Shown here piece by piece: positions 1-64,000 of a DNA stretch of 64,000 bases (position 1 is its first letter; every line of letters starts with the position of its first letter). A model generated the notes under the pieces. That model had not been told where the DNA came from. It saw nothing but the letters and a program-made list of their open reading frames with translations, and searched no databases. A program made the position numbers and the translations under genes. Source of the stretch: Candidatus Sumerlaeaceae bacterium. Its GTDB lineage: Bacteria > Sumerlaeota > Sumerlaeia > Sumerlaeales > Sumerlaeaceae. The stretch spans positions 160,001 to 224,000 of the forward strand of contig JBMFRB010000004.1 of the NCBI GenBank assembly GCA_049968255.1, read 5' to 3'.

Positions 1-599
1 AGAGCAATATTCAGTCGAAGCTCGAAGAGCTCGGCATTGATTTGGCCACGTCGCCCGAGGACGTGAAACAAATTGTTCAGCAGATCAAAGAGCTCGAGGC
101 AGACGGATATCAGTTCGAAGGTGCCGAGGCAAGCTTCGAACTCCTCGTGCAGAAGGCGAAAGGGCAGTACAAACCATTCTTCGAAATGCGTGATTTCAAA
201 GTCATCACGTACGGCAAAGGACCCTATGCACCTTGCCCCGCTGAGGCAATTGTTCGTGTTGTCGTGAAAGGCAAAGAGCATCATGTGGTCGCCGACGGCG
301 ATGGTCCCGTCAACGCTTTAGACCGCGCACTGCGTAGGGCGCTTGGCAATGTGTATCCCCACCTGAAGCGCGTTCATCTTACTGACTTCAAGGTCCGCGT
401 CATCAACGCCCGGGCCGGGACGGCGGCCAAAGTCCGCGTGCTGATCGAGTCGAGTGACGGGGATCGCTCCTGGACCACTGTCGGCGTTTCCGAAAACGTG
501 ATCGAGGCAAGCTGGCAGGCTCTCGTCGATTCCATCGAGTACTTCCTGCTCCATGCGCAGGAGGGCGACGGCAATGAAGCCGCATCGCAAACAGCTTGA
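1..599 (+). CDS. cimA: Citramalate/2-isopropylmalate synthase, C-terminal part (5'-truncated by window)
   Basis: Frame is open from the window edge (SNIQSKLEELGIDL...). Motifs GYQFEGAEASFEL, GDGPVNALD, DFKVR, GTAAKVRV and WTTVGVSENVIEASW are typical of the CimA/LeuA regulatory domain. Confidence 0.85.
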   Translation, partial: SNIQSKLEELGIDLATSPEDVKQIVQQIKELEADGYQFEGAEASFELLVQKAKGQYKPFFEMRDFKVITYGKGPYAPCPAEAIVRVVVKGKEHHVVADGDGPVNALDRALRRALGNVYPHLKRVHLTDFKVRVINARAGTAAKVRVLIESSDGDRSWTTVGVSENVIEASWQALVDSIEYFLLHAQEGDGNEAASQTA

Positions 600-637
600 G
601 TTCAATGCTCATGACCAGCGGCGAGAAATAGCGCTAT

Positions 638-663
638 GGGGGGCTGGCTTACCCACGCCCCCC
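638..663. terminator. GC-rich hairpin between convergent cimA and hisH
   Basis: GGGGGGC-TGG/CCA-c-GCCCCCC stem. No clear U-tract. Confidence 0.35.
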
Positions 664-665
664 TC

Positions 666-1292
666 TTAGCTTTTTTGGAGGATTCTCGCAAAGTTTGAGA
701 GAATAGTCAGCCCGACAGTTTGGCTCTTCTCCGGGTGGAATTGGACGCCAAAAAGGTTCTGGTGTTCAATCGCGGCGCAGAAGCTCAGGCCGTACTCAGA
801 AGTTGCTGCCACCACCTTGGGATCGGTCGGCTCCACGTAATACGAGTGCACAAAGTAAACGTGTGCCCCGTCTCGAACACCGCCAAAAAGCTGAGAATTC
901 TTGCAAATTGTGAGCGAATTCCAGCCCATGTGTGGAATCTTGAGTCCACAGTCGGCCGGAAATCTCCTCACGGTTCCCCTTACAAAACCCAGACCGCTGA
1001 CGCCAGGCGCTTCCTCACTCGATTCGAAGAAAACCTGCAGCCCGAGACAAATTCCCAAAACGGGGATATTGTCCAGGACGCGTTGGCGCAACGGCGAAAC
1101 AAGATCCAAACGCGTAAGTTCGTTCATTGCGTCGCCAAAGGCGCCAACACCGGGCACAACAACTGCATCAGCAGAAAAGATATCCTCAGCAGAAGCCGAG
1201 ATGAGCGAATTTACACCGACCTTTTCTAGCGCTTTCTCGACACTACGCAGATTGCCCATCCCGTAGTCAACAATCACAACTTTCATGGTCAC
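666..1292 (-). CDS. hisH: Imidazole glycerol phosphate synthase, glutamine amidotransferase subunit
   Basis: DYGMGNLRSV, PGVGAF, GICLG, PHMGWN, YFVHSY and QFHPEKS motifs. Confidence 0.95.
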   Translation of the reverse strand: MTMKVVIVDYGMGNLRSVEKALEKVGVNSLISASAEDIFSADAVVVPGVGAFGDAMNELTRLDLVSPLRQRVLDNIPVLGICLGLQVFFESSEEAPGVSGLGFVRGTVRRFPADCGLKIPHMGWNSLTICKNSQLFGGVRDGAHVYFVHSYYVEPTDPKVVAATSEYGLSFCAAIEHQNLFGVQFHPEKSQTVGLTILSNFARILQKS

Positions 1293-1392
1293 GCCTTATT
1301 GTGTCCACTTGTGCTTTATTTTGCGTACACATGGCACATCGAAAATCTCTGTGGATGCCAGGCAATACCAGACGAGTGGCGCGCAGCTCTGC

Positions 1393-2862
1393 TCAAACAA
1401 CGCGTAAGTAATCTACCAATGTGCAGCGACGGATTCGACAGAAAGTGCGAGCCGTGGTAAGTCCCTCGCCTGTGGGACTCGCAATGGAGAACGACGTGTG
1501 CCCTTCGCCCCCCGCCCCTAGCCCCGCATAGCTCGGTCCATTTTTCACGAAGATCGAGCAGTTCATTGCCTTGCCCATTTTTGTCATATTGGCCACGTTG
1601 AGCGAATGAATAACGGCGGTATGTCCGTAACCATGTTCGGCCGCTACGGCCATCTCGAGGGCTTCGTCAAAATTCCGGCAACGCACAATCGGCAAAAACA
1701 TCATCATTTGCTCGTGCTGTACCCATGGGTTGTCGAATTCTGTCTCACCTATCAGCATTGGACAATCCGCCGGCACATCCAGCCCGATTGCCCTCGCCAG
1801 CACCTGCGGACTTCGTCCCACCAAGTCTCTATTTAGGACCGCGCCCCCGCACGATTTACCTGTGCCATGCTCCCCGCTGCACTGGAAAGCCACCTTAGCT
1901 AGCGCATTGATTTGTTCTTTTGTTAGCACGACACATCCGAGCTTTTTCATCTCGGTCATCAGGGCGTCCGCTACTGCCTCGACGACGAATACCTCCTTTT
2001 CGCCAATGCACAAAATGTTGTTGTCGAAGCCCGCTCCATTGAGGATATCGCGTGCAGCCTTGGGGATGATTGCGGTCTCGTCCACTACCACCGGAGGGTT
2101 GCCTGGCCCCGCAGTGATGCATTTCTTCCCACTGTTGAGCGCCTCACGCACCACTCCAGGGCCGCCCGTAACCAGCAGAACACGCACTTTTGGATGCTTG
2201 AACATGGCTTTGCCGGTTTCGATGGTCGGCTCTTCAATGCACGTCATCAGATTTTCGAGACCAGTCGCGCGATAGATGGCCTCGTTGAACAAGTCGATAG
2301 CATAGGCAAAAACTCGTTTCGAAGCGGGGTGCGGATTGAATACCACCGTGTTGCCGCCGGAGAGAATGCTAATGCCGTTATTGATGGCGGTCTCGACGGG
2401 GTGGGTCACGGGTGTGACCGCGCCGATCACTCCGTAGGGTGCATATTCTTCCACCGTGAGTCCGTGGTCACCAGTCCAGCAGCGTGGTGTGAGATCTTCG
2501 GGGCCCGGCGTGAGACGGATCACGATTTCATGCTTGCGGATTTTGTGGTCTATTCGTCCCAGCTTCGTCTCTTCGAAGATTCGCCGCGCAAAGTCCTCCT
2601 TATGACTTTCCCCAACTTCGCGGATTGCGCTAACCACTCGTTTGCGCGTCTCGAGCGTGGCATCGGCATAGCGTTTCTGCGCGTGCCAAGCGGCCTCAAT
2701 CGCGTCCTCAATCGTTGTGTAGACGCCTCGCAATCCGGTCGGTGATCCACTACGACGCGATGAAGTCGCACCAAACTGTGCTCCTGTGCCACCTGCTCCA
2801 ACATTCGGGCCAAGTCGCCTCACAACTTCTTCCACGATTGCCTCGATCATTTTCTCGTCCAC
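1393..2862 (-). CDS. CoA-acylating aldehyde dehydrogenase (EutE/PduP family) with N-terminal BMC encapsulation peptide
   Basis: PYGVIGAVTP, AGPGNPPVVVDETA, FDNNILCIGEKE (catalytic Cys) and SPTGEGLT...RRC. GTG start at 2862 follows an AAGGA RBS. Confidence 0.9.
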   Translation of the reverse strand: MDEKMIEAIVEEVVRRLGPNVGAGGTGAQFGATSSRRSGSPTGLRGVYTTIEDAIEAAWHAQKRYADATLETRKRVVSAIREVGESHKEDFARRIFEETKLGRIDHKIRKHEIVIRLTPGPEDLTPRCWTGDHGLTVEEYAPYGVIGAVTPVTHPVETAINNGISILSGGNTVVFNPHPASKRVFAYAIDLFNEAIYRATGLENLMTCIEEPTIETGKAMFKHPKVRVLLVTGGPGVVREALNSGKKCITAGPGNPPVVVDETAIIPKAARDILNGAGFDNNILCIGEKEVFVVEAVADALMTEMKKLGCVVLTKEQINALAKVAFQCSGEHGTGKSCGGAVLNRDLVGRSPQVLARAIGLDVPADCPMLIGETEFDNPWVQHEQMMMFLPIVRCRNFDEALEMAVAAEHGYGHTAVIHSLNVANMTKMGKAMNCSIFVKNGPSYAGLGAGGEGHTSFSIASPTGEGLTTARTFCRIRRCTLVDYLRVV

Positions 2863-3061
2863 GGTGGTTCCTTTCCGTGCTTTCAACATCCCCAACAGGA
2901 TCCGTTCTTACTGAGCATTCCTAGGTCGCAAAACCGTCTCTACGGAATCAACGTCTTTTTCGCTAGAGGTGCGGTCCGTTTGAATCCGCTCCAGAAGTCG
3001 ACCAGCAGACATGCATTTTTTTGCTAGACCATCACAACTTGGCAACCTTGCTAATAGGGAC

Positions 3062-4915
3062 ATGGATAGAGACAAACTTATCAAAGCACTCTCCGCAAAA
3101 GCAAATAAGCTTCGCATTCACTCCGTTCGCTCAACATCTGCAGCAGGGTCAGGACACCCCACCACGTGCCTCTCCTGCGCGGAAATTGTGGCGACCCTCT
3201 TCTTCCACGAGATGCGTTACGACACGAAAAACCCGCAAAATCCGCTGAGCGACCGCTTCGTGCTTTCGAAAGGACACGCTGCTCCAATCCTTTACGCAGC
3301 ATGGGCGGAAGCAGGATTCATGCCCGTCGAAAAGTTGCTTACGCTGCGGCGTATTGATTCCGATCTCGAAGGGCATCCGACGCCACGGTTGCCGTTCGTG
3401 GATGTGGCAACTGGCTCCCTAGGTCAGGGACTTGGCGCAGCGGTAGGAATGGCGCTCAACTCCAAGTACCTCGACAAAACAAACTATCGAACCTATGTTT
3501 TGCTTGGCGACGGCGAGGTTGCAGAAGGCGCGGTCTGGGAGGCGGCCGAGCTCGCCAGCTACTACAAGCTTGATAACCTTGTTGCGATTGTGGACGTCAA
3601 CCGCCTCGGCCAGAGCCAGCACACCATGCTCCAGCACCAGCTCGACGTCTATAAAGCGCGCTTCGAAGCGTTTGGCTGGGAAGCCGGCACTGTTGATGGC
3701 CACAACGTCGGCCAGCTTCTCGACGCGTTTGCCAAAGCCCGCACGGTGAAGGATAAACCCTTTGTCATTGTGGCAAAAACTTTCAAGGGCCGCGGAGTAA
3801 GTTTTGCCGAAGACAAAGATGGCTGGCACGGCAAACCTTTCAAAAAGGGCGAAGAGGAAGAGCGAGCAATCGCGGATATCATGGCGCTTGGCATTGAAGG
3901 CGACGAAGGTCTAACCCCCCCGCCACCTCCCCAGAAAGCACTCCCAGCGAGCTACAAAAAAGAAATGGCATCACCGAGCTACAAAATCGGCGAAATGGTT
4001 GCGACCCGCGAGGCTTACGGCGAGGCTCTCGTCAAGCTCGGCACGGCCGATCCCACAGTCGTCGTCCTCGACGGCGACACCAAGAACTCTACTTATTCGG
4101 AGAAATTCCTTAAAGCCTATCCCGACCGCTTCTTCGAGGGGTTCATCGCCGAGCAAAACCTCATTAGTATGGCAACGGGGCTTGCCGCTCGCGGCAAAAC
4201 AGTGTTTGCAAGCTCGTTTGCTGTCTTCCTGAGCCGCGGTTTCGATCAGGTGCGGATGGCAGGAATCTCGCAGTCAAACATCAATCTTTGCGGATCGCAC
4301 GTCGGTGTCTCTATTGGCGAAGATGGGCCTTCGCAAATGGGGCTTGAAGACCTTGCACTCTTCCGCGCAATCCCCAATTCCATTGTCCTTTATCCATCGG
4401 ACGCAGTTGCTACCGAACGGGCGGTCTCCCTGGCTGGCGCATATCCCGGCATCGCCTACATTCGCACCTCCCGCCCCAAGACCCCTGTGATTTATCCTCA
4501 TGACGAGGTATTCGCCGTGGGTAAAGCCAAGATCGTCCGCAAAAGCGATCGCGATGCGCTCACTATCGTCACCGGTGGCGTCACTCTTTTCGAAGCATTG
4601 AAAGCTGCGGACGAACTTGCGAAACAGGGCATCATGGTGCGCATCGTGGACATCTTCTCGGTCAAGCCTCTGGATCGCGAAACGCTTATCGAGTGCGCCA
4701 ACGCAACCGGTCAGGTGATTCTGACTGTCGAGGATCATTATCCCGAGGGCGGCATCGGTGAGGCCATCGCAGCGGCTCTGGCTGATACATCCACGCGAAT
4801 CGAGCGCCTGGCTGTTCGCGAGCTTCCACGGTCAGGTAAGCCGGAAGAATTGTTAGCAAAATATCAAATCGATGCTCAGGCGATAGAGAAAAAGGTGAAG
4901 GAGCTTGTGCGATGA
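3062..4915 (+). CDS. tkt: Transketolase
   Basis: SGHPTT, LSKGHAAP, GSLGQG, GDGE..EG ThDP motif, IAEQN and GEDGPSQM. ATG at 3062 follows AGGGA. Confidence 0.95.
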   Translation: MDRDKLIKALSAKANKLRIHSVRSTSAAGSGHPTTCLSCAEIVATLFFHEMRYDTKNPQNPLSDRFVLSKGHAAPILYAAWAEAGFMPVEKLLTLRRIDSDLEGHPTPRLPFVDVATGSLGQGLGAAVGMALNSKYLDKTNYRTYVLLGDGEVAEGAVWEAAELASYYKLDNLVAIVDVNRLGQSQHTMLQHQLDVYKARFEAFGWEAGTVDGHNVGQLLDAFAKARTVKDKPFVIVAKTFKGRGVSFAEDKDGWHGKPFKKGEEEERAIADIMALGIEGDEGLTPPPPPQKALPASYKKEMASPSYKIGEMVATREAYGEALVKLGTADPTVVVLDGDTKNSTYSEKFLKAYPDRFFEGFIAEQNLISMATGLAARGKTVFASSFAVFLSRGFDQVRMAGISQSNINLCGSHVGVSIGEDGPSQMGLEDLALFRAIPNSIVLYPSDAVATERAVSLAGAYPGIAYIRTSRPKTPVIYPHDEVFAVGKAKIVRKSDRDALTIVTGGVTLFEALKAADELAKQGIMVRIVDIFSVKPLDRETLIECANATGQVILTVEDHYPEGGIGEAIAAALADTSTRIERLAVRELPRSGKPEELLAKYQIDAQAIEKKVKELVR

Positions 4916-7764
4916 CTAAGGCAGCGAAAAACGCTTTGCAGGCTCTCTCCGACTGTGGGCAAAGCGTATGGCTGGATTTCATCAGCCGCGAGCTCATTGC
5001 AAGCGGCGAACTCAAACGGCTTGTCACACAAGTCGGCGTTCGCGGGGTTACTTCCAATCCCGACATCTTTCAGAAAGCAATTGCTGGGAGCTCGCTTTAT
5101 GACAAGGCGATCGAGCGTCTGGCCCGCACCGGTCACTCGACGCTCGAAATTTACGAGACCTTAGCTGTTGAAGACATCCGCAAAGCCGCCGACATCCTCC
5201 GCCCTGTCTGGCAAAAAACGCGTGGCGGCGATGGCTACATCTCGCTCGAAGTTTCGCCGCACCTTGCCTACGATGCGGTGGCGACAATTGACGAAGCGGA
5301 GAGACTTTGGGCCACGGTCGGACGGCCAAATCTCATGATCAAAATCCCAGCAACGCCAGCTGGGCTTGTGGCCATCGAGGAACTCATCGCACGTGGCATC
5401 AACGTCAACGTCACGCTGCTCTTCTCCATTGCCGTTTACAAAAAGGTCATGGAAGCCTATACGGCTGGTTTGCAACGCCGCGCGAAAAGAAATTTGCCGC
5501 TCGACTGTGTGAGGTCTGTCGCAAGCTTCTTTGTCAGCCGCCTTGATACGCTCGTGGATAGCCTGCTGGCCTCACGAATTACAAATCTTCCCGAAATAGC
5601 TGCGACGACCGCTTCTCGCGTCTTCGGAAAAACGGCGGTGGCATGCGCCAAACTATCTTATCTTGAATACGAGCAATTTTTCTCTTCTGCGCGCTTCAAA
5701 AAGCTCGCCGCGCGCGGGGCCCAAACCCAGCGTCCCCTTTGGGCAAGCACGAGCACGAAGAATCCACTCTACGACCCCCTTGCTTACGTGACGCCTTTGG
5801 TTGGTCGCGACACAGTGAACACCCTGCCTCTTGCCACGCTAGAAGCGCTGCTCGCTGGGACGCTTCCAACGGCTGAGACTATTCACGAAGGAGTCGCAGA
5901 GGCCAGAGCAGTCATCGAAACGCTGAGTTCGTTGAGCATTGACATCGAATCAGTAGCCACTCAACTGCTCGAGGACGGCGTCGCGCGCTTTATCCGCTCC
6001 TTTGATGCTCTGCTTTCCGCCATAGCCGAAAAACGTCTGCACGCTCTTGGCCTTGCCAGGCTGCAATCCGAATCGCCCCAAGACTTATCCGCGTCGGTTC
6101 CGGCGGTCCAGCGTGCGGTATCAGAGCTGCGCTATCTTCCGCGGCTGTGGAAAAAGGACGCGTCGCTGTGGACCGAAAACGAAGACGTCGCCCAAAAAAT
6201 CGTGAATCGGCTGGGCTGGCTCGAGTCGCCGTTCAAGATGCTTTCGGCCGGTCGTCAGATCCAGCGTTTTGCAGCGGATGTGGCTAAAGCCGGGTTCACC
6301 CACGTCGTGCTTCTGGGAATGGGTGGCAGCAGCTTGTGCCCCGAGGTTTGCTCCAAGACTTTTGGATCGCGTACGGGCTATCCCAAACTCATCGTCCTGG
6401 ACAATACGTCGCCCGACGCGGTACGTGCCGTCGAGAAATCCATAGACCTCAAGAAAACCCTCTTCATCCCCGCAAGTAAGTCCGGCACAACCATCGAGAC
6501 GAACTCCTTCTATAAATACTTTAGGCTGAAGCTCGCAAGTCTCGGCATTAAAAACATCGGCGAACACTTTGTCGCTATCACCGATCCAGGTACACCTCTT
6601 GCAGAGCTGGGACGCCAAGAACGCTTTCGTGCTGTTTTTGAGAATCCAGCCGATATTGGTGGGCGCTTCAGTGCTCTCTCGTTCTTCGGGCTCGTGCCGA
6701 TGGCGCTGCTTGGCCTTGATATCGCCCAGCTTCTCGCCCGCGCCATCGATTTCGCCCTGGATCGCGGGACGGTTATCAACAGCACCTCGGATTCAGCCGT
6801 GCGTCTTGGTGTGTTCTTGGCAGAGTGTGCCAAGGTCGGTCGTGACAAGCTGACCTTTGTTATCTCGGATGTGTTCGCGTCATTTGGCGATTGGGTTGAG
6901 CAACTCGTCGCAGAAAGCACGGGAAAATGTGGCATAGGGATTCTGCCTGTGGTAGGGGAGCGTGTAATCCCTGCCATCTCCTGTGGTCCTGACCGAGCAT
7001 TTGTTTCAATGCGCCTAGCCAAGGAGAAGGAAGATCCGCGGCTTTCCGCCATCGAAAAGCGCGGCGCGCCTGTGGTTCGCATCGTATTGCCCGATCTCGT
7101 GGACCTTGGAGTCGAGTTTTTCCGGTGGGAGGTAGCAACAGCAATCGCCGGAGCTCTTCTTCGCATCAATCCTTTCGACGAGCCAAATGTTACCGAAAGC
7201 AAGCAGAACACCGCGCGTCTCCTCGAGGCCTTTACAGAGCAAGGCAAGTTGCCCGTGCCCCCCACACAGATCGAAAGCCGCGGCCTACGTCTGACGTTCT
7301 CAAAGGCCGCGATGCAAATCGTTGGCAGCAAAATCTCCCGGCCAAAGGATGCTCTGCGCGCCCTTTTACTTTCTGCAGAACCGCCTGACTATGTGGCGCT
7401 ACTCGTTTACGCCCAGAGCCAGAAGCGTTTGGACGCAAAGCTCGCCGCCCTCCGGTCGGCGATCCAAAAAGCGACGGGTTGTGCGACAACTTTAGGATAC
7501 GGTCCCCGCTACCTTCACAGCACTGGCCAATTGCATAAGGGCGGTCCGAACACTGGCGTGTTTCTCATGATCGTGGCGGATCCAGCAAAAGATGCAGAGA
7601 TTCCAGGCGAAGCCTACTCATTTGCGACCCTGGCCCGCGCGCAAGCCCTGGGAGATTTCGAGGCCCTCGCTGAGCATGGCCGTCGCGCTATCCTGGTTCA
7701 GGTCGGCGAGGATGCCGCAGCGGCTGTAACGGAACTCTTGGCTTTGGCTGGCCTCGACGACTAA
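4912..7764 (+). CDS. tal: Bifunctional transaldolase / glucose-6-phosphate isomerase
   Basis: N-half has GVTSNP, MIKIPAT, ASFFVSR and LWASTSTKNP. C-half has GMGGSSL, SKSGTT.E, GGRFS and HSTGQLHKGG. ATGA overlap with tkt. Confidence 0.92.
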   Translation: MTKAAKNALQALSDCGQSVWLDFISRELIASGELKRLVTQVGVRGVTSNPDIFQKAIAGSSLYDKAIERLARTGHSTLEIYETLAVEDIRKAADILRPVWQKTRGGDGYISLEVSPHLAYDAVATIDEAERLWATVGRPNLMIKIPATPAGLVAIEELIARGINVNVTLLFSIAVYKKVMEAYTAGLQRRAKRNLPLDCVRSVASFFVSRLDTLVDSLLASRITNLPEIAATTASRVFGKTAVACAKLSYLEYEQFFSSARFKKLAARGAQTQRPLWASTSTKNPLYDPLAYVTPLVGRDTVNTLPLATLEALLAGTLPTAETIHEGVAEARAVIETLSSLSIDIESVATQLLEDGVARFIRSFDALLSAIAEKRLHALGLARLQSESPQDLSASVPAVQRAVSELRYLPRLWKKDASLWTENEDVAQKIVNRLGWLESPFKMLSAGRQIQRFAADVAKAGFTHVVLLGMGGSSLCPEVCSKTFGSRTGYPKLIVLDNTSPDAVRAVEKSIDLKKTLFIPASKSGTTIETNSFYKYFRLKLASLGIKNIGEHFVAITDPGTPLAELGRQERFRAVFENPADIGGRFSALSFFGLVPMALLGLDIAQLLARAIDFALDRGTVINSTSDSAVRLGVFLAECAKVGRDKLTFVISDVFASFGDWVEQLVAESTGKCGIGILPVVGERVIPAISCGPDRAFVSMRLAKEKEDPRLSAIEKRGAPVVRIVLPDLVDLGVEFFRWEVATAIAGALLRINPFDEPNVTESKQNTARLLEAFTEQGKLPVPPTQIESRGLRLTFSKAAMQIVGSKISRPKDALRALLLSAEPPDYVALLVYAQSQKRLDAKLAALRSAIQKATGCATTLGYGPRYLHSTGQLHKGGPNTGVFLMIVADPAKDAEIPGEAYSFATLARAQALGDFEALAEHGRRAILVQVGEDAAAAVTELLALAGLDD

Positions 7765-7848
7765 ACTGACAACATTCAATGCCCGACCTCGGTGAGTTGC
7801 TTTGTAGGTGCCTGCTGCTGACAGTTTGCCCGATCGGAGGAAGAGTGC

Positions 7849-8949
7849 GTGAGGATTTTCGTCGATGCCCGGTGCGTGCGTCCTGGACGCACCGGGGTAG
7901 GGACTGCAACCGAAGCTTGGATACGCGCTCTGGCTGAGTCCCATCCCGAGGATCAGCTCACAGTTCTCATACTTTCGCGCTCTCCCAGCGAGCGGTTCTT
8001 TGGACCAAATATCCATCTGCTTGCCACACGGGTTGATTACGAGTGGCATCCGCTGGCCGAGCTATACTCACACTGGCTCCTACCCCGCCTCGCTGCTCGC
8101 ACACGTGCCCAGGTCTTCTGGGGGCCTGCTTTCGCCGTCCCATCCACCCCAGCTCCCTTTCCACGTGTGGTCACCGTGCATGATCTCTCGGTCTTTGATC
8201 ATCCGTCCGACTACCCACCCGCCTTTGGTGCTTATCTTCGGTGGCGAATCCAGCGCGCAGTGCGTGCAGCCGACGGTATCCATTGCGTGAGCCACGACAC
8301 GCGCCAGCGTATTGCTGCGCGTTGGCCCGAAACGGCGAAGAAATGCAGAGTCATTCCCTGTGGTGTCGATGACTTCTTTTTCGCTGACTCTCCTGTCAGT
8401 GATCCTTTCCCCCCCTTGCCGAACTTTTTCATCCTCACCGTTGGGGCCGGCCAGCCCCGCAAAAACGCCCAATTCGGAGCAGAAATTGTGCGCCTTCTGC
8501 GCGCAAAGTTTCGCCTGCCGTGTGAGTACGTGGTGGTGGGGCACGATGCCAGCCTTCCCCCCTGGGTGCATCAGTATCCCGTACGTGCTAAGCGTGAGCT
8601 AGTCCCCTTTTATAAGCGTGCGGCCCTGCTGCTTATGCCGAGTACTCACGAGGGTTTCGGCATCCCTGCGCTCGAAGCCATGGCGGCAGGTTGTCCGGTT
8701 GCGGTCTCGAATCGCGGAGCGATGCCTGAAGTGGTCGGCGACGCTGCCGTGCTCATCTTCGCCCTAGAGGACGGCCCTGAAAAGGCAGCAGCCCGCCTGG
8801 CGGAGATTTTCCAAGACAAGGATTTGATCGAAACCAAACGTGAGCTTGGCCGAAAGCGCGCGTATGAATTCACATGGAGAAGCTCGGCTATCGCATTGAG
8901 ACAATTTTTCGAAGACCTCGTGCAAAAGAAGGAAGCTGGTCGTGGCTGA
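7849..8949 (+). CDS. Glycosyltransferase family 4 (WbdA/MtfB-like)
   Basis: TVHDL and EGFGIPALEAMAAGCPV motifs. Confidence 0.9.
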   Translation: MRIFVDARCVRPGRTGVGTATEAWIRALAESHPEDQLTVLILSRSPSERFFGPNIHLLATRVDYEWHPLAELYSHWLLPRLAARTRAQVFWGPAFAVPSTPAPFPRVVTVHDLSVFDHPSDYPPAFGAYLRWRIQRAVRAADGIHCVSHDTRQRIAARWPETAKKCRVIPCGVDDFFFADSPVSDPFPPLPNFFILTVGAGQPRKNAQFGAEIVRLLRAKFRLPCEYVVVGHDASLPPWVHQYPVRAKRELVPFYKRAALLLMPSTHEGFGIPALEAMAAGCPVAVSNRGAMPEVVGDAAVLIFALEDGPEKAAARLAEIFQDKDLIETKRELGRKRAYEFTWRSSAIALRQFFEDLVQKKEAGRG

Positions 8950-9703
8950 CTGTGGGATCATCATTGTGGCCGCCGGCAAAGGTGAACGAATGGGTGGGGA
9001 TGTTCCAAAGCAATTCCGCCCGCTCGCTGGCTATCCGGTCTATCTGTGGAGCCTTGCTTTTTTTTCAACGCAGCCAAGCGTGCAGGAGATTGCGCTAGTC
9101 GTACCTGCTGCTAACGTCTCGTCGCTAAAGCAAAACTTTTCGTCGCTTTCCGATCTCACCGTCCATGTGGTTGCGGGAGGAGCGCGCCGCCAGGATTCTG
9201 TTGTAGCCGGGGTCTCGGCTTTGTCGCCCAAATGTGAATACATTGCTGTTCACGATGCTGCCCGCCCATTTCCTCCTTTGCATTTTGAACGACTTTTGGC
9301 GGTAGCCTGCGAATACGGCAGCGCCATCTTTGCCTATCCAATCGTCGAAACCGTGAAACGAGTCGGACCGGACAAATCCATTCACGAGACGCTTGAACGT
9401 TCTGGCCTGTGGGCTGCCCAGACGCCCCAACTTTTTCGGCGCGAGCTGCTCGCGGCGGCTCTCGAACATTGCCAGCGCAACGATGTGGTGGTGACAGATG
9501 ATGCGGCAGCTGTGGCACTCATCAATGGGCCAGTTCGCGTTGTTGAGGGCGAGCGTTGGAATATCAAACTTACCGCCACTGACGACTGGGCTGTTGCCGA
9601 GTATCTGGCCCGCCATAGGCCGCACCACCTCGAGTGTGTTCAAGATCTAGCTCAGCGGCTGGCCCAAAATTCTAAGCAGAAGGATCAACGACATGACCGC
9701 TAG
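8942..9703 (+). CDS. ispD: 2-C-methyl-D-erythritol 4-phosphate cytidylyltransferase
   Basis: AAGKGERMG..PKQF, RQDSV, HDAARP, QTPQ and TDD motifs. Confidence 0.93.
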   Translation: MADCGIIIVAAGKGERMGGDVPKQFRPLAGYPVYLWSLAFFSTQPSVQEIALVVPAANVSSLKQNFSSLSDLTVHVVAGGARRQDSVVAGVSALSPKCEYIAVHDAARPFPPLHFERLLAVACEYGSAIFAYPIVETVKRVGPDKSIHETLERSGLWAAQTPQLFRRELLAAALEHCQRNDVVVTDDAAAVALINGPVRVVEGERWNIKLTATDDWAVAEYLARHRPHHLECVQDLAQRLAQNSKQKDQRHDR

Positions 9704-10202
9704 AGTGCCCCAAATGCGCGTCGGCTTGGGATTCGACGTGCATCCCTTCGCTCCCGATCGTCCCCTTTATATCGGTGGCGTCCATATCCCCTTTGCTCAC
9801 GGTCTTGCAGGTCACTCGGATGCCGACGTCCTGCTTCATGCGATTGCGGATGCAATTTTCGGGGCGATCGGGGCAGGGGACATCGGGCAGCATTTCCCGA
9901 ACACGGATCCAAGGTGGCAAAATTGCCCGAGTCGTGTGTTCGTGGAACACGCAGCAGCGCAAGCAGCGCTGCAAGGCTTTGCTATCGTCAACGTGGACTG
10001 CACCCTGCTTGCGGAAAAACCTAAAATAGGCCCCTACGTTGCAACGATGCGCGCCACAATTGCCGCTATGCTCGCAATTGACAGCGGTGCGGTAGGAGTC
10101 AAAGCCACGACCATGGAAAAAATGGGATTTGTTGGACGCGAAGAAGGCATTGCTGCCTTAGCTGTCGCCTTGCTTGCAAAAAGTGAAGACTCTTCATCTT
10201 GA
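9693..10202 (+). CDS. ispF: 2-C-methyl-D-erythritol 2,4-cyclodiphosphate synthase
   Basis: GFDVH, GHSDADV, GDIGQHFP and KATT.E motifs. Follows ispD. Confidence 0.95.
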   Translation: MTARVPQMRVGLGFDVHPFAPDRPLYIGGVHIPFAHGLAGHSDADVLLHAIADAIFGAIGAGDIGQHFPNTDPRWQNCPSRVFVEHAAAQAALQGFAIVNVDCTLLAEKPKIGPYVATMRATIAAMLAIDSGAVGVKATTMEKMGFVGREEGIAALAVALLAKSEDSSS

Positions 10203-10327
10203 CGCCCGATTGGGGACACCCATGCACGGGGCACCATGACAAGTGTCCCTAGGCAGATCAAACGTCAGTAGCTCGCCTCGTCCACTTTGGCCCAGAATGG
10301 CGACTTCTTCACACCGATGACACGAGA

Positions 10328-11242
10328 TCACTCCAACTCTTCATGTCGCCTGGCGAAAGCGAGCGCCACTTCACACGTCCCCACGTGAATGTCCACAGTA
10401 TCGCTGACTTTGCGTGCGTAGCCGCCGGCCAGCACCACCAATACCGGGATTCCGCGAAGCCTCGCTTCACCTATCGCTAAATGATCGCGCTCGCGCAGAC
10501 CTTCTTTTGTGAGGCGCAAAGCCCCAAGCTGATCATCGTAATAAGGATCAGCTCCCGCCACGTACACGAGAAGCTCAGGTCTATGGCGTTCAATGGCTGG
10601 CAGCATTGCGTTGCGCAACGCGTCGAGATATTCGCGATCGCCTGCAAAATCCTCCAGGCCGATATCGCAGTCCGAGCGTTGTTTCAGAGGATAATTGTTT
10701 TCCTGGTGAATGGAGAGCGTGAACACGCTCGCATCATGTTCGAAGATGTGTGCGGTTCCGTTGCCCTGGTGGAGGTCACAATCCACCACCATGGCGCGAC
10801 GAATGCGCCCCTCTCTCTGCATCACGCGGATAGCGACCGCTATGTCATTGATATAGCAAAAGCCCTCCGCACGCGCAGCGAACGCATGGTGGAATCCACC
10901 GCCGAGATGCACGCACAGATGCGGCGGGTCCGCGAGCGCAATACGCGCCCCAAGGATCGAACCACCCGCAGCGAGTTTATAGGCGTGCATAATGGGACGC
11001 GTGAGGGGCAGTTCGCTGTAGCGCGTGCGTTCAGTCCATCGGAGATTTTCAAGGTCCTGCAGGTATTCTGCCGTGTGGACGCTCAACAATTGCTCGCGTG
11101 TGGCTGGTTCGGGCTCGAGGAAATCGTCTGGCGAAGCAAGCCCCCGCGCCAGCAGCTCGTCACGAATCAGACGATACTTTGACGTCGGAAAGACGTGCGG
11201 CCCAATATCGACCTCATACTGCGGTGAGAAAATGAATCTCAT
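10328..11242 (-). CDS. Histone deacetylase family (HDAC11/class IV-like) deacylase
   Basis: H.FP..KY, GGFHHA, GFCYINDI, DCDLHQGNGT, AGADP..D.LG and GGY motifs. Confidence 0.9.
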   Translation of the reverse strand: MRFIFSPQYEVDIGPHVFPTSKYRLIRDELLARGLASPDDFLEPEPATREQLLSVHTAEYLQDLENLRWTERTRYSELPLTRPIMHAYKLAAGGSILGARIALADPPHLCVHLGGGFHHAFAARAEGFCYINDIAVAIRVMQREGRIRRAMVVDCDLHQGNGTAHIFEHDASVFTLSIHQENNYPLKQRSDCDIGLEDFAGDREYLDALRNAMLPAIERHRPELLVYVAGADPYYDDQLGALRLTKEGLRERDHLAIGEARLRGIPVLVVLAGGYARKVSDTVDIHVGTCEVALAFARRHEELE

Positions 11243-11378
11243 GCGCCTTTTTTGCCCGAACGGCCATTGACGCTGCAACTGTGTTTCGCGCACGTGAAGA
11301 GTATTGACATCCAGAGGCTAACCCCGCAGTAAAGCGGTTCTCTGATGTTGTCACTTGATCTTTCGCGGTAGGTGTAAA

Positions 11379-12632
11379 ATGGCTAAAGCGATCATCTGCA
11401 CGGTCGGGACGGTGTTTGAAGGACGCGAGAACATCCTCAGTGTCCTAGCCGACGAAATCAAGCGCCTCGAACCCGCCTATGTTGCCTTCATCGTTTCGAA
11501 AGAAAGTCGCAATGCTGCAGAGAAAATTGCAGCAAAGGCAGGGCTGTCGGAGAATTCTGTCACATATGTAGCGCTCGAAACGCCTCACGACCTGAACGAA
11601 GTTTTTGCTCGCACGAACGAAACCATTCGCCACCTGCTGGCCGCTGGCTTTTCGCATGCGGACATATCGCTCAACTACACGAGCGGAACCAAGGTTATGG
11701 GCAGCGGCGCAGTTCTTGCCGCAGTGTTCAACCAATGTTCCGAACTGCGCTACATTTACGAAGGGGGAGCCGAAGGCGATCGTGTCATCATCACCCGTCC
11801 GTTGGCAGTCAGCGCCTACCGCGATCTGCTCTTGGCAAGCCGCCTGATCGAAGAATTGCGGTTCCAGTCGGCATCGGACCTCCTCGGGCGCATTGACGCA
11901 TCGCTTCTTTCTGCCTATGATGTCACGGTACTCAATTCACTCAGAAAGATCGCTGAGGCCTACAATGCTTGGGACACTTTCAATCCGGCGCATTTTGTCG
12001 CTGTCATGAGCGATCTTCCTTCGTCCGTAGACGCGTGCAAAAAATTCATGGTAGATTCTGGTACACTCGGGCTGCTAGCCCAGCTCGCGAGCGATCTCTC
12101 CCAGGAAAATTACTCGCCCCTGATCTTTGCCGACATGGTGAACAATGCAGTGCGCCGCATGCTCGAAGGCAAATATGACGACGCTGTCGCCCGCCTTTAC
12201 CGTGCCCTCGAAATGCTCGCGCAGTGTGTGCTCCGACGTTACGGAATCAACACCGACGATGTGGACACTCGCAAAATCCCGCCTCGTTATCGCGTCAACT
12301 TCGAAGCATTGCGTTCGATGGACGACGGAATGGTACGCATCGGCATGCGCAAGGCCTATGAGTTGTTAGCGATTCTGGAAGCGCCGCTCGGCTTGCGTTT
12401 TCAAAGCATGAAGGAGCTCCTGCCACTCCTTCAGTCGCGCTCAAAATCCATTCTCGCTCACGGCACCAGCCGGATTGCCAAGAGCGATAGCGAGCAATTC
12501 CTCTCGCATGCGCTCGACCTCTTCACGAGCGAGATTCCCGACTTTTGCAACATATGCCACAACCTGCAATTCCCGTGGCTACGTGGCAATTACGAGTGCT
12601 CGATGATCCTAAATCGTGCATCCCAGGCGTGA
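11379..12632 (+). CDS. CARF + HEPN protein (TIGR02710-like CRISPR-associated family)
   Basis: TVG strand, NYTSGTKVM CARF motif, YDDAVARLYRALE, RSKSILAHG HEPN-like motif and C-terminal FPWL. Confidence 0.8.
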   Translation: MAKAIICTVGTVFEGRENILSVLADEIKRLEPAYVAFIVSKESRNAAEKIAAKAGLSENSVTYVALETPHDLNEVFARTNETIRHLLAAGFSHADISLNYTSGTKVMGSGAVLAAVFNQCSELRYIYEGGAEGDRVIITRPLAVSAYRDLLLASRLIEELRFQSASDLLGRIDASLLSAYDVTVLNSLRKIAEAYNAWDTFNPAHFVAVMSDLPSSVDACKKFMVDSGTLGLLAQLASDLSQENYSPLIFADMVNNAVRRMLEGKYDDAVARLYRALEMLAQCVLRRYGINTDDVDTRKIPPRYRVNFEALRSMDDGMVRIGMRKAYELLAILEAPLGLRFQSMKELLPLLQSRSKSILAHGTSRIAKSDSEQFLSHALDLFTSEIPDFCNICHNLQFPWLRGNYECSMILNRASQA

Positions 12633-14015
12633 AGCCAAGGAGGGGGCACACTTTGTCACATCGCCCGCCCCGAGAGTGAGAATCATGTCCCCGGGTTTGG
12701 CGTTCGCAGCGACAAAATCTTCAGCTTTATCCAGCGCCCCCGCGTAAAACGCGGCCGGGTGCCCATGACGCGCAAGACTCTCCAGAATAAGCTCCGACGT
12801 CACTCCTACGATCGGCTCCTCGCTCGCCGGATAGATGTCCGCTAGCACCACAACGTCAGCATGGTCAAAGGCCTTGCCAAATTCATCTGCCAAGGACTGC
12901 GTGCGCGAATAGCGGTGCGGCTGAAACAGTGCCACAATGCGTCCACGATGAGCTGCCCGCGCGGCAGCAAGCGTAGCCCGGATCTCTGTGGGATGATGGG
13001 CGTAATCGTCAACGATCGTGAATTGATCGTTTTTGCCCACGATTTGAAAGCGGCGTCGGACTCCACGGAACTGCTCAAGAGCGTCGATAATCGAGGCCAC
13101 CGGTAGGCCAATTTCAAGGCCAAGCGCAAAGACGGCGAGCGCATTCAGGACATTGTGCTTGCCAGGCACTGACAGCCGGACGCTTCCCAGCTCTTCGTCG
13201 TTGCGGAAAACACTGAATCGGCAAGTCCCCCCTTGCACTTCTTTGATTACGCCGCGTAGCGAAGCTTCTGAAGAAAAACCGTAGCTGGTGACGTTCACAA
13301 CACCATTCCGGATTTTTCCGTGCAAGCCAAAGCCTAAGCTCTCGAGGACCCTGCGAACCCCATCATCATCGCAGCAGGCTATCAAAACTCCGCCCGGCTT
13401 AATGTTTCTCACGTGTGCCCGGAAAACCTCGTAAACCTGGTCGATATTCTCGTAAAAGTCCGTGTGGTCCAACTCAATGTTTGTGATGATAGCAAATTCC
13501 GGGTGAAAATTCACTAACGAGCCGTCACTCTCGTCGGCCTCAGCGACAAACCACTCGCTGCTTCCCCCACGTGCATTGGCTGCTTCCGTGTTAATGGTGC
13601 CGCCAACCGCAAACGAAGGCGCTAACCCTGCCAGCGTTAGCAGTGTCGCCGCCATCGAGGATGTTGTTGTTTTGCCATGGGTTCCCGCCACAGTGATGCC
13701 GCGGCGTGCATCCAAAAGCTCAGCCAGTTTCTCGGATCGGTGACGGATCGGTATTCCTAACCGTCGCGCTTCGATAATCTCTGGGTTCGTTGGCTTGATG
13801 GCGGTGCTCACGACCACTTCAGCTGCGCCGTGCACATTGTCTGCACAGTGCCCGATGAAAATCCTTGCGCCAGCGGATTGAAGACTTTTCGTGTAGGACG
13901 ACTCTTTGATGTCCGAACCGCTAACACGAACCCCCTCCTGCAGCAAAAGCTGAGCAATGCCGCTCATTCCCACACCGCCGATTCCGACGAAATGCACGAA
14001 ACCTTGGTCAGTCAT
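12609..14015 (-). CDS. murC: UDP-N-acetylmuramate--L-alanine ligase
   Basis: GIGGVGMSG, GTHGKTTTS, EADESDGS, DDYAHHPTE and FQPHRYSRT. ATG at 14015 follows GAGG. Confidence 0.95.
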   Translation of the reverse strand: MTDQGFVHFVGIGGVGMSGIAQLLLQEGVRVSGSDIKESSYTKSLQSAGARIFIGHCADNVHGAAEVVVSTAIKPTNPEIIEARRLGIPIRHRSEKLAELLDARRGITVAGTHGKTTTSSMAATLLTLAGLAPSFAVGGTINTEAANARGGSSEWFVAEADESDGSLVNFHPEFAIITNIELDHTDFYENIDQVYEVFRAHVRNIKPGGVLIACCDDDGVRRVLESLGFGLHGKIRNGVVNVTSYGFSSEASLRGVIKEVQGGTCRFSVFRNDEELGSVRLSVPGKHNVLNALAVFALGLEIGLPVASIIDALEQFRGVRRRFQIVGKNDQFTIVDDYAHHPTEIRATLAAARAAHRGRIVALFQPHRYSRTQSLADEFGKAFDHADVVVLADIYPASEEPIVGVTSELILESLARHGHPAAFYAGALDKAEDFVAANAKPGDMILTLGAGDVTKCAPSLASRLGCTI

Positions 14016-14067
14016 ATCATCCTCGTTATCATGTTTGGATGTAAGAACGCGTGGTTCGGCGAGTTTA

Positions 14068-15516
14068 CTATCTCGTTTGGCGGTTTTCGCCACCGAGTGC
14101 CCGTCGGATCAAGGAACTATCGTCGCGAAGGGCAAACAACAGGGTGAGAATGCAACCGCAGAGCACGCCGACTCCCACACGTAAAGTGTCCGGAATCGAC
14201 GTATTCAGCACGATAAGCGGAACAGATGACGCCAAACCGACGATGCTCAACCGAAACAGTGTTCCAAGTCCTAGTTTCACACCGCGGCGTAAGAGCGCAA
14301 CGGAATAGAGAGTTCCGGACACGCACTCGGTCGCGAGGAGCGCCAACGCAGCCCCGTTGAGTCCCCACAGACGAATTCCCACGACATTGAGGCACACGTT
14401 CAGCACGAGTGCAACCATCGCGCGAACCATCACGATTTTTTCTGCATTGAGGCAGATAAGGATATTCGCAGAGATAATTTGATAATAAATAAGCACAAGC
14501 CAGACCCCATAAAACCGAAAGACGGACGATGCCGCGAGATACTCCCGTTTGGCGACCAACTGAATGATCCAGTGAGGCGCAAAGACAAACACCGAGCAAA
14601 GAATCAATGCCATGTATCCCAAATATCGCGTGAGAAACTGATAATAACGCGCAACAAGGGCTCGATCGTTGTGATGGCGCGACAAGAACGGAATGAGAGC
14701 GTTCACCACAGCCGTTGGCAGAAATTGTAGCGCTTCCGGAAGACGCGATGCCGCGTTATAATATCCCACAGCTTGCTCGCCCAACATTTTCGATAACGCA
14801 ATAGTCCCGGTGCTCATGTAAAGCGTCCCAATAATGTTGATAACAGCAAAAGGAATCGACCGCCGAAGCGCCTCGAGGATCCCACGACTATCCCACCGAT
14901 GAAGTAAACTCAGCTGAAGAAACATCGGGATACTCACAGCCAACGCCAAGCACTCGGCACCCGCGGCACCAATATGAACAGCTGCAATTTTGGGCACAGT
15001 CAGATGACCGGCTTGAAGGAGGACAATGAGACCGGCCAAAATCAGGAATCGCCCAAGGACCGAGAAGATCGCGTCAAATTCCATCCGATCATAAGCGCGG
15101 AAGAGAAACTTGAACAACGTCGCAAAGCTATCGAGCACCGTGAACACATAAAAGAAGCCAACAACCGCTAAGGTGGTCCGCGAATAGCCTGCGGCCCAAA
15201 GAATAAGGGCACCGATACACCCCACGGGGACGACCAAAGCCAATCGGAGATTCAGCACATTACCGAAAACGGTCTGAGAACGTTGGCGCTCGCTCCGGCA
15301 GCGGGCTACCTCACGAACGATGTATCCACGGACCCCAAACTCCGTGAAAAGCGCCAACAGAAAACTAAGGCGCAACGCAAGTTGGAAAAGGCCATTCTCT
15401 TCGACGGTGACATGTTTTTGGATTATCACAAGAGTCAAAAGCGACAGGAAGCGGGTGCCGGCTTGGGAAATGGTCAGCGCCGTTGCCCCCTTCAAGTGCT
15501 GTCTGGCTCGGCTCAT
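14068..15516 (-). CDS. Wzx-like polysaccharide flippase (MATE/MOP family)
   Basis: About 12-14 hydrophobic segments, EFG....VRE and VGYYNAA.R patterns. Adjacent to a glycosyltransferase. Confidence 0.8.
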   Translation of the reverse strand: MSRARQHLKGATALTISQAGTRFLSLLTLVIIQKHVTVEENGLFQLALRLSFLLALFTEFGVRGYIVREVARCRSERQRSQTVFGNVLNLRLALVVPVGCIGALILWAAGYSRTTLAVVGFFYVFTVLDSFATLFKFLFRAYDRMEFDAIFSVLGRFLILAGLIVLLQAGHLTVPKIAAVHIGAAGAECLALAVSIPMFLQLSLLHRWDSRGILEALRRSIPFAVINIIGTLYMSTGTIALSKMLGEQAVGYYNAASRLPEALQFLPTAVVNALIPFLSRHHNDRALVARYYQFLTRYLGYMALILCSVFVFAPHWIIQLVAKREYLAASSVFRFYGVWLVLIYYQIISANILICLNAEKIVMVRAMVALVLNVCLNVVGIRLWGLNGAALALLATECVSGTLYSVALLRRGVKLGLGTLFRLSIVGLASSVPLIVLNTSIPDTLRVGVGVLCGCILTLLFALRDDSSLIRRALGGENRQTR

Positions 15517-15519
15517 GTG

Positions 15520-16710
15520 TTAGCGCCTCACAACTGACCGTCGGCAACTCTCTTCGAGAATTTCCGCCAGTCTTTGTGCATGGGTCTCCCAGGAAAACTT
15601 GGCCCCAAAGGCTCTGGCAGCTTGCCCCATTTGTCGTCGTCGCTCAGCATTGTTGACAAGGGCAACGATTGCCCCAGAAAGCGCCTGGAGGTCACCTGGT
15701 TCCACGAGAATCCCCGTCACTCCATCCTGCACGGCTTCAGGTATTCCGCCGAACTTCGTCCCAATACAAGGGAGCCCACAAAACTCGGCCTCGACAAAGG
15801 AAATGCCAAAGCTTTCCAACCATCCTGGCAATGGCTGACTTGGTTGAACATAAACATCTGCAGATTGAAGCACTGCTGCAGTCTGCTCATAGGGAACTCG
15901 CCCTAAAAAGAAAACACGCTTTCCCAAGAGATTTTGGGTTGCGTATTGCTGAAATTCTTTCTCGTCCGGGCCCGAGCCAGCAATCACATACAGCCAGTCG
16001 CCCGTCAGCATATTTCGGCGAGTAATTTCAGTCAGAGCCCGGAGCACTTCGCCAATCCCTTTTTGTCGGCTCAGCCGGCACATGCTCAATAGGACCACGG
16101 TTTCGCAAGGCAGCCCTTGCGCTTCGAGCCATTGCTTGCGAAGCTCTGCGCCATGCTGCTTTGCCAACGGAGCATTGAGCCGCGCCTGGTCAATACCCGG
16201 GTGAATCACTTCGATACGCTTCAATCTATCGAAATGAGATTCTAGGAGACGTTTCGTGTTGTTTGAATTACAAGTCAGTACACTGGCGCCACGCAGCATG
16301 AGCTCAAGAGCGGCACGTCGTGCCCTCGAGGGAAGCTCCGTCAGAATTTCGCTCCCATGGACGTAAATTGCATAGGGTCGCTTACGCCACCAGGCGCTAA
16401 GAGCCATGGGCAGACCAAAACCGCGGTGCGTCGAAGCATAGAAGATGTCCGGAAAGAACTGTTGGGAAGCTTTCCACGCAATTTTCGTGAGCGGAACCAA
16501 GCGTTTCACTGCTCCAGTCTCGATATGATGCGCATTGATCCGGAGCCCAACAGTGGTCTGGCAAACATTTGGCTGCGGCCCAAAATCGATGGTTTCGACC
16601 TGAACCTGATGGCCCAGACGAGCAAGGTTTACGCTTTGCTCGAGCGAAAGCGCAGCGACACCACCCAGATGCGGGGGAAAGTCTGTCGAAAAAAACAAAA
16701 TTCTCATCAC
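15520..16710 (-). CDS. Glycosyltransferase family 4 (PimB-like)
   Basis: DFPP..GG and ESFGISFVEA..CGLP..GGIPEAV.DG.TG motifs. Confidence 0.9.
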   Translation of the reverse strand: MMRILFFSTDFPPHLGGVAALSLEQSVNLARLGHQVQVETIDFGPQPNVCQTTVGLRINAHHIETGAVKRLVPLTKIAWKASQQFFPDIFYASTHRGFGLPMALSAWWRKRPYAIYVHGSEILTELPSRARRAALELMLRGASVLTCNSNNTKRLLESHFDRLKRIEVIHPGIDQARLNAPLAKQHGAELRKQWLEAQGLPCETVVLLSMCRLSRQKGIGEVLRALTEITRRNMLTGDWLYVIAGSGPDEKEFQQYATQNLLGKRVFFLGRVPYEQTAAVLQSADVYVQPSQPLPGWLESFGISFVEAEFCGLPCIGTKFGGIPEAVQDGVTGILVEPGDLQALSGAIVALVNNAERRRQMGQAARAFGAKFSWETHAQRLAEILEESCRRSVVRR

Positions 16711-16763
16711 GACTCTTATGCGGAATCTTGCGGCGTATATGTCAAACCGCTATACGAGCTGCC

Positions 16764-17276
16764 TCAATTTTGGGGCGGTTCATTATTGTGAACCGATGCC
16801 GCGGCGTCGCCGCTCCGGTCAGCCGAAGCCTTCTCTTTAGCGCGGCATTCCTCGAAAGTGTTGCGAATGCGTTGCAATTGATCTTTTTCTGCCGCGAGAA
16901 GTTCGAGCAGCACGGCTCGGATTTCTGGGAAGCCATTTGCTTCAGCAACCCTCTGCTCAAACTCCGTGACTGCTCGCTCCTTGTGCTTGATCAGCAGTTG
17001 CCCTAGGTAATCAAGCCGGAGGTAATTAAGATCCGCAGCACTTTCATCGAAAAGCATGGGATCCGGAATTCCCCCCAGCGCAGCGATGATCCGCGACAGA
17101 AGCTTGGCGTGTTCCCTTTCTTCTCGACGTAGCACGATAAGCAAAGACCAAAGGGGGGCAAAGTGCTCCGGAATATATGGCGACGCATTGGTGATGTATT
17201 CGACGAACGAATAAGTCTTTCGGCTGAGATCGGATTGAAGTCCCTGCAAGAGCTTTTCCTTTGGGTCTTTTGTCAT
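16764..17276 (-). CDS. Ferritin-like four-helix protein
   Basis: EEREH (ExxH) followed by I..LGG.P, and a second E.(K)DQ site. ATG overlaps the nuoN stop (ATGA). Confidence 0.6.
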   Translation of the reverse strand: MTKDPKEKLLQGLQSDLSRKTYSFVEYITNASPYIPEHFAPLWSLLIVLRREEREHAKLLSRIIAALGGIPDPMLFDESAADLNYLRLDYLGQLLIKHKERAVTEFEQRVAEANGFPEIRAVLLELLAAEKDQLQRIRNTFEECRAKEKASADRSGDAAASVHNNEPPQN

Positions 17277-18877
17277 AGGCGTCCTTCCGTGGGGCTCTCC
17301 ATCACTCGGACACGTGTCACGAGATGGGCGCTTATAGGGGTCCCCAAAGCTTGACGTCCCAGCCTCACGCTTTTTTGCGCGAGATCGGTCAACGGCTGCC
17401 AATATAGCTGAATCGCCAAAATGAGTAGCGCGGCAGTTGCCAACGCAATGCGCGCGGCCTTGGATGGTTTGCACGGTGCCAGATCCGCGGATGGTGTGTA
17501 GAATGCCATCAGCCGAATGATGCCGATGTAATAATAGAGCGAGATCACACTATTGGCCAGGGCGATGAGAATGAGGACGTAGTAGAAGCTGGCTATTGGC
17601 GACGTCATGCCGCGCTTGACCAGTGCCATAAACAGAAAGAATTTCCCCATGAAGCCGCCACTGGGTGGCAGGCCAATAAGCGACCACAGCAGCATGGCGA
17701 TGCTGGCAGCCAAAACGGGCGACTCGTGCACCAAACCGCGAAATCCGCCAACGTCGAATGTGCCTCTGTCCGCATGAATCACTTGGGCAGCGAAAAACAA
17801 TCCGAGATTCGCAATAGCATAAACGATAAAGTAAAAAAGAATCGCTTCATAGGCCTCGGTATTGTGTGCAACCACGGCAGCGATCATATAGCCAGCATGC
17901 GCAATGGAGGAGTAGGCGAGCAGTCTCTTGATATCACACTGCCGGAGCGCAACCAAATTGCCCAAGGTCATTGTCAGGATCGCGACAATCCACAGCAGGC
18001 TAAGCAAAGCGAAATGCATCAGCTTGGGAAGGGCATTTTCTCCGTGCGAGAACAACGGAACTCCCAAGAGAGGAGCCGCGAAGCGCAAAAAAAATCCGAA
18101 ACCGGCAGCCTTGGAAACCACCGATAAGTAAGCTGTGACTGGCGTAGGCGATCCCTGGTAGACGTCCGGTGCCCAGAAGTGAAAGGGAACCAAGCCCATT
18201 TTGAAAGCAAATCCTGCCAGCAAGAGCACCATGACAAGCAGGAAGCTCGGCGAAGGTTGGACGGCTATCTTGGCCACATCCTCGAGGTCCAGCGAACCGA
18301 CCATGCCGTACAGCAGGCTCAACCCATAAAGCATAACTCCCGAAGCAACAGCACCAAACAGCACGTACTTGAGCGAGGACTCGACGCTTTCGCGTCGGTT
18401 TTTTGCATAGCCGGCCAGTACGTACGAGCTAAGGGACAAGGTTTCGAAGCTAAGATAAAACAGCACCAAGTTACGACTTGCTACGAGAAAAGACGCTGCC
18501 AGCGTTGCAGTGAGTAGCAGCGCATAATATTCTCCGACGCGCCTGCCGGCCAGTTCCGTGCTTGTGCGTGACGTTGTGACGACCACAAAAGTCGCAATGA
18601 GAAAGAGTAAGGCAAAGAAGAGCGAGAAGGGATCAAGAACCAGCGCGTTCCATCCAAGCACAATGGGCTCGGCAAGAACTTTAGGCCAAAACTTGGTCAA
18701 GGCAGTGGCACTTGCCAAGCAAGCCAGGAGCGCAATCCAACTGACCCGGTGAGATTTCGCGGCGCTCTGGAACCAGTCAACCACGAGCACGAGGATGATT
18801 CCAACCACCAGAATCAGGTGAGGCACCAGAGCATTCAGCCCGCGCAAGGTCTCGGCCACGCTCGTCGCTAGTGACAT
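17273..18877 (-). CDS. nuoN: NADH-quinone oxidoreductase subunit N
   Basis: FK...PFHFWAPDVYQGSPTP and KRLLAYSSIAHAGY motifs. Position in the JKLMN series. Confidence 0.92.
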   Translation of the reverse strand: MSLATSVAETLRGLNALVPHLILVVGIILVLVVDWFQSAAKSHRVSWIALLACLASATALTKFWPKVLAEPIVLGWNALVLDPFSLFFALLFLIATFVVVTTSRTSTELAGRRVGEYYALLLTATLAASFLVASRNLVLFYLSFETLSLSSYVLAGYAKNRRESVESSLKYVLFGAVASGVMLYGLSLLYGMVGSLDLEDVAKIAVQPSPSFLLVMVLLLAGFAFKMGLVPFHFWAPDVYQGSPTPVTAYLSVVSKAAGFGFFLRFAAPLLGVPLFSHGENALPKLMHFALLSLLWIVAILTMTLGNLVALRQCDIKRLLAYSSIAHAGYMIAAVVAHNTEAYEAILFYFIVYAIANLGLFFAAQVIHADRGTFDVGGFRGLVHESPVLAASIAMLLWSLIGLPPSGGFMGKFFLFMALVKRGMTSPIASFYYVLILIALANSVISLYYYIGIIRLMAFYTPSADLAPCKPSKAARIALATAALLILAIQLYWQPLTDLAQKSVRLGRQALGTPISAHLVTRVRVMESPTEGRL

Positions 18878-18897
18878 TGGCGTGGGATTTCCTGAAA

Positions 18898-20520
18898 TCA
18901 CAGTCCTAGCGCTCCTCCTATTTGCTGAGCTGCATCGGCGAGAAGCTTCCCTTGCGACTGCCAAAGCCCTAGCAGCGAGTTCATTGCCGGGGCGAAGACG
19001 TTCAATGCCAAACCGGGGAGAATTCCGAGCAAAATCGCCAGAAAGGCGAGAGGCACAAGCGATGCGTATTCATACCACTGGAGATCTGAGAACCCCGCAT
19101 ATTCCTTCTTCGGTGGTCCTAGATAAACACGCTGAATCGTATAGAGCAAATATGCTGCACCAAGCACGACGCCCAACGAACCGATAATCGTCAGTGTTTT
19201 CATGCTGAGTACCCACTGCCATGCTTGCGGGAATGCTTGGGTGGAATTCGATCGAAAAGCACCGAGGAAGACCATGACCTCGCTGATAAACCCGCTCATG
19301 CCAGGTAACCCCAGCGATGCAAAGAAGCCAATAATGGCCAGCGTAAAATACTTCGGCATGTGAAGGCCGAGCCCGCCAAAGCGCTCGATCTCGCGGTGAT
19401 GGGCACGGTCATAAATAACGCCCACAATGAGAAACATCATCGCGCTCGATAGGCCATGATTGAACATTTGAAAAACCGCTCCATTCATCCCTTCCCCATT
19501 TAAGGCGGCCATTCCCAACAACACGTAGCCCATATGCGAGACGGAGCTGTAAGCCACGAGCTTTTTGAAATCTTTCTGCGCCATTGCGCAAAACGCGCCA
19601 TAGATGATGTTGATAACTCCGAAAAGCGCAATCAGGCCAATGAAATACGCGGTTGAGTCCACGAACATCGGAAAGTTGATCCGGAGAATGCCGTAGCCGC
19701 CTAGCTTCAACAGCACCCCCGCGAGGATGACCGAAATGGCAGTAGGGGCTTCAACGTGGGCATCCGGCAACCATGTATGGAACGGGAACATGGGGATTTT
19801 GATCGCAAAAGCGATAAAGAAGCCGAGCCACAAGAGGTGGGCGATGGTCAGACTATCGCGGAACGGCTGAATTCGGATGAGCTCGGGAATCGAGAAGGTG
19901 TGATATTTCATGTAAATGACGACAATCGCCAGCAGCATCAGCACCGAACCAGCGAGGGTGTACAGGAAGAACTTGATCGCTGCATACTCCTTGCGCGGCC
20001 CACCCCAGATGCCAATGAGAAAGTACATCGGCAGAAGCATGACTTCCCAGAAGACGTAGAAGAGGAAAAGATCGAGTGCCACAAAGACCCCCATCATCCC
20101 CGTGATGAGTAGCATATACATCATGTGGAAGCCTTTGACGCCTTTGTCGATGTTCCATGTTGCAAACACCGCCAGGAACGAAAGGAGCCCCGTGAGAAAC
20201 ACCAAGATCACGCTCAGCCCATCAACGCCGACGTGGTACCATACCGCAAAACTCGGAATCCACGCGTGGCGTTCCTCGAAAAAACTACTTGCGCCAGCAG
20301 GGAATTTCGCTCCAGCCAGCCCAATAAAGCTCGCGCGCATCTCAGCCGGTAAACGATAGAATTCTGCTAACAAGTATGCACTGAGCAAAAAAACCAGGAA
20401 TGATGTGAGCAATGAGATCGCTCGGATGGTGCGGTTGCCCTTGCCACTCGGAATCAAGGCCATAACAGCCAATCCCGCGATCGGCAGGAATACAATCCAA
20501 CTCAACAAGTGCTCAATCAT
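18898..20520 (-). CDS. nuoM: NADH-quinone oxidoreductase subunit M
   Basis: GVDGLS, FWEVML.PMY, PFHTWLPDAHVEAPT and SLGLPG motifs. Confidence 0.95.
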   Translation of the reverse strand: MIEHLLSWIVFLPIAGLAVMALIPSGKGNRTIRAISLLTSFLVFLLSAYLLAEFYRLPAEMRASFIGLAGAKFPAGASSFFEERHAWIPSFAVWYHVGVDGLSVILVFLTGLLSFLAVFATWNIDKGVKGFHMMYMLLITGMMGVFVALDLFLFYVFWEVMLLPMYFLIGIWGGPRKEYAAIKFFLYTLAGSVLMLLAIVVIYMKYHTFSIPELIRIQPFRDSLTIAHLLWLGFFIAFAIKIPMFPFHTWLPDAHVEAPTAISVILAGVLLKLGGYGILRINFPMFVDSTAYFIGLIALFGVINIIYGAFCAMAQKDFKKLVAYSSVSHMGYVLLGMAALNGEGMNGAVFQMFNHGLSSAMMFLIVGVIYDRAHHREIERFGGLGLHMPKYFTLAIIGFFASLGLPGMSGFISEVMVFLGAFRSNSTQAFPQAWQWVLSMKTLTIIGSLGVVLGAAYLLYTIQRVYLGPPKKEYAGFSDLQWYEYASLVPLAFLAILLGILPGLALNVFAPAMNSLLGLWQSQGKLLADAAQQIGGALGL

Positions 20521-20522
20521 CG

Positions 20523-22652
20523 TTATCGCATACTCCATAGAATCCAAAACATGAAACCCGCCAGAAACACGACACTTACCCCAATGGTGGCAAGGTAAGT
20601 GCTCACCCGACCCGTCTGAAGGCGGCTCAAAGTTTTTCCGCCCGCGGCCGCTGCATCAGCCACAGTGTTCACAATACCGTCCACGACAAAGCGATCGTGA
20701 ACTCCCACAAGCCACGAGACGAACCTTGTTAGCCACCCTGTCCCGTTCACGACCCCGTCAATAACGGACAGATCAAAACGCGCGATAAATCGGCATAAGG
20801 TGAGAAAGGGGCGGATCACAGCGACCCGATAAAACTCGTCAATAAAATACTTGTTCAAAAGCAGCAAATAAAGCAGACGCAAACGAGCAGCCACCTTCGC
20901 GGGATCAATCGCGCGCCTTTGATAAGTGATCCATGCCAATCCGACCCCAAAAACAAACGCGAGCAGCGAGCCCACCACTGCAGCCTGATGCGCAAAATGA
21001 GCCTTTTCGCTATGCCCTCCCTCATCTTCGTGCGTTCCTGCCGAAATCTGAGGATGTTCTTCGTGAGAGCCCCCTGCAGCCATCTCTGGGCCGGCCCCTC
21101 CCGCGCTCATTGCTGGCGAAGGTGGACCGAAACGTTCGACGACTTCTCCCAGCGAAGGAGCTGGATTCCGGCTCCAAAACCAGTTTCCCGCTCCGCCACC
21201 AACAGGGTAAACGCTGAGGCATGCGAGCACGACCAACGGCAGCGCCATCACCCAGGGACTTTCATGGGCGTGATCATACGCCTGGGTGTTGCGTGGCGAG
21301 CCAAAGAAAGCGAGAAAGATAAGCCGAAACATATAAAAGGATGTGAAAAAAGCTGCAACGAGCGCAAAAGCCGGAAGTAGCCAATGAGTAGGCTTTTCCA
21401 TGGCGAATTCGATTGCGGCCGCAATGATCGAGTCCTTCGTGAAGAAGCCCGAAAAGGGTGGCAAGCCGGTGAGTGCAAGTGTCGCTACAAGGAAGGTGAC
21501 GAAGGTAATCGGCATTTTGCGCCGCAGTCCCCCCATCTCGCTGAGATTCTGTGTGTGCAACGCATGGATAACACTTCCTGAGCCAAGAAAAAGACAGGCT
21601 TTGAAGAAGGCATGCGTCGTGAGGTGGTAGACGCCAGCTGTGTAACCCGCCGAGATGAACCCACCTACCCCCAATCCAAGCATCATGTAGCCAAGCTGAG
21701 AAATCGTCGAGTAGGCCAGAACTTTCTTAATGTCATCCATGACGACGCCAATGGTCGCTGCGAAGAGCGCAGTGAACCCGCCAATGTATGCCATGATCAA
21801 GAAATCCTCTGGCGTCAGAAGCAAGTAAGAGCGCGCCATAAGGTAGACTCCCGCCGCGACCATGGTAGCTGCGTGGATCAAGGCGGAGACGGGCGTCGGA
21901 CCTTCCATGGCGTCGGGCAGCCACACGTGCAGCGGGAACTGCGCGCTCTTTCCCACCGCTCCTCCAAATAGGAGTAAACCCACCAGCGTGCGCCAACCAT
22001 GTGTCAGTGATCCGTCAGCAACAGCGACAAAAACGTCCGCGAAACGAAGTGAGCCCACCTGCCAGTAAAGAATCAGGATTCCCATGAACATCAAGACGTC
22101 GCCAATGCGCGTTGTCATGAAGGCCTTCAGGCTCGCGTTAGCGGCACTTGGCTTTTCAAAGTAATGCCCGATCAACAGGTACGAGCAAAATCCCATGATC
22201 TCCCATGAGATGTAAAGCGTCAGAAAATTGTCCGCTAAGACGAGGCTCAGCATGGCCGCGCTGAACAACTGCAGCGCAGCGAAAAAACGCACGTACTTAG
22301 GATCGCCATGCATGTAGCCCATCGAATAAAGGTGGACCAGAAAACTCACCGTGGCCACCATCAACACCATCGTGGCGGAAAGATTGTCCACGAGAATCCC
22401 AACAGGCCATTGAAAGCCGTTTCCGCGTGGATCAAACCAAGGCGACAGCCAGCGCACCGAAACAAGTGGCGAATGCAGTTGAAAAACCGAAGCGAAAATC
22501 GTCGCGGCTTGCGCCAGCACAAGTCCCATGATTGTTGTAGCAAGCCAGTCGCCGCCGCGGGGCAGACGGCGACCAAAGAGCCCGACGATCGCAAAGCCTA
22601 TGAGCGGCAGCGCGATCAATCCCAGCGCCCCTAGTTCTATGCTCGGTTTCAT
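20523..22652 (-). CDS. nuoL: NADH-quinone oxidoreductase subunit L
   Basis: GKSAQFPLHVWLPDAMEGPTPVSALIHAATMV and HAFFKA motifs. Confidence 0.95.
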   Translation of the reverse strand: MKPSIELGALGLIALPLIGFAIVGLFGRRLPRGGDWLATTIMGLVLAQAATIFASVFQLHSPLVSVRWLSPWFDPRGNGFQWPVGILVDNLSATMVLMVATVSFLVHLYSMGYMHGDPKYVRFFAALQLFSAAMLSLVLADNFLTLYISWEIMGFCSYLLIGHYFEKPSAANASLKAFMTTRIGDVLMFMGILILYWQVGSLRFADVFVAVADGSLTHGWRTLVGLLLFGGAVGKSAQFPLHVWLPDAMEGPTPVSALIHAATMVAAGVYLMARSYLLLTPEDFLIMAYIGGFTALFAATIGVVMDDIKKVLAYSTISQLGYMMLGLGVGGFISAGYTAGVYHLTTHAFFKACLFLGSGSVIHALHTQNLSEMGGLRRKMPITFVTFLVATLALTGLPPFSGFFTKDSIIAAAIEFAMEKPTHWLLPAFALVAAFFTSFYMFRLIFLAFFGSPRNTQAYDHAHESPWVMALPLVVLACLSVYPVGGGAGNWFWSRNPAPSLGEVVERFGPPSPAMSAGGAGPEMAAGGSHEEHPQISAGTHEDEGGHSEKAHFAHQAAVVGSLLAFVFGVGLAWITYQRRAIDPAKVAARLRLLYLLLLNKYFIDEFYRVAVIRPFLTLCRFIARFDLSVIDGVVNGTGWLTRFVSWLVGVHDRFVVDGIVNTVADAAAAGGKTLSRLQTGRVSTYLATIGVSVVFLAGFMFWILWSMR

Positions 22653-22660
22653 TCCGATTT

Positions 22661-22999
22661 CTAACCTCGCAACGTATGGGCTTCGTCTATTTCGATGGAA
22701 CCAAAGGTGTTGAACAGGTTGATAAGGATCGCGAGAGCAATCGCGGCCTCACACGCCGCAAGAATGATCACAAAGATCGCGAAGATCTGGCCGTCGAGCG
22801 CCACCGCCTGCGAAAGGCCCGCCACCGGCGCCGGGCGCTCTACAACTCGTGAGAATGCTATAAAGTTAATGTTTGCTGCATTGAGGATGAGTTCTATTCC
22901 AATAAGTACCCCCACCGCATTTTTGCGCGATGCCACGGCCGCAATACCCAAGGCGAACACAACGGCGCTCAAAAGGACAAAATGATAGAGCGTCAGCAT
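22661..22999 (-). CDS. nuoK: NADH-quinone oxidoreductase subunit K
   Basis: ELILNAANINF and GQIFAIF...AACEAAIALA motifs. Confidence 0.95.
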   Translation of the reverse strand: MLTLYHFVLLSAVVFALGIAAVASRKNAVGVLIGIELILNAANINFIAFSRVVERPAPVAGLSQAVALDGQIFAIFVIILAACEAAIALAILINLFNTFGSIEIDEAHTLRG

Positions 23000-23002
23000 G
23001 CC

Positions 23003-23503
23003 CTAGTCACGCTCCTTTCTGCGGACTAGGTACGACGCACCAATGAGTGCGGCTAAGAGCGTGAGCGAGGAGAACTCAAAAGCGATGACATATTTTTGCA
23101 AAAGAAGCACGCCAAGCGGTGCGGTTGTAGGCACCTGGGCTAAAAGGGGCCGAACCGGCCAGTAGGCCGAGGTCAGTATGGTCAAAAGTATCGCGAACAC
23201 CCCCGCTGCAATCGCCGTCCCCACCCAAAAGGGGCGGCGACTCGAGCTAATCAAATCTTCGAGAGAGCGATTCGTAAGGAGTATCCCAAACAGCAGGAGG
23301 ACCAAAATTCCCCCCACGTAAATCACCACCTGCGTGACGGCAAGAAAATCTGCATCGAGAAGCGCGTAAATCCCGGCAGTTGTGAGGAGCGACACGAAGA
23401 GAGCATAGGCCGCATTGACGATGCTGCGTGCAAATGCGGCTACTGTCGCGCTCACTACGATGAGCGTGGCGAGTAGCCAAAACGCAACAACTCCGCCTTG
23501 CAT
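23003..23503 (-). CDS. nuoJ: NADH-quinone oxidoreductase subunit J
   Basis: ADFLA..QV.IY.GGI.VL.LF and FE..S..LL.ALIG motifs. Confidence 0.92.
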   Translation of the reverse strand: MQGGVVAFWLLATLIVVSATVAAFARSIVNAAYALFVSLLTTAGIYALLDADFLAVTQVVIYVGGILVLLLFGILLTNRSLEDLISSSRRPFWVGTAIAAGVFAILLTILTSAYWPVRPLLAQVPTTAPLGVLLLQKYVIAFEFSSLTLLAALIGASYLVRRKERD

Positions 23504-23655
23504 GATTTCGGCACCAACCTTCCCTTGCCTGCTGAGGCTCAAAGTCGGGGCAAAATTCCGAGCAAAAATTCGACGCTATCATTGCCCGAAAAGGGGGTAC
23601 GTCAACAACAAATCGGACTCGAATGTCCGGTTTGTCTTACCGTGGAACGCCCGTC

Positions 23656-24999
23656 CTATTTGTCACGCCCCATGATCATGTCTGCAAAATTTTTCTGCGA
23701 GAAAAACGAATCGAACACGCTAGCGAGCCGGGGGATTTGGTCCACAACGGCAAACAACTGCGAGTGGTGTCCGAAATAATTTTCCACTGTGCCCAACGCT
23801 TCGGAGAAGGCTTGAAGAGGCTCAGTACCGTGGGTGATTATGCTGGCGTGTGCGTAAACGGGTACAAGCGCAACGCGTAGAGTCAACAGCTCCAGCCCGC
23901 GCCGCAGACCTTGCTTTTCTAAGGCCAGATCCTTGCGAAAGATGCACATGTTCACGTAGCGCTCCAACATTTCGTCCGCCTCTGGGGGCAAACCATCAAT
24001 TTTTGCGTTGAGGATGTTCCGTGGCAATGCGGACGGAAGCGGCGGAACCTGCATCCGTCCGATTCCGAGTGCCGAAGCGACGTAGTTTGCCACGAGAATC
24101 CAGGAAGCCTGCAACGGCTTGCCTGATTTCCACATCGAAGCGGCACATGCCAGCAGAAGTCCAAGGAAAGTTCGCCGTGCTGCAGCGTTGGGGCGTGGCT
24201 TGCTGGCAATGCGCAACGGCTCGCGAAATTCCGATCGGCGCAAAACTCCTATGAAAGCGCGGACCTCCTCGTCCGCGATGAGAAGTTGCTCGATGCTTCC
24301 AGGTACGCGAGGCACGCGCGCTTCGGCCCATAGCCGGAACATCCCGAACAAAACGTGGGCAGCCGAGAGGCGATGGGGAAGTGCAAAGGCTGTTTGGGCG
24401 AGCAGGTCAAACAGCGCGCCCTCTATCATTTCGTAGGCGGCCCACCGAATCGCATAAGCGCCGTCAAACCCGATCGCGTCGCGGATGGTATCGCATCGAT
24501 AGGCTTCGTGGGCGTGGCGCCTTAGCTGCGGAAGTTGCTCGCTCAATAGTGTTCCCATGCCTGCTCGCACAGAAGGGCACGAGTACGAAAGCCCCACAAA
24601 TATCCCCGCCGGAGTACGGCGAAAGATATAAGGGAAATCGCGGCAGACTTGCGGTTTAGCGGATTCTCCCAACATCATGTGAATGGCGCATTTCCTGTCG
24701 CGGGTAAGGAAAACGCATTCTCCGGATGCCCGACGCGCAAGGGTCGCGCACGTGGAATTCTCCTCGTTGATCGTGCTGAGCGGAGTTGGGGGAAGAGTAT
24801 CGCTCAAAAGCTCGCCGATAGCGGGAAGGTTTCTCAGAATTGTTTCAGCGCGCTCGCTGTCTACTGGGATGCGCGGGAAGACTTGGCAGCAAAGGCCACA
24901 GTGCTGACAACTGAAGCGCGAATCGGGAAGCACGCAAATTGCCTCCCCACTTTCATGTGTCGAATCCTTTGGCAGGGAGCGTTCCGGCAAGGTTAGCAC
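23656..24999 (-). CDS. YkgJ/FliB-like CxxCxxCC cysteine-cluster protein
   Basis: FSCQHCGLCC, CVFL....CAIH...KP..CR.FP and SCP, followed by a long helical C-terminus. Confidence 0.75.
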   Translation of the reverse strand: MLTLPERSLPKDSTHESGEAICVLPDSRFSCQHCGLCCQVFPRIPVDSERAETILRNLPAIGELLSDTLPPTPLSTINEENSTCATLARRASGECVFLTRDRKCAIHMMLGESAKPQVCRDFPYIFRRTPAGIFVGLSYSCPSVRAGMGTLLSEQLPQLRRHAHEAYRCDTIRDAIGFDGAYAIRWAAYEMIEGALFDLLAQTAFALPHRLSAAHVLFGMFRLWAEARVPRVPGSIEQLLIADEEVRAFIGVLRRSEFREPLRIASKPRPNAAARRTFLGLLLACAASMWKSGKPLQASWILVANYVASALGIGRMQVPPLPSALPRNILNAKIDGLPPEADEMLERYVNMCIFRKDLALEKQGLRRGLELLTLRVALVPVYAHASIITHGTEPLQAFSEALGTVENYFGHHSQLFAVVDQIPRLASVFDSFFSQKNFADMIMGRDK

Positions 25000-25004
25000 T
25001 TACC

Positions 25005-25244
25005 CTAAGACTCGTTCGGAACGGGTTTCGCTTCCGAAGCGGGCTGCTCGGCTTTGTCGAACGCCAGCGGGCTATACATTTCAGTGTAGCCGCACAGCGT
25101 GCACGTCAGAAGGACAAACTCCTCTGAACCGAATGAGAGCAAAGGGGGGAACTTGCCGGGCAACTTGACCGTGCGCGCCACCGCCGTTTTGCCACGGCAC
25201 TTTGTGCAACAAAACGAGCTTAGCAATTTCTCCTCAAATGTCAT
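25005..25244 (-). CDS. Small zinc-ribbon protein (DUF2082-like)
   Basis: CTKC...CTLCGYTEMY. Confidence 0.7.
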   Translation of the reverse strand: MTFEEKLLSSFCCTKCRGKTAVARTVKLPGKFPPLLSFGSEEFVLLTCTLCGYTEMYSPLAFDKAEQPASEAKPVPNES

Positions 25245-25354
25245 CGCCGCCTTGCCCTCTGATCTCTTGGTACACAAGCCAGCACTCTGTGACATTTACA
25301 ATCAATCACGAATATGGTTGCATCGCTAAGAGGCACCAGAACAATGCTCGTATC

Positions 25355-25912
25355 ATGAAAAAACACACCACCATGGCCCTTGCGGTCTCAACTTCGAAGC
25401 TTGTGATTGTGTTGTTGGCAGGCATGCTTTTGCTCGCAGGCTGCAAAGATCAAGATTTCTCCTTCAAACCCGATTTTTCTGTGAATTTGTTCTTTCCAGG
25501 ACCAAAGTGGCCAAACACCAAGAAGCTCACAAAAGTCGAGAGCGACGTGTACGAACGCTACGGCCGGCCAGCCGCCTTTCGAGTTCTATGGCCGCCGAAT
25601 GGCGACATAAAACTTCGTTCCGAACTTGAGGATGTCTTCGGAAAGCAGCCAAAGGTATTGCCACCGTACTCGTGGGTTTATCCGTCGCTCGGCAAGGAGA
25701 TCGTTTTCCGTGGGCAAGCGTACGAAGAGCGCCCTCTCAGCGACAAGGTCCGGCTCATTCTCAAATACGGCGATCCCGAGGACGTGAAGGAACTCTCGAG
25801 CGGCGTGGTGCAGTGGACGTATTACAGCGCCGGAAAGATGCTCAAGCTCCGTGAGGGCCGCATCGTGGAAGAAAAAGAATTTCCTGCGATGGGCCGTTTC
25901 CTGAAAAATTAG
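25355..25912 (+). CDS. Lipoprotein with two YG.P...W.Y (SmpA/BamE-like) modules
   Basis: Lipobox LLAGC. Repeats YGRP..WVY and YGDP..WTY. Confidence 0.6.
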   Translation: MKKHTTMALAVSTSKLVIVLLAGMLLLAGCKDQDFSFKPDFSVNLFFPGPKWPNTKKLTKVESDVYERYGRPAAFRVLWPPNGDIKLRSELEDVFGKQPKVLPPYSWVYPSLGKEIVFRGQAYEERPLSDKVRLILKYGDPEDVKELSSGVVQWTYYSAGKMLKLREGRIVEEKEFPAMGRFLKN

Positions 25913-25995
25913 GCGAAGAGGCACCTTCGAGAAAGGACACGCCAGCACAGAATCGGGTGGTCCCGTGAGATAGGACCCCCCGCCGTTTCGCGCGG

Positions 25996-26916
25996 TTACG
26001 GCGTGCCACCGTCCTCCGCGATGACGTTCTCGAGAATGCCGATCTTCTCAATTTGAATGCGCACAACGTCGCCAGGTTGAAGAAAGAGAGGTGGGTTTCG
26101 CCACACGCCCACGCCGGAAGGTGTGCCGGTTGAGATAATGTCGCCCGGTTCTAGCGAGATGCCTTGCGAAATGAACTCGATAAGCTGGGCCACAGAGAAA
26201 ATCATCCTGCTTGTGTGACTGTGCTGCATGAGCATCCCGTTGACTGTCGTGATGAGTTCAAGCTGTTGGGGATCCGGAATTTCATCGGTCGTCACCACAC
26301 ACGGCCCTGTCGGCGCAAAGCCATCCATGCTTTTCGCACGCAGCCATTGGCCATCAGCCTTCTGGATATCGCGCGCGCTGACATCATTGACAACGGTATA
26401 GCCCAAAACGTACTCCAGCGCTTGCTCTGACGGAATTCTCTTTCCGCCACGACCGATGATCACACCTAGCTCCCCTTCGAAGTCGAGTTTCGTCGTCACG
26501 CTAGGCCGAGGCACGACGTCCCCATGCCCCCGGATAGCGTTAGCAAATTTTGCAAAAATCACGGGTGACTTTGGCGGCTCGAGATTTTGTTCCTCGCAGT
26601 GATCGCGGTAATTGAGCCCAACGCAGATGAATTTGCGAGGAGCTGGGATAGGCGGCAGAATGCGCACAGTGTCCGGGTCATAATGAGTGCAATCTTTAAG
26701 CACGCCTTTCTGCTCAGCGGCTTCAAGCAGTTGCTGAAGCTCATGAACGCCACGCGAGGGATTTGCTGCCAACGCAAGCAGATCAGCCTGATCCACAAAA
26801 TCAGGGTTTGGGTGACCGAGCTTTTCACACAGCTCCGCAAAACTTATCAGTCGGTCTCCATGCTGAGTTCCGAGGAGAGCCTTGCCCTCCTTAGCGATAA
26901 ACCGATAAAGTTTCAT
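25996..26916 (-). CDS. Fumarylacetoacetate hydrolase family protein
   Basis: CVGLNY.DH..E, DFEGEL, NDVSARD and TGTPSGVG motifs. Confidence 0.92.
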   Translation of the reverse strand: MKLYRFIAKEGKALLGTQHGDRLISFAELCEKLGHPNPDFVDQADLLALAANPSRGVHELQQLLEAAEQKGVLKDCTHYDPDTVRILPPIPAPRKFICVGLNYRDHCEEQNLEPPKSPVIFAKFANAIRGHGDVVPRPSVTTKLDFEGELGVIIGRGGKRIPSEQALEYVLGYTVVNDVSARDIQKADGQWLRAKSMDGFAPTGPCVVTTDEIPDPQQLELITTVNGMLMQHSHTSRMIFSVAQLIEFISQGISLEPGDIISTGTPSGVGVWRNPPLFLQPGDVVRIQIEKIGILENVIAEDGGTP

Positions 26917-26934
26917 AAGTTAAGATTCCTTTTC

Positions 26935-28146
26935 TCATTCGATCGCAGGAACACTTTTCTCCCAGCGTTCTTCAAGCCATCGCATGGCCGATCGATTGGC
27001 GATGGCAAAAACATCAGCAAGTGGGACGTTTTTTTCCCTAGCGATACGTCGGCAATCCTCGAATTCCGGTGTGATCTTCAAAACTTGGTCGCCCCAAAAG
27101 CCGACTTTCATCCGAACCGGCCCCCACGGCGTCGGAACTTCATGGAGTTCCCTCCGCAGGCAATAGCGATCGCAGGGAATGACCTTGACGCCAAACGTCG
27201 TCGACTCGCGCAAAAGCACCTCTAGAATGCTTTGGACCTGCTCCGGTGTCGTCAGGCACTGCACGCTCACCGCCGGCCGATTTTTCTTCATTTGGATCGG
27301 CGCAAACGCGACATCGAGGGCGCCGGCTGCAAAAAGTCTCTCCTGAAGGTAGCCGAACAGTTCCCCTGTCATGTCGTCTATCTCCGTCTGAAGAAGCACA
27401 AGCTCGCGCCGCTCGAGAGGTAGCTCATCTGCACTGTCGCCAAGAAAAACCCTCAGGCAATTGCTAAAGCCTTTGTCCTCGCGCCCTCCTGCACCGTAGC
27501 CCACTTGCTCAATTTTCAAGTGCCAAGGCTGTGCGAACTCCGAAACAAGGGTTCGCAAAATCGCCGCACCAGTTGGTGTTGTCAGCTCACCTTTTCTGCC
27601 ACCATCGGTGATGGGCACACCCCGAAGCAGCAGAGCTGTTGCAGGGGCAGGAACTGGCAATTCTCCGTGAGCAGCTCGCACTCTACCGCTTCCCACCACA
27701 ATCTCCGAAGCTGTTGCGTGACCTATTCCTAAATACTCATAGCACCACATCGCTCCAACAATGTCCACGATTGCATCGAGCGCACCCACTTCATGAAATT
27801 GAACCTTCTCCATGGGCATCTTGTGCACCGTCGCCTCTGCCTCTGCCAACAGCCGAAAGCACGCGATGGCGCGCTCTTTGACCGAAGAGGGAAGCTCGGA
27901 ATTGCTAATAATAGACTGAATTTCACCAAAACCACGGTGATGGTGCTGGTGTTGGCATTCCACAATGGCCTGCGTGGCGATAATGCCTCCCCGAAGAACT
28001 CTCTGCGCGGAAATAGAATATCCCTCGATCGGCAGCGACGCCAATGCACGCCGTAGCTCCTCAAGCGGTACACCGACATCCAAAAAGGCACCAAGCACCA
28101 TGTCGCCGCTGATTCCGCTGTAACAGTCGAAGTGTGCGCTTTTCAT
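26935..28146 (-). CDS. larC: Nickel-pincer cofactor biosynthesis nickel insertase
   Basis: SGISGDM, His-rich HQHHHR, FHEVGA.D.I.D, TPTGAA, MKKNRP and TTFGV motifs. Confidence 0.92.
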   Translation of the reverse strand: MKSAHFDCYSGISGDMVLGAFLDVGVPLEELRRALASLPIEGYSISAQRVLRGGIIATQAIVECQHQHHHRGFGEIQSIISNSELPSSVKERAIACFRLLAEAEATVHKMPMEKVQFHEVGALDAIVDIVGAMWCYEYLGIGHATASEIVVGSGRVRAAHGELPVPAPATALLLRGVPITDGGRKGELTTPTGAAILRTLVSEFAQPWHLKIEQVGYGAGGREDKGFSNCLRVFLGDSADELPLERRELVLLQTEIDDMTGELFGYLQERLFAAGALDVAFAPIQMKKNRPAVSVQCLTTPEQVQSILEVLLRESTTFGVKVIPCDRYCLRRELHEVPTPWGPVRMKVGFWGDQVLKITPEFEDCRRIAREKNVPLADVFAIANRSAMRWLEERWEKSVPAIE

Positions 28147-28931
28147 GCGCGTCTCCTTTTCGTGGCTCTGCGCCCATGCTGGTTGATGAAATGTGCCACA
28201 AGTGCTGCGCCAAAACCATTGTCAATGTTCACCACTGCAACCCCGCCGCTGCACGAGTTGAGCATTCCGAGCAGCGCTGCAATTCCTCCAAAACTTGCCC
28301 CATAACCAATACTTGTCGGCACAGCGATCACAGGCACCGCTACGAGCCCTGCCACCACACTCGGTAAGGCGCCTTCCATACCTGCGGCAACAATGATCAC
28401 CCGGGCGCGCAACAGGACCTCGCTAGCCGCATTCATCAACCGATGCAAGCCAGCAACGCCCACGTCATAAACCCGCTTCACCCGGTTGCCCATGATCTCA
28501 GCGCACACAGCAGCTTCTTCAGCGACTGGCAGATCAGATGTGCCAGCAGAAAGCACCGCGATGAGTCCCTCTTTGCGAGGTTTACCGGCAGCTTTGGCCA
28601 ACACACGAGCCTCCGGATGATAGGTGAGGCCCTTGTGGCGCGCCATGACGTACTCAGCCTTGTCAGCCGAAATCCGCGTGCACAAGATGGTTTGTCCCGC
28701 CTCATCCATGCGCTTCACGGCCTCGAGAATTTGTTCTTGCGTCTTGTTTGCACCGTAGATGGCTTCAGGCACACCACGCCGATGTAAGCGATGAAGATCG
28801 AGTTTTGTGTGCATCAACTCCGCATATCCGCTCACGAAATTGACGTGGAGTTTCTCGCGGGCCTGCTCGGGCGACAACTTCCCCTGCGCGACCTGTGTCA
28901 GCAGATCAAGGATGCAATCGTCATTTCTCAT
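28143..28931 (-). CDS. larB: Nickel-pincer cofactor biosynthesis carboxylase/hydrolase
   Basis: AGTSDLPVAEEA, DVGVAGLHRL, AGMEGALPSV, PTSIGYG and NIDNGFGA motifs. Confidence 0.93.
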   Translation of the reverse strand: MRNDDCILDLLTQVAQGKLSPEQAREKLHVNFVSGYAELMHTKLDLHRLHRRGVPEAIYGANKTQEQILEAVKRMDEAGQTILCTRISADKAEYVMARHKGLTYHPEARVLAKAAGKPRKEGLIAVLSAGTSDLPVAEEAAVCAEIMGNRVKRVYDVGVAGLHRLMNAASEVLLRARVIIVAAGMEGALPSVVAGLVAVPVIAVPTSIGYGASFGGIAALLGMLNSCSGGVAVVNIDNGFGAALVAHFINQHGRRATKRRRA

Positions 28932-28979
28932 AGTGCTACAGCTTGTCTCGCAGCCAAGTAACTGCAAGCCCTACTCGCT

Positions 28980-29636
28980 TCACGGTGGGCCAATCCCAAA
29001 GGCGCGCATAAAGTCTGCACGTCCATCGCGAAGTTCTACCCGTCCGTTTGACATTAGTGCGTTTTCGCGATCATGAGCCTCACCGTGGGGATAGCGTACG
29101 TCCTTCGCTGACGGATTGAAACTATACTCGACCGGCACCCACAGGCATCTGGCGAGCCAAATATCGTGCGAGTCTCTGTCGACATTGTTTGGCGCTCCAA
29201 TAGGGCCACCGGTGTCTATCGCTGAATTGTTGTAGGCATACCGGAAGCGCTGAAGCCGATCGCCGCGAAATTGCTCGCGGTAGCTTGGGCAAAACAGGTA
29301 CTCATCGCTAGTCAGGTAGCCCATCCGAACCAGAACCCGCGGAACCCCATCCCAGCTTCCATTTGCAGCCGGTCCATCCCCTGGCGTGGTTTGGCCCATG
29401 CTTTCTTGCAAACCAGCCGTCCCGTCAGCAGGTGGATATCGGTTGTTATCAAGTTTATATGCGTACAACGCATACGCGATCGCTTTGAGGTTCGAGGCGC
29501 AACGCGCCTGGTTGGCGCGTTCTTTGGCATGCTTGAGATTCACCAATGCGATCGCGCTAAGGATCGCCACAATGGCGACCACGATGAGAAGCTCAATGAG
29601 AGTAAAAGCGACGGAAAGACGTCGTGCGGAAATCAC
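28980..29636 (-). CDS. Type IV pilin-like / pseudopilin protein (prepilin N-terminal cleavage-methylation motif, degenerate H-X9-DG-type C-terminus)
   Basis: RRLSVA|FTLIELLIVVAIVAILSAI, CASNLKAI, FCPS and HG...NALMSNGRV. GTG start overlaps the upstream TGA (GTGA). Confidence 0.85.
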   Translation of the reverse strand: MISARRLSVAFTLIELLIVVAIVAILSAIALVNLKHAKERANQARCASNLKAIAYALYAYKLDNNRYPPADGTAGLQESMGQTTPGDGPAANGSWDGVPRVLVRMGYLTSDEYLFCPSYREQFRGDRLQRFRYAYNNSAIDTGGPIGAPNNVDRDSHDIWLARCLWVPVEYSFNPSAKDVRYPHGEAHDRENALMSNGRVELRDGRADFMRAFGIGPP

Positions 29637-30451
29637 TCGTACAAAGCCCAATCTTCCTCGCGAACAGTTGCCACAGGGGTCGAATGGATTGCGGCCACTG
29701 CATCCAGGTCAAATCCTGCCGTTGGCGGCGCATTCATCGCATTTCCCGGATCATTGACGATATGACCATGGCTATCCATCGTGGGCGCAATATTCGTGGT
29801 GCCAGTGTCAGTAATCTTGACGTATTTCGCGTAGCTCAGTCCCACAGCCGCGAGATCAAAAGAGTCCCCGCCACTGACGTGAGGATCGAAGGGCGAGATT
29901 CCGTTTGTCGGCGAACTAAAAACTGGCGTCACGCCAGCAAGTCCATGATAGCGCCATTTTTCATAGAGCCCCGCTGTAGTTCCAGGATCATCGAACTCGA
30001 AAGGAAATGTGAACCACGTGAGGCTGTCCGTGCTCACCGCAACGGTGGCTGTTTCGCAAAATACAAAATCCGGATAGCCGATGGGTTGAAATGGATTCTC
30101 AAACACGGTGAAATCGGAGCCAGGCCCATCCACGATCACGTGGCTTGTAAATTCGAGAACGATGGAGCCACCCACTCCCAGCGAGAGAAGTTCCGTTTCG
30201 TCTGCGTTGGGCAGCTCTGGGTTGCTATTGCCGTGCGGTGGACCGAGGACATTGTGCGGCAGATACGATTGCCCGAACCCGGCTCCAAATCCTGGTGTAA
30301 ATGATAAAACGCCGTCAGGGAAACACTGGGCAGCAGCTAGGCCACAGTCAAAGTTTAGACCTGACGCAAGGCAAAAAACGATTCCGGAATTTGCGGCGAC
30401 GTTTCGCAAAAAACGCACAACGCCGTTCCCGCACTCAATTCGATGCGTCAT
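29633..30451 (-). CDS. Secreted cell-surface protein, probable cobalamin-binding, with C-terminal DWALYE motif
   Basis: Atypical N-terminal leader ending AAAQ. LGPP.G, LSLG.GGSI.L.F, DGPG.DF.VFENPF and GFDLDAV motifs. First gene behind a B12 riboswitch, with a GGAGGA RBS. Confidence 0.7.
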   Translation of the reverse strand: MTHRIECGNGVVRFLRNVAANSGIVFCLASGLNFDCGLAAAQCFPDGVLSFTPGFGAGFGQSYLPHNVLGPPHGNSNPELPNADETELLSLGVGGSIVLEFTSHVIVDGPGSDFTVFENPFQPIGYPDFVFCETATVAVSTDSLTWFTFPFEFDDPGTTAGLYEKWRYHGLAGVTPVFSSPTNGISPFDPHVSGGDSFDLAAVGLSYAKYVKITDTGTTNIAPTMDSHGHIVNDPGNAMNAPPTAGFDLDAVAAIHSTPVATVREEDWALYE

Positions 30452-30501
30452 CCTAAGTCCTCCACTTCTCTCTCAGCGAAGAAGTTTTTTTTCGGAGGGG
30501 T

Positions 30502-30673
30502 CCGGCGGCACCGTCTTCTGACTGACAGATCACCCTACTTTCCGCGCCTTCCCAGGGGAGCAATGCCCCAGTGGCCTAGATGCGGATTTCGTCCCTGATC
30601 ACAGCGGCGTGCCCGTGAGGGATTTGCACCCTCTTCCGACAGATGCCCCCGATAGGCATCACTATGCCGTCGG
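30502..30673 (-). ncRNA. Cobalamin (AdoCbl/B12) riboswitch
   Basis: Minus strand reads CGGCAT...CGGAAGAGGGTGCAAATCCCTC...CGCCGCTGTGA...GCCACTGGGG..CCCCTGGGAAGGC...AGTCAGAAGAC-GGTGCCG. All conserved blocks are in order, including the B12 box and the P1 pairing CGGCAT/GTGCCG. Confidence 0.92.
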
Positions 30674-30686
30674 CTTCCGACATCGC

Positions 30687-30695
30687 ACAATACCA
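30687..30695 (-). promoter_or_regulatory. Possible extended -10 promoter (TGgTATTGT) for the riboswitch transcript
   Basis: Would place the TSS near 30680, just 5' of P1. No well-spaced -35. Confidence 0.35.
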
Positions 30696-30852
30696 TAGCC
30701 CATGCCCGACAATTCAGAGGAAGAAGAAGCACCCGAAAATGTGCAGAAAAGACTTTCGCTCATTCTTGAGTTGACATGGCTCGTCCGGGTTCTTTGTAAG
30801 AAGAAAGAGAACGTAAAAGTGCAGCCTTCTGAAGGCTGAAGGACGTGTGGCG

Positions 30853-31383
30853 ATGCTCCGGATAAAAGTGACGTTAGCGGCGCTCATCGTGGCAGTGGTA
30901 GGCTTGTGCACAGCATCGGCAAGCGATTTTTCGATAAGCGGGCGGCCTCGATGGCTCAAAGTGAAAAGCGAACAAGAGCCAGTCGTTGTGCGCGACTTGG
31001 GCACGCATCGCGAGCTAGGCCAGCTCGCGAAGGGCGATCTGATCCTTGCTTTTGGTTCCACCGAGAAATGGGTGACTTTCTCCTACCGCGGCCGCATCAG
31101 TTACATCCCTGCATCTGCGGCTGAAGATGCCTATCCCGTCGAGAAAGGCGAGCCAGTCTGGCGCGGCTTTGGCCCCACACTCGAAGAGCGAGTAAAACAG
31201 ACGCAAAAGGAATTGCTAGCGCTTGCTGACGATCAAGACCGCCTGCTCGATCCCGACTTGAAGAAACCCACTCCCGCCCAGCAACAGGCCGCGTTGCAGG
31301 GAGGGCAGCCGCTGTCGGGAATGCAGAACGCCGTGCGCGAGGGACTCACTCCTCAGCGTGGTCGTGGACATGGGTACTATTAG
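30853..31383 (+). CDS. Secreted SH3-like domain protein
   Basis: Signal peptide ending ASA. LGQL.KGD.I...KWV.F.Y.GR..YI SH3b-like pattern. Confidence 0.6.
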   Translation: MLRIKVTLAALIVAVVGLCTASASDFSISGRPRWLKVKSEQEPVVVRDLGTHRELGQLAKGDLILAFGSTEKWVTFSYRGRISYIPASAAEDAYPVEKGEPVWRGFGPTLEERVKQTQKELLALADDQDRLLDPDLKKPTPAQQQAALQGGQPLSGMQNAVREGLTPQRGRGHGYY

Positions 31384-31439
31384 GCCTTTGCTCGCACAAG
31401 CCCGTCTTGCCAACGGACATGACGAAACACGAGGAAAGT

Positions 31440-32813
31440 TCACGAGTCTGTTTCGCGTCCCAAAAGCGCTGCATACTCGGGCGATGCTTGGGCTGCGCGG
31501 CGAATACTAGGTAACTGTAGCCCAAAGGTGAGGGCCGTAACGAGCGTGAGAACACCTGTGAGCATGAGAGCGACATCAGTGCCATAATGTCGGGCTTCTG
31601 CCCCCACAAGGAGACTTCCAAAGGGCATCAGGCCAATCGTCATCATCGTGTAGTAACTCATCACCCGACCGCGAAAATCCTCAGAAACAAGGGCCTGAAC
31701 CAGCACCTGACAACTGATCATTGCATTGACCATGAAGTAGCCGGCCGCAAGAAACCCCAGACACGTGAACAGTGTGTTGCGCTGGAAGCCCAAGAGAAAC
31801 ACGACGACAGAGAAGCCTACGAGCGAGCGAACGATGACTTTTCCAAGGCCGCGCACTCGCTTCCGCCGAGCTTGGCCGATTCCCCCCCATATCGCGCCAA
31901 TACCGACACTGGTCATGAGCCACCCCAGAGTGGTCGCGTTACCTCCAAGCAGATCCTTGGCCACGGCTGGAATAATGACGAGGTAGGGTAGTGCAGCAAA
32001 AGAGATGATGCCAGCGGTGAGAATCAATTTGACGAGGTGCGGACGAACCAGAAGGTAATCTACTCCACCAGCGATCGAGCTCTCCACACTCCCGTTATTC
32101 CGCAATTGCGGAAATAACCAACGATCCATTCGCGCTAACTGAACGATGACAGCGAGAAATGAAAGCGCATTGAGCAAAAAGCACATCCCTTCGCCAAACG
32201 ACTGATGCGACGGCCACACTCGCTGAAAAAGTGCAATTGCGATACCCGCCAGGCTTGGTCCGATGACCCGAGCAGCATTGAAAGTGAGGGAATTAAGGGC
32301 AATGGCATTGTTGAGGTCCTCTTTCGGAACGAGCTGCACAATAAACGCCTGGCGCGTAGGCATGTCAAAAGCCTGCACAATGCCCGCACACGCTGATAAA
32401 AGTAAGACGTGCCAAATTTGCACCAATGGCGCGCCATCCTTGCCAGGCAGGAGCGTAAGAGCTGCCAGTGCAAATGCCTGAAACATAAGCAGAATTTGCG
32501 TTACAATGACTGTCCGGTGGCGGTCGAATAGGTCCGCCACAAGTCCTCCAACAATGCCCAAGGCGAGAACCGGCACCTGGGAAGCAAAGCCATTGAGCCC
32601 GAGCAAAAACGGATCCGAGGTGAGCTTGTAAATCAACCAGCCTTGCGCCGTGCTCTGCATCCATGTGCCGATCAGCGAGATTGCCTGCCCACTGACAAAC
32701 AAGCGAAAGTTGCGATGATGAAGTGCCCTTACCGTGTGGAAAAGCGCATCGGTCAATTTCGCTAACACAGCGCGCCAACGTGGGAGCAAAGCCTCTAAAT
32801 CACTCAAGTCCAT
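31440..32813 (-). CDS. MFS transporter (MFS_3/EntS-like)
   Basis: RNFRLF..GQ.ISLIGTWMQ, FD.P.RQAF and RGRVMS motifs. Confidence 0.9.
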   Translation of the reverse strand: MDLSDLEALLPRWRAVLAKLTDALFHTVRALHHRNFRLFVSGQAISLIGTWMQSTAQGWLIYKLTSDPFLLGLNGFASQVPVLALGIVGGLVADLFDRHRTVIVTQILLMFQAFALAALTLLPGKDGAPLVQIWHVLLLSACAGIVQAFDMPTRQAFIVQLVPKEDLNNAIALNSLTFNAARVIGPSLAGIAIALFQRVWPSHQSFGEGMCFLLNALSFLAVIVQLARMDRWLFPQLRNNGSVESSIAGGVDYLLVRPHLVKLILTAGIISFAALPYLVIIPAVAKDLLGGNATTLGWLMTSVGIGAIWGGIGQARRKRVRGLGKVIVRSLVGFSVVVFLLGFQRNTLFTCLGFLAAGYFMVNAMISCQVLVQALVSEDFRGRVMSYYTMMTIGLMPFGSLLVGAEARHYGTDVALMLTGVLTLVTALTFGLQLPSIRRAAQASPEYAALLGRETDS

Positions 32814-34167
32814 ACTCAGCCATTTTTCGGTAGAGCGTCTTTCGTCCCACTCCCAGTTGTCGAGCTGTCTTGGCGCGATTACCGTGATTATAAGCGAGCG
32901 CGGCTTGAATCAACAGACGTTTAGCTTCTTCAATCGAGGCCGTCACTGGAACCCTGATGTAGTTCTCTCTGCCTTCCTGCGAATGTATCTCGGGGGGCAG
33001 ATGCTTCAATGTAATCTCCCCACTCGACATGACGAAAGCCCCCTCGAGAACGTTGCGAAGCTGCCGCACATTGCCAGGCCAGTGATAATTCTGAAGTGCC
33101 GTGATCACGGCCGGATGCACTCGCGGCTTTGGTTTGCCGTAAAACCGCGAGAACTCTTCGAGGAAATACTCAATGAGCAGAGGGATGTCCTCTGGGCGTT
33201 CCCGAAGTGGCGGGAGATCAATCTCCACTACTTTCAGCCGATAGTAGAGGTCCTCGCGAAATTTCCCTTCTTTCACAAGCTGGTCGAGGCGCTTATTCGT
33301 TGCCGCAATAATTCGCACGTCTACCTTGATTGTTTGCGAGCCCCCTACGCGCTCAAATTCTCCTTCCTGCAGGACACGGAGGAGTTTCACCTGAAATTCC
33401 GGAGCCGTCTCGCTGATCTCGTCCAGGAACAGAGTTCCACCATCAGCCAGTTCAAAGCGCCCCCGCCGTGTCGCAACGGCACCCGTGAACGCACCCTTCT
33501 CGTGCCCAAACAATTCGCTTTCAAGCAATGTCAGGGGTAGGGCACCGCAGTTCACTTTTATAAAGGGCTTATTGCGCCGAGGGGAGTTCTGGTGGATTGC
33601 GTTAGCGACAAGCTCCTTCCCGGTTCCGCTTTCGCCGTAAATAAGAACACTTGCGCGCGTCGGAGCGACCATTTTAATTTTCTCAAAAACTTCCTGCATG
33701 GCCGCCGATCGGCCGACTATGTTCTCAAATCCAAAGGTGTTTTCAATCCGTTCGCGTAGTTCAACGTTTTCGCGTTCGATCTTCTGCTCGCGCCGCACCC
33801 GGTCTACGCGCAAGATCAGCTCATCGATGTTCACAGGCTTTACAAGGTAATCCACGGCGCCGTCTCTCATTGCTTCCACCGCGTTTTCAATCGAGCCGTG
33901 CCCCGTGAGTATAATCACTGGTATTTCCGGCATCTCGTGCCGGGTTCGCTTCAACAGCTCCATTCCGTCCAGCTCAGGCATGCGTAGGTCGGTGATCACA
34001 AGGTCCACGGGATGTTGACGCAGTAGCTCCAGCGCTTCGAGGCCATTCGCGGCTGTTAGCACCGACACATCCGACGTTTCCAATGCCCAGCGAAGCCCCT
34101 CGCGCGTGTTTTTCTCGTCGTCAACCACGAGAACGGTGAACGCGTTAGCTCTTTTTTTATCCTTCAA
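32800..34167 (-). CDS. Sigma-54-dependent response regulator (NtrC/AtoC family)
   Basis: REC domain (VVDD, TDLRMP, KP), GESGTGKE, GAFTGA, FLDE and a C-terminal HTH. Confidence 0.95.
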   Translation of the reverse strand: MKDKKRANAFTVLVVDDEKNTREGLRWALETSDVSVLTAANGLEALELLRQHPVDLVITDLRMPELDGMELLKRTRHEMPEIPVIILTGHGSIENAVEAMRDGAVDYLVKPVNIDELILRVDRVRREQKIERENVELRERIENTFGFENIVGRSAAMQEVFEKIKMVAPTRASVLIYGESGTGKELVANAIHQNSPRRNKPFIKVNCGALPLTLLESELFGHEKGAFTGAVATRRGRFELADGGTLFLDEISETAPEFQVKLLRVLQEGEFERVGGSQTIKVDVRIIAATNKRLDQLVKEGKFREDLYYRLKVVEIDLPPLRERPEDIPLLIEYFLEEFSRFYGKPKPRVHPAVITALQNYHWPGNVRQLRNVLEGAFVMSSGEITLKHLPPEIHSQEGRENYIRVPVTASIEEAKRLLIQAALAYNHGNRAKTARQLGVGRKTLYRKMAEYGLE

Positions 34168-34220
34168 TGCTATCCTCTTATTTTGCTATTAAGACAATCT
34201 AAATCTCGTTTCACCGACGC

Positions 34221-36587
34221 TTATTCCCTTCCGAATTCAAACAAGGTGGTGCGGAGTTTCTTGGCGTCTTTCGCCGGCGGCGCACAAGCCTCTGCTGTGC
34301 AGACATATCCCACAGCTTTACCGTCTTTCGAAGGCAGGTAGTCAGTCTTTGCCGCTGCCTCTGGTGCAAGAACCTCCACACATTTACCTACACGGAAAGT
34401 CCCAAGTGCTGTGCGCCACAGTTCAAGCGTGTCTTTTTGTCCGATTGCCCCAACAATGATTGCCTTTGGCGGGCCGAAAGCGACTGTGAGCAAAGACCGG
34501 CCATAAGAAGACAGTTTCTCATCCCACCACTCGCCTTGGCGGTAGACTAACCCTACGCACTCGGTGCTTCGTGCCATGAACTTGTTTTGACCGGTGAGCC
34601 GGTATAACTGAAACCAAACCCGGGCGGCCGTTGCGTTCGGAGAATCAATCAGTGCGTCCTGAACCGGGATAAGTGGTAAGTGCCACAGCTCGGCCGCAGT
34701 ACCCTGCTCGCCATCGTAATAAATAGCTCTGCCACTGGCAGCATATTGAGCGTGGACACGCTCCATCAACTCCTCGGCAGCCTGAATCAGGGCATGATTG
34801 CCACTGATCTCTGCACAGTCCAGCAGTGCCTCAGCCATTGCAACCTGATCCTCCAACAAAACCCATGAGCGGTCCGGAGTTTGACCGCGTCCTAAGTAAT
34901 GCACGATTCCGGTGTTAGTCGTCGCCTGATCCAAAAGCTCGCTCACTGTTTTTATCGCAAAATCGCGCCCCTGCTTGTCCCCTAAATAACGCCAGGCGTC
35001 GGCGTATGCGCAAACCATGGATGCGTTCCACGAAACAACACGCGCTTTATTGACGAGGGGGAAATCGTCGCGTTCATATCGTTTGGCGCGGAGAAATTGC
35101 GTGGCACTTGTGAGCGCTTTCTGTGCCGTTGCCGCTTTGATATTGAGCGCTGTTGCAACCTCAGAGAGCGCCTGGCTACGGCGAAGCATGCGCTTTTCCG
35201 TCCGATTGCCACTGTCAAGCCCGTAGAGCCGTAAAACAACCTCTCGCTCCAATGGTTTATCCAGTGCTTCCATGATCTCCGCCGCCGACCATGTAAAGTA
35301 TGCTTCGGGCGCATGCGGATTGGCGTCCGGCTGCTGGCTAGAATAGAAACCCCCATGCTGATCTTCGAATGTGTCGCGCATGAACGACAAAACATGCTCT
35401 GCTTCCTCCCGATAAGAGCTCTTGCCAGTTGCTGCATAGGCCCAGCAGTAGGCCCGCAACATTATCGCCTGATCAGGAAGGAGCTTACCATCGAGGGCAA
35501 ATCCAGACGCATCTAGTCGGTGGAAATAGCCTCCCAAGATCGGATCCTTGAGGGGGCTTGTCGCTAATGCATCCAGGATCTGCTCAGCCACGGCGAGCGA
35601 TACACTGCTACCGGTGTCGGAATAATGATGAAGAGCGAGCAACACCATCCGCCCCCACGGCGCTGTTTCGCGAAGAGCACCGTCCTTTTTCAAGTCAGCT
35701 CCCGCCCGGTGAATGATCTCCGCCGTACGGCGCGCCGCATCCTCCTTGTTTATTTCAGCGGTCGGAGAAGTTTGCAACAACTGCGCCCGTGCCTCGCTTA
35801 CGAGTTGCTCGAACCTTTTGGCCTGAGCTACAGCTCGATCTTTGCTTGAGCGATAAACCTGCTCCACGGCCTTTAGAAAATCCAACATTCCCGTTGCGCC
35901 GCTGGTTTCAGCACGCGCGGGCAGGTACGACGTTGCTTCGAAAGGCGCCCCGTCGGGTAAGGCGGCGATAACCAGCGAACCGCGAGCTGCGTCGCCACGC
36001 AAAATGGCATGAAACAACTCGTAGCGCTGTGCTACCTCAGGACGTTCGTCGACATCCACCTTCAAGGGCACAAAGTGTGTGTTGAGAAAGTCAGCAACCT
36101 GCGGGTCGTTAAAAGTCTCCTCATCAAGAGCTCGGCTTTCCAATGACCAACTTGCCCCTAGTGCTACAATCACGGGGCGGTCGAGTTGCCGTGCTGCCTC
36201 GAACGCCTCTTTTGCCCAGGGATGCCAATGCACCGGGGCGCTTGTGAGAGAGCGAAGATACGGGCTTGCTTCGTCTGCCAGGCAATTCTCGTCTCTATAT
36301 TGCACGACTGGCGTCGTTATCTTGGAGGCCGGGGATGCCTCTGGTACTGTGGTAAGTGCTTCCTCTGCTGGACTGGTTGTCTGGTCCTTTGCTTCAACAC
36401 CGGTGGTTTGTGGCTCAACTGCTAAAGTGCGCTGCTCGGAGGTGGGACTAGTGCCTTCCGAGGATTTTGCCAATGGTGTCTCAAGAGCCTCGGGAAATTC
36501 TTTTTTTGACTGCTGACATCCCAGTAAGAAGGCGGCTATGACACCGACCACCATGATTCCGCGCAGCAAGCTAAATGCTTTGCTCAT
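34221..36587 (-). CDS. YyaL/SPATA20 (DUF255) family lipoprotein, degenerate
   Basis: Lipobox LLGC, SPYL....PV.W.PW, KVD.DERP, GGFYSS and LEDQ. The CHWC motif is replaced by SLES. Confidence 0.8.
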   Translation of the reverse strand: MSKAFSLLRGIMVVGVIAAFLLGCQQSKKEFPEALETPLAKSSEGTSPTSEQRTLAVEPQTTGVEAKDQTTSPAEEALTTVPEASPASKITTPVVQYRDENCLADEASPYLRSLTSAPVHWHPWAKEAFEAARQLDRPVIVALGASWSLESRALDEETFNDPQVADFLNTHFVPLKVDVDERPEVAQRYELFHAILRGDAARGSLVIAALPDGAPFEATSYLPARAETSGATGMLDFLKAVEQVYRSSKDRAVAQAKRFEQLVSEARAQLLQTSPTAEINKEDAARRTAEIIHRAGADLKKDGALRETAPWGRMVLLALHHYSDTGSSVSLAVAEQILDALATSPLKDPILGGYFHRLDASGFALDGKLLPDQAIMLRAYCWAYAATGKSSYREEAEHVLSFMRDTFEDQHGGFYSSQQPDANPHAPEAYFTWSAAEIMEALDKPLEREVVLRLYGLDSGNRTEKRMLRRSQALSEVATALNIKAATAQKALTSATQFLRAKRYERDDFPLVNKARVVSWNASMVCAYADAWRYLGDKQGRDFAIKTVSELLDQATTNTGIVHYLGRGQTPDRSWVLLEDQVAMAEALLDCAEISGNHALIQAAEELMERVHAQYAASGRAIYYDGEQGTAAELWHLPLIPVQDALIDSPNATAARVWFQLYRLTGQNKFMARSTECVGLVYRQGEWWDEKLSSYGRSLLTVAFGPPKAIIVGAIGQKDTLELWRTALGTFRVGKCVEVLAPEAAAKTDYLPSKDGKAVGYVCTAEACAPPAKDAKKLRTTLFEFGRE

Positions 36588-36643
36588 CTCGCGATTCTCC
36601 TACGCAATCCATACGTTTTGGTGCTAGGCAGTTCCCGCCTCCC

Positions 36644-37711
36644 TCAAGAGAGCCCTTGCTGCTGATCCTTTGCGGGTGTAATATTCTCTTCGAGTCTCGC
36701 CCGAAGAAGCGCCGCAGCTTTCTCCGGCAACACAGGATTCACAGAGATCCCTGTTCCGTATTCGAAGCCATTGAGTTCTCGCAGGCGCGGGACAATCTCA
36801 ATGTGCCAATGGTAATAATCGGCGAGGGGCGTCTGGTGAGTATCAAACTGCTTCTCCAGCCGAACGGGACTCGTGTGAATAATAAGATTGTACGGCGAGT
36901 TTCGGAGCTCGATCGCCAATGCACGGGCACTGTGCTGGAGCGCTCGAGCTAACGTCACGATCTTCTCGTCTGGCAAGTCCTGAAACCGGCTTTGGTGCTC
37001 AATCGGTAAAATCCATGTCTCGAAAGGAATTCGCGCTGCAAAAGGTTCCAAAACCAAAAAATCCCCATTTCGAAAAACGATTCTCCCACCGCTCTCTGAT
37101 TCCTGGTTCACAATATCGCAAAAGACGCAACGCTCTTTCATTTGCCAATATTCAGCCGCGCGACCGATCTCTTCCCGTACGGCGCGCGGAATCACCGGCA
37201 ACGCGAAAACCAGCGAATGGGGATGAGCAAGACGTGCACCCGCCCGAATGCCATAATTCCTACACACTTGAATATAGCGAAAGCGCGGATCCTTGAGCAG
37301 GTCGCGCATACGTTCCCGGTACATCCAAATGATGTCACACAACTGTTGTTCATCGAACTCGGAAAACAGCGCATAGTGGTTGGGCGTCTCGACAATGATT
37401 TCGTGAGCCCCGATCCCATTCATCATATCGTAAAGCCCTTCACCCCGTCGCTCCAACTGCCCTTCAATTCTCAGCACAGCATTCTGATCAGGAATTGTGC
37501 GCACACGCCAGCCTGGGCCATTTGGTTTTGAGTCGGAGGGGCGAATTGCTGCGATCTCGGGCGGGGTTTGAAACTCGTGGCCTTCGCAGAAAGGACATGT
37601 CTCCGGTCCCTCACGGTTTTCGTCCTCGCAGGGCGAAATAGAAGAACGAAACTCCTCCTCGGGGTAGATAGTCCAGCCGTAGCTTGTAGGATCCCGTCGC
37701 AGAAGACTCAT
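36644..37711 (-). CDS. galT: Galactose-1-phosphate uridylyltransferase-like (HIT family)
   Basis: CPFC.G.E..TPPE, GAHEIIVETP.H, HPHS, CVFC, YHWHIEI.PR and GFE.G motifs. Confidence 0.8.
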   Translation of the reverse strand: MSLLRRDPTSYGWTIYPEEEFRSSISPCEDENREGPETCPFCEGHEFQTPPEIAAIRPSDSKPNGPGWRVRTIPDQNAVLRIEGQLERRGEGLYDMMNGIGAHEIIVETPNHYALFSEFDEQQLCDIIWMYRERMRDLLKDPRFRYIQVCRNYGIRAGARLAHPHSLVFALPVIPRAVREEIGRAAEYWQMKERCVFCDIVNQESESGGRIVFRNGDFLVLEPFAARIPFETWILPIEHQSRFQDLPDEKIVTLARALQHSARALAIELRNSPYNLIIHTSPVRLEKQFDTHQTPLADYYHWHIEIVPRLRELNGFEYGTGISVNPVLPEKAAALLRARLEENITPAKDQQQGLS

Positions 37712-37930
37712 CGATCGTCCCTTCCATCCGTTGTCGCGTTGTCATTGCTCTGGCTATTCCACCTGACCATTGCTCTGAGACGGTTTCAACGGTAGAATAA
37801 TCTATCGACCCAGCGGCCGGCATGGGCAAGAGAGATGTTTTCCAGCACAGATTGCCAAACGCAGGGTGATTAACCGGCACGCTTACCTGCTGTTGGCTGG
37901 CTGTGCCCCTTGCCGGATGGGCATAGCCCC

Positions 37931-37962
37931 AAAAAGAAAAGACCCCCGATTTTCGAGGGTCT
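37931..37962 (-). terminator. Rho-independent terminator downstream of the VIT-vWA gene
   Basis: Minus strand AGACCCTCGA-AAA-TCGGGGGTCT followed by TTTCTTTTT. Confidence 0.75.
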
Positions 37963-38102
37963 AATCTTGAGGTTAGGAGGTTATGGTAAACTGTCCGAGG
38001 ACAGCTGCTGGAACTCTTTTTCAATCTCTCCTGCCGGAGAGTGCTCTGGCCTGCTGCACTGTTTCAGACATCATATCCTCAAAAAAGGTTCCCAACGTTT
38101 TT

Positions 38103-40445
38103 TCATTTTTTTGCATCCACGAGTTTCGACAAGTCCTCTGGCAGTTGCTCTAGCCCATCTTCTGCGAACTCCACGATAGCCTGCCCAAGTTTTACACGTA
38201 TTTTATCGCTCAAGCGGAAGATAGCCCGCAGTTCCGGATGCATGTGCACGAGCTCAAAGTAAGCCTGCGAATAGTTTCTCACGCGCACGACTTCTTTAGC
38301 CTCTACCGTACCTTCCTCCATCCACATATCGCCAACCCGCACGAAGCCACGTCCCGCGATCCACTTCAACGGCACCTCATCGGTCGTGAGACCGCTAGGT
38401 ACGGATTTCGCTTCTTTCATGCTCCGAACCGCCTTCGCTGCGGCTATGGCCGCTTCCCCGCTCTCAGCACGCAGTGCTTTCAGCGGCGCCAGTGCGACGC
38501 CTGCTTGCATACCCATCGCGCGCCGCCCAATTGTCAAGTGCTGTGGCGGTTCAACTAGTGGACGGTCGTGTGCTGAGGCTGAAGGTGCACTCTGTGGGAA
38601 TAACTCAGGTTTGTCTTCCACGACAAGGTACGAAGTGAACGGGGTGACGATACCGTAACGCTTTGCCAGGCTCACGATCTCGTCGCGGATCTCTTTTGAG
38701 TCCGGCTTGTCGCGCAATGCATCCAGCAAATAGCCCACCTTTCTCGTCGCCCACAGCGTTTCGATCGGTTCGTTCCCGCGCGCCTCTTCGGGCAGTGATT
38801 TCTCAAAATCAAATTGCGCAGGCGCTTCTCCAATATTTCCGCGCAACCTGATAAGGACAGGGCCACTCTTTTTGTAGCGTCCGAAAACGGTGAGCTGTTC
38901 TCCGAAAAAAAGATCAGGCAAAACCTTGGGATAGAAGTCAAAGACCTCTCCGCCCTCAAATGTGAGCTCAAGAGAACTCAAGGCCGGTCGGGCAACTTTA
39001 TCGAAAAGCCGCGAGACTGGCAGCTCGAGATCCTCCTCGGGCGCCACATAATCCGCACAGGCACGCGTGCGCTCAGCAATTTGATCAAGCAGGTGCGTGT
39101 TAACGTCGTGGCCCACCCCGAAAGCAAAAATGCGTAACTCTTTTCCTCGCGTGCCTTGCTCAATCCGCTCGAGAATTTTGTCCGTCGCCGTGATGCCAAC
39201 TGTTGGAAGGCCGTCCGTCGCAAAGAGAACAAGCTTGCGGCGCTTGTGACTTGCAGTGGTATCCGGCTCACTTGCCGCGACTTTTATTGCTACATCGAGT
39301 GCATCCGCGATGTTTGTTCCGCCAGCAGCTCGTAAATTCTCGAGCCAGTGCTTGGCGCGGGCAATTTCCTCGCTGGTTGCATGCACGAGTTGGTCGCGGT
39401 AGGTCTCAGTCTCCGTGGCAAATCGGACCAGAGCAAAGCAATCATGCGGATTCAGTTGGCTCAGGCAATAGTTCACAGCGCGCCGTGCTTGGTCAATTTT
39501 GCCACTTTCGCTCATCGAGCCACTTGTATCGAGTACGAAGACGAGATCGAGCGGTACGGATGTTTGCTCTTGGCTTTTCACTGGTGGGCTCAACATCAGG
39601 CAAAAATATCCAGCTTCAGGAGGATGACGCGAAGCCAGAAGGGTCACCGCCACATCTTTTTCCCGATAATCGTACAGGAGGACAAAGTGTTTGCTCCAGT
39701 CTGTCTCGCTCGTCGGGACGATTTTTACTTCGGTAGAGTTTTCTCCAACGTCTCGTGTTTCGATCTTATGCGTGGGGGAGTAAACATTTCCGAGTTTCCG
39801 CGGTGCCTCGATTGAAACCGTGAACTCTACGTCCAGTTGTTTAGCCTTGCCATGTCTCCGGCTTGTGCGACCCCCTTGCATCATTGCTGGATCTGGACCA
39901 CCCATCGGAAAAACATAGCGAAAAATGCCCTGCTGCGCAGACAGTGGTTGGCTGAATTCGATCTCGATGGTCTGTGAGCTGCCTGCCGGCACAGGGAAAA
40001 CCGCTACCCGAAAAAGATTCCACTCGGCCCACTCCAACACGCCAGGATCCTTCATGCGTCGCACGATGTCTTCGTAAATCCTGCGTGCTTTATCTTTTTC
40101 GAGAATTTCTCCACGCTGCGGCTTGCCGTTTACATAAAGCACGAAATCGGTCACGCTTGCTCCTGGGGGCAAAGGAAAGAAAAAATCCACCTCCAAGGGT
40201 CGAGGATTCGGATTGAAAAACTCCTGGTGAACCCGAGTGCGAGCAATGTTTTCACGTATTCGGGTATCAATTACGGCTCGCCCGGGCTCAATCGCCAAAA
40301 CATCCCGCGGCCGGGGAACGAGGAGCCCGAGTCCCCAGCTTGCCTGAGCGTGCAGGCTCGCAAAACCCAAAATCGCGAGCATACTTTTTTGAAACAGACC
40401 AGAGACAAAGGCTCTGGAACTGTTCCCAAACACTTTCCCCTTCAC
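38103..40445 (-). CDS. Secreted VIT + vWA (inter-alpha-trypsin inhibitor-like) protein
   Basis: VIT (Q.F.NP...E..F.FPLP), MIDAS DTSGSM, GGTN, TDG.PT and YGIVTPFTSYLV motifs. Confidence 0.9.
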   Translation of the reverse strand: MKGKVFGNSSRAFVSGLFQKSMLAILGFASLHAQASWGLGLLVPRPRDVLAIEPGRAVIDTRIRENIARTRVHQEFFNPNPRPLEVDFFFPLPPGASVTDFVLYVNGKPQRGEILEKDKARRIYEDIVRRMKDPGVLEWAEWNLFRVAVFPVPAGSSQTIEIEFSQPLSAQQGIFRYVFPMGGPDPAMMQGGRTSRRHGKAKQLDVEFTVSIEAPRKLGNVYSPTHKIETRDVGENSTEVKIVPTSETDWSKHFVLLYDYREKDVAVTLLASRHPPEAGYFCLMLSPPVKSQEQTSVPLDLVFVLDTSGSMSESGKIDQARRAVNYCLSQLNPHDCFALVRFATETETYRDQLVHATSEEIARAKHWLENLRAAGGTNIADALDVAIKVAASEPDTTASHKRRKLVLFATDGLPTVGITATDKILERIEQGTRGKELRIFAFGVGHDVNTHLLDQIAERTRACADYVAPEEDLELPVSRLFDKVARPALSSLELTFEGGEVFDFYPKVLPDLFFGEQLTVFGRYKKSGPVLIRLRGNIGEAPAQFDFEKSLPEEARGNEPIETLWATRKVGYLLDALRDKPDSKEIRDEIVSLAKRYGIVTPFTSYLVVEDKPELFPQSAPSASAHDRPLVEPPQHLTIGRRAMGMQAGVALAPLKALRAESGEAAIAAAKAVRSMKEAKSVPSGLTTDEVPLKWIAGRGFVRVGDMWMEEGTVEAKEVVRVRNYSQAYFELVHMHPELRAIFRLSDKIRVKLGQAIVEFAEDGLEQLPEDLSKLVDAKK

Positions 40446-40543
40446 GGCTGTGCTCCTTTCGCTTGCGCACCCTAATGCTCTTTAGACTCATTGTGGCAGA
40501 AAAGGTTTGCCACCCAAAACTCATAAAACTGAGGGACGGCATC

Positions 40544-41329
40544 ATGAAACTCACAAAAGAAGGCCAGAAACTACCTCCCATCGTTTTGCTCCATGCTTTT
40601 CCTCTCGACGGACGTATGTGGCGCGAGCAAATGGCGTACCTCTCTGCTCACACTCAAGTCTTCGCCCCGAACGTCCGCGGGTTCGGTGGAGCGATTGGCT
40701 GTGCAGAGTACCCCGAATGGTCCGTACGCGCCTTTGCCTGGGACTTATTGCTTTTCCTTGATCGAAACGGCTTGGACAAAGTGATCCTAGGGGGCTGTTC
40801 GATGGGCGGCTATATCGCTTTCGAATTCTGGCGGCAATATCCAGCCCGCGTTGCCGGGATGATTCTCTGCGATACGCGTGCGGAGGCTGACACGGAGGAA
40901 ATTCGCGCCCGGCGCCGTGAGCAGATCGAACGTATTCGTCGCGAAGGACTTGGCTTTCTCGCGAATTTTGTTGAGGGAAACCTTGTCTCGCCCAAAACAC
41001 GTCAGCGAAACCCTGCGCTTGTCCAGGAAATCGTATCATGGACCCTTCAAGCCCATCCGGAAAGCGTGATAGGAATCTTGGAGGCATTGGCGTCACGTCC
41101 GGACTCTACCGAAACGCTCCCCACGATCAATGTCCCCGTGCTATTGCTCTTCGGCGCGGACGATATCGTCACTCCAAAGGATTGCGGCGTTCGCATGCTG
41201 GCGCGTCTGCCGCAAGCCACTATGGAGATTGTCGCCGACGCCGGTCACCTCGCACCTATCGAGTCCCCTGAGCCGGTGAACAAAGCTATCGAGGACTATC
41301 TGGCTTGTTGGGCAGCAAATGCAGGATAA
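40544..41329 (+). CDS. Alpha/beta hydrolase (PcaD-like)
   Basis: LHAFPL, GCSMGG nucleophile elbow, G.DD and AGH motifs. Confidence 0.9.
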   Translation: MKLTKEGQKLPPIVLLHAFPLDGRMWREQMAYLSAHTQVFAPNVRGFGGAIGCAEYPEWSVRAFAWDLLLFLDRNGLDKVILGGCSMGGYIAFEFWRQYPARVAGMILCDTRAEADTEEIRARRREQIERIRREGLGFLANFVEGNLVSPKTRQRNPALVQEIVSWTLQAHPESVIGILEALASRPDSTETLPTINVPVLLLFGADDIVTPKDCGVRMLARLPQATMEIVADAGHLAPIESPEPVNKAIEDYLACWAANAG

Positions 41330-41450
41330 AAAAAGAATATTCTGCCGCCGGCTGTTCTGTGTCAAAATTGGGAATTTTCGCATGCGTGACCCGGGGGGCC
41401 TCTGATCCCCGTTACTGTCCGAAATTCGTGCACAAATCATTGATTCGTTG

Positions 41451-41492
41451 TTGACGTCGTGAAAGAACTCTAAATAATTGGATCGATTCAAT
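41451..41492 (+). promoter_or_regulatory. Sigma70-like promoter plus LacI-type palindromic operator upstream of the alpha-glucan operon
   Basis: TTGACG-16-AATAAT (41451-41478). ATTGGATCGATTCAAT (41477-41492) is a 16-bp palindrome with central CG and one mismatched pair. Confidence 0.55.
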
Positions 41493-41514
41493 AAAATGAC
41501 CGGAGTCTTTGCTA

Positions 41515-44500
41515 ATGAAAACCGCACATTTTAGAAGAGCACTGAGCTTTTTCCTCGCTCATATCTTCGCGCTCTGCGCCATAGTTCAAGCAGCCCCGTC
41601 GTTGCCCCCCTCTATCACCGTCAAGGAAACGTCAGGGGGAAAATACCTTGTCACATTCACGCTCAAATCCCAAGCATCAAGTGTGTATCTGTCGGGATCC
41701 TTTGCCGACTGGCGTCCCGACAAAATTGAAATGACTAAAAAAGGTGAAGCCTTTACCGCGACCGTCGAACTCCCGGAAGGAAAGCATGAATACAAATTTG
41801 TCGAAGACGGCAAAACCTGGCGCCCCGATCCTCTCAACCCAAAAGGTGCGCCCGATAATTTCGGCGGACAAAACAGTGTTCTCGAACTGACAAAGGAAGC
41901 CGTGGCGGCATCACAGCGGGCTGTGGTGGGTGATCCTGACATCTCCAAGGACATCGCGGCGGAGGGAATCCAGGTTTGTCCGTCGGTCAAGGCTGTGCCC
42001 CACGGCGATGGAACCTACGCTGTAACCTTCCGCTTCAAAGCCCAAAATGCCGAAAAAGTATTTCTCGCTGGCTCATTCAACGACTGGTCTGCGGATGCCA
42101 AGCCCATGGCGCGCGAAGGCGATGAGTTCGTGGCAACCCTAGACCTCAAGCCTGGTGAGTACGAATACAAATTTGTTGTGAACGGGAAAGAGTGGCGCGA
42201 GGACCCGCTCAACCAAGAGAGCAAAGAAAATGGTCTCGGCGGCAAAAACAGTGTCATTCGCCTCGGGGAAAAGGGGCAAAAGACACAGCAGACCTCGCCG
42301 AGTAATGAGGAAAAGACTCCACCCACCAACACAAACCCTACGGAGCCCACAACAAGTGCGACAGCTCTTCGCCCTTTTCCCAGTATCGAAATTGTCCCCC
42401 TGGGTAACCATAAAAACCGTGTGATGTTTCGATTCAAGGCGCCCGACGCCGACACAGTCCATCTCGCCGGCTCCTTCAATGGCTGGAATCCCACAACCCT
42501 GAAAATGCAGAAAGAGGGCGACACCTTCGTCATCTCCCAAGTGCTGCTAGATGGGGAGCATCAATATAAATTCGTTATCGATCACAGCCGGTGGCAGGAA
42601 GATCCCCTCAACCCGGTCAAGACCGATGATGGGCAAGGAGGTTATAACAGCGTGCTGCGCTTGGGACACGGAGCCGCTGTTGTCCGCTCTGAAGCAAAAA
42701 TCGGCGACGGAAAGATTGACGGAGATTTCCTCTTCCACGATCCCGAATCGATCGAGTTCTTCAACCCGCTCAGCAAGAACGGCCCCGTCGTCATTCGCGT
42801 GCGAACATTGGCCCACGACGCTGAGAAAGCATGGCTACGTTTTTTAGAAGCGGCAGGGGAAAAGGACGTTCTTCTTCGCTCGGTTTACTCAGATGAGCGA
42901 TTCGAGTATTTCGGTGGTAAGCTCCCGCAAATCGAAAATTACTATTTCCGCTTTAGCGACGGTAAAACGCGTATCGACTATGGCCAAGATGAAGTCAAAA
43001 CACCTCCCGCGAAAGTCACCCCGTTCACGGCCAAAATTGATGAAAGCAAAATCTTCGTCACCCCAGAATGGGCACGTCACGTGGTCTGGTACGAAATTTT
43101 CCCCGAGCGCTTCCGCAATGGCTCAAAAGACAATGACCCCACAGGAACACGTGCGTGGACGCTCGATTGGGAGCACCTCCTCCCGCAGGACGGTGGGAAA
43201 TTCTATCCCAGCGTTTTTTTCCGGCGCTATGGGGGCGACTTACAGGGGGTCATGGAAAAGCTGGACTATTTGAAGTCGCTTGGCGTGGGGGCGATCTGGT
43301 TTAATCCACTTTTCCAGTCAGAGTCACTTCACAAATACGATGCTACCGACTATCGCCACATCGATGACCAGTTCGGATATAAAGGCGAGTACGAGCGAAT
43401 TGTGGCACAAGAGGACCTGCTGGATCCTTCGACGTGGAAATTCAATAAGAGCGATCAACTTTTCCTCGAGCTCATAAAAAAAGCGCATGCCGCAGGCATC
43501 AAAATTATCATCGATGGAGTCTTCAACCACACAGGCACAAAACATCCTGCCTTTCAGGATGTCCTCAAGAACGGCAAAAACTCCCCGTTCAGAGACTGGT
43601 ACAACATCACGAGTTGGGCCCCCCTTGATTGGGAAGGGTGGTATGGGAATAAGGATTTGCCTGTGTTCAAAGAGGATGAACACGGCTATGTTGACCCAGA
43701 AGTGAGAAAGCATATTTTTGCCGTGACGCGGCGCTGGATGGATCCCAATGGCGACGGCGATCCGTCCGATGGAATTGATGGCTGGCGTCTCGACGTCCCC
43801 AATGAGGTGAGCAGCGAATTTTGGCGGGAATGGCGCAAACTCGTAAAATCGATCAATCCCAATGCCCTCATCATGGGAGAAATTTGGGATCCGCCCAAGC
43901 AGTGGCTGCGCGGCGACCAATTTGACTGCGTCATGAATTACCAGTTCGCAAAAGCTCTGCTCCGGTTCTACGCGAACAACGGGACCGCTACGCGCCTGGC
44001 GAACGATATCGCGAAGATGCTTTTCGATGTTCCTGAACAGGCCAACTACGTCATGATGAATCTCCTCAATTCCCACGACACTGACCGACTCGCCTCGATG
44101 CTCTATAACCCCGGCCGCGAATACGATAACGGTAACCGCATCCAAGACCTGAAAGCGGGCGAAACTTACAAGACCGACAAACCTACCACCGATACCTACC
44201 ACAAGATGAAGGCCGTCGTGGGGGTGCAGTTCTGCTACGTCGGTGGACCAATGATCTACTATGGTGACGAAGCCGGCATGTGGGGCCCGGATGATCCTGG
44301 TGATCGTAAGCCGATGATCTGGAAAGATCTCGAACCGTACGAAAAGCCTGAAGAGAACTACTTTATGCAGGACATCTTCTCGCACTATCAGCGGTGCGCA
44401 GCCATCCGCAACTCTTTGCAGGCACTTCATGTCGGCGATTATGAAACGATTCTGGCCGATGACGCGGAAGCGCTCTTTGCTTTCCGCCGCTGGACCAAAG

Positions 44501-44757
44501 ACCAGACGGTCATCGTCGTGACGAATAACTCGAGCAAAGCAAAAACGGCCAAGATCAAGTTGCCAGAAGGAGCTCCTGCGCAATACATCGACGTGCTGAA
44601 CGATCCCCGAGTGAAAGTCATTCCCGCCAAACGCCTTGATGCTTCCGACACTACCCGCATTGATTACACAAAGGCCCAACCGAGAATCAAGGCGAAGGGA
44701 CGAACTCTTGACGTTGCCATAGAGGCCTATACTTCGCGAATCCTTCTAGGACGGTAG
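41515..44757 (+). CDS. Secreted GH13 amylase/neopullulanase with three CBM48 (AMPK-beta-like) domains
   Basis: Signal peptide, three copies of V.L.GSF..W...YKFV..G..W..DPLN, and a P/T linker. Catalytic regions DGVFNH, GWRLDV, GEIW and NSHD. Confidence 0.92.
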   Translation: MKTAHFRRALSFFLAHIFALCAIVQAAPSLPPSITVKETSGGKYLVTFTLKSQASSVYLSGSFADWRPDKIEMTKKGEAFTATVELPEGKHEYKFVEDGKTWRPDPLNPKGAPDNFGGQNSVLELTKEAVAASQRAVVGDPDISKDIAAEGIQVCPSVKAVPHGDGTYAVTFRFKAQNAEKVFLAGSFNDWSADAKPMAREGDEFVATLDLKPGEYEYKFVVNGKEWREDPLNQESKENGLGGKNSVIRLGEKGQKTQQTSPSNEEKTPPTNTNPTEPTTSATALRPFPSIEIVPLGNHKNRVMFRFKAPDADTVHLAGSFNGWNPTTLKMQKEGDTFVISQVLLDGEHQYKFVIDHSRWQEDPLNPVKTDDGQGGYNSVLRLGHGAAVVRSEAKIGDGKIDGDFLFHDPESIEFFNPLSKNGPVVIRVRTLAHDAEKAWLRFLEAAGEKDVLLRSVYSDERFEYFGGKLPQIENYYFRFSDGKTRIDYGQDEVKTPPAKVTPFTAKIDESKIFVTPEWARHVVWYEIFPERFRNGSKDNDPTGTRAWTLDWEHLLPQDGGKFYPSVFFRRYGGDLQGVMEKLDYLKSLGVGAIWFNPLFQSESLHKYDATDYRHIDDQFGYKGEYERIVAQEDLLDPSTWKFNKSDQLFLELIKKAHAAGIKIIIDGVFNHTGTKHPAFQDVLKNGKNSPFRDWYNITSWAPLDWEGWYGNKDLPVFKEDEHGYVDPEVRKHIFAVTRRWMDPNGDGDPSDGIDGWRLDVPNEVSSEFWREWRKLVKSINPNALIMGEIWDPPKQWLRGDQFDCVMNYQFAKALLRFYANNGTATRLANDIAKMLFDVPEQANYVMMNLLNSHDTDRLASMLYNPGREYDNGNRIQDLKAGETYKTDKPTTDTYHKMKAVVGVQFCYVGGPMIYYGDEAGMWGPDDPGDRKPMIWKDLEPYEKPEENYFMQDIFSHYQRCAAIRNSLQALHVGDYETILADDAEALFAFRRWTKDQTVIVVTNNSSKAKTAKIKLPEGAPAQYIDVLNDPRVKVIPAKRLDASDTTRIDYTKAQPRIKAKGRTLDVAIEAYTSRILLGR

Positions 44758-44773
44758 AGAAAGCGCGATTCGC

Positions 44774-46006
44774 ATGGCGCCAGGCGCAGTGAAAAAACTG
44801 TTCCGGGGAACCGTAATCTATCTGTTTATCCTACCGGCATTAGTCCCCATGCTGGCGCTGGTAGGTGTGCCGCTGCTCCAAACGATCTTCTTCAGCTTCA
44901 CGAATCTGAAAGAAAAGAACTTCGACCTCTGGACACTGGGTATCGAGCCGATCGCCGGCTCAACCCAGTGTTCCCGAGGTGTTGCCGTGCGAGTGATTCC
45001 GCGCGGTCCCGCAGCAAAACACGGCGTGCCCGACGGCGCTTGCGCGCTGGCTATCGGCGAGCAAGACGTAAGCAGCACAAGAGTGCTCGAGCGTCTTCTT
45101 GAGAAAGCGAAGCGCGAGTTCGTTAATGGCAAAATTGAGTCGGTTACCCTGACTTACCTTGACCCCCATTCCCCCACGAGCACAACGGTATCACTGCGGT
45201 TCGAGCGCGCTCCCTTCGACTGGCGCGTTGATCCCAACCGCGACAACTCCACTTGGGGACTTGTCGGACTGGCGAATTACAAGCGCGTCCTGATTCCCTC
45301 GAAAGATTCAGACGAAGCGCACACCTTCTATAAAGTTCTGGGAATAACTATCCTGTGGACCGCTATCAACGTCACGTTCCACTATCTCTTCGGCTTCGCC
45401 CTAGCCCTTCTCCTCAATAGAAACGTTCCTGGCACGCGTTTTTACCGCGTCCTTCTCATGTTGCCTTGGGCCGTGCCCGTGTATGTTTCGGCGTTCTCAT
45501 GGCGCTGGCTTTTCAATTCGCAGTATGGCTTCTTCAACGTCATACTTCAAAAACTAGGGCATTCCCCCATCCCTTGGCTTAGCGACACGCTGTGGACGTT
45601 CGTCGCAGTCACCATCACGAACGTTTGGTTAGGCATTCCCTTTATGATGATTAGCTTGTTAGCCGGAATGCAGGCAATCCCCAAAGATCTCTATGAGGCC
45701 GCAGAAATTGACGGGTGTTCGCGCTGGCAAAAGGTTCTCTATGTTACGCTTCCAATGCTTCGGCCAGTGAGTTTGACCATTATTCTGCTAGGGGCCATTT
45801 GGACCTTCAATATGTTTAACGTCATTTGGCTGGTGCAAGGCGGTGGGACAGCCGTAGAAATCCTTGCGACCTACGCCTTCCGCCTTTTCCGCGATTACCA
45901 CGACTACGCCGGTGCCGCAACTTACGGCACACTCATCTTTCTCTTACTGTTGATCTTTAGCTTGTTTTATCTCAAGCTCCTGCATCGAGAGGAGGAGCTT
46001 TACTAA
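44774..46006 (+). CDS. Maltodextrin ABC permease (MalF-like) with PDZ-like periplasmic insertion
   Basis: VGL.NY, LPWAVP and EAA.IDG motifs. Insertion GVAVRVIPRGPAAKHGV.DG..LAIG. Confidence 0.88.
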   Translation: MAPGAVKKLFRGTVIYLFILPALVPMLALVGVPLLQTIFFSFTNLKEKNFDLWTLGIEPIAGSTQCSRGVAVRVIPRGPAAKHGVPDGACALAIGEQDVSSTRVLERLLEKAKREFVNGKIESVTLTYLDPHSPTSTTVSLRFERAPFDWRVDPNRDNSTWGLVGLANYKRVLIPSKDSDEAHTFYKVLGITILWTAINVTFHYLFGFALALLLNRNVPGTRFYRVLLMLPWAVPVYVSAFSWRWLFNSQYGFFNVILQKLGHSPIPWLSDTLWTFVAVTITNVWLGIPFMMISLLAGMQAIPKDLYEAAEIDGCSRWQKVLYVTLPMLRPVSLTIILLGAIWTFNMFNVIWLVQGGGTAVEILATYAFRLFRDYHDYAGAATYGTLIFLLLLIFSLFYLKLLHREEELY

Positions 46007-46843
46007 ATGCCTCGTCAGCCGCTCATTAGCACCCACTTTTGGCTCGCCATCGCCAGTGTTATCGCAATTTTCCCAATCATTTGGGTGCTATCGACGTCGC
46101 TAAAGAAGAAAGAGGACGTTTACCAAACCGTCCGTATCGAGGTCATTCCTTCGCAACCGAATTTTGAAAACTATCACGAAGTCCTAACGATGAACCACGG
46201 CATCTTTCTGCGCTGGTTTCGCAATTCTGCTGTTGTGGCGAGCGCGACGGCGCTTTTTGGCGTGCTTTTAGCGGCGAGCGCAGCCTATGCCTTTTCCCGC
46301 TTCAATTTTTTCGGCAGGAAGCCGCTGATTTTCTTCTTTTTGCTCACGCAAATGTTTCCCGGCGTCGTCCTCTTGGTCCCTCTATATTTCATCTTGCAAC
46401 GGCTAGGCCTTCTTGGGTCCTTTCCGGGGCTGATTTTGGCTTATTGCACGGTCAGTCTCCCGTTCGGCGTGTGGATGTTAAAAGGCTATTTCGACACGAT
46501 TCCCAAGTCGCTAGACGAGGCAGGAATTGTGGACGGCCTCAGCATCGTAGGAGTGTTCTGGCGCATTATTCTCCCACTCAGCCTTCCAGGGATTGCGGTG
46601 ACCGCCTTCTTTGCCTTTCTCACAGCATGGAATGAGTATATGTTTGCGCTCGCTTTCATGACCGGTGAAGAAAACTATCTGCTTCCCGTGGGTATGGCGG
46701 CCGCATTTGGCGATCAGTACCAGACGTTCTGGCACCTCATGGCCGCCGGGTCAATCATCACGACAATTCCCGTTCTTGCTGTGTTTGTGCTCGCCCAGCG
46801 TTACCTCATCAGCGGTTTGACGCAGGGCGGCGTCAAACAGTAA
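46007..46843 (+). CDS. Maltodextrin ABC permease (MalG-like)
   Basis: QMFP, KGYFDTIP.SLDEA..DG, AWNEY and SGLT.GGVK motifs. Confidence 0.92.
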   Translation: MPRQPLISTHFWLAIASVIAIFPIIWVLSTSLKKKEDVYQTVRIEVIPSQPNFENYHEVLTMNHGIFLRWFRNSAVVASATALFGVLLAASAAYAFSRFNFFGRKPLIFFFLLTQMFPGVVLLVPLYFILQRLGLLGSFPGLILAYCTVSLPFGVWMLKGYFDTIPKSLDEAGIVDGLSIVGVFWRIILPLSLPGIAVTAFFAFLTAWNEYMFALAFMTGEENYLLPVGMAAAFGDQYQTFWHLMAAGSIITTIPVLAVFVLAQRYLISGLTQGGVKQ

Positions 46844-48368
46844 CTTCTTTGGGCTGACGGCAAGCAAAAGTGCTCAGCGTGAAAATCACGCTACCTGCCC
46901 ATATAGCGTAGCAGGCCACCCCAAGATTTCTTCGCAGTGCTGTGTTCGTGAGGCCATAGGCTTGAATTGCGAGTTCGAGGCCGAACCACAAAGCCAGTGC
47001 AATGGCCCATCGCATATTAGCAACTGACGTCGCTCGGCGCACGGCAAAAGCCAGCCCGATCAGACGAGAAAAGGTGAATAGCGAAAATAGGACGACGCCC
47101 GGGAGCCCGCCGGCAAAGGCTTGTTCGATCCACTGGTTATGCGGGTGACTCATGCCTTCCACCTGACTTGCGACCGCGGGAAAGAAGCGCCGCGCAGAGG
47201 TTTCAAAAGTCGAATAGCCATATCCCCATCCAAGAAGCGGGCGCTCGGCAATCATCTCCAGGGCTGTGCTTTGGATAGCCATCCGACTTGCAAGCGAAGT
47301 CGGTGCAAAATGACGACCAGTAAGCCACCGGTACGCATCCTTCCAGTGGGCGCGTTGCGATGGGCTAAAGATGGCGAAGGTGGCTCCCGCAATAATCACC
47401 ACAGAGAGAGTGCCCGCAAAGCGTACGCGAGCCCGCGGAGGCGCAGCACACAGGGCCGCCGCCACTCCCACTCCAGCTCCTGCCAAAGCCCCACGGGTTA
47501 CACTGGCGCCGACAATGAGTAACCCTCCCACAGCACTTGCAATGGCCCATGCCGGAGAGCCAAAGCCCCCAACTAGCATCAATGCCGGAAGGAGAAAAGT
47601 TTGGATCATGCCAAAAAAGCCTGTCCGGTTGTGATGCTCGAACGGAAACTGCAGTCGCCAAGTCTGACCGCTGCCCTGAGGCTCGATCCGAATCCATTTC
47701 TGCTCAACCGCAAACGAGGAAGAAAGCATACCAATCCCATAAAGCGCAGTGATGCCAAGCATCACAACGCATGCTATGGCCAAACTTCCCACAATCCCTC
47801 GTACAACTTGCTGACCAAAACCCGATGCTCGGTTTGAGAGGAGAATGACAAGGTAAAAAACACCAGTGTAGGCAACGAGTTCGCGGGCAAACAGCTTGAG
47901 AGAAATCTTTGGGAGAGGCCCTGCGAGCGACACCAGATATTGCCATAGCAAGTAGGCAAGCAACGAACTGAGACAAAGGCGGATTGCCCGATACGCTCTT
48001 TGTGTGATCCCGGATTCTGTTCTGGCGCACAGAATGTTATCGGTCAACCGCGCGCTCTCACGGGCAAGGAGGCCCACACAAAGAATACCCAAAACTGCAA
48101 CAGCGGTGCGCGGACGCGCTTCGCTCGGGGAAGCCGCGATGGCGAGAACACCAAGCAGCGAAGCTCCAAGCACCCCTGCGCCCAATTCGCGGGCAGACCT
48201 GCGAACAGTGCGCGCCCAGGAAATGGCAATTGTTGCCGCAGCAGTGAGGACGCTTACTAAAACGATCCCCAAAAATAGATTCTCTCCGGCCCTGTCCGAC
48301 AAAAACAAAATACTGGCCAACGCCCCCAGGGCGAATCCCAACACTCTATTCACTTTTGCAAATTCCAC
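46833..48368 (-). CDS. O-antigen ligase / oligosaccharyltransferase-like (Wzy_C) membrane protein
   Basis: R....F.H.N, TRGA, P.LG.G and HPHN motifs. Many TM helices. Confidence 0.8.
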   Translation of the reverse strand: MEFAKVNRVLGFALGALASILFLSDRAGENLFLGIVLVSVLTAAATIAISWARTVRRSARELGAGVLGASLLGVLAIAASPSEARPRTAVAVLGILCVGLLARESARLTDNILCARTESGITQRAYRAIRLCLSSLLAYLLWQYLVSLAGPLPKISLKLFARELVAYTGVFYLVILLSNRASGFGQQVVRGIVGSLAIACVVMLGITALYGIGMLSSSFAVEQKWIRIEPQGSGQTWRLQFPFEHHNRTGFFGMIQTFLLPALMLVGGFGSPAWAIASAVGGLLIVGASVTRGALAGAGVGVAAALCAAPPRARVRFAGTLSVVIIAGATFAIFSPSQRAHWKDAYRWLTGRHFAPTSLASRMAIQSTALEMIAERPLLGWGYGYSTFETSARRFFPAVASQVEGMSHPHNQWIEQAFAGGLPGVVLFSLFTFSRLIGLAFAVRRATSVANMRWAIALALWFGLELAIQAYGLTNTALRRNLGVACYAIWAGSVIFTLSTFACRQPKEVTV

Positions 48369-48642
48369 ATCCCTGCCTGTGTTTGACGTTCTTTGCGTTC
48401 TCGCCTCTTGGTAGAAAGCGGGTACGTTCCCAAAAAAAATGAATCATGCAATTGTTTCTCTTGCAAGCCAGGTTGAGCTCAAGTAGGAAGCACCTGAGTG
48501 GCGAAAAAGGGAGGTGATGCAGCAAGCAAAGCACGCGAGTACATGTTTTGGCGGATGAGTGACAGAGGGTCAGAAAGGTCTCCGAGCTGACTCTCTCCGT
48601 AGCGGGAAGAAAAACACGCTCGAACGAGAAGGAGGGAAAACG

Positions 48643-49761
48643 ATGAAGCGACTCTTCGTGTGCGGCTTTGTCTACCTGGCAGGGGCTGTCGTGATGGCTG
48701 ACACGCCGAATGCTATCGGGTACTGGGTCGCACAGTCCGACATCATTCCTGGGTATCCCACGCAGATGGCTGGTGCCGCTGTCGTCGGCGATTACCTTTA
48801 TATTCTTGGTGGCAATAACCTGGTGGAAGGCGACACGGGTCGCGTTTTTCGCCTAAAGATTGATCCGGCAACCGGTGCGCTCAGCGCTTGCACTGCGATG
48901 ACCACTTTGCCGGCGATGAACAATTTTGTCTACATTGGCGAGCAAGTTGAAGCCACGACTGACAGTATCTACATTTGCGGCGGTGGTTACAATACGACTG
49001 GCCCCAACCGTAACAATGTTACCTCGATTGGTGTGGATTCGAATGGCAACTTTTCCTCGCCGGCTTGGAAGGAAAGCCCTGCATTCCCCGGCGGATATGA
49101 TCCGGAACTTGGCTCGGCTGCGATTGCACAAAACGGCTACATCTACGCTATGGGCGGAGATAGTGAGAGCGGAACCCCGCCGCTTTACGACATTTGCGTT
49201 TATGCCCAAACTCAGGCTGACGGGAATTTGGGAACATTTGCCACGGGAGCGACACTTCCCTCCGCGTGCTACTTCAATGCGAATGCAGCAATTGGCAACA
49301 ACATCATTCTGCACCGCGGACTGACGACCAAGGGTGTGAACACGTCCGTGACGAGCGATATTTACGTCAATACCGTGAACAACGATGGAAGCATGGGTAG
49401 CTGGGTCCAGCAGACATCGGCAAATTTGCCGGCCGGCCGTTACAATCTAGGCCTAGTCGCTGTCGGCGATACCGTGTTCGCCATTGGTGGGCGCGCCTCG
49501 GGCGGGACACCGCAAAACAACGTGTGGCGTGCGCAGATGACGGGCAGCAGCTTGGGAGCATGGCAGACTTCGACAGATGCGCAACTGCCCGACGGAGTTC
49601 GGTACCATGCGGTCGTCTACTCGCCCACAAGCAAAAGCCTGTACGTCGTGAGTATTCGGCGTGCAAGCGACGGTGCTGTCTCGAACGAAGCGTATATATC
49701 TGCGCCGTTGTTCCCCCGCACCGTTTCGGCAGCCGCGCAAGACTGGAGCCTGTACGAGTAA
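48643..49761 (+). CDS. Secreted Kelch-like beta-propeller protein with C-terminal DWSLYE motif
   Basis: AAGGAGGG RBS and signal peptide ending VMA. Repeats YLYILGG, IYICGG, IYAMGG and VFAIGG with W...LP. Confidence 0.8.
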   Translation: MKRLFVCGFVYLAGAVVMADTPNAIGYWVAQSDIIPGYPTQMAGAAVVGDYLYILGGNNLVEGDTGRVFRLKIDPATGALSACTAMTTLPAMNNFVYIGEQVEATTDSIYICGGGYNTTGPNRNNVTSIGVDSNGNFSSPAWKESPAFPGGYDPELGSAAIAQNGYIYAMGGDSESGTPPLYDICVYAQTQADGNLGTFATGATLPSACYFNANAAIGNNIILHRGLTTKGVNTSVTSDIYVNTVNNDGSMGSWVQQTSANLPAGRYNLGLVAVGDTVFAIGGRASGGTPQNNVWRAQMTGSSLGAWQTSTDAQLPDGVRYHAVVYSPTSKSLYVVSIRRASDGAVSNEAYISAPLFPRTVSAAAQDWSLYE

Positions 49762-49799
49762 AACGCTGGGCGCTACTCTAGCGCGACCTTCTTTTGGCC

Positions 49800-49837
49800 T
49801 GGATGCAGTCGCTGGCTGCATCCACGCTTTCTTTTCT
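49800..49837 (+). terminator. Rho-independent terminator after the Kelch gene
   Basis: TGGATGCAGTC-GCT-GGCTGCATCCA followed by CGCTTTCTTTTCT. Confidence 0.6.
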
Positions 49838-49908
49838 GAGCACGAGGGGAGGCCAGACGGAAGGTTTTGCTTTGAACTGTCCCTCTCGTCGCGCAATTGT
49901 TCTCCCGC

Positions 49909-50958
49909 ATGATCGACGAAGCGCGCCACAACACAGCCTTTTCGCAGAACACTGCAACGTGGGGGCCATCCCACGGAGCGCTTTTGCGAGTGGAAAATTT
50001 GCGAAAATCTTTTGTGATTGGACACGCGCTCCTGGGGCGGAGAAAGCAATTTCTCCAAGCAGTGCGCGGAGTAACGTTTTCATTAGTTCGCGGAGAGACG
50101 CTTGGTCTTGTCGGAGAGAGTGGCTGCGGCAAAACGACGTTGGCTCGTCTCATTCTTCAACTGATCCGTCCGGATGCCGGAAGTGTGTTTTTAGCCGATT
50201 CGCCAGATCTGACGCTTCTCTCGCAACGCGAACTGCGACCGTTTCGCCGCCGCATGCAGATGATCTTTCAGGATCCTTACAGTTCTCTCAATCCGCGAAT
50301 GACTGTTGGCGCCATTGTTGCAGAACCGCTTATTATTCATGGCTTTTGTTCACGCAGTGAGCGCCACGAGCGGGTGAAGCAACTCCTGGCAGAAGTTGGA
50401 CTCTCGCCCCGAGCAGCTAACCGATTTCCTCACGAATTTAGCGGTGGCCAACGCCAGCGAATCGGGATCGCCCGAGCCCTTGCTGCTGGCCCCGAAATCA
50501 TCGTCGCTGACGAGCCGGTTAGCGCCCTCGATGTTTCCATCCGCTCCCAGATTATCAACCTGCTGCAAGATTTGCAGCACCAGTATCAGCTATCATATTT
50601 ATTTGTCTCCCATGATCTCAGTGTGGTCGCGCACATTAGCCATCGCGTGGCTGTCATGTATCTTGGTGAGTTTGTCGAGGTTGGCCCAAAGGATTCGCTC
50701 TTTTCGCAGCCGCTGCATCCCTACACTCAGGCGCTACTGGCCGCGGTCCCTCGCCCTGATCCGAAGCTGCGCGGCATGAAAATCGTTCTTGCCGGCGATG
50801 TGCCATCACCAGTGGCACCGCCGACCGGATGCAGTTTTCATCCACGATGCCCCCAGTGCTTCGAGCCATGCCGGCGGATACCACCGCGGATGCTTGAGAC
50901 GGCCCCAGGGCATTTTGTTGCATGCCACCTTTGGGATCCATCAATGAAATCAAACTAA
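49909..50958 (+). CDS. Oligopeptide/dipeptide ABC transporter ATPase (OppF/DppF-like)
   Basis: [29 protein letters not shown] and GC.FHPRC motifs. Confidence 0.93.
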
Positions 50959-50997
50959 TCTCGCACAAGCGCACGAAGAGGTCATAAGCGAAAAATT

Positions 50998-52233
50998 ATG
51001 CGACAATTTATCAAAAGTCGATCCGTGTGGGTGGAAGGAACCCACCTGCGCTACAATGCGGTACTATGCATCGAGAACGGCATCGTTGCCGATATCCTTT
51101 CCGAACACCAGATCAATCTCGATGCTTCTGTAGTCCCGGTGCTGGAAGAAGAGATCCTTCTGCCAGGATTCATCAACTCCCACGCCCACATCGAATACAG
51201 TTTTTGCCGAGGCAAGTTACCGCGTGGCCCTGTGTCCTTTGCACAGTGGATTGAGGCTATCGGTGAGCTAAAACGCAATGCGACGCAAACGGACGTCGTG
51301 GAGGCAGCTCGCGAGGCAATGCGTGAGCTGGCTGCTGGCGGAGCCACGACCGTGATTGATTGCGCTCATCGCCGAGAGATGACAGCGTTGTGGGGCGAAA
51401 GTCGCCTGCGTCATGTGATCTTGTGGGAACTGATTGCCCTCTTTGATGAGCAAGCCGATGCCGTGTGGAAAAATGTCGAGCTCCAGTTGAATGCACCCCG
51501 AGTGCCCCACTGCATTGCCGTCGGCCTCAACCCACATGCTCCCTATAGTGTCGGAGCTCGACTGCGTGAACATCTTCGAGCGCATGCAGCAGCTCACCCT
51601 GACACACCAATCGGCTGGCATCTGGCAGAAACGGACGAGGAGATGCGCTTTTTCCAGACGGGCCTAGGGCCGTTCCGTGATTTTTGCACCAGGCATCAGC
51701 TGCCAACCGCATTTGATGAGATGCCAGCATGCTCACCGACCGCATTCCTCGCCAGGGAAGGCCTCCTCGAATCAGCAGACTTGCTTTTCCATTTCAACCA
51801 CTTTTCCCGAGAAGATGTGAACCTTCTGAGCCGACACCAGACGATTGTCTATTGCCCCACAACCCATCGTTATTTTGCGCGCCCCTCATTTGACTTATAT
51901 ACTCTTCATCGCGCTGGTGTGCCCGTGGCTCTTGGTACGGACAGTCTCGCTACCAGCGACACACTCTCGATGCTCGACACGCTGCGAATGGCCTCAGAAA
52001 ACTTTCCGTCGCTCACCGGTTCTCAGCTCTTGGCGATGGTGACAACGATCCCCGCTCGCTCCACTTTTCTCCGGAGCGTGAAACCGCCGATTGGAACGAT
52101 TGCACGTGGGGCTGCGGCTGATTTCACTGCTCTCGCGACCGACCTCCCGCTCGATTGTGATTTGCGCGAGATCCTTATCCATCCCTCGACGAAAGTAATG
52201 GCCACTTATGTCGGCGGAGTGAAAGTTTACTAA
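50998..52233 (+). CDS. Metal-dependent amidohydrolase (aminodeoxyfutalosine/adenosine-derivative deaminase-like)
   Basis: NSHAHIE, PHAPYS, HLAE..EE and GTDSL motifs. Confidence 0.8.
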   Translation: MRQFIKSRSVWVEGTHLRYNAVLCIENGIVADILSEHQINLDASVVPVLEEEILLPGFINSHAHIEYSFCRGKLPRGPVSFAQWIEAIGELKRNATQTDVVEAAREAMRELAAGGATTVIDCAHRREMTALWGESRLRHVILWELIALFDEQADAVWKNVELQLNAPRVPHCIAVGLNPHAPYSVGARLREHLRAHAAAHPDTPIGWHLAETDEEMRFFQTGLGPFRDFCTRHQLPTAFDEMPACSPTAFLAREGLLESADLLFHFNHFSREDVNLLSRHQTIVYCPTTHRYFARPSFDLYTLHRAGVPVALGTDSLATSDTLSMLDTLRMASENFPSLTGSQLLAMVTTIPARSTFLRSVKPPIGTIARGAAADFTALATDLPLDCDLREILIHPSTKVMATYVGGVKVY

Positions 52234-52238
52234 CACAC

Positions 52239-54854
52239 ATGTTGCCGCTTGCGCACTCGCTCATTGCCTTGTTCTTGCTCGCCGGCCTTGTGCTGCTGGT
52301 GGGCTACGCTCTATCTTTGCCGCTTCTGCAAGTGCTGCACTCTGGCTCCAAGAAATTCACCTTAGGCGAAGCTATCAGCCTTTGCGCCGTCACAGGCGTC
52401 GCAGCCGCGACATTCCTTGGCCTTGCTCTCGGGTATGCAGGTTTCTTCAGTTTGCATGTGCTCGGCTTGGGCTTGGGGGGGGTGGCCTCGATGCTCTTAG
52501 CCAAACATAGGGCGGCGATCTGGACTTTACGAGCAGCCTGCGCATCAAAGGGCGAGCTCGCCGCCGCGGCATTAGCTCTGGTGCTTATCGCCTATGCGAC
52601 CGCGCTGCGTTCCCATGAGATCGCAGGAATGAGAGATCAAGGAGTTTACACGGCCACCGGAATACAACTAGCCCGCACCGGAAGTTTTTTCTGGCGAGAC
52701 GCGCTTATTACTAAATACGGCTTCGAACGAGTCGCTCACCTCTTCGAAGATATAGGCGAAATTCTGCAAGGGCGACCACGCTACCTGCGCTTTGCCGGTT
52801 TTTACCTGGATCCGCCGGACTGTGGTCGCGTTGTTCCCCAATTTCTTCATGGCTATGAGGTGTGGATTGCGCTGGCGTATCAGGTCGGCGGCCCTCAAGC
52901 CACGCAATGTGTCAACGGCGTCTTTGCAGCGCTGGGACTTTTCGCGTTTTTTCTTGTAATTCGGCGATTGTACGACACGCGCCTTGCTTTGCTGGGAGCA
53001 ATCTTGTTAGCGACAAGCCTTCCGCAACTCTGGTACGCGCGTTTCCCCAGCAATGAGCCGGTGCTCCAGTTTCTGATTTGGGGAGTGCTTCTTTCCTACA
53101 TCTTGCTGCGAGACGTTGCGCGAACGCACGCCTCAACATGCGACAACCCACTACCGCGCTCGCTAAATTTTCCGTTGTTTTTGCCAATTGCCGCTGCAGC
53201 GACTGTGAAATTTGCCTTCTGGCCTTTGCTTGCGGTGTTTGCCTTCGAATTGGGCGCAGCGTGCCATCAGCAGTGTCGTTGTCTTCGCACCCGCTCTATT
53301 TTGGGATGGCTTCTCGCCATCTCTTTATTTGCCTATCTTCACGCGTTCTTCTTTGCGCGGTTCTACCTGTACGGATCTTGGAACTTTACCATCCGCAAGT
53401 TTGGGATCACGTTTCAGATGTTCCCCGTGATCCTCATAGGTGGCACGATGGCGGCTTTCGTGGCCGGCGCGATAGTCTCTGATTTTGCCCAACCCATAGC
53501 GAAGCTTTGGTCGCGCGTGCGAGGAATTTTCGCGCTTCTTTTTTTTGCGCTCATCGCAATCGTGTATGTCTATCAGTGCTATGTAGGCCACTACCTCCAT
53601 TCGTCGGACGTTTGGAGCGAGCAGACCAACCTCTACGAGTTTGCGCAATACTATGGAATCCTCGGTTTTGCCGTTGCCGTGGCCGGATTTGCTCTTTGGC
53701 TAAAGCGCGGAAATCCCCATGAGACAGCGCGCCTTCTGGTGCTGCTGATTCTCGCCGCCTCTGTGTTTTTGGTGAAGCGCAATCTCGACGCTATTCATCC
53801 CTGGGCGAGTCGTCGATGGCTGCCTGTCCTTGTCCCGTCGATGGCTTTGGCCGCAGCTTTAGCTCTAAACGAATTGTCAACCTTATGTTCCAGAGCATGG
53901 AGGAGGCTTGTCAGTGTCGCTGGAACATGTGCGGTTGTGGCGAGCCAGCTGCTGCAAGGGCCGCTTCTCGTCACGACAGCTAATTATCGGGGAGCAATTC
54001 CACAGGTGGACCAGTGGACGCGCTTCTTGCATGCCGAGGATTTCGTCCTCCTTGAGCCCACAGCGCTCATCGCACAATTTGGCCCATATCTCGCGGCCCG
54101 ATTCGACATTCAAGGCTATGTCCAGAAAAACACACCAGAATTCTGGGAAAAGACGAAAAATGTTGCATTCGGGCAAGGTCAGCCTGCACACCGCACCATC
54201 TATGTCACCGACGAAGACCTTTCTGTCTCATGCGCGAATTTCGCCAGGCTGGTAGGCACCAGTGTCTTGCACTATCCGGTCATTCTCGATAAACTCAGGT
54301 CACTTCCCGAGAGAGCATTGCATATTCACGAAACGGTTCGCTTCTATGAGCTCGACTGGGCGAAAATGCCAGCTGGTTGGTGGACTGGCTGGAAACCGAA
54401 GCTGGAGCCGGGTCCACCAAGTCCACTTCCAGCTGTTTTGCGGATGGGCAGCCAGGCCGAACCCTATCTGGTGCAAGGCTTCTTTGATCCTACGCCTCAG
54501 AACGACGGCACAGCCTACCGCTGGACGAATGGCAACGCGCGCTTGGCTATCGGTCGCCTCATTAAATTCCCTTTGCCGCAGCGGCCGATACGGATTATCA
54601 TTACAGGTCACTCCGGAAGAAAGGATCAGTCCCTCGAGGTACATTGGTACTTGGATCTCGACAAACCCTACCGAGCCAAGAAGCTCGCTGTTACCACAGT
54701 CGGTCGCGATTGGACCGTATGCGCTGTCTCGGTTCCTCCGGAGGATCTTGCGCCCGACTCCACCCTTGAGCTTCAATCGCTCCGGCCTGCGGTTGCCCCT
54801 GAGTTTCCTGCCGGGCGTTTGGGTTTCCGTTTGTTGGAGGTTCGCGTGGAGTAG
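52239..54854 (+). CDS. GT-C (PMT/ArnT-like) membrane glycosyltransferase with C-terminal extracytoplasmic domain
   Basis: RDQGVY, WYAR.P.NE and RRWLP motifs, more than 12 TM segments, and a soluble tail with YRWTNG. Confidence 0.65.
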   Translation: MLPLAHSLIALFLLAGLVLLVGYALSLPLLQVLHSGSKKFTLGEAISLCAVTGVAAATFLGLALGYAGFFSLHVLGLGLGGVASMLLAKHRAAIWTLRAACASKGELAAAALALVLIAYATALRSHEIAGMRDQGVYTATGIQLARTGSFFWRDALITKYGFERVAHLFEDIGEILQGRPRYLRFAGFYLDPPDCGRVVPQFLHGYEVWIALAYQVGGPQATQCVNGVFAALGLFAFFLVIRRLYDTRLALLGAILLATSLPQLWYARFPSNEPVLQFLIWGVLLSYILLRDVARTHASTCDNPLPRSLNFPLFLPIAAAATVKFAFWPLLAVFAFELGAACHQQCRCLRTRSILGWLLAISLFAYLHAFFFARFYLYGSWNFTIRKFGITFQMFPVILIGGTMAAFVAGAIVSDFAQPIAKLWSRVRGIFALLFFALIAIVYVYQCYVGHYLHSSDVWSEQTNLYEFAQYYGILGFAVAVAGFALWLKRGNPHETARLLVLLILAASVFLVKRNLDAIHPWASRRWLPVLVPSMALAAALALNELSTLCSRAWRRLVSVAGTCAVVASQLLQGPLLVTTANYRGAIPQVDQWTRFLHAEDFVLLEPTALIAQFGPYLAARFDIQGYVQKNTPEFWEKTKNVAFGQGQPAHRTIYVTDEDLSVSCANFARLVGTSVLHYPVILDKLRSLPERALHIHETVRFYELDWAKMPAGWWTGWKPKLEPGPPSPLPAVLRMGSQAEPYLVQGFFDPTPQNDGTAYRWTNGNARLAIGRLIKFPLPQRPIRIIITGHSGRKDQSLEVHWYLDLDKPYRAKKLAVTTVGRDWTVCAVSVPPEDLAPDSTLELQSLRPAVAPEFPAGRLGFRLLEVRVE

Positions 54855-54929
54855 CACTGTCTGGGTGAAAGATTGACAAAGATGTTGCGATTCGCGGACA
54901 AGCAATTTATGAATTTTTGGAGGCCTTCT

Positions 54930-55346
54930 ATGCGCCCTATGTCGATTTGCGCTGTTGTTGCTGCACTAGCATGTGCTGTGTTATCGGGATGCTCTGCGAG
55001 CCCGCGGGAAATTCAGCGTTTAGACCCCGGCGAGGTCCGTCCCGCTCGGCCGCCGCGCAGCGTGGAACTTCTCACAAAGGCTCCAGACCGGCCGTATCGA
55101 GAGATCGCTGTCGTGGACAGCTTTCGAGCGAAGAAACTCGATCCAGAAGTCACAGCTCGCATGATGGAAGATTTGCAAAAGAAGGCTGCAAGGTTTGGTG
55201 CTGATGCCGTCGTCGACGTGCGCCGCTTGGCGGATCGCCACGAAGGCTTTGTGAACAATCCTCGCACGCCGTTTCCCTCTCTGATGCAGGGCCAGTGGAA
55301 AACGTATTTTTTCCGCGGCAGAGCCATACGTTACATAAACCGCTAG
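54930..55346 (+). CDS. Lipoprotein (YbjQ-like fold)
   Basis: GGAGG RBS, lipobox LSGC and P.RPY.EI...KAA..GADAVV. Confidence 0.65.
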   Translation: MRPMSICAVVAALACAVLSGCSASPREIQRLDPGEVRPARPPRSVELLTKAPDRPYREIAVVDSFRAKKLDPEVTARMMEDLQKKAARFGADAVVDVRRLADRHEGFVNNPRTPFPSLMQGQWKTYFFRGRAIRYINR

Positions 55347-55362
55347 TCGAGGGATCATACCG

Positions 55363-56466
55363 ATGCAGCCACGTCGCCGAATTGCAATTCTTGCCGAGGG
55401 TGCGTTTTCAATTTTTGGCGCAAAGACCGCTGTCGGCGTGCTGCGTTACTCGCGGCACCAGGTGGTCGCTGTGATTGATTCGACCAAAAGCGGCAAAGTG
55501 GTCGAAGATATTCTTGGTTTTGGCGGTGACATTCCTATTGTAGAATCTGTCGAACAAGCTTTGGCGTTTCGGCCCGAAGTTCTCCTCATTGGCATAGCGC
55601 CTACGGGTGGACAGCTTTTGCCTCAGTTCCGACACGCGCTTCTTGAGGCGATACGCCATGGTCTCGACATCTGGAGCGGCCTCCACTACTTCCTTTCTGA
55701 TGACGAAGAGCTTGCCGCTGAGGCTGCTCGATGCAATGTGCGATTATGGGACGTCCGAAAACCCCGACGTGACCTCGTCGTCGGATCTGGTAAAGCGCTG
55801 ACGACGAAGGCGTATGTGGTTCTCACCGTAGGCACGGACTGCAACGTCGGAAAAATGACCGCTGCGCTCGAACTCCGCAACGCTCTGGCCCAGCGTGGGG
55901 TTCGCGCCGCTTTTGTTGCAACGGGTCAAACAGGTATTCTTATCGAAGGCGAGGGAACACCGCTCGACGCTGTTCCGGGGGACTTTATGTCGGGGGAGGT
56001 GGAGCACCTTGTCCTCCAAAAAGATGCGGAGGGAGCGGAGGTGATTTTGGTCGAAGGGCAAGGAAGTCTTTTGCATCCCGGCTTCGGGCCCGTCACGCTC
56101 GCGCTGATGCTTGGCGCGATGCCTGATGATTTCATTCTCTGCAGTGTGCCAACGCGCCAAACCTACCGACCAAATCATGTGCTCCCCATACCACCCCTCA
56201 AGGAAATCATCCGATTGTATGAGGGTGTCATGGGCGTTGCTTACAAAGCACCGAAAGTGCGTGGCCTTGCGCTCAATACAAGCGAGCTTTCTGATCGCGA
56301 TGCTTTCGATATCATAGAAAGGTACACCCAAGAAATCGGCCTCCCTGTTTGCGATCCCTTTCGCACTGGTGTTCATAACTTAGTCGATGCACTTTTGCCC
56401 TACATGGAAAGCAAACGAACTAGGCCAGTTACCGACGAGCATTCCAATGGTGAAGCTCTCAAATAG
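55363..56466 (+). CDS. DUF1611 family P-loop protein (DgcN-like)
   Basis: AKTA.G..RY, SGLH.FL, GTDC.VGKM, ATGQTG and EGQGS..HP motifs. Confidence 0.88.
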   Translation: MQPRRRIAILAEGAFSIFGAKTAVGVLRYSRHQVVAVIDSTKSGKVVEDILGFGGDIPIVESVEQALAFRPEVLLIGIAPTGGQLLPQFRHALLEAIRHGLDIWSGLHYFLSDDEELAAEAARCNVRLWDVRKPRRDLVVGSGKALTTKAYVVLTVGTDCNVGKMTAALELRNALAQRGVRAAFVATGQTGILIEGEGTPLDAVPGDFMSGEVEHLVLQKDAEGAEVILVEGQGSLLHPGFGPVTLALMLGAMPDDFILCSVPTRQTYRPNHVLPIPPLKEIIRLYEGVMGVAYKAPKVRGLALNTSELSDRDAFDIIERYTQEIGLPVCDPFRTGVHNLVDALLPYMESKRTRPVTDEHSNGEALK

Positions 56467-58309
56467 CGTAAAGCTAAAAGTTCAGGGCGTACTTTCAGTC
56501 AGCAAAACAGTTCCAAGCGGATTGCCTCTTACTGAGGCACTTGCAGCTTGCGGTGTCCTCGTCAATCAGCCCTGTGGCGGGCGCGGCACTTGCGGCAAAT
56601 GTCGCGTCCGTTTTCTATCGCAGCCCCCTCAGCCGACAGCCGAGGAAACAGCTCTACTCGGTAGCGAGGCGCTGGCGCAAGGCTGGCGTCTTTCATGCCG
56701 CCACCAGCTTTGCCACGACGCTGTCGTAGAAAACGTGGCCGACTCCCCGCTCGGGGTATGGAAAGATTTCGGTCCCCCTGAGCCAATTCCCATAGCTGAG
56801 CAGCGCTGGCAAAAAATGCCCATCACGTTGGATAAGCGAGAAAACGATGAACGCGAGAGTGCATCAGTTGAGGAAGTGATCTGGCATGCAGCGACCGGAT
56901 CGTCTGCAAGGATCTTAGAGTTTTCGATGCGTGCTCGCCGCGAGCTTTCTCAACATATCGCGGACAGAACGAAAAATGTTGATCTATTGGTATGCGATGA
57001 GTGTCACGTGGCAAGTGCGAGGTTCCCTGGCTTGTCTTCGCACTACGCTGTGGCATTTGACGTTGGCACCACAACGCTTGCTGCCGCGCTCCTGGATCTT
57101 CGGGACGGGCGCATTGTGAAATCGGTGACTGAGCTGAATCCTCAGGTACGGTTTGGGGGCGACGTTATCTCACGCATTGCCTACAGTGTTGAACACGGAT
57201 GCCTCCCCCTGCGTCAGGTTCTCACTAAGGCCTTGGAGCAGATGACGCTCCAACTGTGCAAGGCAGCTGAGATTTCTCCATCGCAGATAGTGGCTGGGGC
57301 TCTAGTGGGAAATTCTTTTATGCTTCACTCTCTTCTCGGCGTGAATCCTTATTCGCTTGGCCAAGCTCCCTATCGACCTCTGTGGCGTGAGCCCCTTGAG
57401 CTCCTCGGCTCGGAGATTGGCTTGCCTGCGCTAGCGGAAGCGCTGGTTTTTGTGCCACCCCTTCTAGGGAACCATGTCGGCGCGGACGCAGCGGCCGCTA
57501 TTGTGGCCACACAGCTCGACGTGGGAGAAGCGCCGCGGCTGCTGGTAGACCTCGGCACGAATTGCGAGGTCGTCCTATCCGTCAAAGGCTCATTACTTGT
57601 GACGTCCGCTGCTGCAGGGCCCGCATTTGAAGGCGGAAATATCACCCATGGGATGCGTGCCACACGAGGTGCAATAGATCGAGCTGCCCTGACCGCCGCC
57701 GGCGATCTGTGGATTCACACGATAGGGAATTCCCAGCCTCTTGGAATTTGTGGGGCTGGTCTCGTTCATCTGGTGGATTTGTTAGTTTCCCTGGGCGTGA
57801 TTGATCAAACAGGCCGGCTGCTTTGGCGCGAAGAACTGCCTGAGCCGGTTGCGTCCTGGCCACTGGCCGAACGCATTGTCTGTAGCCCCTCAGGCGAACA
57901 AGCTTTTGTTGTCGCTGATCCCCCTCATGGCAAAACGATCACACTTACGGCTTCTGATGTACGCCAATTGCAATTGGTGAAAGGTTCGATTCGGGCAGCG
58001 ATAGAAATTCTCCTCAAGGAAGCGGAGCTCTCTGCGGATCAACTTCAGACCATCTTTGTGACAGGACTTTTGGGATGCCATCTCAAGAAGTCCAGTTTGC
58101 TTCGCCTCGGTCTCTTGCCATTAGTCAAACCTGGCAAGATCGAGCTGCTTGGCAATGCAGCGGCTTTCGGATGCCGTCAGGTTCTCGTAGATAAATCAGC
58201 ATGGAAGCGCGCATGCGCTTTGCCCAGTTCTGCCCGACACGTCGAGCTCGCCGAGCACGCTGACTATGCAGATCGGTTCGCGCAGATGATGGCGTTTTCC
58301 CCCGCCTAA
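56447..58309 (+). CDS. RACo/DUF4445 ATP-dependent reductive activator of corrinoid proteins (2Fe-2S + ASKHA)
   Basis: CGGRGTCGKC...RLSC, DVGTTT, NPQ..FG.DVISRI, DLGTN.E, AGPAFEG and GNAA motifs. Confidence 0.88.
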   Translation: MVKLSNSVKLKVQGVLSVSKTVPSGLPLTEALAACGVLVNQPCGGRGTCGKCRVRFLSQPPQPTAEETALLGSEALAQGWRLSCRHQLCHDAVVENVADSPLGVWKDFGPPEPIPIAEQRWQKMPITLDKRENDERESASVEEVIWHAATGSSARILEFSMRARRELSQHIADRTKNVDLLVCDECHVASARFPGLSSHYAVAFDVGTTTLAAALLDLRDGRIVKSVTELNPQVRFGGDVISRIAYSVEHGCLPLRQVLTKALEQMTLQLCKAAEISPSQIVAGALVGNSFMLHSLLGVNPYSLGQAPYRPLWREPLELLGSEIGLPALAEALVFVPPLLGNHVGADAAAAIVATQLDVGEAPRLLVDLGTNCEVVLSVKGSLLVTSAAAGPAFEGGNITHGMRATRGAIDRAALTAAGDLWIHTIGNSQPLGICGAGLVHLVDLLVSLGVIDQTGRLLWREELPEPVASWPLAERIVCSPSGEQAFVVADPPHGKTITLTASDVRQLQLVKGSIRAAIEILLKEAELSADQLQTIFVTGLLGCHLKKSSLLRLGLLPLVKPGKIELLGNAAAFGCRQVLVDKSAWKRACALPSSARHVELAEHADYADRFAQMMAFSPA

Positions 58310-58383
58310 TCGCGCGTCAAATTCTCAGGGAAGCGAACCTTGCCCCTTCGCAACATTGAAGCCTGTGTGCTGGATAAAAGAAA

Positions 58384-59430
58384 TTATTGCTTCTCCAACG
58401 CTTGCAGTTGAGCTTTCAGGCTACGCTCTAGTCGATCAAGGGCAGGCATGTTATCAAATTCGTTTTTTAGCGCGATCACTCGCTCCAGAGCTGCCCTGAT
58501 GCCCTCAGCATCATTCTCGGCGAGTTCACGCCGCGTCAGCGCTGACATGCTGCATGCGGCCAGTGTATCTTCCTCGTTGTAGATTGTCCAAGTTTTGCCA
58601 ATGGCGCCGTCCTTCGGTCGCTGGCGTTTCACGAGTTCCACAGCGCGATCAAACGCTTGCAGTGCTTCCTTTTTCTCACCGAGTTCACGCAATAAGTATC
58701 CGCGCATGAGCTCTAGTTGGAAGGCCGTCTTGTTGTGCTGCAATCCATCTTCGACAAACTTCACGGCCTCGCGCAACGCTTTCTCGTTGTGAAGTGTTTT
58801 CAGCCACCAGGCCCCAATCATGTACGCTCGCACATTTTTCGGATCGACGAGCGTGGCAAGCCGATACCACGGCAGCAGCTCCACCCCGCCAATGTGTTGG
58901 TGAGGGAGGCGAGGATCGCGCCACGGTTTCACCTGGCGTTCGAGGTCACCCAAGAAGCCCCGAAAATCGTTTTCCGGCGTGCGAATCAATGTCGCGAGGT
59001 GTTCGTGCCCGTGGTCATGTTCCTCGCCTGCGGTCTTACTGGTTTCGTGTTCCCGCAATGCCGGAGATGACGTTGCCGTGTCGGTTCCATGGCCCGGCTC
59101 AGTGGAGGAACTTTTCATGTGTTCAATGTTTCCCGATGCAGCCAACTCCTCCGCATCAATATGCGGCATATAAGCCACCCCACCATGAAGGTAGCGTTCT
59201 GTTTTGATAAAAAGCATATCACTGAGGTTGGTCCGAAACTCGCCAAGGATTGTGGCTATGGCGCTAGAGTTACGCCGCTGCTGCGCGGCGAAGTCTGAGA
59301 AACGCACCGAATAGGTTTCTTGCGCGGAAATCATTTTCAAAATTGCTGGGACCACAGCAAAGAGCACCGTGGCCGCCCATGTAGCTGCTCTCACGCTTTG
59401 CGCAACGACTGTGTCTTTTCGTTCTGCCAT
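58384..59430 (-). CDS. Membrane-anchored TPR-like protein associated with an ABC exporter
   Basis: Single N-terminal TM, His-rich loop and helical TPR-like C-terminus. Fourth gene of the ABC operon. Confidence 0.6.
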   Translation of the reverse strand: MAERKDTVVAQSVRAATWAATVLFAVVPAILKMISAQETYSVRFSDFAAQQRRNSSAIATILGEFRTNLSDMLFIKTERYLHGGVAYMPHIDAEELAASGNIEHMKSSSTEPGHGTDTATSSPALREHETSKTAGEEHDHGHEHLATLIRTPENDFRGFLGDLERQVKPWRDPRLPHQHIGGVELLPWYRLATLVDPKNVRAYMIGAWWLKTLHNEKALREAVKFVEDGLQHNKTAFQLELMRGYLLRELGEKKEALQAFDRAVELVKRQRPKDGAIGKTWTIYNEEDTLAACSMSALTRRELAENDAEGIRAALERVIALKNEFDNMPALDRLERSLKAQLQALEKQ

Positions 59431-59433
59431 AGT

Positions 59434-60234
59434 TTACAACCCCCTCTTATAGAAACTATAGCACGCCCAGCCGAGGCAAAACGCTGAGACTATGACCGCG
59501 TATCCGAGCCTCAGTGCCACATCAAGTGTTGGTAACGGCGGAATGCCATCTGTGTAGCGATCCACTAAGTTCAAAATTCCAAAATCAGGGATGTAACGTA
59601 CAATCCAATCGATGCATTGGCCCAAGGTCGTTTCGGGGAGGTGCCCTCGCACCGCAGCGCTTATCCGGTGTCCGGCAAGAAGAAGCAAAACAAGGACGAC
59701 AATGTTCACCGACTTAGGCCACCACACGGAAAGGAGAATTCCCATGGCTGCCAGCATTGCCAGCGAAGCCATTTGCAGCATCACAGCCTGGGCGAATGTC
59801 GCTGGGGAAAGTCCAGCCACATAAGGCGCCGGAAGCCAGCACAGCAAAAGAAGGGTAAAGGTCGTAAAAACACCAGCTACCCACGCCGCAAACCACTTTC
59901 CCAAAATGAAGTGATGGCGTGCCACCGGTTTTGCGAGAACTGGATAAATTGTGCGGGCTTCGATTTCATCCGGGAGGGCGCGCACAGCAAAAAGCAAAGC
60001 CATCAAATGGCCGAAAAAGAACGCTAACGAAAGTCCCAGGTTTAGTACGAAAGCTCCTGTTGCAGGATCTTCCACGCCAACGATGCGCACAAGCAAAGCT
60101 CCAACCAAATAAAGCCCCATCAAAAGTAGGAGAGCGTAGAACTCTCGACGGCGCAGAACTTCCAGAAAATGCGCACGCGTTAGGAGCGCGACTGCGCAAT
60201 TCAATGTCACGACACGAGTGCTTGAAGTCGTCAT
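59434..60234 (-). CDS. ABC-2 type permease
   Basis: LP.EIE.RTIY.VLAKPV.R..F..GK motif. Confidence 0.85.
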   Translation of the reverse strand: MTTSSTRVVTLNCAVALLTRAHFLEVLRRREFYALLLLMGLYLVGALLVRIVGVEDPATGAFVLNLGLSLAFFFGHLMALLFAVRALPDEIEARTIYPVLAKPVARHHFILGKWFAAWVAGVFTTFTLLLLCWLPAPYVAGLSPATFAQAVMLQMASLAMLAAMGILLSVWWPKSVNIVVLVLLLLAGHRISAAVRGHLPETTLGQCIDWIVRYIPDFGILNLVDRYTDGIPPLPTLDVALRLGYAVIVSAFCLGWACYSFYKRGL

Positions 60235-61007
60235 AGCGGCTTCCTCCGGAAAAAGAGGTAAGCTAAGCCAAAATAGGCAGACGCATAAACGGCCGCGTAG
60301 ACGGTTAGCGCCCCCATGGTCGACAAGGCTAATGGCTTCCAGGTGTCCGAGTGGACAACCTTCTCGCTCAAGTCAAGCAACCGCAGCTGCGGAACGAGGT
60401 ACAGAACTGCTTTCAGTGCTACCTTCACGTTACTGCCGACGTAGTCATATATGTAGGAAATGCTTGTCATGATAATAGAGGCGGCGAAGTAAAGGATGGC
60501 CCCGATGGTGATTGCTGCGTCCAGGTTTAGCCACATGGAGAGCCAGAATGCTAGTGTAGCCAGGATCAGTAGGGCGAGAAGTTGCAAATAAACAAATTGG
60601 AGCAACAGCCCCGGTGAGAGTTTCGAGCCGATGTAGATGGCCCCTGCAATATAAACAGCCAGGAAGAGAGCATAGGAAAAGGTTGCAGCCAACATCACAC
60701 CCAGAAGTTTGCCAGCCATGAACGTGGCGCGTGAAATTGGCTTGGCAAGAAGGGGATAGATCGTGCGCGCTTCGAATTCGCGCGGCAACTGGCGCGCCGC
60801 TAACACGATGGTTGTCAGGGCCGAGGCAGTGCTCATGACCGCCAGCGAAACCTCGCAGTAGAATTTGCTCAAGCCCCGCAAACCGAAGAAATCTATGGAC
60901 ATAACTCCAGCAATGACCAAACACGACACAAGCACAATGGCATAGATCTCCTTGCGCCGTACCGCTTCAACAAGCACACTACGCGCGATCAGCCATACGG
61001 CTCTCAT
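60231..61007 (-). CDS. ABC-2 type permease
   Basis: LPREFE.RTIYPLLAKPISR..F..GK. Paralogous to the downstream permease. Confidence 0.85.
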   Translation of the reverse strand: MRAVWLIARSVLVEAVRRKEIYAIVLVSCLVIAGVMSIDFFGLRGLSKFYCEVSLAVMSTASALTTIVLAARQLPREFEARTIYPLLAKPISRATFMAGKLLGVMLAATFSYALFLAVYIAGAIYIGSKLSPGLLLQFVYLQLLALLILATLAFWLSMWLNLDAAITIGAILYFAASIIMTSISYIYDYVGSNVKVALKAVLYLVPQLRLLDLSEKVVHSDTWKPLALSTMGALTVYAAVYASAYFGLAYLFFRRKPL

Positions 61008-61948
61008 TTTTGATCCTCCTCTTGGCGCACTTCATGGATAAGATTGATAAAAAAATCTTCCAGCGACTGGCTCTTCGAACTTGTGCTCAGAATTTGAGCT
61101 CCCACTGCAACTAGCTCCGTCACCGCACGTGCATAATCCGCCACATCTCGAATCGTTGCGCGGTACGTCTCGCCCATTTTTTCTACGGAATGCTTCCTCA
61201 GCACATCGGGAAATGCTGCCGAATTTGGCATAACGAATGTGATTTCAAACATGTTGAGTGGCTTGAGCAACTCTTGCACGGGCGCCTGGGTCACAATGCG
61301 CCCTTTGTGAATGATGATGACCCGGTCGCAGAGATTTTCAACCTCCGTCAATTCATGCGAACTGAAGAAAATAGTCCGGCCGCGTTCTTTGAGTTTCATG
61401 AGAACCCGGCGCAGATCGTAGCGCCCGACGGGATCCAAACCGCTGGACAACTCATCGAAGATGAGAAGCTCAGGGTCAGCGATAATGGCTTGGGCAATAC
61501 CAAGCCGCTGCTGCATGCCTTTTGAGTAGCTGCGCAGCAAGACTTCTTCTTTCCCTTTGAGGGCAAGTTCCTCGAAAAGCTCCGGAATCCGGCAGCGCAG
61601 TTCTTCTTTCGGGAGCCCATGAAGACCACCATAAAGTTCGAGTAACTCGCGCCCTTTCATAAAAGGATAATAAAGAGCAACCTCTGGTAAGTAGCCAATT
61701 CGCCGGCGGCTCTCGACTGTTCCGGCTTTAGCGCCGAAAATTCGCACGGTGCCAGCGGTCGGAAAGATAAAGCCCATCAACGTCTTTATTGTGGTGGACT
61801 TGCCGGCGCCGTTTGCCCCCACAAAGCCCACGCATTCCCCCGGATAGATCTCAAAGGAAATGCCGTTGACTGCTCGCACTCGCGTAGCGCCTGAACCGTA
61901 ATCCACCACTAAATCTTGAACTTCCACGATCGGCTGCATATTTTCCAT
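61004..61948 (-). CDS. ABC transporter ATP-binding protein
   Basis: GANGAGKST, YSKGMQQR, FDE..SGLDP and SSH motifs. Confidence 0.93.
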   Translation of the reverse strand: MENMQPIVEVQDLVVDYGSGATRVRAVNGISFEIYPGECVGFVGANGAGKSTTIKTLMGFIFPTAGTVRIFGAKAGTVESRRRIGYLPEVALYYPFMKGRELLELYGGLHGLPKEELRCRIPELFEELALKGKEEVLLRSYSKGMQQRLGIAQAIIADPELLIFDELSSGLDPVGRYDLRRVLMKLKERGRTIFFSSHELTEVENLCDRVIIIHKGRIVTQAPVQELLKPLNMFEITFVMPNSAAFPDVLRKHSVEKMGETYRATIRDVADYARAVTELVAVGAQILSTSSKSQSLEDFFINLIHEVRQEEDQK

Positions 61949-62120
61949 AGGCCGTCCCTCGCTTTGAGTCAGCCGGCCATCTCACGGCCAGCCAAGTCAC
62001 CTCATCCACATCTACTGATTCACAAAATGTCATGCGCAGTGTCTATCAGTTTCCTTTGCAAAACGAATGCCAAAAAGGCCCCATATCGCTGTTGGTCTAA
62101 CTCGTGAGCCGGAGCGAGAC

Positions 62121-63020
62121 ATGATGCGCAAATCGTTTCTTAACGCGGTGGCAGAAGGACAAATCCTGGTTTGTGACGGAGCAGCAGGAACAGAGTTGCA
62201 GCGCCGGGGGCTTCCCTTCGGGCTATGCGGTGACATCTGGAACCTCGACAGTCCCACCGCTGTGGCTGAAGTCCACCGCAGCTATGTAGCCGCGAGAGCC
62301 GATATTCTTCTCACAAACACTTTCAGCACGAACCGTTACCGTTTGGCCCATTTTGGGCTGAGCAATAAAGTTCGCGACATAGCCACCGCCGCCGTGGAAA
62401 TTGCGCGCCGTTCCGCCTGCCCTCAGAATTACATCCTCGGCGACATCGGCCCGCTCGGCGAATTCCTTGAGCCAATTGGAGAAATTACGCGTGCCCAAGC
62501 GGTGTCCGCATTTCAGGAAGTGGCTCAGGTGTTTGCCGACCTTGGGGTGGATGGAATGATCATCGAGACTCTCTCGGCAACGGAAGAAATGGAATGTGCC
62601 GTGGAAGCTGTGCGCAACGTCGCGCCCACCACACCGCTGGTGGCATGCTTTACTTTCGAAAAGACCGCGGCGGGATTGCGCACAATGACTGGCGCCACTC
62701 CGGAGGACTGTGCACGATTGCTCACGGGCCTCCCTGTGGACGTCGTAGGAACGAATTGCGGCGCAAATCTTGACGAAGATTCTTATGTCGAAATTGTGCG
62801 CTGCTTCGCGCAGATCTCAAAACGTCCTGTTCTCGTCGAGCCCAACGCTGGCACGCCGGTGCTGGAAGATGGAAAAATTGTCTACAAAGCTACCCCCGAA
62901 GAGTTGGCCAGTTGGATAAGCCCACTCCTTGCCGCTGGAGCCAAGGTCATCGGCGGATGCTGTGGCACAACCCCCGCCCACATCCGCGCCATTCGCCAAA
63001 CTCTTCAGACTGTGTTGTAA
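62121..63020 (+). CDS. Homocysteine S-methyltransferase domain (stand-alone N-terminal module of MetH)
   Basis: DGA.GT, TNTF, IIET, GTNC, PNAG.P and GGCCGTTP.HI motifs. Confidence 0.88.
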   Translation: MMRKSFLNAVAEGQILVCDGAAGTELQRRGLPFGLCGDIWNLDSPTAVAEVHRSYVAARADILLTNTFSTNRYRLAHFGLSNKVRDIATAAVEIARRSACPQNYILGDIGPLGEFLEPIGEITRAQAVSAFQEVAQVFADLGVDGMIIETLSATEEMECAVEAVRNVAPTTPLVACFTFEKTAAGLRTMTGATPEDCARLLTGLPVDVVGTNCGANLDEDSYVEIVRCFAQISKRPVLVEPNAGTPVLEDGKIVYKATPEELASWISPLLAAGAKVIGGCCGTTPAHIRAIRQTLQTVL

Positions 63021-63086
63021 ACCGAAACTGCAGGCAGGAGTCGATGCTTGCTTCCCCTTCGTCGCGTGGTATGACATCCTAAAAGT

Positions 63087-64000
63087 ATGAGCACAACGTG
63101 GCGAATCCCATTATGCGATCTGACCTACGACGAGCTAGAAGAGCGCGCGGTCCTCGATGTTCTGCGATCGAAATGGCTAACGATTGGGCCCCGAACTCTT
63201 GAGTTCGAGGAACGCCTCGCTGCCTATCTCGGGGTGCGCCATGTCATTGCTGTAGCAAATTGCACCGCTGCGCTTGAACTGGCCTACCGGCTAGCGTTTC
63301 ACACTGCACCAAATCACTCTCGCTTTGTGGTGGTGCCGACCATGACCTTTGTGGCCACGGCAAATGCTGTGATTGCTGCTGGCGGGACGCCAATCCTCGT
63401 GGATTCACTGGCTGACGATGATCCTCGAATAGATCCCAAGGGAGTTGAGCAAGCTATCAATGAGCATGGTGGCGCTCACATCTGCGCTATGCATTATGCA
63501 GGTGTTGACGTTGGGACGCAGCACCTTCAGTTGCTCGCAGAACAAGCAGGAGGCTGGCTCATTGAGGATGCTGCCCACGCCATTGGCGGGACCACAGCTG
63601 CGGGCCTAAAGCTTGGAACCAGCGGCCATTTGGGCTGCTTTTCTTTTTTCTCGAACAAGAATCTTGCCACCGGCGAAGGGGGCGCCCTCGTGACAAATGA
63701 TGACGAACTCGCGCGTTTGGCGCGTCTGCTGCGCGGTCATGGTCTCACATCGAGCACTGCTGAGCGCCACTTTGCTCGGGTCGGTGCTTATGACGTCGTC
63801 GAGTTTGGTCACAACTTCCGGTGGACAGAGATCAGCGCTGCCCTTGGTCTTGTTCAACTCGTAAAACTCGACGAGATGAATCAGCGCCGGCGCGAATTGC
63901 TTCGGCGATACGCAGGGAATCTAGAGGGTACGAAGGGAGCGAGAATTCTCTTTGCCGAAGACGCCACACTACCCCACAGCGCGGCCCACCTCTGTGTGGC
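63087..64000 (+). CDS. DegT/DnrJ/EryC1/StrS aminotransferase (3'-truncated by window)
   Basis: Hand translation (absent from the ORF track): MSTTWRIPL...WLTIGP...NCTAAL...TFVATAN...EDAAHA...FSFFSNKNLATGEGG. Confidence 0.9.
   Translation, partial: MSTTWRIPLCDLTYDELEERAVLDVLRSKWLTIGPRTLEFEERLAAYLGVRHVIAVANCTAALELAYRLAFHTAPNHSRFVVVPTMTFVATANAVIAAGGTPILVDSLADDDPRIDPKGVEQAINEHGGAHICAMHYAGVDVGTQHLQLLAEQAGGWLIEDAAHAIGGTTAAGLKLGTSGHLGCFSFFSNKNLATGEGGALVTNDDELARLARLLRGHGLTSSTAERHFARVGAYDVVEFGHNFRWTEISAALGLVQLVKLDEMNQRRRELLRRYAGNLEGTKGARILFAEDATLPHSAAHLCV

Follow-up and report, generated by a model that had tools for sequence, protein, structure and literature searches.

Two genes whose products end alike

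The window, that is, the whole 64,000-nucleotide stretch of DNA analysed here, contains two genes whose putatively exported products share the same C-terminal end. The first lies on the minus strand at 29633..30451 and encodes a 272-amino-acid 'cell surface protein' (family 1), assigned from its open reading frame, the names of its homologs, an AF2 model and a Foldseek search, which ends in ...TPVATVREEDWALYE*. The second lies on the plus strand at 48643..49761 and encodes a Kelch-repeat beta-propeller (family 2, with Kelch_6 and Kelch_1 matches) of 372 amino acids counted from its ATG, which ends in ...PRTVSAAAQDWSLYE*. The tail of the family-1 protein, D-W-A-L-Y-E, is encoded at 29636-29653 on the minus strand (GAT TGG GCT TTG TAC GAG TGA, with the TGA stop at 29633-29635), and that of the Kelch protein, D-W-S-L-Y-E, at 49741-49758 on the plus strand (GAC TGG AGC CTG TAC GAG TAA, with the TAA stop at 49759-49761). 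The D-W-x-L-Y-E-stop endings that the original prediction had reported for both genes are real, as read from the open reading frames, and the synonymous differences between their codons are exactly those it had given. The reading frame of the Kelch gene is open from 48559, upstream of the ATG at 48643.

The bodies of the two proteins proved unrelated, as had been claimed: a Pfam search with protein 1 gave no match (NF033170 was matched below threshold only), whereas protein 2 carries Kelch repeats. Homologs of the family-1 protein bear the name 'cell surface protein' and are labelled Candidatus Sumerlaeaceae or Sumerlaeota, in agreement with the lineage that had been guessed. Its body was modelled by AF2 (mean pLDDT 89.7) as a discoidin/CBM32-like beta-sandwich, with weak Foldseek matches to F5/8-type-C/CBM32 structures (E 6e-5 to 1e-3, TM 0.3-0.56). 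The Kelch protein was modelled with a mean pLDDT of 87.8.

Both N-termini pass a crude signal-peptide test, in line with the export predicted for the two proteins. In family 1, the signal-peptide region comprises approximately residues 1-41 (30329..30451, minus strand), as judged by this heuristic and by the N-termini of the homologs, which are hydrophobic and followed by a conserved FPD; the mature end is placed near a conserved (Q/A)-x-F-P-D. The Kelch protein starts with the signal-peptide-like MKRLFVCGFVYLAGAVVMA (48643..48699, plus strand), followed by DTPN, a boundary read from the sequence; the heuristic also called this N-terminus positive, with a cut three residues earlier, after ...YLAG. 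At the other end, the flexible linker STPVATVREE (residues 257-266; 29654..29683, minus strand) separates the last beta-strand of the family-1 protein (GFDLDAVAAIH) from its tail, and the pLDDT, averaged by block, drops from 96 for residues 251-260 to 62 for 261-270 and 52 for 271-272. The Kelch tail is likewise preceded by a linker, LFPRTVSAAAQ (49708..49740, plus strand), and residues 362-372 have a pLDDT below 50. Given this low confidence in both AF2 models, the tail is predicted to be a free flexible peptide. Neither end harbors a transmembrane helix or a basic tail, as can be read directly from the sequences and as the original prediction had stated.

Only two of the 1263 stop-to-stop open reading frames of at least 30 amino acids, counted in six frames over the whole window, match the regular expression originally proposed for the motif, [DENG]W..[YF].{0,2}$, and these are the two genes described above. 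With a chance rate derived from the frequency of the motif inside gene-like open reading frames, 0.0026 terminal matches to W.[LIM][YF][EQDN]$ are expected in the 49 gene calls of the window (Poisson P for at least two, 3.5e-6), and 0.037 to the looser expression (P = 6.7e-4).

Conservation of the tail in three families

Among the 120 family-1 homologs listed, 57 end in a strict W.[LIM][YF][EQDN]$. A logo of these 57 tails shows W in all of them, L in 55 and Y in 56; the last residue is E in 45, Q in 8 and D in 4, and 43 have E or D at position -6, with acids often at -7 too. When variants are included, a W tail is found in 71 of the 117 rows of the family-1 tree, and all 71 fall inside one clade of 74 under a midpoint root. 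The three remaining rows of this clade comprise one on a long branch (P0109) and two with variant tails (P0069, P0052). Tail variants, P0068 among them, include W-L-[LM]-[AV]-P and W-x-x-Y-R endings. The linker, rich in A, S, T and P, is 9-13 amino acids long in 69 of 72 tails. Twelve homologs in the tree end right after the last strand without any C-terminal addition, which argues that the family-1 body needs no anchor.

Family 2 keeps a W-x-[LIM]-[YF] end in 15/15 homologs (44-100% identity), with W368 of the Kelch protein invariant in the alignment, and its linker varies among homologs while the tail stays constant. A third family, an NHL-like propeller found in related loci, ends in W-x-x-[YF]-[E/Q/Y/H] in 9/9 database homologs as well as in all four locus copies. 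The common tail, [D/E]-W-x-L-Y-[E/Q/D]-COOH, is carried by at least three unrelated families on three different folds, all with signal-peptide-like N-termini, and the conservation at the protein level claimed for the first two extends to the third. Its leucine is encoded by TTG, CTG, CTA or CTT, its tyrosine by TAC or TAT and its glutamate by GAG or GAA, and all three stop codons follow it; judged from these sequences, it is selection on the protein, not on the DNA, that maintains the tail.

On greedy gene calls, W..[YF].$ matched 14 of 169 in the window and eight Sumerlaeota loci and 0 of 832 in 72 loci from other phyla; on stop-to-stop open reading frames of at least 100 amino acids it matched 7 of 321 and 1 of 4652, respectively; and a signal-peptide-like N-terminus, called by a crude home-made rule rather than by SignalP, was found in 13 of the 14 tail matches as compared to 47 of the 155 other gene calls, all these counts being ascertainment-biased, since the Sumerlaeota sample was fetched through family 1, and phylogenetically non-independent, with effectively three events behind them. 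The single match lacking a signal peptide ends in GWIEFK and looks like a chance match. The tail-bearing families found number only three, two of which share one operon, and the window encodes further, probably exported proteins without the tail, namely an amylase (41509-44757), a VIT/VWA protein (38103-40445) and a third one encoded at 34221-36587. When the last 30 residues of the Kelch protein were queried against the ESM Atlas, no usable match emerged, and the literature searched on the tail, as judged from search listings, yielded nothing.

That the shared ending is a functionless coincidence or convergence, a view for which the shortness of the motif speaks and nothing else, is effectively refuted: by chance the window should contain ~0.003 such endings, the motif is kept down to ~44% identity in three families, and the 832 gene calls from other phyla hold none. 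A rival reading is a structural role, in which the tail would be a strand or plug that docks back on its own body or is swapped between the subunits of a homo-oligomer. The alternating W-x-L-Y could indeed form a beta-strand, and strand exchange would escape a monomer model; nevertheless, we consider such a role very unlikely, as the same tail is found on three different folds, its pLDDT is low in both monomer models, and homologs from other phyla fold without it.

The tail and known sorting endings

Outside the phylum, family-1 homologs bear T9SS, PEP-CTERM or dockerin ends in the slot of the tail. Among 34 scanned proteins, either distant homologs or encoded in related loci, 7 exceeded the cut-off of TIGR04183 (T9SS type A), and a T9SS C-terminal domain (CTD) is found on the family-1 homologs of L016, L017, L052 and L031, from Gemmatimonadota-, Chlorobi- and Glassbacteria-labelled records. 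The family-1 homolog P0092 scored 21.4 for PEP-CTERM (cut-off 16) and served as a positive control, and 11 of the 120 family-1 homologs listed carry a dockerin annotation (PF00404). Beside family-1 homologs in CSSED10-310 loci lie relatives of family 3 whose C-termini run from a short motif through a hydrophobic helix to a basic tail: those of L009 (BLASTP E 4e-13), L051 (tblastn E 0.003) and L012, the last of which gave no BLAST match and resembles family 3 by position and by eye only. In homologs of families 1 and 3 alike, tripartite signals occupy the slot of the tail. The tail is a conserved, strictly C-terminal motif, modular across folds and positionally equivalent to sorting modules. 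Since homologs in other phyla carry sorting ends in this very slot, we read it as a phylum-specific sorting or docking tag.

The tail itself matches none of the described sorting-domain HMMs of Pfam and NCBIfam. No LPXTG/sortase signal was found, as the sequences end at W-x-L-Y-E and their last 40 amino acids have no NCBIfam match even at E<=10, nor was PEP-CTERM, GlyGly-CTERM or another transmembrane-type signal, there being no transmembrane helix, basic tail or HMM match (TIGR02595-type). Like the signals read by sortase (LPXTG), exosortase (PEP-CTERM) and rhombosortase (GlyGly-CTERM), the tail is a lineage-restricted C-terminal signature on Sec-exported proteins with diverse bodies; unlike the tripartite signals, it consists of 5-7 conserved residues that run up to the carboxylate, which makes a membrane-embedded transpeptidase mechanism unlikely. 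The T9SS CTD (TIGR04183/PF18962), which moves periplasmic proteins across or onto the outer membrane, resembles it in being a C-terminal module, but is a folded domain of ~70-100 amino acids, whereas the tail is an unstructured hexapeptide behind a linker. The window proteins matched neither TIGR04183/PF18962 nor dockerin PF00404.

These comparisons also bear on whether the tail is the site of a covalent sorting enzyme (sortase-, exosortase- or PorU-like), which would remove it and join the protein to lipid, glycan or cell wall. It does stand in the slot of enzyme-processed signals (T9SS CTD, PEP-CTERM) on homologs, and the divergent neighbour of the Kelch gene (46833-48368) encodes an O-antigen-ligase-like Wzy_C membrane protein. 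Yet the tail offers neither a hydrophobic helix and basic tail for a hold in the membrane nor a folded CTD, nothing follows the motif that could be removed (57/57 strict tails stop at the acid), and no sorting-enzyme gene was found in the window or beside the cassette described below, so we regard a covalent fate as unlikely.

The WxL domain (PF13731) of Firmicutes, which binds the cell wall non-covalently, likewise places a W-x-L signature near the C-terminus of the surface proteins that it retains, but it is folded, spans well over 100 residues and contains two WxL motifs. It differs from the tail in fold, in number of motifs and in lineage and envelope type, and Pfam found it neither in the whole proteins nor in their last 40 amino acids. 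The beta-signal of outer membrane proteins, a substrate feature of BAM, ends a transmembrane beta-barrel in an aromatic residue, usually F or W; the strict tails stop at E, Q or D in 57/57 cases, and the bodies are modelled as soluble.

PDZ proteases recognise free C-terminal peptides that contain aromatic and hydrophobic residues, and the tail, with such residues near its carboxylate on a free flexible peptide, could on these grounds be a signal for periplasmic quality control by a PDZ or tail-specific protease (DegS/DegP- or Prc/Ctp-like), serving turnover or stress signalling rather than localisation. The known ligands, however, have a hydrophobic or aromatic C-terminal residue (Y-x-F-COOH for DegS, a non-polar end for Prc), whereas the terminal residue of the tail is acidic or an amide (E, Q or D in 57/57), and a degron is not expected to replace sorting domains or to persist for so long on three families of binders; this reading, too, seems improbable. 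A further reading is a weak interfacial anchor acting without a protein receptor, in which Trp, Leu and Tyr would insert at the interface of the outer membrane and the flanking acids would bridge to LPS via divalent cations. The mix of aromatic, hydrophobic and, at -6, -1 and often -7, acidic residues would suit such an anchor, and LPS genes exist in the phylum; on the other hand, three or four hydrophobic side chains confer little affinity, and the near-invariant W, L and Y together with the strict terminal position suggest a specific pocket rather than partitioning, which renders such an anchor highly improbable.

On balance, we favour the interpretation that the tail probably serves as an address or docking tag of a hitherto undescribed type, in the form of a short linear motif at the C-terminus that is specific to Sumerlaeota and would be read by a receptor after export. 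Its carriers would be soluble and probably ligand-binding modules that present it at the end of a flexible, A/S/T/P-rich linker of 9-13 residues. Following Sec export, the free peptide would be recognised non-covalently by an envelope receptor through its Trp (-5), Leu (-3) and Tyr (-2) and the carboxylate or acid at its end, and this receptor would either hold the protein at the cell surface or pass it across the outer membrane; the tail would then do for these proteins what T9SS C-terminal domains, PEP-CTERM-type signals and dockerins do for homologs in other phyla. That the proteins are exported, that a receptor recognises them and where they end up are steps that we infer. As to the lineage-specific sorting or anchoring tag originally proposed, its motif, conservation and lineage have stood, and the slot that the tail shares with known sorting ends agrees with it, while that it actually directs secretion or anchoring belongs with these steps. 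Short C-terminal motifs are read in a similar manner by eukaryotic receptors, PTS1 (-SKL) by the TPR domain of Pex5 and -KDEL by the KDEL receptor. These, too, are motifs of 3-6 residues with an obligatory free C-terminus and a non-covalent reader, but they serve eukaryotic compartments and differ in sequence and receptor, the analogy being one of logic only.

Time and again, sorting signals at the C-terminus have opened the way to new envelope machines (sortases, exosortases, rhombosortase, T9SS), and a strictly terminal, helix-less hexapeptide on unrelated exported binders of an uncultured phylum points to a recognition system outside current catalogues. The regular expression of the tail, or a small HMM, offers a handle for listing substrates and for a receptor search by phylogenetic profiling.

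A pseudopilin gene next to family 1

Directly downstream of the family-1 gene, and overlapping it, lies a conserved gene that the original prediction had overlooked (28980..29651, minus strand), encoding a prepilin-type pseudopilin of the DUF1559/H-X9-DG kind with a class III signal (A/G-FTLIELL). It starts at TTG 29651 or, as plausibly, at a GTG at ~29637 that overlaps the upstream stop codon. The class III signal and a hydrophobic alpha1-N helix are both present (TIGR02532 score 23.6, cut-off 16.3). Matches to N_methyl, T2SSG, DUF1559 and GspG-type models cover its N-terminal part only; similarly, a PDB profile search recovered only pilin N-terminal helices and an ESM Atlas query only N_methyl/DUF1559 clusters. 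The family proper is small and specific, with 12 representatives at E<=1e-30, other matches being confined to the N-terminal helix. The literature searched, as judged from search listings, yielded nothing on the function of this family. Among 150 representatives screened for a Rosetta-stone fusion between pseudopilin and tail-bearing body, the longer matches (P0282, P0141, P0160, P0158, P0170) show regulator-pilin or pilin-pilin arrangements and were uninformative.

An orthologous pseudopilin gene lies directly 3' of the family-1 gene in 9/9 Sumerlaeota loci, with a stop/start overlap of 4-8 nt in several of them. In L005-L008 the family-3 gene lies directly upstream, forming a three-gene cassette with two tail-bearing proteins, and family 3 shares the operon of the pseudopilin in 4/4 loci that have it; the Kelch gene adjoins no pilin gene. 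A divergent gene for a secreted 178-amino-acid protein (30847-31383) was dropped as a conserved partner because it was found only in the closest locus, L001. The cassette contains no pilus machinery genes, and no receptor, processing enzyme or secretion machinery was found within the window; one study reports type IV pilus genes in all of its Sumerlaeota MAGs (PMC8092238).

Its position next to the family-1 gene in 9/9 loci makes the DUF1559/H-X9-DG-type pseudopilin downstream of the jelly-roll gene the best candidate receptor, a proposal to which we give a low probability. A pseudopilin in this role would suggest a display or secretion route linked to type IV filaments, analogous to that of TcpF and TcpB. 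In Vibrio cholerae (TcpF-TcpB) and ETEC (CofJ-CofB), a secreted protein that is not itself a pilin attaches to a minor pilin through a short flexible peptide at its terminus (PMC9565799); this peptide is reported to be the secretion signal, and the minor pilin gene to lie in the same operon (PMC9565799; PMC10120004, PMC6048534). Likewise, two tail-bearing proteins, of families 1 and 3, are co-operonic with the pseudopilin, whereas the Kelch gene lies elsewhere; the TcpF/CofJ peptide is located at the mature N-terminus (PMC9565799), whereas the Sumerlaeota tail is C-terminal, and the pseudopilin is only a candidate partner. The fuller scheme, in which the tail would be the cargo signal of an undescribed type IV filament-dependent secretion or display route, docking on the globular domain of the co-operonic pseudopilin, which would take lectin-like and propeller proteins as far as the outer membrane or across it, we regard as doubtful. 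A complex prediction of pseudopilin residues 41-223 with mature family 1 (42-272) gave 0.00 twice, in runs that had no controls, and weighs neither way.

Were the pseudopilin the receptor, type IV filaments would be linked to cargo display, and a role would be suggested for the abundant DUF1559/H-X9-DG pseudopilins. Were the filament route to hold, the tail would be the first case of a bare C-terminal peptide that sorts exported proteins in bacteria, and the very large pseudopilin superfamily of PVC-type and related bacteria would for the first time have a member with an assigned function.

A pilin regular expression gave matches in four non-Sumerlaeota loci, of which those in L034 and L035 are spurious, that in L072 is a real pilin-like gene ~6.5 kb away from the homolog, and that in L079 is real and adjacent. 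In this last locus, from Planctomycetales, a family-1 homolog without the tail has a DUF1559 pseudopilin gene ~410 nt upstream; pilin and body may accordingly be linked irrespective of the tail, or the adjacency may be due to chance. Consistent with a diderm envelope, the cassette of L007 has Lipid A and KDO-type genes as neighbours.

C-terminal tails of the window proteins and their homologs

Two ORFs of the window were predicted to end in a shared D-W-x-L-Y-E motif, and their coordinates, C-termini and codons all agree with this: the family-1 gene (29633-30451, minus strand) encodes a jelly-roll 'cell surface protein' of 272 amino acids ending in TPVATVREEDWALYE, its tail encoded by GAT TGG GCT TTG TAC GAG TGA, and the Kelch gene (family 2; 48643-49761, plus strand) encodes a protein of 372 amino acids ending in PRTVSAAAQDWSLYE, encoded by GAC TGG AGC CTG TAC GAG TAA. 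The search pattern of the original prediction matched just these two among the 1263 stop-to-stop ORFs of at least 30 amino acids in the window. With expected terminal matches derived from internal motif frequency within gene-like ORFs, chance would give 0.0026 matches to the strict pattern W.[LIM][YF][EQDN]$ in the 49 window gene calls (P(>=2) = 3.5e-6), and 0.037 to the looser pattern of the prediction (P(>=2) = 6.7e-4). Domain searches identified the Kelch protein as a Kelch-repeat propeller; the family-1 protein had no Pfam domain and matched the LIC_13355 lipoprotein family below threshold (46.5 bits, cut-off 120). The closest database relatives of both proteins are from Candidatus Sumerlaeaceae/Sumerlaeota, so the lineage originally suggested for such tails (Sumerlaeota, or BRC1) was correct.

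The tail is not a peculiarity of these two proteins, and was found in homologs of both families as well as in a third. Among the best 120 of 2669 family-1 homologs (E<=0.001), the strict pattern closes 57; in these, Trp is present in 57/57, Leu at -3 in 55/57, Tyr at -2 in 56/57, and an acid (E or D) at -6 in 43/57. Near-invariance of W, L and Y weakens the reading of the tail as an interfacial membrane anchor. The tail finishes with E in 45 of them, Q in eight and D in four, and an acidic end similarly weakens a reading of the tail as a PDZ-protease signal. Variant endings comprise W-x-T-Y-D, W-x-F-Y-E, W-x-[LVM]-Y-R, W-S-L-M-E and a W-L-[LM]-[AV]-P group; those in W-x-[LVM]-Y-R and W-L-[LM]-[AV]-P (homologs P0065-P0069 and P0072-P0074) occupy the position of the regular tail, behind a linker of the same type, and could represent dialects of the tag that differ by lineage. 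The linker from the last strand to the Trp, rich in A, S, T and P, spans 9-13 residues in 69/72 family-1 cases.

A family-1 tree was built on bodies only, with tails and C-terminal extensions trimmed (117 rows; P0059, P0107 and P0111 were excluded, as their last-strand motif was not found). Under midpoint rooting, all 71 W-tail rows fell inside one clade of 74, the other three being P0069 and P0052, which carry variant tails, and P0109, a long branch of uncertain placement. This tree is consistent with a single gain of the tail in family 1, although the minimum count is four label changes under the classification used.

The Kelch homologs (44-100% identity) all end in W-x-[LIM]-[YF] (15/15), followed by a final E, Q or N in 13 and stopping at the Tyr in two. 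Family 3 consists of ~380-amino-acid proteins whose NHL-repeat signature is weak. In four of the Sumerlaeota loci (L005-L008) their genes immediately precede the family-1 gene, and the encoded proteins end in KWLMYE, FWTLYQ, VWTNYE and FWTLYH; 9/9 of their database homologs end in W-x-x-[YF]-[E/Q/Y]. Since family 3 carries the tail too, the tail is modular, shared by no fewer than three unrelated bodies. Its codon usage differs freely between loci, and conservation therefore lies at the protein level, as originally held.

The AlphaFold2 model of family 1 (66-sequence alignment) is a beta-sandwich with a mean pLDDT of 89.7, which in Foldseek resembles F5/8-type-C/discoidin/CBM32 carbohydrate-binding modules only weakly (E 6e-5 to 1e-3, TM 0.3-0.56); the Kelch model has a mean pLDDT of 87.8. 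The least confident part of both models is the tail, with block means of 62 (residues 261-270) and 52 (271-272) in family 1 and values <50 over Kelch residues 362-372, and we thus read it as a free, flexible C-terminal peptide. The alternative that it forms an intramolecular or oligomerisation strand is weakened by this low confidence in two models, and by the occurrence of the tail on three different folds.

Position of the tail and its apparent restriction to Sumerlaeota

We scanned genome contigs for loci related through family 1 and obtained 80, of which eight are from Sumerlaeota and 72, from other phyla, served as controls. In the controls, the family-1 homolog usually terminates just after its GFDLDA... 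strand. At this position, more distant homologs bear known sorting modules: TIGR04183 (T9SS type A domain) above cut-off in 7/34 scanned proteins (P0090, P0107, P0109, and those of L052, L016, L017 and L031), the PEP-CTERM model above cut-off in P0092, and Dockerin PF00404 annotated on 11 of the best 120 family-1 homologs. The tail occupies the slot of a sorting signal. The Sumerlaeota tail itself matched no model in Pfam or NCBIfam, even at E<=10, over the last 40 residues of four proteins.

In loci of CSSED10-310, family-3 relatives adjoin family-1 homologs (L009, tblastn E 4e-9 and BLASTP E 4e-13; L051, a weak match at E 0.003; L012, by position and eye only, with no BLAST match to family 3). 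Like exosortase-type signals, these end in a short motif, then ~18-20 hydrophobic residues, then a basic tail, though every HMM scored below cut-off. The tail of the Sumerlaeota proteins has no TM helix, which weakens the case for their covalent sorting. The CSSED10-310-type family-1 homologs (L009 7935-9101, L012 9878-11032, L051 9029-10207; P0071, P0081, P0087, P0094) bear an extra ~110-amino-acid C-terminal domain with an aromatic-rich last strand (...EFGY, ...EFSF, ...SFTF), to which no NCBIfam sorting model matched. In three non-Sumerlaeota loci (L034 8169-9515 / 9434-10840, L052 8328-10010 / 10007-10984, and L073), a beta-propeller and a family-1 homolog are adjacent and both carry T9SS type A domains, which parallels the Sumerlaeota pair both bearing the W tail; tblastn detected no homology between these propellers and family 3.

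The pattern W..[YF].$ ended 14/169 greedy gene calls of the window and Sumerlaeota loci, versus 0/832 from other phyla (Fisher p 1e-11), and a stricter pattern ended 7/321 versus 1/4652 stop-to-stop ORFs of at least 100 amino acids, counts that overstate the independent evidence, as the loci were retrieved via family 1 and 13 of the proteins represent three families. By a crude rule, 13/14 tail matches were signal-peptide-positive versus 47/155 remaining gene calls; the sole negative, a protein with the end GWIEFK (L006 12244-13458), probably fits the pattern by chance. Of the lineage-specific secretion or anchoring tag originally predicted, restriction to Sumerlaeota in this sample and the sorting-signal position thus stood, while its function as a tag is a proposal that we slightly favour.

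Elsewhere in the window, a large alpha-amylase/pullulanase-like enzyme with several CBM48/AMPK1_CBM modules (41509-44757, plus strand), probably exported, has no tail and is followed by two ABC sugar-permease genes (44774-46843, plus strand). A VIT-VWA protein (38103-40445, minus strand) resembling the 'marine proteobacterial sortase target' TIGR03788 (E 1.8e-90, below cut-off) ends in ...LVDAKK, with no recognisable sorting signal. A Csm6-type HEPN domain (PF09670, E 2e-29) is present in a 425-amino-acid protein (11355-12632, plus strand), in whose vicinity no CRISPR-Cas genes were noticed.

A candidate mechanism and the neighbouring pseudopilin

On balance, we lean towards a phylum-specific role for the tail, in which it serves soluble binder modules as a C-terminal tag for addressing or docking. 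These modules would leave the cytoplasm via Sec, and an envelope receptor would recognise the tail as a free peptide and either keep the proteins at the surface or hand them through the outer membrane. The envelope is probably diderm with LPS, since in L007 the cassette is adjoined by a weak LptC match and by genes for a CMP-KDO-synthetase-type cytidylyltransferase and a lipid A acyltransferase. We place the finding with known C-terminal sorting and anchoring tags; no description of such a tail, nor functional work on DUF1559/H-X9-DG, was found in the open-access literature searched. Were the bare-peptide or the pseudopilin reading true, this would be a mechanism of a categorically new kind among bacteria.

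The sole concrete candidate for the receptor, and an unlikely one, is a pseudopilin (28980-29651, minus strand) encoded directly downstream of the family-1 gene. One study reports type IV pilus genes in all of its Sumerlaeota MAGs (PMC8092238). The precedent is a type IVb pilus secretion signal in which a flexible TcpF terminus hooks onto the minor pilin TcpB (PMC9565799), although the TcpF peptide is N-terminal and the Sumerlaeota tail C-terminal.

The window and 8/8 Sumerlaeota loci all have this pseudopilin gene immediately after family 1 (the L002 copy escaped the gene caller and was located by motif). In L001, L003 and L004 the family-1 stop and the pseudopilin start share 4-8 nt, and a GTG start for the window copy would overlap the family-1 stop codon. 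The ~206-223-amino-acid product is a prepilin-type protein with an A/G-FTLIELL motif, a GspG-like N-terminal helix and a weak DUF1559 match. Its C-terminal segment, N-[VA]-L-x-x-[DN]-x-x-V, we take to be of the H-X9-DG kind; TIGR04294 did not match. The family is small and specific, with 12 representatives at E<=1e-30 (the 149,771 matches at E<=0.001 being mostly to the pilin helix only) and ~16 full-length representatives at 50% clustering. A PDB profile search matched N-terminal helices only, and the globular part, with conserved segments NGPAANGSWDGVP, FRYAYN, CLWVP and YPHG in the window and L001-L008, has no solved relative by sequence. One match of the pseudopilin search (P0282, 609 amino acids) fuses a regulator-like N-terminal half to a DUF1559-type pseudopilin half, which may be a gene-call artefact or a real arrangement.

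A pilin regex gave four matches in the 72 control loci. Those in L034 and L035 were spurious; L072 has a real pilin-like gene ~6.5 kb from its family-1 homolog; in L079 (Planctomycetales; 4719-5783 and 6194-6856), a family-1 homolog that lacks the tail has a DUF1559 pseudopilin gene ~410 nt upstream of it. Either this is coincidence, such genes being abundant in that phylum, or it hints that body and pseudopilin were linked before the tail arose. No pilin gene adjoins the Kelch gene, which is flanked by an ABC ATPase gene and a divergent Wzy_C (O-antigen-ligase-like) gene, the latter encoding a polytopic protein of 511 amino acids (46833-48368, minus strand). Genes for LarC-like nickel-insertion (PF01969) and AIR-carboxylase/LarB-like proteins come after the pseudopilin gene in the window (26935-28967, minus strand) and L001 (2671-4671), and lie nearby on the other side in L004 (1160-3487), probably reflecting local synteny only.
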